From NCBI GenBank assembly GCA_929200405.1, contig CAKMZF010000001.1, positions 1-46,870 of the forward strand: a stretch of DNA of 46,870 bases. The letters run 5' to 3'. The position numbers and the translations under genes are program-made. Of this stretch, positions 1-46,870 are shown in pieces. Under the pieces are notes generated by a model that ran no database searches, was not told where the DNA came from, and saw only the letters and a list, made by a program, of their open reading frames with translations. This DNA comes from an uncultured Gammaproteobacteria bacterium (GTDB lineage: Bacteria; Pseudomonadota; Gammaproteobacteria; Cardiobacteriales; CAKMZF01). The first letter of the stretch is position 1, and the number at the start of each line of letters is the position of its first letter.

Positions 1-594
1 AATCTGAGACTCATTTTATGGAGACGATGTTGATGGCAGAGTGATTGGAGAATGACGATATCTATCCGGCTTTAATAACGTGAAGGGTGTTAGGGTAGTG
101 ACTCGCTTATCATCAGGAGTTTCTTTATCAAATGAGGCGCCAACTTTTGAGCGTGAGAATTACATCTATGTTGAAATCAGTAGGGAATATAGAGCAATAT
201 TTATATGAATCAGACGAATGCAAGTATTTCTTCGGTCACTAGGGTTATTTAATAGATACAAGTGATGCTCCAAGAGAAGCAAACGCAACATACAATGGAA
301 GCAACGTCAGCTATATGATATTTAACTCAGCAACTGGTGGAGCAAATGCACCAACTCTTGTAATTGGAAGCAACACAATAAGTTTTTCTGCTGACTATTG
401 AAAATTGCACAGTAAGTGTCAGCTCAATTGATATTGATCATGGACCCTATACAACCGATGTGGAATTCTCTGTAGCATCTATTTCTGATGCAACTTTCTC
501 AGGAGATGCGAAAATTTTCATTACTAGCCCAATCGCACCGCACGTTAGTGTCAATACATGGATAAACTATGCGCTCCACAAGTCTACGAACTAA
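1..594 (+). pseudogene. Degraded 3' remnant of a Ser/Thr/Asn-rich, probably extracellular protein gene
   Basis: Protein-like segments in shifting frames: frame 2 (LSGFNNVKGVRVVTRLSSGVSLSNEAPTFERENYIYVEI), frame 3 (IDTSDAPREANATYNGSNVSYMIFNSATGGANAPTLVIGSNTISFSA) and frame 1 (TIENCTVSVSSIDIDHGPYTTDVEFSVASISDATFSGDAKIFITSP, ending TAA 592-594), interrupted by stops and frameshifts. Confidence 0.4.
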
Positions 595-785
595 TCGGCA
601 GTTTGAGGCTGCAGGTCTGTTCAACAGTCAAGGATCTGATTTTTCAATTTTTGGCGCCAATATAGTTAATTGTGACGTCAGTACTTTTTATTTTTTATAA
701 GCGAAGTTGTTTTCAAAATGTAATAATGGACGAGTAGTTTCAGGATTCCCAAACTTTTTAGTTAAGAAGGTAAAGTAGACGCTTT

Positions 786-2516
786 GTGATTAAAAAAAAT
801 CATAATACAGAACGTAATGTAAGAGTATTCCCATCGGAGCTGTTGAATGGGAGTTGGTTATTTGGCAGGTTTGAGGGGCATTTTGAAAGAGCCGGAGACC
901 AAATAAGGGTTGTTAGAGGGGTTATTCATTCGTCTCACTTTACCAAACAGCCTCCAATTGCGACTGCAGATGACATTATTCAAAGTACTCTTCCTTTAGC
1001 ATGGGTTGAATTTGCTGCTGATGCTTCTATGCGAACTAAGGAAAATAAAGTTCAATCGGTTGTTTTGCATGATTTGGTTTTCAGCGAATGCCAATTAGAA
1101 GATTTAAAAGTTGTTAGTGGTGTATCTTATGGCCATATTCATGCCGTTGTGTGGGCCAAATGCCAGCCATCTAGTGGTAGTAAGGCAAGTTTTTCGGCAA
1201 CTGTTGATGAGAAGAATTCTCCAGTAAACTCTAGAGCTGTGGGGAAGTTAAAACAACTACTCTCTAATAAACAAAGTAGTCCATGGTTGTTGTTACCTTT
1301 ACTTTTATTTCTGTTGTTAGCTAATTTGTTTAGCTCTGATAGTGCTCTTAACTTTAACCCAAAAGACGATTTGCGCCGAGTCTTTTCGCCTTTGCTACCA
1401 GTCAATGATGGATTGGTTCAGAGTAAAGAAAATGATAAATCAAATAGCGATATAAGCATTGATGAGAATAAAAATAGCCTAGCAAATTTGGCAGATATTC
1501 CTGTGAATGGTTGGCTGCTAAGTTGTGATCAGAGTTTAAAGCTAAAATCTGAAGTCTTGTTTGAGTTTGGTCGAGCGAATTTACTGCCTGAAGCATCTGA
1601 GACATTAAAGAGTACAGGGTCAGTCTTTGAAAAAATAAGGTTAGATGGCACAATCGTCAAAATTACTGGTCATACCGATTCTTATGGGGAGCAAGATTAC
1701 AATTTGAAGCTCAGTTGGCGGCGAGCAGAAGCAATTGCAGATTGGTATATTCAACAAGGTCTGATGACCAAAAGTCAGGTGCTAATTCAAGGCAAAGGCG
1801 AGTTCGAGTTGATCATCAATGGTTCAAAATCTAAAGATGAGCAGTCTGAAAACAGACGAGTGGAAATATCACTGGTTTGCGACCGAAACAAACCTATTAC
1901 TGTGACGGAACGTCCTATTGCTTATTTTGCATTATTAGAGGAGATAAGGCGTCAATACGATATTGTGTTCTTGTCAGAAATTACTCCAACGCAAGATCCT
2001 GAGTTAGTGAGCGATCTTGACTCTAAACTAATGTTGTTAAGCCCGTTTAAGGGCATTGTGTTGGAAGAGGCTTTAGTAGAGCCGGAAATATTTTTCAATT
2101 CCTGCGGTAGGCCATTATTGTTGAGCTCAGATCTGCTGTTTGATTATAGTCGTGCAGGTTTGAAGGTTAGCGCATTGAAAGAGCTAAACCTTATCGCACA
2201 ATTACTCAAAGAATCTACTGACTCTAGCTTACGATTAAAAATAATTGGTCATACGGACTCGCATGGTAATGATCAATTTAATTTGCGACTGAGTTATAGA
2301 CGGGCGAACCGAGTCGCTAGATGGTTAGTAGAAAATGATTTGATCAAGAAAGATCATCTGGTTATTGAAGGCAGAGGAGAAAAGGATTTGATGGCGCCTG
2401 CCACTGGCTCTATTGAGGAGCAGAATATTAATCGAAGGGTAGAGATTACGGTGATATGTTCTTCTAAAAAGTTAGAGCTAAAAAGGATGAAAAATGCATC
2501 GACAGAAACTGAATAA
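786..2516 (+). CDS. Single-pass membrane protein with N-terminal domain of unknown function and two tandem OmpA-like C-terminal (peptidoglycan-binding) domains
   Basis: TM WLLLPLLLFLLLANLF; two copies of LF(E/D)(F/Y)...GHTDSxG...NLxLSxRRA...GxGE...NRRVEI. Confidence 0.9.
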   Translation: MIKKNHNTERNVRVFPSELLNGSWLFGRFEGHFERAGDQIRVVRGVIHSSHFTKQPPIATADDIIQSTLPLAWVEFAADASMRTKENKVQSVVLHDLVFSECQLEDLKVVSGVSYGHIHAVVWAKCQPSSGSKASFSATVDEKNSPVNSRAVGKLKQLLSNKQSSPWLLLPLLLFLLLANLFSSDSALNFNPKDDLRRVFSPLLPVNDGLVQSKENDKSNSDISIDENKNSLANLADIPVNGWLLSCDQSLKLKSEVLFEFGRANLLPEASETLKSTGSVFEKIRLDGTIVKITGHTDSYGEQDYNLKLSWRRAEAIADWYIQQGLMTKSQVLIQGKGEFELIINGSKSKDEQSENRRVEISLVCDRNKPITVTERPIAYFALLEEIRRQYDIVFLSEITPTQDPELVSDLDSKLMLLSPFKGIVLEEALVEPEIFFNSCGRPLLLSSDLLFDYSRAGLKVSALKELNLIAQLLKESTDSSLRLKIIGHTDSHGNDQFNLRLSYRRANRVARWLVENDLIKKDHLVIEGRGEKDLMAPATGSIEEQNINRRVEITVICSSKKLELKRMKNASTETE

Positions 2517-2985
2517 GATTAGGCAGACGTTCTTACCTGGCTTAAACGTGCATCAAATCACCTCTACAAAGCAGCGCTTTAATGGTGGGTATTTGGTGTT
2601 GGTACATTGTTATTTGACTGGTCTGGGTTATATAAAACTGCAAGATGTTAGACGTTTTATCATTGGCACAAAGCAGGTCTCGTTATTGGTGAAAGATCAG
2701 CAGTCGGAATTACACGTTTATTCATTGACCGGTAAAGAAATATATTCGATTGGGAAAATAGGCGATAGTTTTATTGACAGTTTACATGAGGTATCTACTC
2801 CTCAAATGAAATTGTCAGTTGATATTATAGAGGTTGTAATACCAAAAATTAGCGTAGGGCATCTAAGTCAGTTTTCCGGTGAAAAGTTGGTGGTGCCGAA
2901 TTTTTGTCGTTTTAATATCCAGACTAAGTTAAGCCAAGCAAAGCCTAAGCTTATTCGAATAAACCCCATTGAATTTAAAATTTAA
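2494..2985 (+). CDS. Hypothetical protein (163 aa, soluble)
   Basis: AAGGA RBS before ATG; overlaps the upstream gene end and stops 14 nt before the next ORF; no recognisable motif. Confidence 0.65.
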   Translation: MHRQKLNKIRQTFLPGLNVHQITSTKQRFNGGYLVLVHCYLTGLGYIKLQDVRRFIIGTKQVSLLVKDQQSELHVYSLTGKEIYSIGKIGDSFIDSLHEVSTPQMKLSVDIIEVVIPKISVGHLSQFSGEKLVVPNFCRFNIQTKLSQAKPKLIRINPIEFKI

Positions 2986-2999
2986 GAGATGAGAAGTAA

Positions 3000-4337
3000 G
3001 TGAGTGTGGAGAAAAATATGCCGAATACACAAAATGAAGTGAAAACACAAAAGAGTAAACATGATGCCGGTGATAATTATGACTATGGCTCCCTAAAAGA
3101 CGTTTCCTGGTTTAGCCGGTTATTATGGTTTTCTGCTGGTGCAGATGCACAGTTACTGATGCGATGCCCTATGTCCGATAGAGTCAAATATCAAGGTCTA
3201 GGTGGCGTGGTTTTATCGGTTGGCATGCTAGCTTTTTTCTCTGGCTCATATGCGTTTTATGCTGTATTTTCACCCAAGGATGCTACGGTTTTGGGCGATT
3301 CATCTACTGATATATCAACAGTCGTACTATCGATTATATTCGGTATATTCTGGGCGATGATTATCTATAATCTAGACCGTTTTATTGTCTCTAGTACTGG
3401 TAAAGGTGATGGCACTGATCGTATAACCCTTACTGAATTTTTAAATGCTTTGCCGCGATTGCTTATGGCTCTGATTATTGGCCTCTGCTTAAGTAAGCCG
3501 TTAGAGATTAAGATTTTAGAATCAGAAATTAAAGCACAATTAGAACTAGAGCAGAATACTTATCTGCAAGAGCTAAATGAGCAAAGTGAGCAACTGGTTA
3601 CATCGCAACGCGCTCAGTTAAGAGAGAAGATGGATGAGCTGCAAAGCAGGATTGATGAAAGTGACAAGTTACTGGAAGATCGCCGTTTAGAAATCAACCA
3701 ACAGCGAAAAAATTTAGAGCTAGAAGCCGAGGGTAAAATAGGCTCTGGTTTTGCTGGTAGAGGCCCAGCTTGGCAAGATAAAAAAGATAACCTAGATAGA
3801 ATGCAGAGTGAGCTAGACCGAGACAGGTCTGCTATCCAGAAAACTAATCAATTAGTAATGGATGAGTTTAACGAGACCAAGCAGCAATTATCTGAACTAG
3901 ATCAAAAATTGTTAAACAAACAAGAGTCGAATAAACAATCCGCTAGGCACTTAGATGGCTTACTTAAAAGAATTCAAATTTCACATGAGATTGGTGGCTG
4001 GGTACCTTACGCCATCATGCTTTTGTTGCTGTGTATTGAGGCGGGCCCTATCTTCTTTAAGCTCATGCTGACTAAAGGCGCATATGACTATTTAGAAGAG
4101 AATCAGAAAAAGCTAGCTTGTGCTTCTATGGGTATAGAACCCAATGCGCATATTGTCTCAGATGACAAGGGTAATCCTTCTTTTGTCGACGAATATCACT
4201 CAGTAAAACATGCCCTATATGAGACAAAACTCAAGGTAGAAACCGAGCAAATGCTGGCAAATCAAGTTCATAATTCGTATCGGCAAAAGGTAAGCGAAGA
4301 TATCAGTGCTAACCCAGAAAAATATATAGAGTCATAG
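3000..4337 (+). CDS. DUF4407-family membrane protein (3 TM + long coiled coil + TM); start possibly ATG 3018
   Basis: LWFSAGAD..LL..CP..DRVKY.GLG, WAMIIYNLDRFIVSS, LPRLLMA..IG..LSKPLEIKI..SEI, GxGPAW in a Q/E/K/L-rich coiled coil, DGLLKRI, IEAGPIFFKL. Confidence 0.85.
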   Translation: MSVEKNMPNTQNEVKTQKSKHDAGDNYDYGSLKDVSWFSRLLWFSAGADAQLLMRCPMSDRVKYQGLGGVVLSVGMLAFFSGSYAFYAVFSPKDATVLGDSSTDISTVVLSIIFGIFWAMIIYNLDRFIVSSTGKGDGTDRITLTEFLNALPRLLMALIIGLCLSKPLEIKILESEIKAQLELEQNTYLQELNEQSEQLVTSQRAQLREKMDELQSRIDESDKLLEDRRLEINQQRKNLELEAEGKIGSGFAGRGPAWQDKKDNLDRMQSELDRDRSAIQKTNQLVMDEFNETKQQLSELDQKLLNKQESNKQSARHLDGLLKRIQISHEIGGWVPYAIMLLLLCIEAGPIFFKLMLTKGAYDYLEENQKKLACASMGIEPNAHIVSDDKGNPSFVDEYHSVKHALYETKLKVETEQMLANQVHNSYRQKVSEDISANPEKYIES

Positions 4338-4379
4338 CGTGTATAGCTGAGGAGAGCTTGAGATATAGAGCTGCTTGTA

Positions 4380-6632
4380 ATGAAGAAAAATGACAAGTCG
4401 AACAAGAGACAGAGTGATCAGTTGGATTTTTATGACTACTTAGTTCTCTGCTCCGGCTTTGATCGGAAGATTATCGCTCAGTTGCCGGAAAAGGGACAGA
4501 GAAGAATTAAGTATATAGTAGTGGCGACAATGCTCTCTGCTATTTATGGGGGGAGCTCTATTGTCTATGGTGCAGTTATTATCAAAGCGCCGATCTATGT
4601 TTGTTTTCTTTTGCTAATTCCCTGTTGTCTGTTTTGTTTAAATATCTTCCGGATGTTGAATGCGGGTAGTGGCTTCCATATGGGCCTAGATGGTGACTTA
4701 CTGCAAACATGGAAGCCCTCTCTATCCTCACAAATCTTTCTTTATATTCTAGGGTTGTTACTAACCGTCCCTGGGTCAATCTTTATCTTCTCAATTGTTC
4801 ATTTAGATATCGGACTAGGCTTAATAGAGCAAATGCAAGAGATGTGGCAGCACAAAATACAAGCGGTTGCAGTCACTCTGTTTAGCACATCGTTATTTTG
4901 TGCTTTTTCTTGGCTCAGAGCCTTCTTTATTTGGGAGATGAGAGACTATGAGTTGCTTCGTTGGTTTGAGGCTCGTGATCTAGTGGGAGCAGCATCGGAT
5001 CAGTCGAAAAAGTATTTAGCCGAATCGATAAAGCAATTTGGTCAATCTAAACCACAAGCAAAACGTCATTATCTCGATGAACCCTATAATTATCGTTTGA
5101 TGCTTTTTGGACATGAGGCAGGCAAAGTTGAAAAGAGCGAATTTGTTAGCATAGAGTCGGTTAAAGAAGAGTCAGTAAAAGAGGCGATATTTATTGAAAC
5201 GACCGAACATTATTATCGTAATTTTTTCAAGGCTCCAAGCAGTAACGAAGTGACGGACCTGCAAGTAGAAACGCTATTTGATCGAACTGTTGAAGCATTT
5301 TTGTTAGACCCAGCATTTACTCACAATGTAAAAAGCGTGGCTGGATATATAGGTCTGCAACAGCAGTCAATTGAGAAAAAGCTTTTTTATTCCGATTGCA
5401 GTGTAATTGTAAAAGACCTCTTTAAATTTGACCTAGAGAACAGGTCAATATTTCAAAGTGTGACTTTATTGGGAAAAAACCAACGCCCAGATAAAGTTCC
5501 AATTCAAATTTCTGCCAGAAAATTTACTTTACACACACCTGAATTATTGAGTTGCTATAACTGTGATCAATCTCTTTCGATAATCAACTCAAGTGTAGGA
5601 GAAGTTGGCTTTTGCGCGAGTTGTCATGGATATCTATTCTCAGAAACTAGCCTTCAAGCGCTCTATGGTCAGCGTATATTGAAAAAGAATTGGCAAGATA
5701 AGCAATTCACGTTTTACAAAGGTTATATTGAGCAACACTGTTTCAACGATTGCAAGTCACCGATGAATCAATATCAACTGAATTCATCGAATCCGAACTT
5801 TACCCCGAGCCGAAATAATATCTCTATTTTGCGCTGTCCTCAATGTTCGCTGTACTGGTTTGATGAAGGCCAGATTAAAGGGCTACTTGAGCTAACGCAG
5901 TATGAAAATTTGGCCCAACAAGAGGCCAATCAAAACGCCGGAGGCACAACCACTTATATTGCTCAATTGCTGACAGGTTTGCCTTTTAAGGTATACAATC
6001 CAGTAAAAAAAATTCCAACGGTATTGGTTAGTTTACTCCTCGTTATGGGCGTTATTTTCTTGCTACAACAAAGTGTAGATAAAGGGGTAAGTTTTGTTTT
6101 TCTACTATACCCAGACCAAGTTCTCTATAAACCGTGGGCATTAATAAGCAGTGCATTTATGCATGCCAATCTTTTTCACCTAGCCGGTAATGGCATTATG
6201 TTATGGCTATTTGGTGACAATATAGAAGATAAATATGGTTGGAAAACATTTCTACTGATCTTCTTGCTTTCTGCCATTGTTGGAAACCTTGTTCATGTCG
6301 CTGCAAATTTTGGCTCTAGTATAGGCTGCTTAGGCGCTTCTGGAGGTGTGTATGGAATTATGGCGGCCTACCTTGTATTTTTCAAATCCAGCAAAGTTTG
6401 GTGGGTGGTATTATTTGTTAGAGTCAAAGTTAGCCTTGTCTTGTTTTTACTATTTAGGATAGGAGTGGATATTTATGGACTACTATTTAGTATCGAGAAT
6501 ATTGCATGGTTTGCCCACATTGGAGGTTTTTTGACAGGGTTATGCATTGGTTATTTAGTTAAAAATCAGACTCTAAAAAATTGGCAAACTCTGGCAAGAA
6601 TCGCAAAAACTAAAAAGATTATATCGAAATAA
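4380..6632 (+). CDS. Fusion protein: divergent DUF4407-like membrane module + two zf-TFIIB-like zinc ribbons + rhomboid intramembrane serine protease
   Basis: Rhomboid motifs FMHANLFHLAGN, FGDNIEDKYG, GASGG (Ser654), AHIGG (His713); CYNC/CASCHG and CFNDC/CPQCSLYWFDEGQ zinc ribbons; N-terminus aligns by eye with the upstream DUF4407 protein. Confidence 0.85.
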   Translation: MKKNDKSNKRQSDQLDFYDYLVLCSGFDRKIIAQLPEKGQRRIKYIVVATMLSAIYGGSSIVYGAVIIKAPIYVCFLLLIPCCLFCLNIFRMLNAGSGFHMGLDGDLLQTWKPSLSSQIFLYILGLLLTVPGSIFIFSIVHLDIGLGLIEQMQEMWQHKIQAVAVTLFSTSLFCAFSWLRAFFIWEMRDYELLRWFEARDLVGAASDQSKKYLAESIKQFGQSKPQAKRHYLDEPYNYRLMLFGHEAGKVEKSEFVSIESVKEESVKEAIFIETTEHYYRNFFKAPSSNEVTDLQVETLFDRTVEAFLLDPAFTHNVKSVAGYIGLQQQSIEKKLFYSDCSVIVKDLFKFDLENRSIFQSVTLLGKNQRPDKVPIQISARKFTLHTPELLSCYNCDQSLSIINSSVGEVGFCASCHGYLFSETSLQALYGQRILKKNWQDKQFTFYKGYIEQHCFNDCKSPMNQYQLNSSNPNFTPSRNNISILRCPQCSLYWFDEGQIKGLLELTQYENLAQQEANQNAGGTTTYIAQLLTGLPFKVYNPVKKIPTVLVSLLLVMGVIFLLQQSVDKGVSFVFLLYPDQVLYKPWALISSAFMHANLFHLAGNGIMLWLFGDNIEDKYGWKTFLLIFLLSAIVGNLVHVAANFGSSIGCLGASGGVYGIMAAYLVFFKSSKVWWVVLFVRVKVSLVLFLLFRIGVDIYGLLFSIENIAWFAHIGGFLTGLCIGYLVKNQTLKNWQTLARIAKTKKIISK

Positions 6633-6754
6633 AAAGTTGAGATTGTCACTTGAAAGTTTAGTGATATATCTATCTTTTTTATTGCCTACTGTTATGACAT
6701 AAGTCGAGATTTGACAGTGTAGACCTTAATTGGATTTGCTGGTAATTACACTAC

Positions 6755-7723
6755 CTAACCTGCACTAGTGTTATTTGATTTGCTTGCGGTGGTGTCTCCA
6801 TGTTGCACTTCGGGCAATACACCGTCTGGCTTATAGCGCAGTACCAGTTGTAAGATAAATCCTATTAGGAAGATGCGTAGATATTTTGCTTTGATCGCCA
6901 TTTCTTCGGGGAGTGTATCAGTAACGAACTCCGACATTGACCAGATAACCCAAACGATAAGTGTGCCAATAATAGCGCCTCTGTTATTGCCAGATCCGCC
7001 TAATATTAACATGATCCAAATTAAGAAAGTGGCGACCATAGGGTCGATGGCTTCGGGAAATATTGAACGATTAAAGTGGGCATAGAGTGCGCCAGAGAGG
7101 CCCATTAACGCAGCGCCAAATAAGAATGCTTGCTGTCTACGAGCTTCGATATCTTTTCCCATTGCTCTGGCGGCAAGTTCGTTGTCGCGAATTGCGCGCA
7201 TCATTCTGCCCCAAGGAGATTGTTGTTGCCGCTCAACGAGTAGGTAAACGCAGAGCAAAATGCCTGCGACTATTGCAAGAAAGGCTAGTTGTGATTCGGT
7301 ATAGGCTAAATCTCCAAAAGGTCTGGGAATATTAGTGATTCCGTAGGAGCCGTTGGTTAACCATTGTTCTGATTTAATGACTAGTCGCATGATCTCAGCA
7401 ATGCCAATGGTAGCGATAGCTAGGTAGTCTGAGCGGAAGCGTAAACAGATTTTGCCAATAGGCCAGGCTATCACTACTGCCATGAGCATGGCGCACAGAA
7501 GTCCAATTGGAACAGGTAGGTCGAAGCCACCGATATAGTTATCACTATGTGGAGAGGTGAGTATCGCAGTGGTGTAGGCACCAATGGCAAAAAAACCTGC
7601 GATACCTGCGTTAAATAAACCTGCTACGCCCCATTGGATATTCAAACCGATGGTGAGCAAAGCGTATATGCTGATAAAAATCAGCATATAACTGCCATAG
7701 TTGAGCATGCCAAATAAATCCAT
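6755..7723 (-). CDS. livM: Branched-chain amino acid (HAAT) ABC transporter permease
   Basis: GLNIQWGVAGLFNAGIAGFFAIGAY, LRFRSDYLAIATIG, SPWGRMMRAIRDNE, LGGSGN; AGGAG RBS. Confidence 0.9.
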   Translation of the reverse strand: MDLFGMLNYGSYMLIFISIYALLTIGLNIQWGVAGLFNAGIAGFFAIGAYTTAILTSPHSDNYIGGFDLPVPIGLLCAMLMAVVIAWPIGKICLRFRSDYLAIATIGIAEIMRLVIKSEQWLTNGSYGITNIPRPFGDLAYTESQLAFLAIVAGILLCVYLLVERQQQSPWGRMMRAIRDNELAARAMGKDIEARRQQAFLFGAALMGLSGALYAHFNRSIFPEAIDPMVATFLIWIMLILGGSGNNRGAIIGTLIVWVIWSMSEFVTDTLPEEMAIKAKYLRIFLIGFILQLVLRYKPDGVLPEVQHGDTTASKSNNTSAG

Positions 7724-7740
7724 GATGTTCTCCTATGGGG

Positions 7741-8604
7741 TTAAAGGACTTTGCCGCGCAAAATGCCAGTGGGGCGCAGTAATAATATGAGTAATAAAAT
7801 CACAAAAGCCATTGCTGATTTGTATTCTGAGGGAATAATCATGACCGAAAGCTCTTCTGCAATACCAACGATTAGACCACCTAAAACAGCACCATCGATG
7901 CGGCCAACGCCGCCGAGTATGGCGGCAGCAAACATTGGCAATAGCATATGCCAACCCATCATTGATTTGACTTCGGTATTTAGCCCTAATAGCACGCCAG
8001 CTGCTGCACAGAGCATGCCGACAATCGCCCATGTCAGCATAGTGACTTGGCGGTTGTTTACACCGCAAAGTTTGGCAAGGTCTGGGTTGTCTGACATGGC
8101 TCTCATGGCTTTGCCCCATTTGCTTTTGGCGAGAAAGAGTTGTAGGGCTATCATTAAGCTAATCATAGTCAGTACGGTGAAAATCTCGCGATCTTTCAAG
8201 CGGAGCCCCCAGTAGTTAGTAGGCCTGACAATGCCTTGTGTATAGCTCTCGGTATCTACTCCCCAAATTACTTGAACGATTGAGCGTACCATCAAGGCAA
8301 TGCCAAGTGAGGACATAACGGTGACAATTTTAGGGCGCTGTAAAAAGGCCTCATAAAAGAATCGGTCAATCAATATACAGACCAGTGCTGAGATTAGCAT
8401 AGCTGGCACCAAAGCTACCCAGGGATTTACACCCAATGTGGAGACTATTGCTAAGGCAATAAAGGCGCCTAAGGTGGCGATATCGCCGTGGGCAAAATGG
8501 GCAAATCGAAGTATGCCAAAAACTAAGGTAATGCCAACCGCGCCTAGCGCATAAATAGAGCCGAGTACAACGCCGGGGATTAGATAGAAGTTGATAAAGT
8601 CCAT
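7741..8604 (-). CDS. livH: Branched-chain amino acid ABC transporter permease (start corrected to ATG 8604, MDFINFY)
   Basis: GSIYALGAVGITLVFGILRFAHFAHGD, GKAMRAMSDNPDLAKLCGVN, AAILGGVG; GGAGG RBS within the end of livF. Confidence 0.9.
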   Translation of the reverse strand: MDFINFYLIPGVVLGSIYALGAVGITLVFGILRFAHFAHGDIATLGAFIALAIVSTLGVNPWVALVPAMLISALVCILIDRFFYEAFLQRPKIVTVMSSLGIALMVRSIVQVIWGVDTESYTQGIVRPTNYWGLRLKDREIFTVLTMISLMIALQLFLAKSKWGKAMRAMSDNPDLAKLCGVNNRQVTMLTWAIVGMLCAAAGVLLGLNTEVKSMMGWHMLLPMFAAAILGGVGRIDGAVLGGLIVGIAEELSVMIIPSEYKSAMAFVILLLILLLRPTGILRGKVL

Positions 8605-8608
8605 CGAT

Positions 8609-9313
8609 TTAACCTCCCAAAAACATTTGTGCAACTTCTCTGTCTGCCAACAGGTCTTTCCCTGTGCCTTGGCGGCGATTTTTACCACTAGCTAAGACAT
8701 AACCTTTATCTGCAAAAGCCAATGCTTGTTTGGCATGTTGCTCCACTAACAATATGGCCACTCCGCTATCTCGAACATCTCTGGTGATGGTGAATATCTG
8801 CTCCATATATTTTGGGGATAGCCCTGCTGTGGGTTCATCTAGCAACAGTAATTTGGGTTCAAGCATCAATGCTCGACCCATGGCAACCATTTGTCGTTGA
8901 CCGCCAGAGAGATTGCCTGCTGCTACTTTGGCCTTGGTTTTCAGGTCTGGGAATAGCGTAAATATTTTCTCAATGCTATCATCAAAATTATCTTGGCGAA
9001 TAAAAGCTCCCATCTCTAGGTTTTCCAGTACGGTCATATCGCGAAATATATTATCTACCTGTGGAACATAGCAAATGCCACGTTTGACGATTTTATCTGG
9101 TGACCAATTGGTGATCTCTTCGCCATCAAAGTTGACACTGCCGTTTCTAATTTGCAGTAGTCCAAAAATCGCTTTCATTGCGGTGGATTTTCCTGCGCCA
9201 TTTGGGCCAACAATCACAGCGATTTCATCTTGCCCAACGTTCATATCAATGCCGTGGAGAATGTCTACTGGACCGTAGCCACCGCTGATAGACTTCATTT
9301 CTAATAAACTCAT
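8609..9313 (-). CDS. livF: Branched-chain amino acid ABC transporter ATP-binding protein
   Basis: GPNGAGKST, LSGGQRQM, LLLDEPTAGLSP, LLVEQ. Confidence 0.92.
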   Translation of the reverse strand: MSLLEMKSISGGYGPVDILHGIDMNVGQDEIAVIVGPNGAGKSTAMKAIFGLLQIRNGSVNFDGEEITNWSPDKIVKRGICYVPQVDNIFRDMTVLENLEMGAFIRQDNFDDSIEKIFTLFPDLKTKAKVAAGNLSGGQRQMVAMGRALMLEPKLLLLDEPTAGLSPKYMEQIFTITRDVRDSGVAILLVEQHAKQALAFADKGYVLASGKNRRQGTGKDLLADREVAQMFLGG

Positions 9314-10104
9314 GCTATCTCTCCTACCGCAGAAGTATTGCTCTCGGGCGTGGCTTCTCCTAAATAGGCTTCTAGTACGCGAGGGTCTGACTTTACGGTT
9401 TGAAAGTCGCCTTGGATCACTACTTTACCTTCGGCCATGCAGACGACGTGATTACAGAGTTTTTCGATCATTTCCATGTCGTGTTCAATCAGTAAAAAAG
9501 TATAGCCGCGCTCTTGATTGAGAATTTGAATTTTTTGCTCGAGTTTACGCAGTAGAGTACGATTGACGCCTGCTGCTGGCTCGTCTAGTAAAACCAACTT
9601 GGCATCGGTCATCATAGTTCTACCCAGCTCTAATAGTTTTTTTTGACCGCCTGAAAGATTACTGGCTCTGACGTCCTTAACATGGATTAATTCCAAGAAC
9701 TCTAGGGTTTCTAATGCTTGCTTTTGCACCTGCTGTTCTTCGGATTTTATAGTTCTCCAATTAAACCAGTTATGCCAGAGACTCTCGCCTTTTTGCGTCG
9801 GTGGAACCATCATCAGGTTTTCCAAGGTTGTTAAACCACTAAACTCATGAGGGATTTGAAAAGTTCTAACCAAGCCTTCGTGAAACAAGCTATCAGCGGT
9901 AAGTGGGGTGACATCTTTTTCGCAAAAGGCAATGCGACCATGAGTAGGCTGTAAAGCTCCTGCGGCAAGATTAAATAAGGTGGTTTTTCCTGCGCCATTA
10001 GGACCGATAAGCCCGGTTATGCTGTCTTTTGCAACAGAAAAAGTACAACCATCTACGGCTTTGAAGTCACCAAAATGGATAGAGAGATTATTAAAACTCA
10101 GCAT
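9310..10104 (-). CDS. livG: Branched-chain amino acid ABC transporter ATP-binding protein
   Basis: GPNGAGKTT, RTFQ, LLDEPAAGVN, LIEHDM, DPRVLEAYLG; ATGA overlap with livF. Confidence 0.92.
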   Translation of the reverse strand: MLSFNNLSIHFGDFKAVDGCTFSVAKDSITGLIGPNGAGKTTLFNLAAGALQPTHGRIAFCEKDVTPLTADSLFHEGLVRTFQIPHEFSGLTTLENLMMVPPTQKGESLWHNWFNWRTIKSEEQQVQKQALETLEFLELIHVKDVRASNLSGGQKKLLELGRTMMTDAKLVLLDEPAAGVNRTLLRKLEQKIQILNQERGYTFLLIEHDMEMIEKLCNHVVCMAEGKVVIQGDFQTVKSDPRVLEAYLGEATPESNTSAVGEIA

Positions 10105-10341
10105 TTTTCACCATCGGTGAGTTAGAGGGCATAGTTCTATAGCATAGGGTGGAGAGATTTCGCATATAGTTAGGTTTTTTATTTTTAGGGGTATTGTACC
10201 TGTAAAAGTGTTATATCGTCTTCTTAAGGTGTTGCTGGAAATAACATCGTTACTTTCTGCAACTCTGCGACGGTTCTGCGCGCTAGGCTGGTTATGGTAA
10301 GTGTCGTAGTGGGAAAACTGCAGAATAAAATGTAATTGTGA

Positions 10342-10370
10342 TTGAGAATAAAAGTTGACTAAGGTATGCT
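10342..10370 (+). promoter_or_regulatory. Putative sigma70 promoter of tRNA-Arg
   Basis: TTGAGA-17 nt-TATGCT ending 16 nt upstream of the tRNA. Confidence 0.5.
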
Positions 10371-10386
10371 TTGCATCCTTCCAAAA

Positions 10387-10463
10387 CCACCCGTAGCTCA
10401 GCTGGATAGAGCGTTGCCCTCCGGAGGCAAAGGTCAGGGGTTCGAATCCCTTCGGGTGGGCCA
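10387..10463 (+). tRNA. tRNA-Arg(CCG)
   Basis: 77 nt; acceptor stem CCACCCG/CGGGTGG, D arm GCTC-AGCTGGATA-GAGC, anticodon loop CT-CCG-GA, T loop TTCGAAT, encoded CCA. Confidence 0.97.
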
Positions 10464-10547
10464 GTTCTACAATATCATTCTCTGCTAAAGCACTCTCTTG
10501 CACACTGTGCTATTGAGTCTCTATAGTCTTCGTTAGGTAGCGAAAAG

Positions 10548-10582
10548 AGTGTAAAGAGAGAAGCATATGTTCTCTCTACACT
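10548..10582. terminator. Hairpin between the convergent tRNA and esterase genes
   Basis: AGTGT(AA)AGAGAGAA-GCATATG-TTCTCTCT-ACACT inverted repeat. Confidence 0.4.
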
Positions 10583-10642
10583 ATGTTTATGACTTATCTA
10601 TAATTTCTATACTCCGATGACAAGCAGATTACATGCTCTGCT

Positions 10643-12682
10643 TTAGTATTTATACTCAATCTGCAAGCCACCGCCAATGGTTGAATCATCACTGCGCAAA
10701 TCTGTGGTGATAAAACCGCCGATAGTGGTGTTGTTCTTGGCATAACTCAATCCAGCTGAGAGTACAATGCTGTCATCTTTGTTAGAGTTAGGGGTTACTG
10801 TGAAGCCGCCAACACCATTGCTTGGGGTGATTCTCAAACTGCCGTTATCAGCTATAAGATCTCTTTCGTACTTAGCTTCGCCCCAAAGGTTCACACCGTG
10901 ACCTTTGATTTCGGTGTCAATGGATGAGCGAACACCAATAGCAGCTTGTGCAGAAGTATGTTCAATATCTCCATAGCTAACTCCAGTATAATCAGTGCCA
11001 GACTCTGCGTATCCATCCACAGTGGTCTTGTGGTAATCAACCTGTGCGAAAGGCGTTATTTCCCAGTTGGAGCTATTCTTAACGTTAGTCCCTACCTCGA
11101 TAGTAACTCCTAAGTCTTTGCCTTTGGTGTTACCTTTATTTGACTTAACTGCCGATAAAATTTCAACCTTTCTTTCAACTGAGTCATAATCTTGGAAGTT
11201 AGCACTAGCTATACCACTAATATAAACTTTGCCAACATTGGTTTTTGCAAATACATTCAGTGAGAGGTTATTGCCTTCGAAGCTTGTACCAGTGCGACCT
11301 GCTGTTGAGACGTCAACGCTGTTATAACCTAGTGCTGCACCAGCTTCTAGTTTGTCAGAGAAAACTTTTACGGCACCAATCGTAGCACCGAGTATTTTCT
11401 GATTAGAAGTTTCACTTTGCTCATAGCGCAAGTCTGAGATTATTGCATCGCTGCGATTACCTTTGTGATGACGCTCTCTAAGTTCTTGGGTAATAACATC
11501 CGCTTGCATGCGCGCAGGTGTCGCGGCAAATTCGGCAACTTGAGTCGCTGAATCGCTAGCTTCTATGGTGCTTTGGATGAGCTGTGCCGCTGCGGTGGAG
11601 CCTGCAATGGTGGGATGGATGCCATCATTGAATAAAAGTGAAAACGGGCTAGGGGTGCCAGTAGTGGTGTTGAAACCTCGATCAGCGTCTTCAACACAAT
11701 AGATCTGAGGTAGATCTTGAGCGTTATAGCATGCCGCTGACTGATCAATATTTGCCAAACCAAATTCAGTTGGATTGGCAACCATATCAGCAAAAAAAGA
11801 ATTGAAATCGGGCATAATCACATTGCCGCCGATAGCATTTAATTTCTCTGCCAGCGAGGCATTGTAAGCATTAGTAGCATTGGTTCTTGCGGCGATAAAA
11901 TCAGCAGCACTGCCACCTGCCGCTTGTACTATTCCTGCTTGCAAAGAGGTTTCAGGAATATCTCCAATATCGGGCAGGTTGGGTACAATTACCAGTCCTG
12001 CACCCGCATCTGTCATTGCTGCGGCTCCTCGTGAAGTGAAGTCAGCAGCAGTGATCATATTTGTATTTATTGTATCAGTATCCATGATAGTGAATCCCGT
12101 TGGAACTGGAGCTGTGGGGTCAGTTCTATCGAAATCAACGATTGCTGAAGCTCGGATATCATTGCCACCCGAGCTAATTACAACAATAGCATTGGTCGCT
12201 TGGGAAGCATTGTCTCCCGCTAAGAAACCATCATTAACAACTGCGGGTACTGTAGTATCTGCGTTTAAAGCAACTGGAGGGGTTACTGCACCACCTGGAG
12301 CAACAATAGAGTTATAAACATTCTCAGCTAGGTAACCTCCAACGGCATAGTTGTATCCAGATGTTGGTCCAGGAATGGCACCAAAAGTGGCTGGCTGAGA
12401 GGGGCCTAAATTACTAAAACCTAAATTGGTTCCCAAAATTGTTGGGTAAGGATTCATATAATAACCATCGGAGCTACGATTGGTAAATCTTAGACGAGAA
12501 TCAGTTGGTACGCCCTCTATCCCGAGTAATGCGCCGGGGTCTATAAACTGCCCACCGTCTGCCAAGCTATCGCCAAATATGATCATATTGCTATAAGCTT
12601 GTGCTGAACTATGAGTGGCGGCTGTGCCGGCCAGTAGCGCACCTATGCTTAGAGTGAGTATTTTTTTCGTGAACACTTTCAT
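10643..12682 (-). CDS. GDSL/SGNH esterase autotransporter (EstA-like)
   Basis: Signal peptide; FGDSLAD, NYAVGG, GGND, FNDGIHPT blocks; C-terminal beta-barrel ending LQIEYKY; AGGAG RBS. Confidence 0.9.
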   Translation of the reverse strand: MKVFTKKILTLSIGALLAGTAATHSSAQAYSNMIIFGDSLADGGQFIDPGALLGIEGVPTDSRLRFTNRSSDGYYMNPYPTILGTNLGFSNLGPSQPATFGAIPGPTSGYNYAVGGYLAENVYNSIVAPGGAVTPPVALNADTTVPAVVNDGFLAGDNASQATNAIVVISSGGNDIRASAIVDFDRTDPTAPVPTGFTIMDTDTINTNMITAADFTSRGAAAMTDAGAGLVIVPNLPDIGDIPETSLQAGIVQAAGGSAADFIAARTNATNAYNASLAEKLNAIGGNVIMPDFNSFFADMVANPTEFGLANIDQSAACYNAQDLPQIYCVEDADRGFNTTTGTPSPFSLLFNDGIHPTIAGSTAAAQLIQSTIEASDSATQVAEFAATPARMQADVITQELRERHHKGNRSDAIISDLRYEQSETSNQKILGATIGAVKVFSDKLEAGAALGYNSVDVSTAGRTGTSFEGNNLSLNVFAKTNVGKVYISGIASANFQDYDSVERKVEILSAVKSNKGNTKGKDLGVTIEVGTNVKNSSNWEITPFAQVDYHKTTVDGYAESGTDYTGVSYGDIEHTSAQAAIGVRSSIDTEIKGHGVNLWGEAKYERDLIADNGSLRITPSNGVGGFTVTPNSNKDDSIVLSAGLSYAKNNTTIGGFITTDLRSDDSTIGGGLQIEYKY

Positions 12683-12951
12683 TGATTCTCCTGAGTATTG
12701 AACTAGCTGGGGCTTAAATAAATATTATTAATTGCTCCAGATGTTTTTTTGTCGCGAGCTTATAGCTTATCTTAAACTTGCAGACAGAATACTATGATAT
12801 AAAAGATTAGTGATTCATGTCAAATTTATCTTAGCACTGTCTAGTTGTGAGATTTTTGTAGTAATCTTATATAGGTTGCTGTGCAACTGTGGTTTATTTT
12901 TTAGAGGTATTAAGAAGTAAACTTTCGTTAAATCTGTGGTATTTTATATTC

Positions 12952-13962
12952 ATGGAAAAAAAGAAAAAAAATCCAGTAACCTCTATACAAGTGGCGAAAT
13001 TGGCAAATGTTTCCCAATCTGCGGTTAGTCGAACTTTTACAGCAGGGGCAAGCGTTGCTCCTGCGACAAAAGCACGAGTATTGGCAGCTGCCAAGGCGTT
13101 GGGTTATCGACCAAATGTGATCGCAAGGTCATTAATTAGTGGTCAATCGAAAACCGTGGGGTTGGTCGTGGCATATCTTGAGAATCATTTTTATCCCCTG
13201 ATGATTCAGCAGCTATCTCATGCCTTGCAGGCGGATGGCTATCATGTGCTGTTGTTTATGGCAGAGTCTGGTCAACAAGATGCTGTTATTGAACAAATAC
13301 TGCAATATCAGATAGATGGTGTGGTATTGGCTTCGGTTACACTGTCTTCGCACATCGCTGAGGAGTGTGCCAACATCGGGGTGCCGGTAGTGCTATTTAA
13401 TCGATATGTCCCTGATGAGGTACAAGCCAGCACAGTAACTTCGAATAACGAAGCTGGCGGCAGGTTAGTGGCACAAAGGTTAGTTCAAGCAGGGCATAAG
13501 CGCATCAGCTTTGTGGCGGGCAATGTGAACTCGTCGACCAATCAGGATAGAGAGCGGGGGTTTATCGCCAGTTTGAATGCAGAAGGTATCGAGCTTTGGT
13601 CTACAGCCATTGGTAAATATCGTTTCTTGGCTGCTGCCGAAGCTACTCGCGAGATTTTGGCTAAAAAACCGTACCCCGATGCAATCTTTGTAGCCAATGA
13701 TCACATGGCATTTGCGGTGATGGATGTTATTCGCGATGAGTATAAGCTGCGCATCCCCGAGGATATTGCAGTAGTTGGCTTTGACAATGTGCCGGAGTCT
13801 AATTGGGGAGCTTATAGTTTGACAACGGTTGAGCAGCCACTAACGGAAATGGTTGCAGCAACTGCCGAGATATTACTACAACAAATGAAAGATAAAAAAG
13901 TTACGCCGACCCATAAAGTATTCGATACTCAGCTGATTGTGCGTAAATCCGCAGAAATTTAG
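12952..13962 (+). CDS. LacI-family transcriptional regulator (start taken as ATG 12952)
   Basis: HTH VTSIQVAKLANVSQSAVSRTF, hinge LGYRPNVIARSL, PDAIFVANDHMA, IPEDIAVVGFDN, LTTVEQP. Confidence 0.93.
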   Translation: MEKKKKNPVTSIQVAKLANVSQSAVSRTFTAGASVAPATKARVLAAAKALGYRPNVIARSLISGQSKTVGLVVAYLENHFYPLMIQQLSHALQADGYHVLLFMAESGQQDAVIEQILQYQIDGVVLASVTLSSHIAEECANIGVPVVLFNRYVPDEVQASTVTSNNEAGGRLVAQRLVQAGHKRISFVAGNVNSSTNQDRERGFIASLNAEGIELWSTAIGKYRFLAAAEATREILAKKPYPDAIFVANDHMAFAVMDVIRDEYKLRIPEDIAVVGFDNVPESNWGAYSLTTVEQPLTEMVAATAEILLQQMKDKKVTPTHKVFDTQLIVRKSAEI

Positions 13963-13981
13963 AGACAGTAATTTATGTGGT

Positions 13982-14902
13982 TTAATGCCGATCTAAGTGA
14001 TAAAAACGTTTGGCATTTTCTGCGAACAGCAAGGTAATTTGATCGTCATTCAGACCGCTTGTTTTGGCACATTGCAATAGTTCGTCGACGACCTCATCAT
14101 AGCTTTTCATTAGCTTATCAACTGGATAATTACTGCCAAACATCATTCTCTCTACGCCAAATTGTGCTAATAAAGTATCAAATAGCGTTTGAATGCTATT
14201 GGCTGACCAGTTCGTATCAAACATGCCAAATCCTGAGAGTTTGACGTGGCAGTTTGGTAAAGCAGCGAGGTGTTGCATAGCTGTTGTCCAGCCTTGTAAT
14301 CCCTGCTCAGTTTGGTCATAAGGGCTGCCAGCATGGTCTATAGCGATTGGCACGGTGGGATACTGTGCCAGAAAGTTAGCAGCTGACTGCATTTGCTCAG
14401 GGTATAGCTGTAAATCAAAACTCAGTCGATGTTTGGCTAATAAAGTAAAGTTCTCGCGCCATTGCGGATTTTCTAGGTATTTTTCTTTGGTAAAACTGAT
14501 GCTAGGGTTATCGCTGAGTTTGCTGAGGATTTGACGGACACCTCTGAAGTTTGGCAATGCAAGGTAGCGATGTAGCGTTTTCTCAACTATGGTAGTGTTG
14601 GCACTAAGGTCTAAAAAACCGATATGTACTAGTGGCAATTGATTAGCTAGGGAGTGTTCCTCAAGCCAGAGAGATTCGATGACAGGGTCTGCAATAGCGC
14701 CGTCAGCTTGCACATGAATAGAGCCAATGATCTGATGGTGCTGAGACTCGTCCTGAAACTCAGGCGCCAAATAATCTCGTTGTATTGCAGTGGGGTCTCC
14801 AAATGGTTTGATCGCACCAATATTTTTTAACCAGACATATTCTATGCCAAGAGAATCAGAATCAGGACACCAGAGATGGTGATGAGCATCAATAATTTCC
14901 AT
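13982..14902 (-). CDS. Amidohydrolase_2 / COG3618-type lactonase-like hydrolase (start taken as ATG 14902)
   Basis: IIDAHHHLW, FRGVRQ, LSFDLQ, DHAG, VKLSGF, FGSNYPVD. Confidence 0.85.
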   Translation of the reverse strand: MEIIDAHHHLWCPDSDSLGIEYVWLKNIGAIKPFGDPTAIQRDYLAPEFQDESQHHQIIGSIHVQADGAIADPVIESLWLEEHSLANQLPLVHIGFLDLSANTTIVEKTLHRYLALPNFRGVRQILSKLSDNPSISFTKEKYLENPQWRENFTLLAKHRLSFDLQLYPEQMQSAANFLAQYPTVPIAIDHAGSPYDQTEQGLQGWTTAMQHLAALPNCHVKLSGFGMFDTNWSANSIQTLFDTLLAQFGVERMMFGSNYPVDKLMKSYDEVVDELLQCAKTSGLNDDQITLLFAENAKRFYHLDRH

Positions 14903-14909
14903 AATATTT

Positions 14910-15944
14910 TTACTCTCCATATCCCTCTGGTAAGTTCAGCGCAGGCTGACCACGCAGATGTTTGAGTCTGGCAAATACATCAAAACCCATTTGTTTTAAC
15001 ATGTGAATAATATCAATTGGCACCCAGTTTTCGGCGATTCTTCCATCTACGAGATGGTAAAAGTCCATTACGCGCATTTGTATAACTTTGCCAGTCGCTG
15101 GCATGCCAAGCCATTCGCCTAGATGTGTGCCTGTCACAGAGGGCCAGCCCCCTGTGACAACGTAATCACCGTCACCAATTCTGACATAGTGGCCGCTGCC
15201 TTGACGATCAGGAAAGCCTACTAAGAAGGGGATTTGATGGTGGGCACGAAATCCGGACATGCTGCGTGTGGTACCAATTCCTGCCGGACCATACCAAAGG
15301 AAATTGTCTGTCCAATATTGTTGGTGTTGCATGCTATTTAAATCTTTGCCATCGAAGCTGAGAAGGGCATTGTGCATGGCAATCACGGTATTAAATGCGC
15401 TATCGCCTTGTGCTGGTTCACTGCTGTTGAGTCTAACGCCATCATGAGTAGCAGGGTGCTGCCACATGCCTTCGGCACCTAGAGAGGGCATTAATGGCCA
15501 GACGTTGGCTTGTCGCATTAAATCTAGTAGATCAAAAAGCACATATGAGTGTGCGATTTTGCCATCCACTATTGAATGTACTTCACAACTACGCAAGGTG
15601 ACTACGCCTTTTGTTGCTGGAATGCCACAGAGATCTTGCTGAAAAGTGCCTTGGTAACAGCCCATACTGGCAACTAAGATTCTACCAGTTAATGCTTCTG
15701 ATACGCGGTTATCGGCTTTGCTTTCGCCTACGACAAATATGCTATCTCGGCGCTCCATATCGGGTAGGGCTGTTCTGAGTTGCTGCCAGATTGCAGAAAT
15801 GTCAGTATGGCCTTGCACTTCATTAAAAGGGTGGCAGCCCCACCATTGAGCATCGCTATGGTAGCAGTTACTGACGTCGCCATCTTTGCTAAGCTGGTGT
15901 AGTTGTTGGTAAGTTTGTTGCTTTATTTGAGTGAAATCAGTCAC
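14910..15944 (-). CDS. Two-domain SnoaL-like (ester cyclase/NTF2 fold) protein
   Basis: LPDMERRD, GIPATKG, WYGPAGIGT, HQIPFL..FPDR, GTHLGEWLGMPATGK, MDFY..DGRIAENW. Confidence 0.85.
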   Translation of the reverse strand: MTDFTQIKQQTYQQLHQLSKDGDVSNCYHSDAQWWGCHPFNEVQGHTDISAIWQQLRTALPDMERRDSIFVVGESKADNRVSEALTGRILVASMGCYQGTFQQDLCGIPATKGVVTLRSCEVHSIVDGKIAHSYVLFDLLDLMRQANVWPLMPSLGAEGMWQHPATHDGVRLNSSEPAQGDSAFNTVIAMHNALLSFDGKDLNSMQHQQYWTDNFLWYGPAGIGTTRSMSGFRAHHQIPFLVGFPDRQGSGHYVRIGDGDYVVTGGWPSVTGTHLGEWLGMPATGKVIQMRVMDFYHLVDGRIAENWVPIDIIHMLKQMGFDVFARLKHLRGQPALNLPEGYGE

Positions 15945-16031
15945 GATATTGAGTGCTCCATAGCTCTGGGGTTACTAAAAATCCCGCTTTTTTGATGCGC
16001 GGCATTCTATCTCAAAAAATTTTGAGAAACA

Positions 16032-16051
16032 GTTTGCATTCGTATGCAAAC
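16032..16051. promoter_or_regulatory. Putative LacI-family operator in the divergent promoter region
   Basis: GTTTGCATTCGTATGCAAAC: 20-bp palindrome with one mismatched pair and a central CG, typical of LacI/GalR operators. Confidence 0.7.
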
Positions 16052-16261
16052 GATGGCAAGATATTTCTACTCGTTTTTTAATTGCAATATTATAAAGATT
16101 GATTTACGAAAGATATCTTTTATAAATATTCATAAACACTAAAAATAAGCGTGGACTTTTTATAAGGTAGATTTTAGAGGCTATTTGGCGCTAATCATCT
16201 GAATAGCCTTATCATTGAATTGCAAAGAGTTACGTAATGAAAAGCAGGAATTGGGAGTAGT

Positions 16262-17317
16262 ATGGCTGAGATCAATCTAAAAGGTATCTGTAAACGCTGG
16301 GGAAGTTTTGTCGGCGTACATGACTTTAATCTCAAGATTGCTGATCGAGAATTTTTGGTATTGCTTGGACCGTCTGGCTGTGGCAAAACCACCACAATGC
16401 GCATGATTGCTGGCCTTGAAGATATAACCGAGGGTGAGATAACGATTGACGGTAAAGTTGTGAATAACTTAGAGCCTAAAGATCGCGATATAGCTATGGT
16501 GTTTCAGTCCTATGGTTTATATCCGAATATGAATGTTTATGAAAATATTCGGTTTCCGCTCAAAGTTCGCAAAATAGACCCTGCTACCCATGATGAGAAA
16601 GTAATGAAAGCTGCGGAGCGCTCTGAGCTTGTTGACTTCTTACACCGCAAACCAGCTGAGTTATCCGGTGGACAGCGCCAAAGAGTGGCACTTGCCAGAG
16701 CGATTGTTCGCGAGCCGAGTGTGTTTTTGATGGATGAGCCGCTATCTAACCTGGATGCTAAGTTAAGGGTCTCCACTCGTGCACAGATTAAGAATCTTCA
16801 GCATGAGCTAAAAGTAACCACTATTTACGTCACCCATGATCAAATTGAGGCCATGACTTTGGCAGATCGTGTTGTGGTGATGAAAAAAGGTTTAATACAA
16901 CAGGTTGGTGTGCCAACAGAAATATATGACAAACCTGCCAATGCGTTTGTGGCAAGTTTTATCGGTTCTCCGGCTATGAATTTGTTGGAGGGGGAAATAT
17001 CTGATGGCACTTTTACTGGCAAGAATGTATCGGTGTCGGGTTTCCCCAAAACGCTTAGCGGCAAAATTACTTTAGGTTTCCGTGCTGAGGATGCCACAAT
17101 TAATGCAACGGAGTCTGCGGAAGTGAATTCAGCTGTGTATAGTTTTGAGCTACTGGGGGATGCTACCATGGTAAATGTAAAAGCAGGTGGCGCGTTAATT
17201 TCAGTAAAAGCGGAAAAAACCTTTAGGGCGGGGATTGGAGAGAATGTTTCTATTTCAGTTCCTGTAGATATCTGCCATTTATTCTCAGCGGAGGATGGCA
17301 TGAGAGTTGAGTTCTAA
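16262..17317 (+). CDS. CUT1 carbohydrate ABC transporter ATP-binding protein (MalK/UgpC-like)
   Basis: GPSGCGKTT, LSGGQRQRVALARA, MDEPLSNLDAKLR, YVTHDQIEAMT, FIGSPAMN. Confidence 0.95.
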   Translation: MAEINLKGICKRWGSFVGVHDFNLKIADREFLVLLGPSGCGKTTTMRMIAGLEDITEGEITIDGKVVNNLEPKDRDIAMVFQSYGLYPNMNVYENIRFPLKVRKIDPATHDEKVMKAAERSELVDFLHRKPAELSGGQRQRVALARAIVREPSVFLMDEPLSNLDAKLRVSTRAQIKNLQHELKVTTIYVTHDQIEAMTLADRVVVMKKGLIQQVGVPTEIYDKPANAFVASFIGSPAMNLLEGEISDGTFTGKNVSVSGFPKTLSGKITLGFRAEDATINATESAEVNSAVYSFELLGDATMVNVKAGGALISVKAEKTFRAGIGENVSISVPVDICHLFSAEDGMRVEF

Positions 17318-17401
17318 GACTCAATTTCCACTCGGCTTTAGCCGATAATAATAGAGTGTCGTAAGGCAATTGTAATACTAGCAAAAACTAGGGAGAGAAT
17401 A

Positions 17402-18631
17402 ATGATTTTTAAAAAAGCGCTATTGGCTGGTGCCGTAATGATGGCTTCCACGCTTACTTATGCAGAATGTAAGGTTGATGGTGGTAGAGTGAGCATTGTC
17501 GGCAATGAATTTCCAGCCATTCATACAGTAGCGAATGTAGCAGTAGCTTGTGAAGGTATTGATGGAAAATCTAACCTAACAGCAGACCATCAGAAAATAA
17601 ATGTTGCGGGTATGCAAGGCAATCCTGCGGAATATACATCGGCAATTATCGCTAACTCATCTATCGTTGCTTTGATGAACGAAGATGTGATTCGTCCACT
17701 AAACGATTTGGTGGAAAAATATGGGCAGGATATTCCTAAGAAACAGTTGATTACTATCGATGGCGATGTCATGGCAGTTGCCTTTATGGCGAATGCACAG
17801 CACCTAGTATACCGAGCTGATGTACTAGAGCAGATTGGCGTTGAAGTGCCAAAAACTTATGAAGACTTATTGGCTGCCGCAAAGCTTATTCGTGAGAAAG
17901 GCATTATGGACAACCCCGTAGGCGGCGCTTACAAAGCAGGTTGGAATCTAGGTGAAGAGTTTGTCAATATGTATTTAGGATTTGGCGGACAGTTCTATAA
18001 AGCAGGCAGTGCAGAAGTCTCTGTGAATAATGAGCAGGGTGTTGCGACACTGGAAATGTTGAAGTCATTAACCGAGTACATGAATCCAGATTATTTAACC
18101 CATGACTCAAATGCGACCAATGCTGAGTGGGAAGCAGGTAATGTTGCGCTAATGAATATGTGGGGTTCACGTGTAGGCTCAATATTGGATGATGAAGGTT
18201 CTACACCAGAGATTGTTGCTGCTACTAAAGTAGCTGGGCCTATGGCAGTAGGTGGCGGAAGCCAGCCAGCCTCTACACTATGGTGGGATGGATGGACTGT
18301 TGCGAAAAATATCTCTGATGAAGATGCCGCAGCAACATTCCAAGCTCTGGCACATGCAACTAGTGCTGCTATCTTAAATGATGAAACCATGGGGCAAGCT
18401 GTTTGGATGATAGATGGTTATAAGCCAGCAGCTGTCAACGAAGGGGTGTTTGCTGCTATTGATGCGAAAACCACGCCTTATCCAATGCTGCCTTATCAAG
18501 GCTTATTGCACACAGTTTTGGGTGACAATGTTGCAGACTTCCTACAGGGGAAAGAGAGTGCTGAGCAAACCCTCAAAGATATTGAGGCAGCTTACACAGC
18601 AGCAGCTAAAGAAAAAGGCTTCTTAAAGTAA
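17402..18631 (+). CDS. CUT1 ABC transporter periplasmic solute-binding protein
   Basis: Signal peptide, LVYRADVLEQ.G.EVPKTYEDL..AA, G.VALM.MW; position within the ABC operon. Confidence 0.9.
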   Translation: MIFKKALLAGAVMMASTLTYAECKVDGGRVSIVGNEFPAIHTVANVAVACEGIDGKSNLTADHQKINVAGMQGNPAEYTSAIIANSSIVALMNEDVIRPLNDLVEKYGQDIPKKQLITIDGDVMAVAFMANAQHLVYRADVLEQIGVEVPKTYEDLLAAAKLIREKGIMDNPVGGAYKAGWNLGEEFVNMYLGFGGQFYKAGSAEVSVNNEQGVATLEMLKSLTEYMNPDYLTHDSNATNAEWEAGNVALMNMWGSRVGSILDDEGSTPEIVAATKVAGPMAVGGGSQPASTLWWDGWTVAKNISDEDAAATFQALAHATSAAILNDETMGQAVWMIDGYKPAAVNEGVFAAIDAKTTPYPMLPYQGLLHTVLGDNVADFLQGKESAEQTLKDIEAAYTAAAKEKGFLK

Positions 18632-18642
18632 GTCAATTTCAA

Positions 18643-18667
18643 GGACGTTAAATTAACTTTAACGTCC
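18643..18667 (+). other. Intercistronic stem-loop after the SBP gene (mRNA stabiliser or partial terminator)
   Basis: GGACGTTAAA-TTAAC-TTTAACGTCC, perfect 10-bp stem, no U-tract. Confidence 0.55.
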
Positions 18668-18748
18668 CTCGATTATGAAATGTTGACTGCGTAATGTTTT
18701 GTCAGATGCTGAAATTTTCCTTCACACACTAATTGGTTAGATAGCGAT

Positions 18749-19771
18749 ATGACTCATAAATCTTTTTTCTGGTTTGTTCTACCATCCAGCTTAGCCATGC
18801 TATTGTTTATTTTCTTTCCGATTGTATCCGTCATTGTACAATCGCTGCATGTTGACCATGAGCAGGTGATTGTTAGTGTTGAAAACTGCGACTTATTTGG
18901 TTGCACTGAGTCGACTAAAATAGATCAAGAAGCAACAGAAGCGCTAAGAGCAGAGCAACCACTGGGGAGATTTGCAGGATTAACGACCTATTTTGACCGT
19001 AATCATTTAGCCACAGCAGAACTGAAAGAGAGTTGGGAAACCGCAGATAATTGGCGAGATTTCGGTAGCCAATTATTAAATCTTCCGTTTTATAAAGCGA
19101 TTGGCTTTACCTTAGCCTTTACTTTTGTCGTCACCCCACTGGTAATTATGTTGGGCTTTGCGATAGCGGTAGCAGTCAACAGTGCAGCCAAGGTGTTGCG
19201 TGGACCACTGATATTTTTCTCATTATTGCCAATGATGGTAACTCCTTTAATTGGTTCACTGATTTTATTTTGGATGATTGATGCTCGAGGGGTGATTGGC
19301 ACCCTGCTGCAATACCTAGCAGGGGACCCTGAGTTATCGATAAAAGCCTCAACTCCATTGATGTGGATTATGTTGATGGTTTATGGGGTTTGGCATGCAG
19401 CACCTTTTGCGTTCATTGTTTATTACGCAGGTCTTCAAACAGTGAATAGTGAAACACTAGAGGCCGCACAGATTGATGGTGCGAGCCGTTGGGAGCAGAT
19501 TCGTTATGTTGTGATTCCACATTTACTGCCATTGACAACTTTTATTGCATTGATGCAACTAATGGATAACTTCCGAGTGTTTGAACCCATTGTCAGTTTT
19601 GCGGCGAGTGCACACGCCACCTCTTTGTCATGGGCTATATATAACGATCTAGGCGGAGAGACCCGACAATTATCCTCAGCGGCAGCGACCTCAGTGCTAA
19701 CAATCCTAGGGGTGGCAATATTACTATTCCCAGTGCTGGTTCGGACTTGGCGTGACTTCAATAAAAAGTAA
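18749..19771 (+). CDS. CUT1 ABC permease (MalF/UgpA-like)
   Basis: Multiple TMs; EAA loop YAGLQTV...LEAAQIDGASRWEQIRYV. Confidence 0.92.
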   Translation: MTHKSFFWFVLPSSLAMLLFIFFPIVSVIVQSLHVDHEQVIVSVENCDLFGCTESTKIDQEATEALRAEQPLGRFAGLTTYFDRNHLATAELKESWETADNWRDFGSQLLNLPFYKAIGFTLAFTFVVTPLVIMLGFAIAVAVNSAAKVLRGPLIFFSLLPMMVTPLIGSLILFWMIDARGVIGTLLQYLAGDPELSIKASTPLMWIMLMVYGVWHAAPFAFIVYYAGLQTVNSETLEAAQIDGASRWEQIRYVVIPHLLPLTTFIALMQLMDNFRVFEPIVSFAASAHATSLSWAIYNDLGGETRQLSSAAATSVLTILGVAILLFPVLVRTWRDFNKK

Positions 19772-19789
19772 TTAGAGAGTAGAAATGGT

Positions 19790-20671
19790 ATGAATACACA
19801 ACCCACAAAAAAGCCTTTTCTGATTCAAACCTTAGTTTTTTCAGTGTTGGTTATCTGGATGGTGCTGGCAGCATTTCCATTTCTATGGACGCTGTGGGGA
19901 TCATTTAAAGTAGAAGGCGATTTTTTCTCCAAAGCAGATTGGCTAAATGTGATATCAGGTAAGCTTACCGAAGTAGAAACAGGTGGCAAGTTTACCGGTG
20001 CTGGTTATGAAGGGGCGTGGATTCAAGAAGAATTTTGGCGTGCCGCGCTAAAGTCCGCCATTGTCTGCGTTTTTGTTGTTACCATCTCCCTGACCTTTGG
20101 CACGCTAGGCGGCTATGCCTTGGCGCGTTCTGGTTATCGCTATGCTTTTTGGTTTCTTATTATTGCCTTGATCTTCCGCGCTATGCCGCCGATTACTTTA
20201 GTTTCAGGCTATCTGCCGGTATTCTTTACCTGGAATTTATGGGGTCACTTAACTACCGCGATTATCGTGTTGGTTGCGATCAACCAGCCATTTACTTTAT
20301 GGATGTTGCATTCTTTCTTTAAAAACATACCTCAAGATCTTGATGAGAGTGCGATGGTAGACGGCTGCACCCGATTTCAAGCATTTAGACATGTCATTAT
20401 CCCAGTAATGTGGCCAGGTGTAGTGACCACTGGACTATTCTCATTTTTATTAGCGTATAACGACTTTGCCGTGACCGCGGTCATTTTGTCTAAAGAAAAC
20501 CAAACGATGATTCCTAAAATTGCCAGCTTTTTAGGTACAACGCAAACTAAAGGGAATGTGATGTTTGCAGTGTCGGCAGTTGTGTCAGCCACAGCGCCAT
20601 TGTTTGTGATGGTAATGGTTTTTCAACGACAGATTGTTTCTGGTCTTACCGCTGGAGCTGTTAAAGGCTAG
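19790..20671 (+). CDS. CUT1 ABC permease (MalG/UgpE-like)
   Basis: GYALAR, FFKNIPQDLDESAMVDG, QRQIVSGLTAGAVKG. Confidence 0.92.
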   Translation: MNTQPTKKPFLIQTLVFSVLVIWMVLAAFPFLWTLWGSFKVEGDFFSKADWLNVISGKLTEVETGGKFTGAGYEGAWIQEEFWRAALKSAIVCVFVVTISLTFGTLGGYALARSGYRYAFWFLIIALIFRAMPPITLVSGYLPVFFTWNLWGHLTTAIIVLVAINQPFTLWMLHSFFKNIPQDLDESAMVDGCTRFQAFRHVIIPVMWPGVVTTGLFSFLLAYNDFAVTAVILSKENQTMIPKIASFLGTTQTKGNVMFAVSAVVSATAPLFVMVMVFQRQIVSGLTAGAVKG

Positions 20672-20851
20672 TCAATAGAGCTATAGAACAGCCGCAAGAT
20701 TTTCAAGCGATGCAGTTTGGTCTAAATGGTTCAACTGTATAACAACAGACAACTAGAAAACGCACCGATTTAAGCTCTGCTAATTGGTGGGATATCTACT
20801 GCCTAGAACGGCTATTTATTAGCGTAGTATTGTAAACATTGGAGTCTATTT

Positions 20852-21394
20852 ATGAAAGGTTCGCGCCCTGAGCAGGCATATCTCTCTAAAGATACGGATA
20901 TATCAAAAACTGAGGATACTCGACGAGTTATTGAGAGCATGGTTGATGGGTTAAATGACCATCGTATTACAGATATTGGTGAATTTTTTTCTGAGCAGTT
21001 TCGTTGGATGGGAAACCAAGGCTGCGGGACTAAAAATGGTTTGCGAGAATTTCAAGATAATTGGCAAAGGCCTTTTCAGGCAGCTTTCTCAGATAAGGTT
21101 TGCATAGATGAAGCGCGATTATATATGGGGGAGTGGGCGGCTGCATTTGGTCGTCAAGAAGCCATACACAGTGGTGAGTTTATGGGGGTTTCCGCTACCG
21201 GTAAAAAAGTGGAAATTCGCTATATGGATTTTTGGAAGGTGGTTGATGGGAAAATTGTTGATAATTGGGTCTCGGTCGATTTTCCGCATGTGCTCTCGCA
21301 GCTAGGAGTGGATGTGTTTAATGGGAAGGGCTGGGAAACCTATGACTGTGGAGATGCCATTGCGCCCGAACCTCAGACTAACGTGCCTGAATAG
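20852..21394 (+). CDS. Single-domain SnoaL-like (ester cyclase) protein
   Basis: [34 protein letters not shown]. Confidence 0.88.
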
Positions 21395-21444
21395 GACGAT
21401 ACAAAACAGATGTAATAGAATTTCAGGTTTTTCAGGAGTTTCCT

Positions 21445-22782
21445 ATGATTAGATATTTAAAGACCGCAAAGAGTGCGGCCGAAAGAAATGAAGATGATGC
21501 CAAAGTACGGGCAATCGTTGAGAGCACGTTGGCTGAGATTGAGCAGCAGGGCGATCAAAAAGTAAGAGCACTTTCTGAGCAGTTTGATGGCTTGAGCAGA
21601 GAGTCTTACCGACTGAGTGAAGAGGAGATAGCACAGGCTATGTCTGAGGTATCTGAGCAGGAACTGGCTGATATCAAATTTGCTCAGGATCAAATTCGTA
21701 ACTTCGCAGAGCATCAAAAAGCGTCGATGTTAGATGTAGAGGTCGAGACTTTGCCTGGAGTGATTTTAGGCCACAAAAATATTCCTGTGAACTCGGTGGG
21801 CTGCTATGTTCCTGGAGGAAAATTCCCGATGGTTGCCTCTGCGCATATGAGCGTCTTAACAGCAAAGGTGGCAGGAGTGAAACGAATTATTGCTGCGGCA
21901 CCACCGTATAAAGGCAAGCCCCATCCGGCCATTGTCACTGCCATGCATTTGGCTGGAGCAGATGAGATTTATGTACTGGGTGGAATGCAGGCAGTAGGCG
22001 CTATGGCGCTTGGAACCGAAACTATAGAGTCTGTGGACATGTTGGTCGGACCGGGAAATGCTTTTGTAGCTGAGGCAAAACGTCAACTCTATGGCCGTGT
22101 GGGCATTGATCTTTTCGCTGGACCAACTGAAACTATGGTGATCGCAGATCCCGAAGCAGAGGGTGTTGATGGTGAACTCTGTGCCACCGATTTGTTGGGG
22201 CAGGCTGAGCATGGTTATAACTCTCCAGCAGTTTTACTGACTAATTCTGAGCAGCTAGCGCAGGATACGATGGCTGAGATTGAGCGACTATTGCAGATAT
22301 TGCCAACCGCAGAAACCGCAGCTAAGTCTTGGCAGGAATATGGCGAGGTGATTGTTTGTGATACTTATGAGGAGATGCTAGAGCAGGCAGATTTTTATGC
22401 TTCTGAGCATGTTCAGGTAATGACGACGAGAGATGACTGGTTTCTTGAGAATATGACCAGTTACGGAGCGTTGTTTTTAGGCGCTCGCACCAATGTTTCC
22501 TATGGCGATAAAGTGATTGGTACAAATCACACTTTGCCGACCAAAAAAGCAGGGCGTTATACTGGCGGACTGTGGGTGGGCAAATTTATTAAAACCCATT
22601 CATATCAAAAAATAATGACCGATGAGGCGTCTGCTTTGGTGGGGGAATATTGTTCTAGGCTTTGTGCCTTAGAGCACTTTGCAGGGCATGGTGAACAGGC
22701 CAATATAAGAGTTCGTCGCTATGGTGGGGTAGATGTGCCTTATGCAGGTGCTGCGGCAGTTTCTGATGCTTCGAAGCGATAG
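21445..22782 (+). CDS. Histidinol dehydrogenase-family paralogue (HpsN-like Zn/NAD dehydrogenase), probably catabolic
   Basis: [46 protein letters not shown]; no his operon context. Confidence 0.88.
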
Positions 22783-22802
22783 CTTTGCTTTAGGAATATG
22801 CC

Positions 22803-23879
22803 ATGGATGCTAGCACTACCGAAGCCAATGATATACATAGTCATCATAAAAGACTGCTGCAACCGCTGCGTGAAGCGCTGTATAACTTTACCCCAGAGAC
22901 AGTGCAACAACAGTTAACAGAGATATTTTCAGAAAATGCCGTAGTGCATTTGTGCTATCCCTTTGAAGACTTAACTGGAGCCACAGACTTATATGAGCAG
23001 GCGTTACAGCCTTTACATGCGGCATGGCCAGATCTGGAGCGGCGAGATACCATAGTCATTGCAGGCACAACAGAGCACGGTGGTCATTGGGTTGGCTGCT
23101 GTGGTTTTTATAGCGGTACTTTTTTGAATCCGTGGCTGGATATTCCGCCCACGGGACACGTTGTTAGTATGCGTTTTCATGAATTTTATCAATTTGAAAA
23201 TGATAGAGTTGTGCAAATGCAGGCACTCTGGGATATTCCCGAAGTAATGATGCAGGCAAAGGCTTGGCCATTAGCACCTAGTCTAGGTAGAGAGTGGCAA
23301 GTTCCGGGGCCAGCGACACAAGATGGTTTGCAGATAAATAGCCATGATAAAGCGCAAAGTCAGGCGAGCTATCAACATGTTATCGCTATGTTGGATGCAC
23401 TAAAGAAGCACCCCTCGCAAGGGGGGCCTGAGGTGATGGAGCCAAAAAAATATTGGCACCCCAAGATGAACTGGTATGGCCCCGCTGGTATTGGTACAGG
23501 ACGAGGTGTCGCTGGGTTTCGTCACTGGCATCAAATCCCCTTTCTAAATGCCATGCCAGACCGAGGTCAATACCCCGAAGAAGTGAGTTATCATTTTTTT
23601 GGTGATGGACAATATGTTGGAGTAACGGGTTGGCCAAATATGGCGCAGACCTTAACCGATGATGGCTGGCTAGGTATAGCGGCATCGGGTAAAAAAATCA
23701 CTCTTCGAAGTTTAGATTTCTGGCGACTAGAATCAGGGCTTATTCGTGAAAATTGGGTTTTGGTTGATTTGCTATCTGTCTATAAGCAGTTGGGTATTGA
23801 TGTCTTTGCCAGACTTCGTGAGTTTAATAAAGCCAGAAATATGGGGCCGATTGTTTTGCCACCAGAGAACTATGGTTAA
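22803..23879 (+). CDS. Two-domain SnoaL-like protein, paralogue of 14910-15944
   Basis: WPDLERRD, WYGPAGIGTGRG..GFR..HQIPFL..MPDR, GWP, DFW..E.GLIRENW. Confidence 0.85.
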   Translation: MDASTTEANDIHSHHKRLLQPLREALYNFTPETVQQQLTEIFSENAVVHLCYPFEDLTGATDLYEQALQPLHAAWPDLERRDTIVIAGTTEHGGHWVGCCGFYSGTFLNPWLDIPPTGHVVSMRFHEFYQFENDRVVQMQALWDIPEVMMQAKAWPLAPSLGREWQVPGPATQDGLQINSHDKAQSQASYQHVIAMLDALKKHPSQGGPEVMEPKKYWHPKMNWYGPAGIGTGRGVAGFRHWHQIPFLNAMPDRGQYPEEVSYHFFGDGQYVGVTGWPNMAQTLTDDGWLGIAASGKKITLRSLDFWRLESGLIRENWVLVDLLSVYKQLGIDVFARLREFNKARNMGPIVLPPENYG

Positions 23880-23917
23880 ATATCTACATTATTGATTAAT
23901 GAGGCGATGGTACAGAC

Positions 23918-24712
23918 ATGATGGATATGACAGATGCTACAGAGATGGTGGGTTTACCTAAGACACCTTCTTTTCGCTTAGATGGTCGTAGAGCTATAGT
24001 CGCTGGTGCAACCAGTGGGATAGGACTGGGGTGTGCGGTCGCATTAGCCGAGGCAGGTGCCGCGACGACGTTGGTGGCTAGGTCTGAGGATAAACTGTTG
24101 GATATTGTTGAGCAATTAACAGTTGCAGGTTATCAGGCTGATCATTTGGCGTTAGATATTAGCGACGTTGAGTCAGTGCAGACGGCATTGGCTCAGTTGC
24201 CTGCATTTCATGTCTTGGTAAACAGTGCAGGCTTGGCAAGACACAGTCCAGCACTGGACACAGTGGCAGATGATTTTGATGCGGTGATGAACCTAAATGT
24301 TCGTGGCGCTTATTTCCTAACCACCGCGGTGGCAAAAGGCATGAAAGCACAAAATATTGCTGGAAGTATTGTTAATATCTCTAGCCAAATGGCGCATGTC
24401 GGGGGTATTGATAGGGCGGTTTATGCGGCGAGTAAACATGCGGTAGAAGGCATGACTAAATCCATGGCGATTGAGTGGGGGCAGGATAATATTCGGGTAA
24501 ACACCATCTGCCCTACATTTGTACGCACGCCTTTGACGGCAGCAACATTCGAAAATCCCGAGAGATTGGCGTGGATAGAATCCAAAATTAAATTGCCGAG
24601 AGTCGCAGAAGTAGAGGATTTAATGGGGGCGGTGACTTTTATGGCATCTGATGCAGCAGCTATGATTACGGGCACTTCATTATTGGTAGATGGTGGTTGG
24701 ACGGCCGATTGA
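23918..24712 (+). CDS. Short-chain dehydrogenase/reductase
   Basis: GATSGIG, LVNSAG, NISS, YAASK, VDGGW. Confidence 0.93.
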   Translation: MMDMTDATEMVGLPKTPSFRLDGRRAIVAGATSGIGLGCAVALAEAGAATTLVARSEDKLLDIVEQLTVAGYQADHLALDISDVESVQTALAQLPAFHVLVNSAGLARHSPALDTVADDFDAVMNLNVRGAYFLTTAVAKGMKAQNIAGSIVNISSQMAHVGGIDRAVYAASKHAVEGMTKSMAIEWGQDNIRVNTICPTFVRTPLTAATFENPERLAWIESKIKLPRVAEVEDLMGAVTFMASDAAAMITGTSLLVDGGWTAD

Positions 24713-24822
24713 TATCTACCGAGATTTTACGAACGAGCGAATCAACGAATAAACCACTACACAAGCAAAGAGAGCCAATCTCTATTGGTTGGTATAGCGG
24801 AAGAATATTAAGGAAACTTGAG

Positions 24823-25797
24823 ATGACAATGAAAGGCTTTGATCCGAAATGGAAAGATTTTCCAGACTATATCTTGGGAATAACTAAAGAGATTTGGGAA
24901 GATCGCGGGATTGCGACATTAGATCATTATTATTCAGAAGATATTGTTGTTCGCTCACCTAGCTCGGTTGTTATTGGAAACAAAGGAGTTATCGCAGCCA
25001 CTATGGCAACTTTAGCGGAGTTTCCAGATCGAACTTTGCTTGGTGAAGATGTAATTTGGTGCGGCACACCAGAAGATGGCATGCTGTCTTCGCATCGTCT
25101 GCTTTCAACGGCAACACACTTGGGTGATGGTGCCTACGGCGCAGCTACCGGTAAAAATCTAACTTATAGAATTATTGCAGATTGTCATGCGATTAATAAT
25201 CAAATTAATGATGAATGGCTAATCCGAGATCAAGGCGCTATTGTTAAGCAAATGGGTTGGGATTCAAAAGGATTTGCTGTTGATCAGATTGCCAGAGAAG
25301 GTGGGACAGAACACTGTTCAAGACCATTTCATTCGTCTATAGACAGGGTAGGTCCTTATCAGAGCAAGGGCAATGACAACCAATGGGGTCAGCAATATGC
25401 GGATATTCTTAATCGCATTATGAATGCTGATATGGCGGTGATACCTGAGGTCTATGATCGAGCTTGTCAATTGGAATATCCCGGTGGTATAACGGGGCAC
25501 TCTTATGATGCGGCAGACCGGATGTGGATGGGACTGCGATCGGCATTTCCCAGCGCTAAGTTTACTATTCACCACCAGATGGGCAATGAAGATCCAATGA
25601 TGTCACCTAGAGCATCAGTGCGATGGTCTTTGGAAGGCAATCATGATGGATGGGGGGCTTTTGGAGAGCCAACCGGTGCTGAGGTGCATGTTATGGGTAT
25701 ATCCCATGCAGAGTTTGGGCCATGGGGGCTTCGCAAAGAATATGTGTTGTTTGATGAGGTAGCTATTTGGAAGCAAATTGCGCTAAAAACAGGTTAG
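24823..25797 (+). CDS. Two-domain SnoaL/NTF2-like protein (start corrected to ATG 24823)
   Basis: EIWEDRG, EFPDR...GEDVIW, ATHLGDG.YGAATGK, EWLIRD; second repeat AFPSA.F, GNHDGWG.FGEPTG; AAGGA RBS. Confidence 0.8.
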   Translation: MTMKGFDPKWKDFPDYILGITKEIWEDRGIATLDHYYSEDIVVRSPSSVVIGNKGVIAATMATLAEFPDRTLLGEDVIWCGTPEDGMLSSHRLLSTATHLGDGAYGAATGKNLTYRIIADCHAINNQINDEWLIRDQGAIVKQMGWDSKGFAVDQIAREGGTEHCSRPFHSSIDRVGPYQSKGNDNQWGQQYADILNRIMNADMAVIPEVYDRACQLEYPGGITGHSYDAADRMWMGLRSAFPSAKFTIHHQMGNEDPMMSPRASVRWSLEGNHDGWGAFGEPTGAEVHVMGISHAEFGPWGLRKEYVLFDEVAIWKQIALKTG

Positions 25798-25842
25798 TTT
25801 ACCGACCTTCACTGACTCAATATATTCTATGGAAAATCAAAG

Positions 25843-26832
25843 ATGACTTTATCAATACAAGAAATGGAAAAGCGAATCGTTCGCTATGGTGATTTACAGC
25901 CTTGTAAAACAGCGTTTATAGATGCGCATACACCGGGCAGTGATCAGAAAGAGAACTTCACTATTATCGGTTGTGGAGTGTCAGAAAGCCCAGATCAACA
26001 TGTTCACATTTCTGAAACACCGGGTTTTAATATCGGTGCCGCAGGTCAACCACCTAAGTGCTGTAATAGCCTGCATACTCATCGAACGGCGGAGGTGTTT
26101 TTTGTATTATCAGGGCGTTGGCGATTCTTTTGGGGTCAGCACGGTGACGCAGGTGAGGTTGTATTAGAGCCGGGAGATTTAATAGATATTCCGACTCAGG
26201 TGTTCCGTGGTTTCGAGAATATTGGTACAGATTATGGCATGATAATGGCAGTACTGGGCGGAGATGATGCTGGCGGTGGCGTGTTGTGGGCGCCTCATGT
26301 GATTGAAGCAGCTAAAGCGCATGGCCTAATTTTGGCGGAAAATGGGCAGCTATATGACACCAAGAAAGGTCAAGTATTGCCGGACGGTTTACAGTCGATG
26401 CCGTTACTAACTGATGAGCAGTTGCTTGAATTACCGGAGTTGCCTGCATCGGCGGTGGTACCAAGATTTATCGCCAGAAATTTGGATATGCGCGCTAGAG
26501 CGGATGCAAAACCTACTAAAGTGCTTTCTGGGGATCCTGAGGCTCTGATTATTGATAAGCCGGGTTTTACTATTGATTTTGTGACAGAAAAAACAATATC
26601 GACTGTAGACGCTCAGTTGCAAGGGCGGCACCAGATTTTGATGATCAGTCAAGGTCACTGGAAGGTAACGTGGCAGCACGATGGTGAGACCGTGCAAGTG
26701 GTATTAGCAGTAGGGGATACTTGTGCGATACCTCCTGAGTTGGTCTATCAGATCAAGCCTGCTATGACAGGAGAGGCTGGTTTATTTCGTGTCTGCAATA
26801 CAGATGATCCAGCAGGGCCAACCTTACTTTAA
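25843..26832 (+). CDS. Cupin-domain (bicupin-like) protein
   Basis: LHTHRTAEVFFVLSGRW...LEPGDLIDIP; degenerate second barrel ISQGHW...LAVGDTCAIPP. Confidence 0.82.
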   Translation: MTLSIQEMEKRIVRYGDLQPCKTAFIDAHTPGSDQKENFTIIGCGVSESPDQHVHISETPGFNIGAAGQPPKCCNSLHTHRTAEVFFVLSGRWRFFWGQHGDAGEVVLEPGDLIDIPTQVFRGFENIGTDYGMIMAVLGGDDAGGGVLWAPHVIEAAKAHGLILAENGQLYDTKKGQVLPDGLQSMPLLTDEQLLELPELPASAVVPRFIARNLDMRARADAKPTKVLSGDPEALIIDKPGFTIDFVTEKTISTVDAQLQGRHQILMISQGHWKVTWQHDGETVQVVLAVGDTCAIPPELVYQIKPAMTGEAGLFRVCNTDDPAGPTLL

Positions 26833-26861
26833 TTAATGACATTATCACGAGCTAAATGTAA

Positions 26862-28013
26862 ATGGAGACAGCAATGAGCAGCGCGACCACCAAACACCCT
26901 ATTCTAACAACGCATGTCGGCTCATTGCCTAGAACACAACAGGTGGTAGATTTCATTTTTGCCAGAGAGCATAACCAGCCCTATGACGAAGCTGGGTTTA
27001 GAGAGTGCATGAAGCAGGCTTGTGTAGAGACTGTGAGACAGCAAGTTGAGGCTGGGGTAGACATCGTTTCTGATGGCGAGACTTCGAAAATTTCCTATGC
27101 GACCTATGTCAAAGATCGATATACCGGTTTTAGTGGAGATAGCCCAAGAAATGCGCCTGCAGACTTAAAGCAGTTTCCGAGTTTTTTACAGCGTTTGGCA
27201 GATGATGGTGGCACACCACAATATGCTCGGCCGATGTGCACAGGAGAAATTCAAGCAAAAGATGATATGGATTTACTGGCAGATATCGATAATCTGAAAT
27301 TTGCGATGGGCGCCAATGGTGCAAAAAGAGGGTTTATGAATGCGGCATCACCGGGGGTAATCTCGTTATTTCTGCAAAACCAGCATTATCCTACTAGAGA
27401 GGCCTATTTGGCAGCACTGGCAGAGGTGATGAAGCATGAATACGAAACCATCGTTGCTGCAGGGCTTGATTTACAGTTGGATTGCCCGGACTTGGCATTA
27501 TCACGACATATGCTATTTAGTGATTTGACTGACGCTGAGTTTGTGAAAATAGCGGAGATGCATGTTGAGGCGTTAAATCACGCCTTAGCTAATATCCCCG
27601 CAGAGAAGGTTCGCATACATATTTGTTGGGGGAACTATGAAGGCCCTCATGTCTGCGATATCGGTATGGATAAAGTGTTTACGACTTTGATGAAAGCCAA
27701 AGCCGATTATGTGTTATTTGAAACTTCTAACCCTAGACATGCCCATGAATGGACGGTTTTTTCAGAAAGACGTGCAGAGATACCGGAGCACAAAATATTA
27801 GTCCCCGGTGTGCTTGATACCACAACAAATTTTGTTGAGCATCCACAGTTAATTACACAGCGAATACAGCGGTTTGTTGATATCGTTGGTGCAGAGCGTG
27901 TGATTGCAGGGACTGATTGTGGCTTTGGCACGTTTGCAGGCTTCGGTGCAGTAGACCCTGAGATTGCTTATGCCAAGTTAGCTGCATTATCTGAAGGTGC
28001 TAAGGCCGTATAG
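26862..28013 (+). CDS. Cobalamin-independent methionine synthase C-domain-like (Meth_synt_2; epoxyalkane:CoM transferase-related) Zn enzyme
   Basis: TTHVGSLPR, DIVSDGE, LQLDCPDL, HICWGN, GTDCGFG; only 383 aa (no MetE N-terminal half). Confidence 0.85.
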   Translation: METAMSSATTKHPILTTHVGSLPRTQQVVDFIFAREHNQPYDEAGFRECMKQACVETVRQQVEAGVDIVSDGETSKISYATYVKDRYTGFSGDSPRNAPADLKQFPSFLQRLADDGGTPQYARPMCTGEIQAKDDMDLLADIDNLKFAMGANGAKRGFMNAASPGVISLFLQNQHYPTREAYLAALAEVMKHEYETIVAAGLDLQLDCPDLALSRHMLFSDLTDAEFVKIAEMHVEALNHALANIPAEKVRIHICWGNYEGPHVCDIGMDKVFTTLMKAKADYVLFETSNPRHAHEWTVFSERRAEIPEHKILVPGVLDTTTNFVEHPQLITQRIQRFVDIVGAERVIAGTDCGFGTFAGFGAVDPEIAYAKLAALSEGAKAV

Positions 28014-28054
28014 CTCGCCTAAGACAACTAATAGGTAGCTGAAATGGAAAGTAA

Positions 28055-28756
28055 ATGGAACTAATATTGCTGCCAGGGATGATGTGCGATGATCGCTTAT
28101 TTACCGCACAGTTATCGGCGCTGAGAGATCGTGCTTCGGTAAAAGTCGCCTCGATTAGTGGTTATAACCAAATCGAGCGGATTGCTGAAGATGTGCTCTC
28201 TCAAGTGAGAGATGAACAATTTGCATTGGCTGGTTTATCTATGGGGGGAATTGTAGCCATGGAAGTTGTTCGACAAGCACCAGAGAGAGTTTTGCAGCTT
28301 GCCTTGTTGAACACCAATCATTTATCTGACACTACCGAAAAGCGGGAGATTCGCAGCAAGCAAATAGCTCGCGTACTCTCAGGCGGCCTTGCAAAAGTCT
28401 TGATTGAGGAGATGAAACCTCTGTACTTAGCTCCGCAAAATAGTAGCAGAGATGATATATTGCAAACGGTCGTGAATATGGCATTAGATCTAGGAGAAAG
28501 TGTTTTTATTCGACAATCTGAGGCATTGGCGAACCGTCGAGACTACTCTGAAACCTTGCAGAATTATTTTGGTAAAACGTTGGTGTTAGCAGGTGAGCAT
28601 GATGCGCTCTGTCCACCTGAACGTCATCAAGCCATTGCTGATTTATTGCCAAATGCCACTTTAAAGATAGTGCCTAAGTGTGGTCATCTCAGCACGATGG
28701 AAAGCCCCGATAGTGTAAATACATCACTATTTAATTGGCTGAATAAGAGTGTTTGA
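28055..28756 (+). CDS. Alpha/beta-fold hydrolase
   Basis: GLSMGG nucleophile elbow, GEHD, CGHLSTME. Confidence 0.9.
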   Translation: MELILLPGMMCDDRLFTAQLSALRDRASVKVASISGYNQIERIAEDVLSQVRDEQFALAGLSMGGIVAMEVVRQAPERVLQLALLNTNHLSDTTEKREIRSKQIARVLSGGLAKVLIEEMKPLYLAPQNSSRDDILQTVVNMALDLGESVFIRQSEALANRRDYSETLQNYFGKTLVLAGEHDALCPPERHQAIADLLPNATLKIVPKCGHLSTMESPDSVNTSLFNWLNKSV

Positions 28757-28823
28757 GACAGTCTCATTTATCTAATTCCCGTGTGTTTTACATAACTTTA
28801 TAACCTGTTTAAAAGGAAGCTTT

Positions 28824-29555
28824 ATGTCCTCTATATCTGACAATAAACCGCAATTTCTACCGGATGATCATTTTTGGGAAAAGCTAAAAAGTGTCGATAC
28901 GCCAACAATCTGCAACGCCATTGAAGTGGCTGAGGGCCAACGCGGATTTAATAATTTCACGCATCAAACAATGCTCTGTGCTGATGTGAAATTGCCAGCT
29001 ATATGTGGCTATGCGCGCACAGCACGCATAAAAGCAGTAACACCTCCAGAGGAGTCAAAAGAAGTGATTCAGGCTAGGCGTATGGACTATTATAAATATA
29101 TGGCCGATGCAGCAGAGCATTCTGTGGTGGTGATAGAAGATGTTGATTATCCTCATGCAATAGGCGCATTCTGGGGAGAGATTAATACAGCCGTACATTC
29201 TGGCTTTGGTTTAGATGGAGTGCTTACGAATGGGGTAATGCGTGATCTCGGTGACATGCAACCGGGCTTTCAAGTGATCGCGGGTTCGGTAGGCCCCTCG
29301 CATGGGTTTGTGCATGTCTTAGATTTTGGCCAGCCTGTATCGTTCTTTGGTTTGAAAGTACAGCCTAATGATATTGTACATGCTGATCGTCATGGTGCAG
29401 TGGTTATACCAGAAGCAGTGTTACCTAAATTAGTACAAGCTATTGATACTCTGTTGGAGAGTGAACATTTGGTATTAGGACCAGCCAGAGAGCCAGGTTT
29501 TAATTTTGAAAAGTTCCAAGCCGCTTGGTCGGCATTTGAAAAGGCGAGAACCTGA
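28824..29555 (+). CDS. RraA/HMG-aldolase family protein
   Basis: DTPTICNAIE, GYARTA, FWGE, NGVMRDL, DIVHADRHGAVVIP. Confidence 0.87.
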   Translation: MSSISDNKPQFLPDDHFWEKLKSVDTPTICNAIEVAEGQRGFNNFTHQTMLCADVKLPAICGYARTARIKAVTPPEESKEVIQARRMDYYKYMADAAEHSVVVIEDVDYPHAIGAFWGEINTAVHSGFGLDGVLTNGVMRDLGDMQPGFQVIAGSVGPSHGFVHVLDFGQPVSFFGLKVQPNDIVHADRHGAVVIPEAVLPKLVQAIDTLLESEHLVLGPAREPGFNFEKFQAAWSAFEKART

Positions 29556-29582
29556 GCAATAATTTCTGGATTTATTGCCGCT

Positions 29583-29617
29583 AGCCTCACTCAGCTATTT
29601 AGGCTGAGCGAGGTTTT
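29583..29617 (+). terminator. Intrinsic terminator ending the catabolic operon
   Basis: CCTCACTCAGC-TATTTAG-GCTGAGCGAGG followed by TTTT, between convergent genes. Confidence 0.6.
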
Positions 29618-29631
29618 AAGATATCCAAGTA

Positions 29632-30087
29632 TTAGCTTGCGTTGATTAAACTGCGTAGCTGTTCAATGCGCTTAGCATTGGCGCCGAGGTCAGAATGACC
29701 TACTCTTGAAGCGGAGCGCACTTCTACTTGGTTATCCTCTGTGTTCTTTCGCAGCTCAAAGTCATCGGTAAAGCCGAAAAATTTACTGGTAAAAGTGGCA
29801 TGTAAATAATCTACTTCCTGAGACACAATTTTTCCTCCCGCTGTCGCAACGGCAGAGATTAGGTCTTGCCAAAGTTGATTGACGTCATTTTCTTTAGCTT
29901 TATAAGCAGAAATTTGGGTCTTATCTGGATATATTTCAGAACATTCGCAGTTTGGTTTCTCACCACAAGGCTGTAGTTTGTGAGCAACCAAGCCTAAAAT
30001 TGGCTGCTCACTGTTCCACCAGACCAGTGATTTAAAGTAAATGCCAACGAGACAAATTAAAAAAACAACAAGCCACAAAAATTTCAT
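29632..30087 (-). CDS. DUF1499 domain protein
   Basis: N-terminal TM, LQPCGEKPNC.CS, YLHATFTS..FGFTDD.E, VRSASRVGHSDLGANAKRIE. Confidence 0.88.
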   Translation of the reverse strand: MKFLWLVVFLICLVGIYFKSLVWWNSEQPILGLVAHKLQPCGEKPNCECSEIYPDKTQISAYKAKENDVNQLWQDLISAVATAGGKIVSQEVDYLHATFTSKFFGFTDDFELRKNTEDNQVEVRSASRVGHSDLGANAKRIEQLRSLINAS

Positions 30088-30389
30088 ATTACACCTAAAT
30101 TTTGAGTAGAAACTCCTGCTATTTTCTCAGGAGTGTAAAAAGTGCAGCAGTGTACAGTCATTAGATTAACTAACAATAAATCAATTTTTAATAAATTATA
30201 GATTATAAGTTGCAGGTTTGAATGAAAAGCTGCAACTAATATAAATTAATTTTACAATGATTTGTACATAGAGCAATAACAATGTATCGTGAATATTAAT
30301 GTTAATTTTTTGTTATTAATTAAGATTTCAAATGTAGTCTACCATTGGTAGATTAGGTAAGTGAACATCGATAGATAACAATTTTAGGA

Positions 30390-32069
30390 GTGGTTATGTG
30401 TTGGTTGAAGAGAGCGAAAACAGATGCTTTAACAGGAATTCTGGCTTCGCTTTTGAAGCTTATGAAATCAGTCTGTTTGTCGGCATTATGTCTGCTCTCA
30501 TTTGCGCAAGCGGAGCAGCCAGAATCAGCGGACTGTCATATTGTCACCAGCATTCATATATCGGAATTTGACCTAGTTTTTAGCCCTTTCGATATGGGTT
30601 TCTCGCCAATTAACTTTATTGGTGATATGACTTTTTTGACGTTATTTGATTTGAATGGCGCAGGTGGCATTGAGCCGAGATTTGCGAAACACTGGGAGAG
30701 TGAGAATAACAAATTAGTTATTGAGTTAGATGATCGCTGCCGTTGGTCTGATGGTGCGAAAATAACAGCCAGAGATATGGTCGATGGTATTCGTTTGATG
30801 TTCACAAATGCTGACTCATATGTGGCTGGCAGAGCGCTTTTTAAGTTTGGTATTGAGGTGCTTAATGGGACTATGCCATTAAGTAATCTAGGCGTTAGGG
30901 TGGTAGGGGATAATCACATAGAGATAGAGTATGTTGGGGCTCAAAAGCTGATGTTGAATGCTTTGGCACAACCATTTTATACACCGGTTCCAAATCATTT
31001 GCTTGACGCAGGTGAGGTCAAATGGCCAACACAGGAATTGCTTCCGATAACGAGTGGCGTTTATATAGGAAAGCATCTAAGCAGCGCTGATAATAGGTTG
31101 ATGTTATCAAAAAATCCGTATTATTGTTCTCATCTTCCCATCGCTATTTCAACAGCGGAGATATTAACCAATATCTCAGACAGGGCATCGGTAAGAGAAT
31201 TTATTTTCAAGAAGCTAGATGCCATTTCAAGAGTCACTTCCAGATTTATGCAGACATTGGTTAACCGCAGCAAGAGCGATGATAGTTATACTATAGGGGC
31301 GCACTCGGTGCTAGATAATAAAACGGTTTATTATCTTTTTATTAATCAGCTATTACCGGAGCTAACTGACTCGCGGGTTAAGTCGGCAATTCGTTTGGCG
31401 ATTGACCATGACTTGTATTTAAGTTCTGCAATGTTGGGCAGGCTGGCCAAGCGATTGAGTTCTTATACTCCAAACTATGAGAGATATAACCCACCAGCTT
31501 ATGATTATGGATCTTCTGATTATCAGCAAAGAATTGAGCAAGCCAAGGCATTAATGAGATCGGCTGGATATTCAGATGAGAATCCTTTACTACTAGATCT
31601 TCCAGTCAGGCAAAACCATTATCTAAAGCAAATGGCAGAAGCTTTAGGTGGAATGCTTAGCCAAGTCTATATAAAGCCGGTGTACCGAAATGCGGGGGAA
31701 GGTTCGGACTATTACTATGAGATGGACAAGGGCAATTTTGGTGCTGGTTTTTTTATTTGGGTAGGTGACTTTCCCGATCCCAGTAATTTTTTAGCGGGAA
31801 TCCTAGCAAAGAGATTTATTGATGAAAAAGTACATGCCAGACTAAAACAGAAGTTAATTGATAGCAATCATGCTGTTAATTCAGAAGAGAGTTACCGCCT
31901 ATTGGCAGAGTTAGAGAGCGATTTGGCTGAATTGGGGCATGTTATTCCGCTCTATATTATTAATCGTGGTTGGGCAGTGCGAAAGCCTTATCAGTTTGGA
32001 GGTCTGGATACATTGACTGTTAGAAATATTCAGAGTCCAGAATGTTTAGAAAAAGCATTGGCAAACTAA
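30390..32069 (+). CDS. Orphan family-5 (OppA/DppA-like) solute-binding protein; start may be ATG 30396 or 30462
   Basis: P.FAKHWE, RWSDGAKITARD, KNPYY, DSRVK.AI.LAID, AKALM..AGY, WVGDFPDP. Confidence 0.8.
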   Translation: MVMCWLKRAKTDALTGILASLLKLMKSVCLSALCLLSFAQAEQPESADCHIVTSIHISEFDLVFSPFDMGFSPINFIGDMTFLTLFDLNGAGGIEPRFAKHWESENNKLVIELDDRCRWSDGAKITARDMVDGIRLMFTNADSYVAGRALFKFGIEVLNGTMPLSNLGVRVVGDNHIEIEYVGAQKLMLNALAQPFYTPVPNHLLDAGEVKWPTQELLPITSGVYIGKHLSSADNRLMLSKNPYYCSHLPIAISTAEILTNISDRASVREFIFKKLDAISRVTSRFMQTLVNRSKSDDSYTIGAHSVLDNKTVYYLFINQLLPELTDSRVKSAIRLAIDHDLYLSSAMLGRLAKRLSSYTPNYERYNPPAYDYGSSDYQQRIEQAKALMRSAGYSDENPLLLDLPVRQNHYLKQMAEALGGMLSQVYIKPVYRNAGEGSDYYYEMDKGNFGAGFFIWVGDFPDPSNFLAGILAKRFIDEKVHARLKQKLIDSNHAVNSEESYRLLAELESDLAELGHVIPLYIINRGWAVRKPYQFGGLDTLTVRNIQSPECLEKALAN

Positions 32070-32444
32070 ATAGGTGCAATTCTTTAGTATTTTTTCATCT
32101 AATAACTAATTTCTTGATTGTTTCATCAGGTTGATATGCAAATAGTTATAGATATGACTCTATAAAGCACCAATTTTTCAGTGCTTTTTGGTCTTGATTG
32201 ATTTCCCCTTGAGCATTACTGTTTTCATTCATGCAATATTATACTGATTTTTTGATGTTAATTCTTAAGGTGGTTATTTCTACTATGTTTTGCTTTGAGA
32301 TAGTGAGAATTATTGCAAGACAGGCAGAAACCACGAGAACTCGTAGAGTTATAGCTATAAAAAATAACATTCTTGTCATATGACGGCTAAATATCATAAT
32401 GGTATTTTTTATTCATATTCATTAATAATTTAATTTATCAAATT

Positions 32445-34412
32445 ATGAAATTAAGAGAAAAAATATCTGTCTTCGTTTTATTTACAGGGCTGTTGGGGAT
32501 GCTGGTCTCTTATGCAATAGCGCATTCTAGTGCTTCTAAGTTGTCTCAGAAGTACTATGAGGATACGCTTCATGCAGTTAGAGAAGCGAAATCTACCCAG
32601 ATCAGAACTTATTTCAAAAGAATGCGTGATGAGACTTCTATGTTGTCTCAAAACTTGCTGACAGTTGAAGCGACAAAAGATTTTATTCAAGCCTTCAAAA
32701 AAGTAAAAGATTTCATGCCAGAATTAGATTCTGAGGTGTCTGAAACGACAATAAATCAGCTCAAGCGGATGACTGCAGCTGGCGACAATAAGTCGGCTAT
32801 TGAGTCGGTGATGTACCAAATGTCAGCTGAAGAGAGATTTTCTGAAAAAATCTCAGCATTTAATGAATATAGTAAGACTTATTTTAAATACAATCCTTCT
32901 TTATCTTTGACATCTGATAAATTTAATTATCACAATATACTGATTGTAGATGCAGAGACGGGTGATTTGGTTTATTCAGTCAAACAAGAGTATGAGTTTG
33001 GCAGGAGTTTGTTAAATCACACAGGGGAGGTTTGCAATCTGTGCAAGGCATTTCTCTCAGCTAAAAATGCTTATTACAAAGATTTTGTCAGATTGATTGA
33101 TTTTGATTTTTACTCTAGCACTAGCAAAATTCCTGCGTCATTTGTTTCTGCCCCGATTTATGATGGCGATAAATTGATTGCTACGATGATTGTGCATCTC
33201 TCGGTTGACGAGATTATCAATATTATGAATGGCAGTGAAAACTGGGAAGGTGAGGGCTTAGGGATGAGCGGCGAAACTTTTATTGTGGGTGCGGATTTTA
33301 AGATGCGCAGTCATTCACGCTTTTTTACTGAAGATAAAGAAAGCTATTTAGAAAGCTTGGATGAAGCAGGAGCATCGCAGAGTACGATCGAGAAAATCAG
33401 ACAGAATGACACTACAGTTTTGTATCAGAAAGTAGATACTGATGCCGTGCAAGATGCCTTACTTGGTAAATCTGGGGAGCAATATAATATTGATTATAGA
33501 GGTGTGAAGGTGCTTTCCTCATATAGTCCACTGAACATTCCTGATGTGAACTGGGCAGTAATTTCGGAAATTGACTATGAAGAGATTGTTGCACCTGTTA
33601 AAGCGCTGCAAAGAAATACCTTTATTCAGATCTGTGGATTTTCCTCTTTGCTATTATTGTTAAGTACTTTCTTTTCTAGAAAGATAACTGGACCATTAAG
33701 TAGTTTAACAGTGGCATTAGAGCAATTAGGTGAGGGTAATTTTAACCAGAAACTCGCCATTAAAAGCGACGATGAAATTGGTGTTTTAACGCGTTATTTT
33801 AACCATACCTCAGCAGAGTTGGAGTCTATGACAAAATCAGTTGATGCTTTCCGCAGTAAGTCTGATAATCTAGAAAAAGAGATAGAAGAGGTGGTTAAGT
33901 TATCACAATATGATTTTTTGACGGGTGCCTATAACCGAAATATGATTTCAATGGAAATTAATCAGCTCTTGTCCGATCGACGTAATCTCAGTAAAAGGAA
34001 CACTGTCCTAATGTTTGATCTGGATAACTTTAAGTATATCAATGATACCTTTGGCCATGATAAAGGTGATGAAATTCTTAAGATAATCGCCGATTTGGTG
34101 CAGGATAGAAAAAGAGATCAAGACATCTTCGCGCGTTGGGGCGGGGATGAGTTTATGATGCTTTTGCCATCAACAAACCTGCGTCAAGCAAATTTCTTTG
34201 CTGAGAAAATGCGTCAGAGAATTGAGGCGCATCCGGTGCTACGTCGAAATAATATTACTTGTAGTTTTGGTATTACCCAGATTGATACTCAAAAATCTGA
34301 GGAAGAGATATTTAAACAGGTAGATATCGCGCTGTATGAGGCAAAGAACCAAGGTCGAAATTGCGTTAAAAACTTTGGGGAAGAAACGACATTGGCTGTA
34401 AAAGTACATTAA
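32445..34412 (+). CDS. Membrane diguanylate cyclase (periplasmic Cache-like sensor, HAMP, GGDEF)
   Basis: Two TMs, GLGMSGETFIVG.D..MRS, DYRGV.VLS.Y.P, HAMP DEIG.L, D.LTG.YNR, DLDNFK.INDTFGH..GD, RxxD I-site (RDQD) and GGDEF. Confidence 0.93.
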   Translation: MKLREKISVFVLFTGLLGMLVSYAIAHSSASKLSQKYYEDTLHAVREAKSTQIRTYFKRMRDETSMLSQNLLTVEATKDFIQAFKKVKDFMPELDSEVSETTINQLKRMTAAGDNKSAIESVMYQMSAEERFSEKISAFNEYSKTYFKYNPSLSLTSDKFNYHNILIVDAETGDLVYSVKQEYEFGRSLLNHTGEVCNLCKAFLSAKNAYYKDFVRLIDFDFYSSTSKIPASFVSAPIYDGDKLIATMIVHLSVDEIINIMNGSENWEGEGLGMSGETFIVGADFKMRSHSRFFTEDKESYLESLDEAGASQSTIEKIRQNDTTVLYQKVDTDAVQDALLGKSGEQYNIDYRGVKVLSSYSPLNIPDVNWAVISEIDYEEIVAPVKALQRNTFIQICGFSSLLLLLSTFFSRKITGPLSSLTVALEQLGEGNFNQKLAIKSDDEIGVLTRYFNHTSAELESMTKSVDAFRSKSDNLEKEIEEVVKLSQYDFLTGAYNRNMISMEINQLLSDRRNLSKRNTVLMFDLDNFKYINDTFGHDKGDEILKIIADLVQDRKRDQDIFARWGGDEFMMLLPSTNLRQANFFAEKMRQRIEAHPVLRRNNITCSFGITQIDTQKSEEEIFKQVDIALYEAKNQGRNCVKNFGEETTLAVKVH

Positions 34413-34595
34413 GAGCCGTAGTTGCTCCTACCACCCCTGACATCCTTATTGCTGTGCTAAATGTCGTTACTATCGATATTTAGCACAGGTTTGTTTGAGT
34501 TTTCTCACAATCGATATTGGTAGTGTTATTATTGCCGTGAAATTTAGCTCGGTAATTGGGCCGGTAATTTGAAAAATTTGGTTCAGGAGATTGCG

Positions 34596-35720
34596 ATGCA
34601 GAATTATTATATGTTTGTTGGTCAAGCCAATCGAGATATTCCCTACGTTCGGCAAGTGAGTGGCTGCGGAATAAGTGTTTATACTTTCAATCCGGAAACT
34701 GCTAGGGTTGAATTTATTACCGAGAGTAATCAATCAGACAATCCTACTTATCTTACCTATTCGACTCAAAATAACGCACTATACGTTACCAATGAAGTTA
34801 TTCAGTGGCCAGAGGGTGCTATCACCTGTTATTCATTTGCACCTAAACAGCAGACTTTGCGCTATGTAAAGAAACAACTGATTTCAGGTACTATGACCGC
34901 TTATGTGGCCTTAGATAGCCAGGATAAAAATATTCTCGTGGCAAACTATGGGCATGCTGAAGACGCGGATTATTCTGGTGGTTCAGTGGCAGCTGTTCCC
35001 TGTGATGGTAGTCATTTGCAAACAATGACCGGACAAGTTTCCTTTGCTGGGGGAGGGATAGATGCCGAGCGCCAAGGTGGTTCTCATCCACATTGCATTA
35101 TTTCCAGTGCTGACAATCATTTTGTGATTATTGCTGATTTGGGGCTGGATGTATTATCAGTGCATCATTTTAATGCGGCAACTGGTGAGATTTCATCATC
35201 AGCAGTGTCGCAATATAGAACAGTTGCTGGTGCTGGTCCTAGGCAGGTGATTCGCAATGCTAGAGGTGATCGCTTGTATCTGCTAAATGAGCTTGATGGT
35301 ACGGCAAGTGCTTTGAGTTTTGATAGAGAGACAGGAGAAATTTTGCCGATTAATACCTTATCGACAATGCCAGATAATCTTGAAATTGTGCCTTTAAGTG
35401 CAGATATACAAATTCATCCCAATGAGAAATTTATTTATGTTAGCAACAGGATCACTAACACTCTATCGACTCTGTCGGTGGATGCTGCAACAGGTGCTAT
35501 CGCTTTAATAGATTGCATCCCCAGTGGTGGTGAAACACCACGCAGTATTTGCGTAGATCCTACAGGGGCTTTTTTGGTAGTTGCCAATCAAGATAGTGAT
35601 AATTTGCAGAGCTTTGCAATTAATGCAGAGACAGGTGCACTGGCCTTGATAGGTGAACCCCTGAGCGTTGGTAGTCCTACCTGCGTGAAAATTTGTCCCG
35701 TAACCACAACAGAGGACTAA
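34596..35720 (+). CDS. Seven-bladed lactonase (6-phosphogluconolactonase/YbhE family); start taken as ATG 34596
   Basis: NPTYL, LVANY, RQ..SHPH, ADLGLD, GAGPR, NELD, YVSNR, G.TPR, VANQDSD; AGGAG RBS. Confidence 0.88.
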   Translation: MQNYYMFVGQANRDIPYVRQVSGCGISVYTFNPETARVEFITESNQSDNPTYLTYSTQNNALYVTNEVIQWPEGAITCYSFAPKQQTLRYVKKQLISGTMTAYVALDSQDKNILVANYGHAEDADYSGGSVAAVPCDGSHLQTMTGQVSFAGGGIDAERQGGSHPHCIISSADNHFVIIADLGLDVLSVHHFNAATGEISSSAVSQYRTVAGAGPRQVIRNARGDRLYLLNELDGTASALSFDRETGEILPINTLSTMPDNLEIVPLSADIQIHPNEKFIYVSNRITNTLSTLSVDAATGAIALIDCIPSGGETPRSICVDPTGAFLVVANQDSDNLQSFAINAETGALALIGEPLSVGSPTCVKICPVTTTED

Positions 35721-35750
35721 AAAGCAGAGAGTTAAAACTTTTGGAGAATT

Positions 35751-35951
35751 TTATTCTGAAAAAGTTGACTTTTTAGTACGCTTTGAATCTGTGCTCACGG
35801 GCTGTAGCGGCGACTCTTCATCCATCAAAATATCTTGACCGTGGCGCTCAATATCTTCGAACTGATTGCTTTGAATAGCGTAGATAAAGACGGCGATAAT
35901 AATCGCCACTAAGATCATGGCGATGGGAATAAGTATGTAGAGTATCTCCAT
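35751..35951 (-). CDS. ccoS: cbb3-type oxidase maturation protein
   Basis: MEILYILIP...F.YAI.S.QFED.E....IL.D; directly downstream of ccoI. Confidence 0.88.
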   Translation of the reverse strand: MEILYILIPIAMILVAIIIAVFIYAIQSNQFEDIERHGQDILMDEESPLQPVSTDSKRTKKSTFSE

Positions 35952-35965
35952 AATTTGATCTATGG

Positions 35966-38497
35966 TTAGGATTTAAGTCTGCGAGCGTTAAGTAGCACAA
36001 CTAGTGAGCTGAGTGACATGCCGATGGCTGCAAATAATGGTTGAATATAACCAGAGGCAGCAAAGGGGATAGCCAATAGATTATAACCCAAAGCCCAGCT
36101 AAGATTTTGTTTGATAATGCGCTGCGTTTTTATAGAGAGTTTGTGTAACTCGGTTATTTCGGCTAAATCTGCACCTACCATCACTATATCGGCACCTGAA
36201 ACGGCTAAAGGGGCAGCGCCTTCTACTGCGACTGAGACGTCACAATGCGCCAGCACTGGCGAGTCGTTAATGCCATCGCCGACCATCAATAGGCTATTGT
36301 CTTTCTTTACCTGTAACTGCGACACTATTTCTAGTTTTTTCTCAGGTTTGCAATTTGCATATACCATGTCAATCCCCAGCTGCTTTGCTAAATGTCTGGC
36401 CGGAAGTTCAGCATCTCCAGTGAGCATGATGACCTGTTTTTGTTGCGATAAAAAGTAATCAATGGTTTCTTGGACTCCGGTTCGCAAAGTGTTCTCAAAT
36501 TCAAAAATTACCAATACAGCTTGTTTTGTGGCCAGTATAGTATGAGCAGTATCAGGCAACTTAATTGCAATATCGGTGCCTAGTTTTTTGCGAATAAAGT
36601 CAGCAGAGCCAAGAAAATAATTCTTTCCATCAATTACCCCAGACAAACCAGCACCCACTGTGTTGTGCCAATCTGTAGTGGTTAGCAGGGCGCGCTGGTT
36701 GTGCGCTGTGATAGCAGATGCTAATGGATGTTCTGAATTGACTGTTAGGGATGCTGCGATTTGCAATAAATCATCGCTGCTTTCTGGCACGTTAGTCTTC
36801 GTGATCAGTCTACTGTTGCTGACTGTCAAGTTGCTTTGAGTCAGAGTGCCAGTTTTATCAAAAATCACATGAGTTACTTTTGGCAACTGCTCTATGGCGG
36901 CGCTATTTGCAAGTAATAAGCCTTTGCTGATCAGGCGATTATTCGCGATAGCGAGGGCAGTCGGAGAAGCAAGAGACAAAGCACAAGGACAGGAAACCAC
37001 TAATACTGAGATAGTGATATCAAGCCATAGGGTAGGGTCGTAAATCCACCAATAAATCGCCACCAAAGAAGCCAGTGATAACACACCAATAGCAAACCAT
37101 CTGGCGATATAATGTAACAGTATAGAGGGTTCGTTTTTGTTCATCATGCTTTGCTGAGCTAAAGCTTCTATACCCGAGAGCACCGTTTGCTCATTGCTGG
37201 CAGTAACCTCTATAACCAGAGGCTGCTCTATATTAATGCTGCCTGCAATCACGCTATCGCCTGCCATTATTGCTATAGGCTTGCTCTCACCACTGATAAC
37301 TGCTTGATTGAGTTTGGAGTTGCCAGCTCGAATAATGCCATCTGCTGGCAGAGTATGACCGGGCAATACTCGCACCCAATCCTTTGGCACTAGCTCTTTA
37401 GCGCTGATAATTTCGTGTTCCGCATGATGACTTTTTTGCTGCATCCGCATAGCGGTTAGCGGGATATGCTGCGCCAGTCGCTCGATGCTTTGTGCTGCTA
37501 ATAATCTAGAGTTATGTACGGTGTAGCGAGCTAACAGAAGGAATAGTACAAACATGGCGATGGAGTCAAAATATACTTCCCCTCTGTTGCTAATGACCGC
37601 CCAAATACTGGCCAAGAAAGCTAGCGATAGTCCTAATGTGACGGGCGTATCCATGCCCAGACGGTGGGTTTTGAGCTGTTGCATGCTTGCGCTAAAAAAA
37701 GGTCTAGCGCTGTAAAGCATTATAGGTAAGCAAAATAACAGCCCAGCTTTGTGTAATAGCTCTTGCCATTGTGGGTCAATCCCTGAGAATGCTGCAAAAT
37801 AAAGCCCTACAGAAATGACCATAATCTGCATGCCCAAGGCGGCGGTAATACCGAGCCTTTTGAGTTGTTGCTTACGCTGACTTAGCAATTTCTGATATTG
37901 CACTCTTGGCTCGTAAGGGCTGGCGCCATAACCGATACTATGTATTTGCGTTAAAATCTCACTGACTGTTATCAGCGCAGGATTCCAGCGAATAACCGTG
38001 GTGAGGTTGCTTAGATTGGTATCTATATCGACAATGCCATCTTGCTTTAACAGGTGATGATCTATTAGCCAAACGCACGCCGCACAAGTTAGTCCATCTA
38101 ACATTAGCGTTATTTCATCTAGGTCATCACCTAGATTCCGCACATATTGCTGGCGTATCGAGGAATTATCATAAATAGCCGTGTTTCTTAGAGCTTCAGG
38201 TATAAGGTCTTCTGGGGAGGTACCAATTTTCTTATCGGCATCGCGATATGCGTAATAGTTTTGCAGTCCTGCATCAATAATGACTTTGGCGACTGCGACG
38301 CAGCCTGGGCAGCAGAATTGTTTAGGTGTTTTATCAGTAATGCAGCTGATAGTCAGTTGATAATTAGTGCCAGCAGGGTTAGGTAATCCGCAGTGAAAAC
38401 AATCGGATTCATTGAGATCAACTGAGGCTTTGGGCATGAGTGATTCTGGCATGAAATGTAGAGCTGAGAATTTTGCAGGTTTTCTAAATGATAACAA
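35966..38497 (-). CDS. ccoI: Cu-translocating P1B ATPase for cbb3 assembly; start may be ATG 38452 or 38437
   Basis: CFHCGLP...FCCPGC, HMA GLTCAAC, SGES, CPC, DKTGT, SEHP, GDGIND. Confidence 0.92.
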   Translation of the reverse strand: MLSFRKPAKFSALHFMPESLMPKASVDLNESDCFHCGLPNPAGTNYQLTISCITDKTPKQFCCPGCVAVAKVIIDAGLQNYYAYRDADKKIGTSPEDLIPEALRNTAIYDNSSIRQQYVRNLGDDLDEITLMLDGLTCAACVWLIDHHLLKQDGIVDIDTNLSNLTTVIRWNPALITVSEILTQIHSIGYGASPYEPRVQYQKLLSQRKQQLKRLGITAALGMQIMVISVGLYFAAFSGIDPQWQELLHKAGLLFCLPIMLYSARPFFSASMQQLKTHRLGMDTPVTLGLSLAFLASIWAVISNRGEVYFDSIAMFVLFLLLARYTVHNSRLLAAQSIERLAQHIPLTAMRMQQKSHHAEHEIISAKELVPKDWVRVLPGHTLPADGIIRAGNSKLNQAVISGESKPIAIMAGDSVIAGSINIEQPLVIEVTASNEQTVLSGIEALAQQSMMNKNEPSILLHYIARWFAIGVLSLASLVAIYWWIYDPTLWLDITISVLVVSCPCALSLASPTALAIANNRLISKGLLLANSAAIEQLPKVTHVIFDKTGTLTQSNLTVSNSRLITKTNVPESSDDLLQIAASLTVNSEHPLASAITAHNQRALLTTTDWHNTVGAGLSGVIDGKNYFLGSADFIRKKLGTDIAIKLPDTAHTILATKQAVLVIFEFENTLRTGVQETIDYFLSQQKQVIMLTGDAELPARHLAKQLGIDMVYANCKPEKKLEIVSQLQVKKDNSLLMVGDGINDSPVLAHCDVSVAVEGAAPLAVSGADIVMVGADLAEITELHKLSIKTQRIIKQNLSWALGYNLLAIPFAASGYIQPLFAAIGMSLSSLVVLLNARRLKS

Positions 38498-38743
38498 TAA
38501 CCATAACAGTTGTTGGTGATTTCAATGCCCTTGGTTAGATCTGGCCATTGTCAGGTTTGGGTGTGAAAGAGTTTAACTTAGCTCAGAATACTCCTAAATT
38601 GACTAAAATCCTACTGCTCAAAATACTTAGGTATAAGCCCTGATTAAACCCCTAGGGTTAAAGAATATAATGAAGTTAAGCTGAATAAAAATCGACTATC
38701 CCTAGTGAAAATAGAGTAGTATCAAAAGTGTAGGGATGCATAA

Positions 38744-39367
38744 ATGGCGGTAAAGGGAGAGAGTATGCTATTGAAACATGTATTTGGGATTATTCTCAAT
38801 CCAGCAAAAGAGTGGCAGGTGATACGAGATGCGAGGCCGAATATAAAAAGCATCTATTTAAGCTTTGTGGTTTTGTTGGGAGCGATAGCACCGATCTGTG
38901 GTTATATCGGCACCACTATGGTGGGCTGGAGTGTTGGCGATAGTGCAGTGACTAAGCTGACACCATCTAGTGCTGGAGTGATTTCTATTTTATTTTACCT
39001 AGCGATTCTTATCGCGGTCGTAATGATCGGTTGGATGATCCGTTGGATGGGCGAAACCTATGGCTTTCCAAATGATTTAGATCGTTGCGTCGCGTTATCT
39101 GCTTTCACAGTAACACCGTTGTTTTTGATAGGTGTTTTTTTACTGTTTTCAAGAATATGGGTTATTTATCTTATCGGGCTGCCTGCCACTATATATACCG
39201 TCTATCTGCTCTACCTTGGGGTGCCTATTATGCTTGACCTGCCAAAAGAGAAAGGCTTTTTACTGTCTAGCTCTATTTTAGCAGTCGGTCTGGTGGCACT
39301 TGTTGGTATGTTGGGCTTCACTGTGATTTTGTGGGGTATGAATATAGCACCAAACTTTACCAGTTAG
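38744..39367 (+). CDS. Yip1/DUF1282 (YohC-like) membrane protein; start may be ATG 38765
   Basis: HVFGI..NP.KEW..I, IGTT.VGW, YLLYLGVP.M..P.EKG.L.SS; five TMs. Confidence 0.8.
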   Translation: MAVKGESMLLKHVFGIILNPAKEWQVIRDARPNIKSIYLSFVVLLGAIAPICGYIGTTMVGWSVGDSAVTKLTPSSAGVISILFYLAILIAVVMIGWMIRWMGETYGFPNDLDRCVALSAFTVTPLFLIGVFLLFSRIWVIYLIGLPATIYTVYLLYLGVPIMLDLPKEKGFLLSSSILAVGLVALVGMLGFTVILWGMNIAPNFTS

Positions 39368-39415
39368 GCAGGTGAGTGCTGATGTTGATACAGTTTTATT
39401 TTTAGAGGGTCAACT

Positions 39416-40846
39416 ATGACTACGGAAAATCTCCAAAATACTTACAACTACGATGTGGTTCGTAAATTCGCCATTATGACCATTGTCTGGGGGATAGTTG
39501 GCATGTTAGTTGGCGTTATTATCGCCGCACAATTAGCATGGCCGATGCTTAACTTTGATACCCCTTGGTTCACTTTTGGCCGGTTGAGACCACTACACAC
39601 TAATGCGGTGGTTTTTGCCTTTGGCGGCAGTGCTTTGATGGCGACATCTTTATTTGTAGTTCAGCGAACCTGTCATGTCAGAATTTTTAGTGACAAATTG
39701 GCCAATTTTGTTTTCTGGGGTTGGCAGACCGTTATCGTTCTGGCAGCAATTACTTTGCCACTAGGGATTACTTCTACAAAAGAATATGCCGAGTTAGAGT
39801 GGCCGATTGATATCTTAATTACCGTTGTCTGGGTTTCCTATGCCATCGTGTTTTTTGGCACGATTGTAAAGCGAAAGATTAAGCATATTTACGTAGCGAA
39901 CTGGTTCTTTGGTGCTTTTATCATCGCGGTAGCGATATTGCATATCTTTAATAATTTGGAATACCCCATCAGTTTTACCAAGTCGTACTCTATCTATGCT
40001 GGGGTGCAAGATGCGATGATTCAGTGGTGGTATGGACACAATGCAGTGGGCTTTTTCTTAACCGCTGGTTTCTTGGGGATTATGTATTACTTCATTCCTA
40101 AGCAAGCAGAGAAGCCAGTGTATTCTTATCGATTATCGGTGGTGCATTTCTGGGCATTGTCATTTACTTATATCTGGGCAGGGCCTCACCACTTGCACTA
40201 TACCGCATTGCCAGATTGGGCGCAGTCAGTTGGTATGGTGTTTTCGCTAATTTTATTGGCACCCTCTTGGGGCGGCATGATTAATGGCATGATGACCTTA
40301 TCGGGGGCATGGCATAAGTTGAGAACAGACCCGATTTTAAAATTCCTAGTGGTCTCGGTGTCGTTTTATGGTATGTCGACATTTGAAGGGCCGATGATGG
40401 CTATTAAGACAGTGAATGCCCTATCGCATTATACCGATTGGACTATTGGTCATGTGCATTCCGGCGCTCTAGGTTGGGTTGGCATGATAAGCATTGGTGC
40501 CATGTACTATATGATTCCCAGACTTTTCGGCCGAGAAATCTTTAGCGTGCGCTTGATTGAGTGGCACTTCTGGATGGCAACATTGGGAATAGTGCTGTAT
40601 ATCACGGCGATGTGGGTTTCAGGGATTACCCAAGGTTTAATGTGGCGTGCCGTGCATGAAGATGGCACCTTAGTTTACAGCTTTGTAGAAACAGTACAGG
40701 CGATGCATCCGTATTACATCATACGTTTCTTGGGTGGGTTGGTTTATCTCGCAGGCATGATCGTGATGGCTTATAACTTAATTCGCACTGTGGCAGGAGC
40801 TAAGCCTATTGTCTCCGCTATTCCTCAACCCGCATCAAGTACTTAA
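39416..40846 (+). CDS. ccoN: cbb3-type cytochrome c oxidase subunit I
   Basis: [44 protein letters not shown]. Confidence 0.98.
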
Positions 40847-40859
40847 CTGGGGGTGTTGC

Positions 40860-41471
40860 ATGTCATTACAGCATAAAATTGAACAAAATATAGGGTTAAT
40901 GGTCGTTTGCATCGTACTCTTGTTAAGTGTTGGTGGTTTGGTAGAAATATTACCATTGAGTCAAATGTCTTCTATGACTAAGCCTGTGGCTGGGTTAAAG
41001 CCTTATTCAGCATTAGAGCTTACGGGCAGAGATATCTATATACGCGAGGGCTGCGTCTCTTGCCATACCCAAATGATAAGGCCGTTTAGGGCAGAAACTG
41101 AGCGCTACGGACATTACTCGGTGGCTGGTGAGTTTGTCTATGACAGACCACACCTATGGGGTTCTAAGCGAACAGGTCCAGATTTGGCGCGTGTAGGAGG
41201 GCGGTATAGTGATGATTGGCATCGTGTACATTTGATAAATCCCAGAGATGTCGTACCAGAGTCGATTATGCCTGGCTACCCTTGGTTGGATAATCAACGT
41301 GTTGAAAGCGTGACTATACGGCGGAAGATGTGGGCATTGCGTCATATGGGGCATCCTTACACAGATGAGGAGATAGAAAATGCGCCGAACGAGCTGAGAA
41401 ACAAAACCGAAATGGAAGCTCTTATTGCCTATTTGCAGGGCATGGGAACTTTGCTCAAGCATAAGAGGTGA
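40860..41471 (+). CDS. ccoO: cbb3-type cytochrome c oxidase subunit II (start corrected to ATG 40860)
   Basis: [38 protein letters not shown]. Confidence 0.97.
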
Positions 41472-41474
41472 TTT

Positions 41475-41663
41475 ATGGCTAAGTGGCATTTAATTTGGAC
41501 CTTATTATTGTTTTCTAGTTTCATCGGTATCGTGATCTGGGCTTTTAGTGCTGCGCGAAAGCAGGATTTCTCTGAAGCGGCTCAGTTACCCCTAGAGGAT
41601 GAAATAGAGGTAGCGACTGATCTGCAACCCAGAGGCGTTAAGCAGGAGAACACGAATGGATAA
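41475..41663 (+). CDS. ccoQ: cbb3-type cytochrome c oxidase subunit IV
   Basis: FIGIVIWAFS..RK.DF.EAA.LPL; between ccoO and ccoP. Confidence 0.92.
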   Translation: MAKWHLIWTLLLFSSFIGIVIWAFSAARKQDFSEAAQLPLEDEIEVATDLQPRGVKQENTNG

Positions 41664-42591
41664 TTTAGTGCAGATGAATGACTTTTCCAACGGCTGGAGT
41701 TGGTTTATTGCTATCGTGGTGATCTTGGGCATTATTTATTGTGCAGCTTTGGTTTGGTTCAATAATAGCGGCTCTAAGGAAGCCAAAAACGAGGTAATGG
41801 ATACAGTCTGGGATGAAGACTTAGCTGAGTACAATAATCCGTTGCCCAGATGGTGGTTGAAGATGTATTACTTCTTTATCGTTTTTGGTCTAATTTATTT
41901 GATTTTGTATCCCGGTTTAGGGGCTTACCAAGGTCTGTTGGGCTGGACGCAGCGAGGTGCTTATGAGCAAGAGCTTGCGCAGGCTAAAGAAAAGGTAGCG
42001 CCATTATATGAAGAGTATGGCAAGTTGTCAGTCGAGGAATTAATGGACAATCCATATGCCCGTAAAACCGCATCTCGAATATTCTCAACAAACTGTGCCA
42101 TCTGCCATGGCTCAGCTGGAAAAGGCGCTAAAGGCTTTCCTGATCTCAGAGATCAAGATTGGCTCTATGGTTCTAGTTATGAACACATTGAAGAGACGAT
42201 CACTAAAGGCCGTAACGGCATGATGCCAGCTTGGATAGATATAATAGGGAGTGATGGTTCGAAAGATGTTACGGCGTATGTAATTTCACTCAGTCGGGAG
42301 TCAAATCATCCAGATTTGCTTAGCAAAGGCAAGCAAATCTATGAGGCAAGTTGCATTGCCTGCCACGGCGCTGATGCTAAGGGTGGTCAAGCAATGGGTG
42401 CGCCTAATTTAACAGATAATATTTGGTTATATGGTGGCAGTGAAGAAGATGTTTTGGAGACTATCCTTTATGGTCGCCATGGTCATATGCCAGCTCAGAA
42501 AGATGTTATGGACAAAGAGCAAATTCGTCTATTGGCTGCCTATGTTTATCGTTTTGTAAAAGAGGCTGAGGCGGCAGCAAGTTCAGAATAG
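41656..42591 (+). CDS. ccoP: cbb3-type cytochrome c oxidase subunit III
   Basis: EYNNPLPRWW; two haem motifs CAICH and CIACH; GAPNL. Confidence 0.97.
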   Translation: MDNLVQMNDFSNGWSWFIAIVVILGIIYCAALVWFNNSGSKEAKNEVMDTVWDEDLAEYNNPLPRWWLKMYYFFIVFGLIYLILYPGLGAYQGLLGWTQRGAYEQELAQAKEKVAPLYEEYGKLSVEELMDNPYARKTASRIFSTNCAICHGSAGKGAKGFPDLRDQDWLYGSSYEHIEETITKGRNGMMPAWIDIIGSDGSKDVTAYVISLSRESNHPDLLSKGKQIYEASCIACHGADAKGGQAMGAPNLTDNIWLYGGSEEDVLETILYGRHGHMPAQKDVMDKEQIRLLAAYVYRFVKEAEAAASSE

Positions 42592-42740
42592 TCCTAGAAC
42601 AGTGTGCTATTGTGATTGGCTGTCTATTGAGACTTAGTGCTGCCTTAGTGCCGTGCTAAGTTGGCAGTCTGCACGAACTTGCTTATTTGCAGAAGTTTGA
42701 AGTGGTTATCTCTCATTGAGAAGTATTCTGAGAAATTTAT

Positions 42741-44183
42741 ATGACAAACAAACAGGTTGCTATAGACCCTGGCAAACAGAGTTCCACAAACAGTCCAGCA
42801 GATGCCTTGAGTATTGATACTGTAGAGGGGGTTGAACTTTACGCAAAACATCAAAAAATCTACCCTCGTAAAGTCAGCGGTCTGTTTGCTAAACTGCGGG
42901 TATCGGCAGTATTGGTTTTGCTAAGTCTGTATTATTTTTTACCTTGGTTTCATTGGGGGCAACGTCAAATAGTATTATTTGATTTGCCTGAAAGGCAGTT
43001 TCATATCTTTGGCATGACATTTTGGCCACAAGATTTTTTTTACCTAACAGCGGTGTTGATTATCGCAGCTCTTTCCCTGTTTTTCTTTACCGCAATCGCC
43101 GGACGATTATGGTGTGGTTATGCTTGCCCACAAACGGTTTGGACCGAAGTGTTTCTGTGGGTTGAGCGTAAAATAGAAGGGGATCGTGGACGGCAGATGA
43201 AGCTTGATAAAGGCGGTATGTCTGTTGATAAGTTGAAAAAGAAAGCCCTCAAACATACCCTATGGATTTTATTCTCATTTTGGACTGGTGTTACCTTTGT
43301 GGGTTATTTCACACCTATCCGAGAGCTGACGTTCAGTTTGCTGTCTTTTTCCTTGGGGCCGTGGGAGCTATTTTGGATAGCATTCTTCTGCTTAGCAACC
43401 TATGCCAATGCTGGATGGATGCGAGAGCAGGTATGCATCTATATGTGTCCTTATGCCAGATTTCAAGGTGCTATGTTTGATAAAGATACCCTAGTGATTT
43501 CCTATGACACAGCACGAGGAGACCCTAAAGGCTCAAGGCAGAAATCAGAAGACCCCAAAGAAAAAGGTTTAGGAGATTGTATAAACTGCCAACTGTGTGT
43601 GCAAGTTTGTCCCACAGGTATCGACATTCGCGATGGCTTGCAATATGAGTGTATTGGCTGTGCTGCCTGTATAGATGTTTGCAATGGGGTGATGGATAAA
43701 ATGGATTACAACAGAGATTTAATTCGATATACCACTGAACACCAGCTTGAAGGTCATGTCACCAATTTTTTACGGCCCAAATTATTTATTTATATGCTAG
43801 TGCTGATCGCTATTATCACGGCTATGGGGCTGAGTATGGCGAATCGAAGTGCTGTAGAGTTGGATGTGATTCGCGATAGAAATGGACTATATCGGGAGAC
43901 GAGTAATGGTCTTATCGAAAACACTTATACATTAAAAGTGATGAACAAAGATACTCAAGTGCATAGCTTTGATGTGACTGCTAGTGGTTTGCCAAATATG
44001 AAGTTGTTGACCAGTAGCCAAGCCCTGCCTGCAGAACCTGGTGAGGTTTTAGATTTAGTTGTGAGTTTGCAGATAAAGCCAGTGGATCTAGAGCGTGCTT
44101 CTAATAAGATTGAGCTTACGGTGACCTCGCAGCAAGATTCAGATATTGCCATCAGTGAAGAGGCGAGGTTTTTAGGGCCATAG
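42741..44183 (+). CDS. ccoG: cbb3 accessory Fe-S cupric reductase
   Basis: WCGYACPQTVWT, CIYMCPYARFQ, CINCQLCVQVCPTGIDIR, CIGCAACIDVC. Confidence 0.96.
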   Translation: MTNKQVAIDPGKQSSTNSPADALSIDTVEGVELYAKHQKIYPRKVSGLFAKLRVSAVLVLLSLYYFLPWFHWGQRQIVLFDLPERQFHIFGMTFWPQDFFYLTAVLIIAALSLFFFTAIAGRLWCGYACPQTVWTEVFLWVERKIEGDRGRQMKLDKGGMSVDKLKKKALKHTLWILFSFWTGVTFVGYFTPIRELTFSLLSFSLGPWELFWIAFFCLATYANAGWMREQVCIYMCPYARFQGAMFDKDTLVISYDTARGDPKGSRQKSEDPKEKGLGDCINCQLCVQVCPTGIDIRDGLQYECIGCAACIDVCNGVMDKMDYNRDLIRYTTEHQLEGHVTNFLRPKLFIYMLVLIAIITAMGLSMANRSAVELDVIRDRNGLYRETSNGLIENTYTLKVMNKDTQVHSFDVTASGLPNMKLLTSSQALPAEPGEVLDLVVSLQIKPVDLERASNKIELTVTSQQDSDIAISEEARFLGP

Positions 44184-44261
44184 TGTCCGTGCAATGGTGC
44201 TGAGTCTCATAAGGTTTCAATAATAGAAAGATTAGATTGTTACGGTGTTTTGTAGAGAAAT

Positions 44262-44810
44262 ATGAATAAAACAGATTTTCGTGAGAATCCAGCATTGTGG
44301 ATGATGATAGGGGTGCCTCTATTTTCAATAGTTACCAGCGCTTGCCTTATTTATATGGCGATCAGTAGCTATGATGGCTTAGTCGTAGATGACTACTATA
44401 AAAAAGGCAAAGAAATAAACGTGACTTTGGATCGGGATAAGAAAGCTGCTGAGATGGGATTGAACGCAACGCTTTCGCTTGACGTGGAGAATGAGGTTTT
44501 TACGGCTATTTTAACCGCAGAAACAGATGTTTTATCGGATGATATTATCGAAACCTATCCACAGCAACTGAGCGCTAAATTTCTTCATAGAACGCTCTCT
44601 GGAAGAGATGTTGAGGTTGACTTGCAAAGAACGGTTGAGACAACAGGTATTGTCTATCAGGGTCAATATCCTATGCTAAGCCAGAGTCGCTGGTTGGTGG
44701 AGTTAGGCGTAGCAGAATGGCGCCTAACCGGTGAAATTCTCTGGCCTGAACAATCAAAGTTTGAGTTGATATATGATCCGACATTTACTCCAACGTCAGT
44801 TATAAAATAG
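44262..44810 (+). CDS. ccoH: FixH/CcoH assembly protein
   Basis: N-terminal TM then DGLVVDDYYKKGK.IN; directly after ccoG. Confidence 0.88.
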   Translation: MNKTDFRENPALWMMIGVPLFSIVTSACLIYMAISSYDGLVVDDYYKKGKEINVTLDRDKKAAEMGLNATLSLDVENEVFTAILTAETDVLSDDIIETYPQQLSAKFLHRTLSGRDVEVDLQRTVETTGIVYQGQYPMLSQSRWLVELGVAEWRLTGEILWPEQSKFELIYDPTFTPTSVIK

Positions 44811-44816
44811 GCATCT

Positions 44817-45626
44817 ATGTTGGCAAGCTATGCTATTGGTTTTTTACTTGGCTTCTGGGGTTCTCTGCACTGTGTTGGTATGTGCGGTGGAGTAGTGGGG
44901 ATATTGCAAAACGCCTTACCTAAAAATTCTAAGCAATCAGATCGACAGCAGTTACTTTTTTGGCTGGCATATAATGGAGGTAGGATATTCAGCTATAGCA
45001 TCGCTGGCGGCTTGGCCGCATGGCTTGGTGCTTCGGCATTGCAATGGGTGAGCGCAGAGCAAGCACATCGCATAGGGCAGCTAATCTCAGGGCTGTTTTT
45101 AATAGCGTTTGGCGCTTACCTAGCAAACTGGTGGGTAGGGCTGCAAAAGTTAGAGCGCGTTGGTGCTAAGTTTTGGCGCTATATCAGTCCGCTGACTCAA
45201 AGAGTAATTCCTGTTGTTCGAGTATATCAGGCTGCTTTATTGGGTATTCTTTGGGGCTGGTTACCTTGTGGTTTGGTATATTCTGCGCTCGCCTTGTCGT
45301 TTACCCAGTCGACAGTCACTCAGGGTGTGCTACTGATGTTATTCTTTGGTTTTGGCACTTTGCCAATGCTGATGATAATGGCGGGCATGTCAGTTAAAGT
45401 TGCGGCATTCGCTAAACATAAAGTTACCAGAAATATTCTAGGAATGGTGATTATAGCAATAGGCGTACTGACTTTCTTGGGGCTTATGCCTGGTCATGGT
45501 AATCATCATGACCATCATGGTCATAAGCAAAATGTTAATCAACAGTCTAAGAATACTGCATTAGTCATTGAGGTTCAGCAATTCAACCCAAATGCAAATC
45601 ACCAGAATCATTCGAGTCATCATTAG
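44817..45626 (+). CDS. DsbD_2 / TauE-SafE-like membrane protein associated with cbb3 loci, with His-rich tail
   Basis: GSLHCVGMCGG, YNGGR..SY, GWLPCGLVY, FGFGTLP; tail HGNHHDHHGH...HQNHSSHH. Confidence 0.85.
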   Translation: MLASYAIGFLLGFWGSLHCVGMCGGVVGILQNALPKNSKQSDRQQLLFWLAYNGGRIFSYSIAGGLAAWLGASALQWVSAEQAHRIGQLISGLFLIAFGAYLANWWVGLQKLERVGAKFWRYISPLTQRVIPVVRVYQAALLGILWGWLPCGLVYSALALSFTQSTVTQGVLLMLFFGFGTLPMLMIMAGMSVKVAAFAKHKVTRNILGMVIIAIGVLTFLGLMPGHGNHHDHHGHKQNVNQQSKNTALVIEVQQFNPNANHQNHSSHH

Positions 45627-45776
45627 TTTGTTGTCTATATAATTCAATGCATGGTTTTTCTGTGCTAATCTCGGAGTTATCATTGCAATACACTGCTCGT
45701 ATAGTACATAGAACCTTGCAAATCAGAGCAACATCTCATTAACACTATTACTCATAATCTATATAGGAGAATCAAT

Positions 45777-46127
45777 ATGATCCTTTATCAGTATCCAAAA
45801 TGCAGCACTTGTAGAAAAGCTGTGAACTATTTAAAAGCGCAGGGCGTTGAGTTTGACGCTATTGATATCACTGAGCAGCCACCCACAAAAGAAGAGCTTT
45901 TGATGATGTTGGAGAATTATCAAGGAGAGATTCGTAAACTGTTTAACACCTCTGGGGTACAGTATCGGGAGTTAAATCTTAAAGCGAAACTACCAGACCT
46001 GACGACCGGTCAAGCTATTGATCTATTGTCAGGGAATGGGAAATTAATCAAACGCCCGTTTATATTAACTAGTGATAATCGTGGTTTTGTAGGATTTAAA
46101 GAGATGGAATGGAGCACTTTGCTCTAA
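45777..46127 (+). CDS. ArsC/Spx/MgsR-family thioredoxin-fold protein
   Basis: YQYPKCSTCRKA, LFNTSG..YREL, LIKRP, VGFKE; AGGAG RBS. Confidence 0.9.
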   Translation: MILYQYPKCSTCRKAVNYLKAQGVEFDAIDITEQPPTKEELLMMLENYQGEIRKLFNTSGVQYRELNLKAKLPDLTTGQAIDLLSGNGKLIKRPFILTSDNRGFVGFKEMEWSTLL

Positions 46128-46200
46128 GTGATTTTTTAAAGCAGTTTTTGCTTGAATGGCAATATCAATACGAACAGTAGGAGTCTTAGAGATGATAAGT

Positions 46201-46704
46201 ATGAGTAAAAAAATTTTGACTGGTGCGGCTGTCTTGCTAGTAATAGCGCAGACCAATATCTGTTTTGCGAATGAGTCGGATGCCACAGTGCATCCAGAGC
46301 TAAGGGCTTATCAAGCGCCTGAAGTAGGTATGGAGCGATTTGTAATTGCATTGCCAGAAAAGAGCAGGGCAGAGGAAGGCAATTACAAAGTGGAGATTAT
46401 ACCCGGTAAGTTGATGGAAACAGATGGGGTTAATTATAACTTTGTAAATTACCAGCTAGAGACTAGGGTGGTTCAAGGCTGGGGCTACACTTATTATCAA
46501 ATTTCGGGTGCAGGCGAGCAAGGCAGTACATTAATTGGAGTAGACCCTAATGCCCCTAAAAAAACAGAGTTTGTTGCAGGGCAGAGTCTTTTGGTGAATT
46601 ACAACAGTCGTTTGCCGTTGGTTGTTTATGGACCAACAGGCTCGGTTGTACGATATAAGATTTGGCAGACATCAGTGACTGCTCAGCAAATACCTAGAGG
46701 GTAG
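46201..46704 (+). CDS. eco: Ecotin-family serine protease inhibitor (start taken as ATG 46201)
   Basis: Signal peptide; AY.AP..GM.R.VI.LP, KVEI.PGK...D, QGWGYTYY, YNSRLPLVVY.P....VRYKIW. Confidence 0.9.
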   Translation: MSKKILTGAAVLLVIAQTNICFANESDATVHPELRAYQAPEVGMERFVIALPEKSRAEEGNYKVEIIPGKLMETDGVNYNFVNYQLETRVVQGWGYTYYQISGAGEQGSTLIGVDPNAPKKTEFVAGQSLLVNYNSRLPLVVYGPTGSVVRYKIWQTSVTAQQIPRG

Positions 46705-46792
46705 CGTATGGCATTAGTCTTCTCACAGTGTTGGGTTATGGGAAATTTTTAATGATATAAATAATGCTATAAAAATTGTTGATACCGATGAA

Positions 46793-46822
46793 AATAAAAG
46801 CCGACTTGTTTCGGCTTTTATT
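46793..46822. terminator. Bidirectional intrinsic terminator
   Basis: AATAAAAGCCGA-CTTGTT-TCGGCTTTTATT, perfect 12-bp stem with A/T tracts on both sides. Confidence 0.8.
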
Positions 46823-46870
46823 CACAAAAAATCTACCGTGCGGCTAGAATCAAAGTTATAAATTTGATAG
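46822..46870 (-). CDS. Possible 3' end of a convergent gene entering from beyond the window (...YQIYNFDSSRTVDFL*)
   Basis: Open frame to the window edge, ending in TGA immediately before the terminator. Confidence 0.3.
   Translation of the reverse strand, partial: YQIYNFDSSRTVDFL

Follow-up and report, generated by a model that had tools for sequence, protein, structure and literature searches.

A recurrent four-gene DUF4407 module and its possible role as a peptidoglycan-tethered, envelope-sensing complex

Four tightly packed genes of an uncultured gammaproteobacterium combine a protein with OmpA-like domains, a small protein, a DUF4407 membrane protein and a rhomboid protease fused to a second membrane module, which raises the question whether they form one functional system and, if so, of which kind. 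The window, i.e., the whole stretch of 46,870 nucleotides analyzed here, carries the four genes at positions 786-6632, all on the + strand and in the order D-A-B-C (Table 1). Along this order a 23-nt overlap is followed by gaps of 14 and 42 nt; a re-check of the ORF list returned the coordinates, strand and spacings of the original prediction in full. The G+C content of the cluster amounts to 0.38-0.40, compared to 0.43-0.46 in the next 10 kb, and scans of the locus for promoters and terminators gave no excess over shuffled controls.

Table 1. Positions in the window of the four genes and of the features of their products (aa, residues of the respective protein).
Feature	Position	Strand	Description
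Gene D	786..2516	+	576 aa, GTG start; bitopic, with cytoplasmic N-domain, one TM and periplasmic part with two OmpA-like domains
D N-domain	849..1163	+	aa 22-126; family-specific, all-beta, cytoplasmic
D transmembrane segment	1275..1331	+	aa 164-182; hydropathy scan
D first OmpA-like peptidoglycan-binding domain	1557..1856	+	aa 258-357; best stretch of Pfam PF00691
D second OmpA-like domain	2127..2456	+	about aa 448-557; second Pfam stretch; NCBIfam OmpA-type models 446-563
Gene A	2494..2985	+	163 aa; small, basic
Gene B	3000..4337	+	DUF4407, 445 aa; four TM helices, coiled-coil hairpin, C-terminal alpha/beta domain
B coiled-coil hairpin	3498..3992	+	aa 167-331; AF2 helices 167-243 and 256-331; presumably periplasmic
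Gene C	4380..6632	+	750-aa fusion of DUF4407-like four-TM module, linker, zinc ribbons and rhomboid
C N-module	4380..5189	+	aa 1-270; remote DUF4407 paralogue without long hairpin
C zinc-ribbon region	5553..5846	+	Cys392, Cys395, Cys412 and Cys415 invariant; second, weaker ribbon around aa 454-489
C rhomboid core	6012..6560	+	aa 545-727; S654, H713, H595, H600, N604

The strongest argument for a common function is recurrence. B has 161 confirmed genomic relatives. Of the best 80 of these loci, 66 have a C-like gene immediately after B, and 63 have a D-like gene beside B/C. Of the 47 loci with complete flanks, 39 contain C, 41 contain D and 36 contain the two together. In five loci B is directly followed by D and C was undetected. 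The gene set occurs as D-A-B-C or, circularly permuted, as A-B-C-D in metagenome-assembled genomes (MAGs) of Gammaproteobacteria, Bacteroidota, Myxococcota, Spirochaetes and Acidobacteriota. Because the arrangement recurs in other genomes, it is far beyond chance. A fits less tightly. In most related loci a gene of 100-210 aa takes its position just upstream of B, and one HMM family of such small proteins covers 32 of the best 80 of 161 loci; the A of the window joins this family weakly (phmmer 3.5e-6 to its counterpart in locus L003; hhalign 85.6%, E 5.6e-6; E 0.003 against the small-protein HMM in a 74-sequence set). The description of A as a soluble protein of unknown family agrees with the lack of a TM segment in the hydropathy scan and of any family in Pfam, PADLOC and NCBIfam.

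B is the most conserved element. It passes the DUF4407 model (PF14362) with an E-value of 6.9e-63 and 213 bits versus a gathering cut-off of 31.3, and 1931 homologues were found. The predicted four TM helices and long coiled coil are both seen in the AF2 model, where the hairpin of 165 residues measures about 11 nm; its Gly-rich tip (aa 245-261) is invariant. TM4 follows directly after the hairpin and carries a conserved Gly and Pro, and further invariant polar residues sit in or near the TM helices. B shares 75% identity with a protein of a Cellvibrionaceae MAG and 68% with one of a Polaribacter MAG (Bacteroidota). Between the window and L003, the identity is 75% for B, 36% for D, 35% for C and 31% over 49 aa for A; B is thus extremely conserved, and A, C and D diverge fast. 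Charge counts are clearly positive-inside for C and weaker in the same direction for B. From these counts, and for B from its weak bias together with its homology to C, we infer an N-in topology for both proteins, and the hairpin of B would therefore point into the periplasm.

The N-terminal module of C is a distant relative of B. Its assignment to DUF4407 in the original prediction stands as far as paralogy is concerned, since hhalign relates it to B with a probability of 97.7% (E 1.9e-12, 130 columns, TM1-TM3; BLASTP E 0.003), but not as a Pfam call: the gathering score of PF14362 is not reached and there is no match at E<=0.1, in keeping with a remote relation. In four loci the gene in the position of C matches Pfam DUF4407 itself, and some C orthologues score 39-41 bits. 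The two paralogues were proposed to co-assemble, and complex prediction agrees: three runs with B and C gave ipSAE values of 0.68, 0.67 and 0.68 versus 0.00 for the best control, with at least 54% of the contacts common to the runs and a partner pLDDT of at least 70. Of the solved complexes, 116 of 157 attain the pairing mark, as do 2 of 215 mismatched pairs; this calibration holds only roughly here since the alignments for this 1:1 pair were built in this analysis. In the prediction, B and C contact each other via their four-TM modules, and the interface uses the invariant post-TM2 motif of C.

The C-terminal half of C is a zinc-ribbon-rhomboid unit. Pfam PF01694 matches aa 585-727 (3.2e-29), PDB chains of GlpG align with aa 552-728, and Zn_ribbon_TFIIB matches aa 478-503 weakly (2.6e-4). 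The motifs GASGG (S654), HIGG (H713) and HANLFH (595-600) followed by N604 agree with the motifs of rhomboids, namely GxSG with the catalytic Ser in TM4, a His in TM6 and a His/Asn motif in TM2. All five residues and the four cysteines are kept in 4/4 full-length relatives (32-35% identity), so that the Ser-His dyad is as intact as had been noted; judged by its sequence, the fusion is real and active-looking. The charge-based N-in topology of C agrees with a zinc ribbon that lies in the cytoplasm ahead of a rhomboid core of N-in orientation. Yet the cytoplasmic tail of C varies among lineages: it can be absent, a ~200-aa unknown region, a zinc ribbon, or a zinc ribbon plus rhomboid, the latter being limited to the rare lineage of the window. 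A fused rhomboid is found in one of the best 80 of 161 related loci, in the window and in two further protein clusters, and only four full DUF4407-like/zinc-ribbon/rhomboid fusions occur among representatives of 1.84 billion clusters. One relative of the N-module (P0173) is fused to a caspase domain. The rhomboid is a late add-on in only a few lineages and not the core of the module, and the view that placed it at the center of the mechanism is not upheld: most C proteins lack it.

D was described as a single-pass protein with peptidoglycan-binding domains, and Pfam and hydropathy bear this out, with one TM and OmpA (PF00691; 7.5e-34, 116 bits) in two stretches. By eye, both copies appear to have the conserved Asp and Arg with which OmpA-like domains bind peptidoglycan. 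The periplasmic part is variable among relatives, the version in the window consisting of two OmpA-like peptidoglycan anchors; phmmer detects an OmpA part in 39 of the best 80 of 161 loci, and since OmpA is not universal in D, the wall anchor cannot be essential to the family. The N-domain is found with an iterated HMM in 48 of these best 80 of 161 loci, and its alignment comprises 35 sequences. The AF2 model has five long strands and a mean pLDDT of 82.6, and a comparison with PDB structures gave no match (best Foldseek E 0.07; best VIA Z 3.3).

Several known systems resemble parts of this module. In Zorya (ZorA/ZorB) and the MotA/MotB stators, a single-TM protein with a terminal OmpA-like wall-binding domain accompanies a multi-TM subunit with a long coiled coil, and B and D likewise place a multi-TM coiled-coil subunit beside a single-TM OmpA-domain partner. 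However, D has a cytoplasmic beta domain of ~120 aa that MotB and ZorB lack, and the coiled coil of B forms a hairpin that connects two TM helices and is presumably periplasmic, whereas that of Zorya/MotA-type proteins is a cytoplasmic tail. PADLOC models of ZorB match D in its OmpA region only (7.3e-27) and no Zor model, ZorA, ZorC and ZorD included, matches A, B or C, so Zorya was rejected. The ion-driven 5:2 motors MotAB, TolQR and ExbBD consist of a MotA_ExbB-family channel subunit and a B-type subunit whose one TM contains a conserved acidic residue; such a motor was equally rejected, as Pfam finds no MotA_ExbB on B or C and the TM of D (aa 164-182) holds neither Asp nor Glu, none being conserved in the D alignment either. 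A paralogous membrane pair with outer-face coiled coils and a membrane protease also recalls scaffold-protease assemblies such as HflK/HflC-FtsH, SPFH-NfeD and SLP2-PARL. Another shared trait is that some lineages lack the protease partner. Unlike in the HflK/C type, B and C are four-TM proteins and the protease is covalently fused. An SPFH/Band_7 plus NfeD scaffold in the strict sense was rejected, with no such Pfam match on the four proteins at E<=0.1.

Single parts have relatives as well. Stand-alone zinc-ribbon-rhomboid proteins of 340-375 aa match residues 390-560 and the rhomboid core of C with the same catalytic motifs (Zn_ribbon_TFIIB together with Rhomboid in 7 of 45 scanned matches), but in C this unit is preceded by a DUF4407-like four-TM module and a linker of 200 aa. 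The mainstream DUF4407 proteins, e.g., the 365-400-aa Bacteroidota clade, belong to the same Pfam family and share the four-TM-plus-hairpin plan of B; in contrast to B they are singletons, with C-, D- or A-like neighbors within 1.4 kb in 0/25 loci, and the A-B-C-D module belongs to the own subfamily of B. Among free-standing rhomboids, GlpG and Rhom7 target metastable helices with prolines in the subunits of complexes according to excerpts of PMC7232013, and YqgP carries a regulatory cytosolic N-terminal domain according to excerpts of PMC7231995. These enzymes address N-out helices of unrelated complexes, whereas the rhomboid of C is tethered to one complex. The combination as a whole has no PADLOC model; for B and the D N-domain, searches yielded neither a matching fold nor a PADLOC model nor functional literature, and full-text searches for DUF4407 and PF14362 gave table mentions only, in line with the earlier impression that this is not a named system.

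In this study, we propose that the four genes are one horizontally mobile, putative operon that encodes a hitherto undescribed complex of the inner membrane, which would be tethered to peptidoglycan, sense the envelope and have variable outputs; we give this reading a probability of roughly 45%. Mobility is suggested by the sporadic distribution described below, by the 68% identity of B to a Bacteroidota copy, by the lower G+C content of the cluster and by the housekeeping genes on either side of the cassette in L003 and L004. The hairpin of B with its invariant tip would extend into the periplasm beside the wall anchor of D, and the complex may read the state of the wall or the periplasm. A signal could then pass via the B-C helix bundle to the C-terminal domain of B, the beta domain of D, A and the tail of C. 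In the lineage of the window, the tethered rhomboid may serve as a proteolytic output or a processing step, probably by cutting an N-out helix held in the complex, with TM4 of B as a candidate, or by clearing unassembled subunits; the N-in helix of D would be a less likely target. This substrate proposal is speculation. The TM4 residues of B are invariant in lineages both with and without rhomboid and therefore reveal no adaptation to cleavage.

A bolder version, which we consider unlikely, sees in the module a new class of trans-envelope alarm: the 11-nm coiled coil of the hyper-conserved DUF4407 subunit would be a probe with an invariant tip that, next to the wall-anchored partner, senses breach or remodeling of the envelope, e.g., by phages, predators or lytic enzymes, and fires interchangeable outputs borne by C. 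These outputs would act in the cytoplasm or within the membrane; in the lineage of the window the output would be a rhomboid, in others a caspase-like or unknown domain. Such an alarm would be an immune or stress system without homology to Zorya or any catalogued defense system.

It is similarly doubtful that the module is an anti-phage or abortive-infection system, with B as membrane-damaging effector, D, C and A as fast-evolving sensors or adaptors, and the rhomboid and other tails as accessory effectors. Such a system would resemble Zorya in its logic only. In its favor, the distribution is sporadic and crosses phyla: the module is present in 0/40 genomes of the same order, 0/299 other genomes of the same class and 8/201 genomes from the phylum of a Myxococcales MAG (Myxococcota side). 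DUF4407 as such occurs in 36/151 sampled Bacteroidota-side genomes. One very conserved subunit with fast-diverging partners, the invariant polar residues of B in or near its TM helices and the exchange of protease tails, including the caspase domain of P0173, would suit immunity, as would a KptA/Tpt1 gene directly after C in locus L004 and a DUF4407 homologue in Lak megaphages. However, immune genes rarely keep an identity as high as the 60-75% of B between phyla. The known anti-phage signature proteins (PADLOC-DB v2) yield no match for A and C and at most coiled-coil noise for B, at E>=9e-4. The cassette is flanked mostly by housekeeping genes, as in L003 and L004. The flanks of 12/80 loci gave no sign of a defense island, with 4/106 flanking proteins matching PADLOC (E<=1e-8), one of them HslU-like, and relatives were not found in PLSDB plasmids or IMG/VR contigs.

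Quite unlikely, too, is a membrane-protein scaffold with an attached quality-control protease after the manner of HflK/C-FtsH, SPFH-NfeD or SLP2-PARL, in which a periplasmic coiled-coil assembly of B and C would enclose or regulate an intramembrane protease and its clients. The paralogous pair predicted to form a heterodimer, the long coiled coil on the presumed periplasmic side and the joining of the protease to one paralogue agree with it. Moreover, no rhomboid other than the fused one was found in this genome (91.5% complete), whereas 15/20 relatives have a stand-alone one. Excerpts of PMC7232013 describe quality control of orphan subunits by bacterial rhomboids, and excerpts of PMC7231995 indicate that these can act with FtsH. 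Against a scaffold stand the absence of Band_7/SPFH and NfeD domains in Pfam, the lack of a protease in the module of most lineages, and the sporadic distribution, which speaks against a general housekeeping role.

The original prediction, a sensor of phage injection or wall damage in which the pair of DUF4407 paralogues would place the rhomboid so that it cuts the proline-containing TM of D, we now regard as very unlikely. The rhomboid is intact and joined to a subunit for which binding to B is predicted, and D alone among the four proteins is single-pass; the TM segment quoted at the time corresponds to its residues 164-182 and contains two prolines. D is nevertheless not the obvious substrate. 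Rhomboids prefer N-out/C-in helices, as far as excerpts of PMC7232013 go, while D is N-in/C-out (type II); Star, a type II protein discussed as a rhomboid substrate in excerpts of PMC2941825, may be an exception. The TM of D has prolines in lineages without rhomboid as well, e.g., L004 and L013, the rhomboid is missing from 79 of the best 80 of 161 related loci that keep B, C and D, and the few PADLOC matches in the flanks apply here as well. Finally, unrelated neighbor genes without common function would fit the uninformative promoter and terminator scans, but are extremely improbable for a gene set that recurs in both orders across the groups named above and whose stops and starts overlap or nearly touch.

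In summary, the window for the first time places DUF4407, a widespread family without assigned function, in a concrete setting: a module of four genes in fixed association, in which the DUF4407 protein is predicted to form a heteromer with a remote paralogue, has a partner that is anchored in the wall and carries a new beta domain, and is combined with interchangeable output tails. The anonymous family thereby becomes a testable machine. To our knowledge, few natural substrates of bacterial rhomboids have been identified. In the rhomboid-fused lineage the enzyme is physically tied to few candidate partners, and a comparison of wild type and S654A therefore has a short list to work through. If the module turned out to serve as an envelope alarm or in immunity, its mechanism would be new.

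Four tightly packed genes lie at the contig start, and we refer to them as D, A, B and C, letters assigned by position within a conserved module (see table). D and A overlap by 23 nt, while gaps of 14 and 42 nt separate A from B and B from C; the ORF check reproduced these figures and the four ORFs of the original prediction exactly. D has a single hydrophobic segment (residues 164-182), two OmpA-like domains (Pfam 7.5e-34) and no signal peptide. A, a basic protein without a TM segment, finds no match in Pfam, NCBIfam or PADLOC. B is a clear DUF4407 protein (Pfam 6.9e-63), and C ends in a rhomboid core (Pfam 3.2e-29; motif serine 654, histidine 713), with a weak zinc ribbon of the TFIIB type ahead of it. 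Scans for promoters and terminators counted no more candidates than in shuffled controls. Elsewhere in the window, five SnoaL-like-domain ORFs, three of them two-copy, neighbour a histidinol-dehydrogenase-like gene, an SDR, an amidohydrolase, a LacI regulator and a sugar-type ABC transporter.

Features of the window, with positions in nt
Feature	Start	End	Strand	Description
Upstream region	1	785		no ORF of at least 60 aa on either strand; contig begins here, upstream of the module
D	786	2516	+	576 aa ORF
A	2494	2985	+	163 aa ORF
B	3000	4337	+	445 aa ORF
C	4380	6632	+	750 aa ORF
Fused rhomboid in C	6012	6560		Rhomboid-family match
ORF	10108	10503	-	131 aa, no Pfam match; overlaps tRNA-Arg(CCG), probably not a gene
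tRNA-Arg(CCG)	10387	10463	+
SnoaL-like ORFs and neighbours	14910	25797		resembles an uncharacterised catabolic cluster

Among the candidates scored, 1931 are homologous to B at E<=1e-3, many of them with 60-75% identity. A scan limited to a single genome for each species confirmed 161 relatives of B, and the ORFs of the best 80 of these 161 loci were searched with the window proteins and with profiles from first-round matches. A C-like gene starts at most 400 nt after the B stop in 66/80 loci (39 of the 47 with full flanks), and a D-like gene adjoins the B-C pair in 63/80 (41/47), identified via its N-terminal domain in 48/80 (33/47) and via OmpA similarity in 39/80 (27/47). Counted for the full-flank loci, C and D occur together in 36 of 47. 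Of the full-flank loci 11 count as 'incomplete', and most of these have unassigned genes of fitting size at the C and D positions, one of which, in locus L066, matches Pfam DUF4407; in five loci B is followed directly by D, with no C detected. D lies upstream in 16 full-flank loci and downstream in 25, and the gene orders D-A-B-C and A-B-C-D are circular permutations of one another.

The position of A is likewise occupied in most loci, where a gene of 100-210 aa stands immediately 5' of B; an HMM family of these small genes covers 32/80 loci. The window's A is weakly linked to this family, by phmmer to a Cellvibrionaceae MAG locus (L003; 3.5e-6), from there to a Polaribacter MAG locus (L004; 5.5e-6) and from L004 to the family (3e-18), and directly by profile (E 0.003) and hhalign (85.6%); the ESM Atlas held no usable match for A. 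In six of the scanned loci (L057, L060, L067, L072, L075, L080), with operons of the Bacteroidota type, D is followed downstream by genes for an unknown protein (539-586 aa) and a membrane protein of the DUF350 family, which hints at a version of the module with six genes. In L004 an RNA 2'-phosphotransferase gene (Tpt1/KptA, 3.6e-50; 10860-11396) starts 7 nt after C.

The original prediction had also described the N-terminal part of C as a membrane module paralogous to B. Paralogy was upheld, though it is remote, and the expectation of a recognizable DUF4407 domain was not, since Pfam calls none on the C N-terminus and BLASTP of B against C reaches only E 0.003. The assignment as a remote DUF4407 paralogue follows from an hhalign comparison of 27 C N-modules (alignment A2) with 26 B orthologues (alignment A1), which gave a probability of 97.7% (E 1.9e-12, 130 columns, TM1-TM3), from an Asn/Arg/Gly motif conserved directly after TM2 in both, and from several other loci in which the second gene alone reaches the Pfam DUF4407 threshold. 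When residues 1-560 of C were compared by exhaustive phmmer with a set of 1.84 billion cluster representatives, 56 proteins passed E<=1e-3, in three groups: the window's C plus three relatives of full length (730-735 aa), proteins with 250-570 aa that match residues 20-260 alone, and proteins with 340-375 aa that match residues 390-560. Word-index searches with residues 1-560, or with the N-module alignment at 'longer' lengths, returned the window's own protein alone.

A Pfam scan covering 45 of these 56 proteins found the rhomboid in all three long relatives, zinc ribbon plus rhomboid in seven of the short C-terminal-region matches, and weak to moderate DUF4407 matches (0.005 to 6e-12) in four N-module relatives. 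Four proteins that are 32-35% identical share the entire architecture, with all catalytic residues and four cysteines of the zinc ribbon intact; S654 and H713 are among these catalytic residues, so that the intact Ser-His dyad noted at the outset stands, and the rhomboid fusion is genuine. One of the four N-module relatives with a DUF4407 match, P0173 (648 aa), combines its DUF4407-like N-module with a caspase domain (Peptidase_C14, 3.8e-26), so that the rhomboid is not the only protease type joined to such a module. The rhomboid region was matched in only 1 of the best 80 of 161 loci, and the Polaribacter C keeps linker and zinc ribbon and lacks the rhomboid; rarity and this rhomboid-less form together mark the rhomboid as an add-on to an older module. 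A metagenome scan with rhomboid-domain patterns returned 80 generic rhomboid loci, uninformative on the fusion lineage.

Complex prediction treated B (A1) and the C N-module (A2) as a 1:1 pair. It scored 0.68, 0.67 and 0.68, whereas the best among three controls stayed at 0.00. As many as 116/157 solved complexes and just 2/215 mismatched pairs reach that mark, a calibration that is only rough because both alignments were self-built. The runs had at least 54% of contacts in common, with a partner pLDDT of at least 70. In the predicted interface the invariant post-TM2 motif of C lies against the start of B TM1, the post-TM4 helices of C and B meet, and the contacts are same-side. These models support a pairing of B and C short of proof and, along with the co-occurrence of C and D with B, lend support to the proposal that the four genes act as one unit.

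In the AF2 model of B (mean pLDDT 69.7), four TM helices are accompanied by a helical hairpin, whose arms span residues 167-243 and 256-331, and by a small C-terminal domain of the alpha/beta type. Across 26 sequences drawn from several phyla, the tip of the hairpin (245-261) does not vary, and neither do many polar residues close to the TM helices. Foldseek against the PDB returned nothing at E<=0.001 for B, the best VIA wide match (Z 10.8) involves the hairpin alone and falls within the stated noise for helical models, and the B profile matched PDB sequences through a coiled coil alone (E 0.003). The D N-domain, modelled with five long strands (pLDDT 82.6), has no convincing fold match (Foldseek best E 0.07, VIA best Z 3.3), no match of its profile to PDB sequences and no usable match in the ESM Atlas. 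Under the positive-inside rule, the loop charges of C fit a module of four TM helices with its N-terminus inside (N-in), and B shows a weaker bias in the same direction. Such a module would leave the zinc ribbons cytoplasmic and let the rhomboid core start N-in, as rhomboid cores usually do. By homology to it, the B hairpin (arms of ~77 residues, about 11 nm) would fall in the periplasm and sit beside the wall-binding domains of D.

The module was found neither in 40 genomes of the same order nor in 299 other genomes of the same class that were scored, and in the phylum to which a Myxococcales MAG belongs, 8 of the 201 sampled genomes have it, that MAG included. The window's B is nevertheless 75% identical to that of the Cellvibrionaceae MAG and 68% to that of Polaribacter (Bacteroidota), with much more diverged partners (D 36%, C 35%, A 31% over 49 residues against L003). 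The G+C content of the module is 0.38-0.40, compared to 0.43-0.46 in the next 10 kb, with further low-G+C stretches along the window. The flanks in L003 and L004 are housekeeping genes (RecJ, threonine synthase, HslUV, diacylglycerol kinase), with no integrase or transposase among the genes scanned. Sporadic spread, high cross-phylum identity of B, G+C content and housekeeping flanks point to a self-contained cassette moving between phyla. IMG/VR contigs and PLSDB plasmids contained no relative of B. A DUF4407 homologue that stands alone, with 30-32% identity to B across 73% of its length, is present in fifteen records of Lak megaphages; in Prevotella phage Lak-A2 (L163, 5962-7239) this 425-aa protein is readable only with TAG as Gln (7 codons), and none of the nine neighbouring ORFs (code 15) resembles C, D or A. 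In none of 25 loci (L164-L188) of the mainstream DUF4407 clade of Bacteroidota (~365-400 aa; 36/151 sampled genomes above the Pfam cut-off) did a C-, D- or A-like gene lie within about 1.4 kb. As this clade is a singleton, the module defines a subfamily, not all DUF4407 proteins.

A conflict or defence system fits these data in part. Sporadic distribution and variable protease tails are in its favour, yet the neighbourhoods do not fit: across 12 of the 80 loci only 4/106 flanking proteins match PADLOC models at E<=1e-8, one being an HslU-like ATPase adjoining HslV, and no clear sign of the suggested defence-island enrichment was seen among them. PADLOC gave no meaningful match for A, B or C, and its ZorB models match D through the OmpA part only. 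A search of main article texts on rhomboids in anti-phage defence turned up no paper with rhomboid in its title or abstract.

Cleavage of D by the rhomboid, the mechanism first put forward, is unlikely. D is oriented N-in/C-out, whereas bacterial rhomboids, according to PMC7232013, favour helices with a periplasmic N-terminus; the type II exception discussed in PMC2941825 is confined to a recognition motif at a distance from the helix. The TM prolines of D are not peculiar to rhomboid lineages, and given the rarity of the rhomboid, this cleavage cannot be the core function of the family. The complex does have helices of the preferred orientation, including B TM4, after the hairpin, with conserved Gly and Pro; since both stay invariant whether a rhomboid is present or not, TM4 is a candidate substrate only. 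The fused rhomboid is the sole Rhomboid-family match in the 91.5%-complete assembly and may for that reason also perform general duties; in 15/20 same-order genomes there is a rhomboid of about 200-310 aa that stands alone.

Membership in named systems was rejected: the module resembles Zorya and Mot stators as a wall-tethered inner-membrane complex and HflK/C-FtsH and SPFH-NfeD as paralogous scaffolds paired with a membrane protease, yet it lacks a ZorA domain, ZorC and ZorD, a MotA/ExbB domain, an acidic residue in the D helix, and any SPFH or NfeD domain (Pfam), and its coiled coil, unlike that of Zorya and Mot stators, is a hairpin between TM helices. In the articles examined, DUF4407 (PF14362) appears solely as a table entry. 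We tentatively propose, at slightly less than even odds (about 0.45), that the module encodes a hitherto undescribed complex for sensing the envelope, with peptidoglycan anchors, a DUF4407 core, fast-evolving partners and interchangeable outputs. The hyper-conserved B would form the core of this complex, and the rhomboid would be one of its interchangeable outputs, the one carried by the version in the window.

Follow-up and report, generated by a model that had tools for sequence, protein, structure and literature searches.

A putative LacI-repressed, mobile catabolic island for a small polar compound, shared by many unrelated genomes

Positions 12,889-29,555 of the window (the whole 46,870-nucleotide stretch of DNA analysed) hold what appears, from its sequence, to be a horizontally mobile, LacI-repressed catabolic island. 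It comprises a LacI gene, a 20-bp palindrome within a divergent promoter, a CUT1 ABC importer, eleven enzyme genes and a hairpin at its end, and is best seen as a widely shared, mobile gene set for the uptake and breakdown of a small polar compound. Gene content, gene order and operator recur across many unrelated genomes; therefore, the grouping is more than a chance neighbourhood. ORF calls and Pfam searches recovered every gene named in the initial annotation, each in its place, and the idea of a LacI-controlled unit for uptake and catabolism is supported by gene content and the conserved operator. As that annotation had also claimed, kinase, glycosidase, CoA ligase, PKS and exporter domains were absent from the 16 proteins (Pfam, NCBIfam), and the set matched no characterised pathway: none of the eleven enzymes reached the cut-off of a function-specific NCBIfam model, no characterised orthologue was matched for any of them, and a literature search found no description of the gene set. 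Each enzyme step is assigned at family level, and conserved catalytic and metal motifs make the MetE-like, bicupin, alpha/beta hydrolase, RraA-like and HisD-like enzymes look active.

The LacI-family repressor gene lies on the plus strand at 12889-13962 (Pfam LacI HTH and Peripla_BP_1/3/4), with all LacI-type NCBIfam models under their cut-offs. Its probable true start is near 12952, an in-frame internal start of this ORF and the one initially chosen, because the family matches start at residue ~25-35. Two divergent operons had been proposed and are found; LacI forms a third transcription unit, which converges on the minus-strand pair. That pair consists of the genes for a tandem NTF2 protein and an amidohydrolase of lactonase type, and in the plus-strand operon the CUT1 importer genes come before those of nine cytoplasmic enzymes. 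The divergent intergenic region contains the LacI-type operator palindrome GTTTGCATTCGTATGCAAAC (16032-16051), with a central CG. Palindromes of the TTGCA-N6-TGCAA type were found at 104 sites across 63 of 80 related loci, compared with a mean of 0.15 expected by chance (mononucleotide shuffles), and 93 of the 104 sit within the homologous divergent promoter region. The palindromic operator first noted in the window is thus conserved in the homologous promoters of related loci, and the conserved palindrome TTTGCATNCGNATGCAAA between the two divergent operons is probably the binding site of the LacI-family protein. The closing terminator fared less evenly: a consensus pattern scan reported none after 29555, whilst folding gives a terminator-like hairpin followed by UUUU at 29583-29615, between convergent genes. 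The fold of 29556-29625 has an energy of -25.6 kcal/mol (z -4.04), and 0 of 200 shuffles were equally stable.

Relatives of the tandem NTF2 protein B were encoded in 585 of 599 candidate stretches from species-representative genomes. The best-scoring 80 of the 585 were compared; this set is dominated by Ruegeria, so its counts are not independent. Sixty of the 80, each at least 20 kb, were kept as full-flank loci. Joint conservation, on which the initial annotation had staked its reading, was found: all 14 core genes occur together in 41 of the 60, with the operator conserved, and the genes flanking the island in the window occur in none. Individually, the LacI, solute-binding protein, NTF2 protein A and HisD-like genes were each present in 58 of the 60 loci, the cupin gene in 56, the SDR gene in 55, the MetE-like, alpha/beta hydrolase and RraA-like genes in 49 each, and the amidohydrolase gene in 35. 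Gene order is preserved in Rhodobacterales, Hoeflea and Roseibium, and SAR324 and Halomonas loci have the same content in shuffled order. Moreover, 24 plasmid records matched; the island is found on plasmids of Ruegeria, Marinovum, Octadecabacter and Ensifer, and on the Octadecabacter plasmid IS elements flank the cluster. None of 40 genomes from relatives of the same order carried the gene set, as judged by one of its proteins. Vibrio and a haloarchaeon have partial versions of the gene set. Record titles give algal, invertebrate, sea-ice and saltern sources for the carriers. Because versions also occur on an Ensifer plasmid from soil and in a haloarchaeon from a saltern, the algal substrate that the initial annotation thought plausible is neither favoured nor disfavoured by the spread of carriers, and the Ensifer plasmid weakens the case for a purely marine substrate.

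The plus-strand operon opens with the ATPase (16262-17317; ABC_tran and OB_MalK), of the MalK/UgpC type, which passes the NCBIfam UgpC subfamily model (447 bits, cut-off 432). It is followed by a CUT1-type periplasmic solute-binding protein (SBP) with an N-terminal signal-like segment (17402-18631; Pfam SBP_bac_1) and two permeases (18749-19771 and 19790-20671; both BPD_transp_1), which makes up the full CUT1 importer originally described. No NCBIfam model matches the SBP; in the PDB its best relatives, all distant (E 3e-9 or weaker), bind sugars or sulfoquinovosyl-glycerol.

Four SnoaL/NTF2-like genes had been counted, and the number stands. However, three of them encode tandem proteins with two Pfam stretches each, giving seven NTF2 domains. 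Protein A (14910-15944, minus strand) is a paralogue of protein B (22803-23879, plus strand), the query used to retrieve the related loci, and shares 41% identity with it. The AF2 model of protein B has two NTF2 domains, with pLDDT ~90 for the N-domain and a poor C-domain; its Foldseek neighbours are SnoaL-like cyclases, PhzA/B and the two-domain epoxide hydrolases Lsd19/MonB. Protein C (24697-25797, plus strand) probably starts near 24823-24829, since its conserved part opens at residue ~45; residues 1-44 are blank in a conservation profile of 66 sequences. The single-domain SnoaL-fold protein (20852-21394, plus strand; Pfam) keeps about 80% identity across phyla and lacks the catalytic residues of SnoaL: aligned with chain 1sjw, Q105/H107/H119/D121 are replaced by Y124/D126/N138/V140. 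Public records annotate the NTF2 genes as 'ester cyclase', with the GO term 'polyketide metabolic process'. Single polypeptides carrying three to four SnoaL domains also exist.

The remaining enzymes are all on the plus strand except the Amidohydro_2 metal hydrolase (13982-14920, minus strand; PF04909, E 5.9e-31), an accessory enzyme of lactonase type whose gene overlaps that of protein A, upstream, by 11 nt. Its HHHLW...HAG...D residues are conserved, and its nearest NCBIfam model (103 bits, cut-off 400) and PDB chain (4dlf) are both from the L-fucono-1,5-lactonase family. A HisD paralogue (21445-22782; Pfam Histidinol_dh) belongs to a third subgroup of this family of four-electron alcohol-to-acid dehydrogenases. 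The SDR (23918-24712; adh_short_C2, E 1.7e-56) is nearest to gluconate-5-DH, KduD, glucose-1-DH and L-rhamnose-1-DH models, all under their cut-offs. The reported cupin (25843-26832; Pfam) is more exactly a bicupin, from its AF2 model (pLDDT 85.6) and Foldseek matches, of which the top ones are MncA, oxalate decarboxylase, quercetin dioxygenase and salicylate 1,2-dioxygenase. H78-x-H80-x3-E84 of its N-terminal barrel is invariant; this presumed dioxygenase could instead be a decarboxylase or isomerase, because it lacks the motif-2 His of the classical 3-His/1-Glu dioxygenases. The MetE-like protein (26862-28013; Meth_synt_2) is a 'core' Zn alkyltransferase that lacks the folate-binding domain. 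PF01717 matches no other protein of the genome, and the Zn-ligand motifs of the MetE-like protein (H-x-C, E, D-C-G) are conserved in 61 sequences. An alpha/beta-fold serine hydrolase (28055-28756; Pfam) of the PcaD/BioH-like esterase or lactonase type scores 97 bits against NCBIfam PcaD (cut-off 256) and conserves GLSMGG, D and GHL (Ser-Asp-His). The RraA-like protein (28824-29555; PF03737, E 4.2e-16), presumed to be a class II pyruvate aldolase or oxaloacetate decarboxylase, conserves NGvmRDLgD (R-D-x2-D) in 57 sequences. Its sole PDB match at E <= 0.01 is 3k4i, a protein that is uncharacterised.

A closer look at variant clusters bears on the order and nature of the steps. Minimal modules in Phaeobacter piscinae and Vibrio pelagius consist of a LacI or other regulator, a CUT1 importer and NTF2 proteins only, which suggests that the NTF2 proteins, as the only enzymes there, act first. 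On a Halobellus plasmid, the region shown has five NTF2 proteins and a MetE-like protein, an aldehyde dehydrogenase and an NAD(P) oxidoreductase standing in for the HisD-like enzyme, and an MBL hydrolase doing so for the lactonase/esterase; within about 12 kb, past an IclR gene, are VOC proteins (for the cupin) and an HpcH/HpaI aldolase (for the RraA-like enzyme). Such non-orthologous displacement supports the step logic proposed below. HpcH/HpaI aldolases are found in the Halomonas version too. One cluster has an inserted TRAP DctPQM set, suggesting that the substrate bears a carboxylate. An insert of ~620 nt separates the cupin and MetE-like genes in 27 of 54 Rhodobacterales-type loci; each of the three inserts inspected encodes a SAM methyltransferase.

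Taken together, these data led us to infer the uptake of a small, polar organic acid of polyol-like character, with a transferable methyl and, on or beside a ring, a -C(OH/NH)-CH2OH group, and its degradation without phosphorylation or CoA. The non-phosphorylative logic first suggested (oxidation, ring opening, lactone/ester hydrolysis, aldol cleavage) is still the best fit at family level. More narrowly, we tentatively favour a methylated cyclic polyol acid with a hydroxymethyl group as the compound that this island breaks down, a reading that we would call plausible rather than probable. The NTF2-fold proteins would hydrolyse C-N or C-O bonds, or isomerise substituents, after which the MetE-like enzyme would pass the methyl to a thiol, most simply from homocysteine to methionine. 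The HisD-family enzyme could then convert -CH2OH to -COOH with 2 NAD+ whilst the SDR oxidises a secondary alcohol; the bicupin would use O2 to cleave an enediol or diketone ring, the alpha/beta hydrolase and amidohydrolase would open ester or lactone products, and the RraA-like enzyme would split a 4-hydroxy-2-oxo acid into pyruvate and a second keto acid.

The most specific candidates, which fit most steps and yet are rather unlikely, are gadusol/4-deoxygadusol and the mycosporine-like amino acids, natural sunscreens made by algae. Here, the amino-acid arms would be lost by hydrolysis to give 4-deoxygadusol, and O-demethylation would turn this into a cyclic aci-reductone. Once the C5 hydroxymethyl had been oxidised and the ring cleaved by a dioxygenase, the product would be 4-carboxy-4-hydroxy-2-oxoadipate, which the RraA-like aldolase would cleave to pyruvate and oxaloacetate. 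This acid is a known substrate type of RraA-like aldolases, although the island protein, with no PDB match of known function, may not be an orthologue of the known ones. Quercetinase, which cleaves an enolic hydroxy-ketone, is among the structural neighbours of the bicupin and counts for these candidates, as do the algal, invertebrate, sea-ice and saltern sources. To our knowledge, all mycosporines have a methoxy group. The absence of the MetE-like gene from the Halomonas and Ensifer versions therefore counts against them; those versions would need another route, e.g. cleavage to a methyl ester and then an esterase. Also against the scheme are the SAM methyltransferase insert, which has no place in it, and the SDR, amidohydrolase and most NTF2 domains, which have no assigned necessity. 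On the side of the candidates, AtzH is a precedent for C-N hydrolysis by the NTF2 fold (PMC6219798). According to a review, bacteria can convert shinorine and porphyra-334 into mycosporine-glycine and 4-deoxygadusol, an activity ascribed to Vibrio harveyi and, as far as that source goes, not linked to any genes (PMC3083659).

The importer, SDR and lactonase-type enzyme could also be read as part of a route that breaks down an unusual sugar without phosphorylation, for example an aldose that is methylated, deoxy or branched, or the acid of such an aldose; we consider this rather unlikely. LacI plus CUT1 is the classical sugar signature. The SDR would oxidise C1 to a lactone opened by the Amidohydro_2 lactonase, NTF2 and/or cupin proteins would replace the usual dehydratase or isomerase, the HisD-like enzyme would give a uronic or aldaric end, and the RraA-like enzyme would split a 2-keto-3-deoxy acid into pyruvate and an aldehyde. 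The nearest relatives of the SDR and amidohydrolase agree with this, and the HpcH/HpaI aldolases of Halomonas and Halobellus resemble those of rhamnose/fucose-type routes. However, the SDR and amidohydrolase scores are all well under cut-offs, the lactonase is missing from 25 of the 60 loci, dehydratases of the enolase superfamily or IlvD type are not among the conserved genes (a single MR_MLE gene was seen, at the margin of one SAR324 locus), and the Zn-thiol alkyltransferase, oxygenase-like bicupin and seven NTF2 domains are left without a role. The last of these, with the bicupin, RraA-like enzyme and esterase, would also be idle if the substrate were a glyceryl-linked or other quaternary-ammonium or sulfonium osmolyte or lipid head group, such as the deacylated betaine-lipid head group glyceryl-trimethylhomoserine. 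This is improbable, even though the MetE-like enzyme, working like betaine-homocysteine methyltransferase, would have the activated methyl donor its chemistry seems to need. The HisD-like enzyme would oxidise a 2,3-dihydroxypropyl end, as its nearest characterised relative HpsN does with DHPS, and the UgpC match of the ATPase and the SBP's distant relative SmoF, a sulfoquinovosyl-glycerol binder, show that CUT1 systems do import deacylated lipid head groups. Sarcosine oxidase and PurU genes near the V. pelagius version, a GcvT-like gene near that of Halobellus and a Cys/Met PLP enzyme near one SAR324 locus also fit, but such one-carbon genes are not conserved members and mostly form separate units, and the GDSL lipase gene adjoining LacI in the window is present in 0 of the 60 loci.

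On another reading, the island would serve the lower part of the degradation of a methoxylated aromatic, or of a compound of lignin or phlorotannin type, through demethylation, ring cleavage by a cupin dioxygenase, hydrolysis of pyrones or enol-lactones, and an aldolase of LigK type. The Amidohydro_2, PcaD-like, RraA-like, cupin and methyl-removing enzymes do echo the logic of protocatechuate/gallate 4,5-cleavage and the beta-ketoadipate pathway, and salicylate 1,2-dioxygenase is a neighbour of the bicupin. The fit is nevertheless poor and the reading quite improbable: NCBIfam searches (E <= 1e-5) gave no hit to a model specific for LigI, LigJ or LigK, transporter and regulator belong to the sugar type and not to those usual for aromatic acids, and the HisD-family enzyme and NTF2 array are foreign to such pathways. 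The initial annotation had allowed for a sulfur-containing substrate which, in the sense of a sulfonate, is unlikely from the sequence. HpsN (DHPS dehydrogenase), which acts on a 2,3-dihydroxypropyl compound, is closer to the HisD paralogue than HisD itself (386 against 246 bits in PDB searches); the paralogue shares the E-H and G-D-K catalytic/Zn motifs with HpsN, and the equivalent of HpsN Lys353, which touches the sulfonate, is kept. However, the HpsN-defining motif G-R-Y-A/S-H (G-R-Y-A-H in HpsN) is G-K-F-P-M here, with Met as the final residue in every one of 71 orthologues, so that the sulfonate-binding His is missing. Two further HisD-family copies elsewhere in the same genome both have G-R-Y-S-H, and no sulfolyase, sulfite exporter or sulfite dehydrogenase was found in any cluster version inspected, making a route for a DHPS- or sulfoquinovose-derived compound very improbable. 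Least credible of all is a biosynthetic, polyketide-type cluster, to which the 'ester cyclase' annotation would point: PKS, NRPS, CoA ligase and exporter are absent, the single-domain protein is without the SnoaL catalytic residues, and the locus has a binding-protein-dependent importer and a LacI repressor.

The island spans 12,889-29,555 of the window, and every gene named there by the initial annotation was recovered from the ORF list and Pfam. A LacI-family gene (12889-13962, plus strand) is convergent with two minus-strand genes, encoding an Amidohydro_2 protein (13982-14920) and a SnoaL/NTF2 protein (tandem NTF2-A, 14910-15944), which overlap by 11 nt. A divergent intergenic region of 317 bp separates this pair from a run of 13 plus-strand genes, encoding in order a MalK/UgpC-type ATPase, an SBP_bac_1 binding protein (17402-18631), two permeases, a single SnoaL protein (20852-21394), a Histidinol_dh protein (21445-22782), a SnoaL protein (tandem NTF2-B, 22803-23879), an SDR, a further SnoaL protein (tandem NTF2-C, 24697-25797), a cupin, a Meth_synt_2 protein (26862-28013), an alpha/beta hydrolase and an RraA-like protein (28824-29555). 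By Pfam the transporter has the components of a CUT1 importer, with SBP_bac_1, two BPD_transp_1 permeases and a MalK/UgpC-type ATPase bearing a C-terminal OB/TOBE domain. When the island proteins were compared with NCBIfam (June 2026 release) only two scores exceeded their cut-offs, those of the ATPase with the UgpC subfamily model and of the Histidinol_dh protein with the domain-level hisD model. All function-specific models fell far below cut-off for the island enzymes, none being specific to any of them. The initial annotation had further described an island free of kinase, glycosidase, CoA ligase, PKS and exporter genes and closed by a terminator. Both points were borne out, as none of these domains was found in the island by Pfam or NCBIfam, and a hairpin at 29583-29615 followed by UUUU lies 3′ of the last gene, with 29556-29625 folding at -25.6 kcal/mol (z -4.04 vs shuffles). 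The hairpin has only four U and was not flagged by the consensus terminator scan.

Genes on either side are unrelated to the island: OmpA, DUF4407, rhomboid, LIV-type ABC system and GDSL autotransporter genes upstream, and DUF1499, SBP_bac_5, GGDEF, beta-propeller lactonase and cbb3 oxidase genes downstream. At 2494-6632 an OmpA-family gene is followed by the DUF4407 gene (3000-4337) and a gene for a 750-aa protein with a C-terminal rhomboid domain. Directly upstream of the LacI gene, and divergent from it, 10643-12682 (minus strand) encodes a GDSL lipase/esterase fused to an autotransporter beta-domain. This gene was rejected as an island member because it is present in none of 60 related loci. 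A complete cbb3-type cytochrome oxidase region occupies 35966-45626, containing a P-type ATPase with a cation-ATPase metal-binding domain, COX1/FixO/FixP subunits, a FixG-like ferredoxin, FixH and DsbD_2; an ArsC/glutaredoxin-like gene and then an ecotin homologue (46156-46704) lie 3′ of it.

Related loci were sought with tandem NTF2-B as the query against one genome per species. The scan gave 599 candidate stretches, 585 of which were confirmed as relatives of tandem NTF2-B, and the best 80 of the 585 were kept with flanks of up to 10 kb. These 80 came mainly from Ruegeria and other Rhodobacterales, with further carriers in Leucothrix, Hoeflea, Roseibium, Halomonas, Granulosicoccaceae and SAR324. 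The Leucothrix locus was the closest of the 80, its HisD-like protein being 89% identical. Gene counts were taken over the 60 loci of at least 20 kb among these 80, and are not independent samples, since these loci were taken from the top scores among 585 and many of them are closely related. Tandem NTF2-B, as the query, is present in 60/60 by construction. Tandem NTF2-C was found in 59, LacI, the SBP, each permease and the HisD-like protein in 58, the ATPase and cupin in 56, the single SnoaL and SDR in 55, the MetE-like, alpha/beta hydrolase and RraA-like proteins in 49, and Amidohydro_2 in 35. The complete 14-gene core was present in 41 of the 60, and the window's flanking genes (GDSL lipase, DUF1499, SBP_bac_5) in 0/60. 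Gene order is nearly fixed across Rhodobacterales, Hoeflea and Roseibium; SAR324, Halomonas and one marine MAG have the same content in a rearranged order.

The divergent intergenic region contains a 20 bp palindrome, GTTTGCATTCGTATGCAAAC, at 16032-16051, with a central CG and one mismatch beside the centre; the duplex sequence of this candidate LacI site is TTTGCATTCGTATGCAAA. In the window alone the match is not significant (one site, with at least one in 44/100 shuffles at up to three mismatches), and its significance comes from the cross-genome count instead. Across the 80 loci (1.50 Mb) the pattern TTGCA-N2-[CG][CG]-N2-TGCAA was matched at 104 sites, spread over 63 loci, whereas 20 mononucleotide shuffles gave 0.15 on average and never more than 1. 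Ninety-three of the 104 sites are flanked by the minus-strand tandem NTF2 gene and, on the other side, by the plus-strand ATPase gene, the position of the window's divergent promoter, and homologous divergent regions often hold two sites. A second window match of a looser motif, at 35604, is inside an unrelated gene and was taken as chance. By Pfam the regulator has the N-terminal HTH and the periplasmic-binding-protein-like effector domain of the LacI family, and the pattern search places a central-CG palindrome near the regulated promoter. Given the cross-genome palindrome footprint and these two domains, the LacI-operator pair is a well-supported regulatory model of the island, with binding predicted. 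Among sequencing runs listed for 19800-29600 none was of RNA; the stretch is contained in three DNA runs, all from a single study and one of them possibly its source.

A tblastn search of plasmids returned 24 matching records. Full clusters were found on plasmids or chromids of Ruegeria spp., Tritonibacter, Paracoccus alcaliphilus and Marinovum algicola, and in Octadecabacter arcticus the plasmid-borne cluster is bordered by transposase genes of the IS5 and IS6 types. The window's own genome (2.64 Mb, 226 contigs, 91.5% complete) has no second cluster, and the tandem NTF2-B protein was found in 0 of 40 same-order genomes searched (completeness 78-100%). Plasmid carriage and this lack among same-order genomes together show that the island has spread horizontally. 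Variant versions differ in content. The cluster on a plasmid of the soil bacterium Ensifer adhaerens has neither the MetE-like gene nor an NTF2-B orthologue, and Halomonas versions, also missing the MetE-like gene, have an HpcH/HpaI aldolase, a Zn-ADH and an aminotransferase. In Phaeobacter piscinae plasmids a minimal module consists of LacI, NTF2 genes and CUT1, and on a Vibrio pelagius plasmid the CUT1 importer is surrounded by four tandem NTF2 genes. The latter plasmid also encodes sarcosine oxidase and PurU, which were given little weight as an N-methyl clue because they lie ~0.8 kb after the last NTF2 gene, have their own HTH regulator gene nearby and are missing elsewhere. On a plasmid of the haloarchaeon Halobellus limi, four tandem and one single NTF2 gene are followed by a MetE-like gene, and this set adjoins genes for an aldehyde dehydrogenase, NAD(P) oxidoreductase and MBL hydrolase and for another ABC importer; the ~12 kb upstream also encode VOC proteins, a GcvT-like protein and an HpcH/HpaI aldolase. 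One related cluster contains an inserted TRAP transporter. Moreover, 27 of 54 loci (including L002, L004, L014, L061 and L081) have an insert of ~620 nt between the cupin and MetE-like genes, which is absent from the window. In 3/3 cases inspected the insert is a class I SAM-dependent methyltransferase, adjoining the gene of a putative methyl-removing enzyme.

The product of 21445-22782 aligned over its full length with HpsN (386 bits; reference structures PDB 8v35 and 8wwe), compared with at most 246 bits for HisD chains. As extracts of PMC11382572 describe it, HpsN is defined by a loop G-R-Y-A/S-H, whose His binds the sulfonate (His126 in CpHpsN) and where HisD has G-S-A-P-L. The catalytic pair of HpsN is Glu318 and His319, and Asp352 and Lys353 belong to its Zn/sulfonate loop. 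At the aligned place the island paralogue has G-G-K-F-P-M. Across the window protein and 70 orthologues this loop reads GGKFPM in 65, GGGYPM in 3, AGKFPM in 2 and AGKYPM in 1, the last residue being Met in 71/71. The catalytic E-H pair and G-D-K loop of HpsN are kept (ASEH and YGDK in the alignment) and are conserved in the 71-sequence profile. Nor does the protein fit biosynthetic HisD, having G-K-F-P-M instead of G-S-A-P-L and being less similar to HisD than to HpsN; the domain-level model TIGR00069 scores above cut-off, whereas the equivalog PRK13770 reaches 234 against a cut-off of 647. The window's own genome encodes two further HisD-family proteins with G-R-Y-S-H and G-D-K (contig C21, 1532-2749, and contig C106, 251-1471, both minus strand; L091 and L093), which are 46-47% identical to the island paralogue, and a fourth, partial PF00815 match lies on contig C211. 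The two G-R-Y-S-H copies suggest that the organism probably also oxidises DHPS or cysteinolate-type sulfonates. Judged by sequence, the island paralogue belongs to a third subgroup of the HisD family, because the HpsN loop is replaced, Met is invariant at its end, E-H and G-D-K are kept and separate G-R-Y-S-H copies exist in the same genome. The D-cysteinolate pathway paper describes a true HpsN 'sharing identical substrate-binding residues', and so not this G-K-F-P-M subgroup.

With the E-H catalytic pair and G-D-K Zn-loop of HpsN, the paralogue is expected to convert -CH(X)-CH2OH into the acid by four-electron oxidation, and very probably acts in this manner on a -C(OH or NH)-CH2OH group. 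Unlike HpsN, it has the G-K-F-P-M loop and an island context without sulfolactate-processing genes. Its substrate is predicted not to be recognised as a sulfonate, and may present an anion to the conserved Lys. A DHPS/sulfonate route was rejected on the loop motif.

Three of the four SnoaL proteins contain two SnoaL stretches each (Pfam), giving seven NTF2 domains in the island. The single protein (20852-21394) aligns end to end with SnoaL chain 1sjw. In SnoaL we take Asp121 to be catalytic, with Gln105, His107 and His119, roles reportedly worked out by Sultana et al. in 2004; in the island protein Q105/H107/H119/D121 are replaced by Y124/D126/N138/V140. Its score with the NCBIfam model SnoaL_meth_ester is 39.7 bits, against a cut-off of 200. 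By this alignment the public label 'ester cyclase' is unsupported at the residue level, since all four residues are replaced, and current pipelines mislabel tandem NTF2 arrays as polyketide 'ester cyclases'. The predicted model of the tandem protein has two NTF2 domains, with the conserved loops of the C-terminal domain at pLDDT <50. Foldseek returned generic NTF2 folds only, namely SnoaL-like cyclases, PhzA/B and the two-domain epoxide hydrolases Lsd19/MonB, and none of these neighbours (10-20% identity) was a close characterised enzyme. The island proteins share the Pfam SnoaL/SnoaL_2 fold with the SnoaL/AknH nogalonic (aklanonic) acid methyl ester cyclases, AtzH and PhzA/B, and the two-domain architecture of the tandem proteins recalls Lsd19/MonB. 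Unlike SnoaL/AknH, they stand in a catabolic context with an importer, and they have invariant motifs of their own, e.g. WYGP-GIGT-RG and WHQIPF. A precedent for hydrolysis of a C-N bond by an NTF2 fold is AtzH (extracts of PMC6219798).

The tandem NTF2-B family has 175 representatives at E <1e-30 and 601 at E <1e-10 among 1.84 billion cluster representatives. In a Rosetta-stone search its longer relatives were fusions of three or four SnoaL domains only, without any other enzyme domain. These natural fusions hint that the separate NTF2 proteins may work together as one assembly. The relatives P0016 (538 aa), P0021 (692 aa) and P0022 (711 aa) each hold three or four SnoaL domains in one polypeptide. 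The called TTG start of tandem NTF2-C overlaps the SDR gene (24697-24829); because its first 44 residues are unconserved in 66 sequences, the true start is probably the Met at ~24823-24829.

The MetE-like protein (383 aa) matches the catalytic domain only (Pfam Meth_synt_2). It shares this fold and the Zn-ligand motifs with MetE and 'core' MetE-like enzymes, whereas, unlike MetE, it has no folate-binding N-terminal domain and its gene is embedded in a catabolic operon. The motifs HiCWGNY, FEtSNPRH and DCGF are conserved at ≥95% in 61 sequences; by analogy to MetE we take the H-x-C, E and C within them to be Zn ligands, and the conserved G-S-L-P-R, D-G-E and Q-L-D presumably resemble the MetE homocysteine site. 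Seven NCBIfam methionine-synthase models all scored below cut-off, the nearest at 107 bits against 406. The genome (91.5% complete) has no further PF01717 (Meth_synt_2) match, and the organism seems to be without a canonical MetE. From the operon context the methyl group presumably comes from a pathway intermediate, and the simplest reading, by analogy, is that the enzyme would pass it to homocysteine.

The cupin is predicted to adopt a bicupin fold (pLDDT 85.6), with MncA, oxalate decarboxylase, quercetin dioxygenase and salicylate 1,2-dioxygenase as Foldseek neighbours. Compared with a 3-His(+Glu) metal site, H78, H80 and E84 are invariant and motif 2 is without His. In the alpha/beta hydrolase GLSMGG, Asp and GHL are retained, and the models closest to it, all scoring below cut-off, are those of 3-oxoadipate enol-lactonase and BioH-type esterases. 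For the Amidohydro_2 protein the closest group is that of L-fucono-1,5-lactonase (NCBIfam, PDB). The RraA-like protein matches PF03737 (E 4.2e-16), and its NGvmRDLgD is conserved in 57 sequences. This holds R-D-x2-D, and R-D-x2-D/E is the metal and catalytic motif of RraA-like class II aldolases. Fold and motif are shared with the HMG/CHA aldolases of protocatechuate/gallate 4,5-cleavage (LigK/GalC), and the gene ends the operon, as expected from this comparison for the last C-C cleavage. Unlike LigK/GalC, the protein is not an orthologue of a characterised HMG/CHA aldolase: its only PDB match at E ≤0.01 was the uncharacterised 3k4i, no solved protein of known function being matched, and no specific NCBIfam model was matched either, the best being a 'hypothetical protein' subfamily (56 bits against 208).

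A repressor-controlled locus for import and catabolism is a known kind of system, but the enzyme set is unprecedented. The island is like the LacI-regulated CUT1 loci mal, ugp and smo in its regulator family, central-CG palindromic operator, SBP_bac_1, two permeases and MalK/UgpC-type ATPase, and unlike them in having no glycosidase, kinase or isomerase. Its combination of seven NTF2 domains, HisD-, MetE- and RraA-type enzymes and a bicupin was not found in the literature for any LacI/CUT1 locus. In a full-text search of open papers the gene combination was undescribed and no gene for mycosporine or gadusol breakdown appeared. A likeness is offered by the homarine operon homABCDER (Nat Microbiol 2026, PMC13236597), recently found and widespread, concerned with an abundant marine methylated metabolite and carried by Rhodobacterales and Halomonadaceae. 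As given in extracts of that paper, it comprises FAD-binding HomA, HomB, peptidase-like HomC, the aldehyde dehydrogenase HomD, a betaine-type transporter and the regulator HomR. Identity with this operon was rejected, as Pfam found none of the families listed in those extracts in the island, and the same text contains no instance of 'SnoaL', 'histidinol' or 'cupin'. The initial annotation had proposed a LacI-controlled, non-phosphorylative catabolic route, matching no characterised pathway, for a cyclic or sulfur-containing metabolite. The genes are indeed conserved together (all 14 core genes in 41/60 loci, the operator in 63/80), and neither NCBIfam nor the literature yielded a characterised pathway to which they belong. 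The LacI-controlled non-phosphorylative route fits, whereas a sulfonate substrate does not, the HpsN loop being replaced. The analysis confirms and strengthens the view of the island as a catabolic unit that has sharp limits, is controlled through an operator and has spread horizontally.

The sequences present a conserved importer, regulator and operator with a conserved, apparently active enzyme set. The order of steps that we propose for these enzymes is inferred throughout, and has somewhat less than an even chance of being right. The NTF2 proteins would act first, directly on the imported compound; they are placed first because the minimal modules of Vibrio pelagius and Phaeobacter piscinae consist of importer and NTF2 proteins only. 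The MetE-like protein would then remove a methyl group, the HisD-like enzyme would oxidise -CH2OH to -COOH and the SDR a secondary alcohol, the bicupin would cleave the ring in an O2-dependent manner, the two hydrolases would open an ester or lactone, and the RraA-like protein would make an aldol cleavage to pyruvate. The Halobellus limi version supports this logic by non-orthologous replacement, because its aldehyde dehydrogenase and oxidoreductase stand for the HisD-like enzyme and its MBL hydrolase for the lactonase; the nearby VOC proteins could stand for the cupin, and the HpcH/HpaI aldolase for the RraA-like protein. A carboxylate on the substrate is suggested by the TRAP transporter found inserted within one of the clusters.

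In algae, cyanobacteria, corals and fish eggs the main natural UV sunscreens are mycosporine-like amino acids and gadusol. They have a polyol-like cyclohexenone or cyclohexenimine ring with one methoxy group, a tertiary carbinol with -CH2OH and one or two carboxylate-bearing amino-acid arms. They are put forward as the substrate because an unusual number of the inferred features fit, although we regard this candidate as tentative and, on balance, unlikely. Hydrolysis of the arms would give 4-deoxygadusol, and demethylation a cyclic aci-reductone; on paper, oxidation of the hydroxymethyl and cleavage beside the enediol would then lead to 4-carboxy-4-hydroxy-2-oxoadipate. RraA-like aldolases of aromatic pathways split this compound into pyruvate and oxaloacetate. 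Against the candidate, the Ensifer and Halomonas versions have no MetE-like gene, yet mycosporines are all methoxylated; the scheme does not account for the SAM methyltransferase insert of 27/54 loci, and gives the SDR and amidohydrolase no necessary role. Extracts of a review (PMC3083659) report that bacteria, Vibrio harveyi being named, convert shinorine and porphyra-334 to mycosporine-glycine and 4-deoxygadusol, without giving the genes, and the sections seen of a 2026 cyclitol review do not mention catabolic genes for mycosporines or gadusol.

An oxidative route for an unusual sugar, which we also consider unlikely, would suit a regulator and transporter of this type, as well as the models to which the SDR and lactonase come nearest, but would leave the MetE-like protein, bicupin and NTF2 proteins idle. 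Only the HisD-like and MetE-like enzymes and the CUT1 importer speak for a glyceryl-linked or betaine/sulfonium head-group, and the remaining genes do not fit this quite improbable reading. The lower pathway of a methoxy-aromatic would employ the hydrolases and the aldolase; since the transporter, regulator and HisD-like enzyme do not fit, it is less probable again. A sulfonate route is highly improbable given the replaced HpsN motif, and a biosynthetic cluster, in conflict with the importer, is more improbable still.

The stronger form of the mycosporine candidate, that the island is the missing bacterial pathway mineralising mycosporine-like amino acids and gadusol through three new enzyme activities, is doubtful, a shade more so than the choice of substrate itself. 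If it holds, NTF2-fold hydrolases would strip the amino-acid arms, the MetE-like enzyme would turn the sunscreen methoxy group into methionine, and a third HisD-family branch would oxidise the ring hydroxymethyl. The product of bicupin cleavage, 4-carboxy-4-hydroxy-2-oxoadipate, would feed pyruvate and oxaloacetate into central metabolism, and the island would provide a first genetic handle on the turnover of major marine UV-protective compounds.

A central open question of ocean carbon cycling is which dissolved metabolites marine bacteria consume, and by what genes they do so. Solved pathways, such as those for DHPS and homarine, have turned an anonymous gene set into a usable metatranscriptome marker. 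The island suits substrate discovery: its boundaries are sharp, its operator is conserved and it has a binding protein of its own. Culturable carriers exist in Ruegeria, Leisingera, Marinovum, Halomonas and Ensifer, among them Ruegeria lacuscaerulensis ITI-1157, Leisingera aquaemixtae, Marinovum algicola DG 898, Halomonas smyrnensis AAD6 and Ensifer adhaerens E-60. Plasmids have spread it across phyla and into a haloarchaeon. Its enzymology extends beyond characterised family members, with a third HisD/HpsN subgroup, a catabolic 'core' MetE and tandem NTF2 arrays.

Genes of sulfur and methionine metabolism were also observed near some related loci. On the Vibrio pelagius plasmid (L082) a short 'methionine synthase' gene at 25536-26990 adjoins a DUF1852 gene, the pair lying ~11 kb from the NTF2/CUT1 module and past a transposase gene; we take it to recall the oxygen-dependent, folate-independent methionine synthase MesD/MesX. 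On a Phaeobacter piscinae plasmid (L087) a gene related to the selenium-binding protein SBP56 (13702-15099), presumably of the family of methanethiol oxidase, adjoins the minimal LacI, NTF2 and CUT1 module. A frameshifted gene for a Cys/Met-metabolism PLP enzyme (12195-13370) lies within the cluster of the SAR324 locus L078. The SBP56-related and PLP enzyme genes are possible links to methyl-sulfur metabolism.
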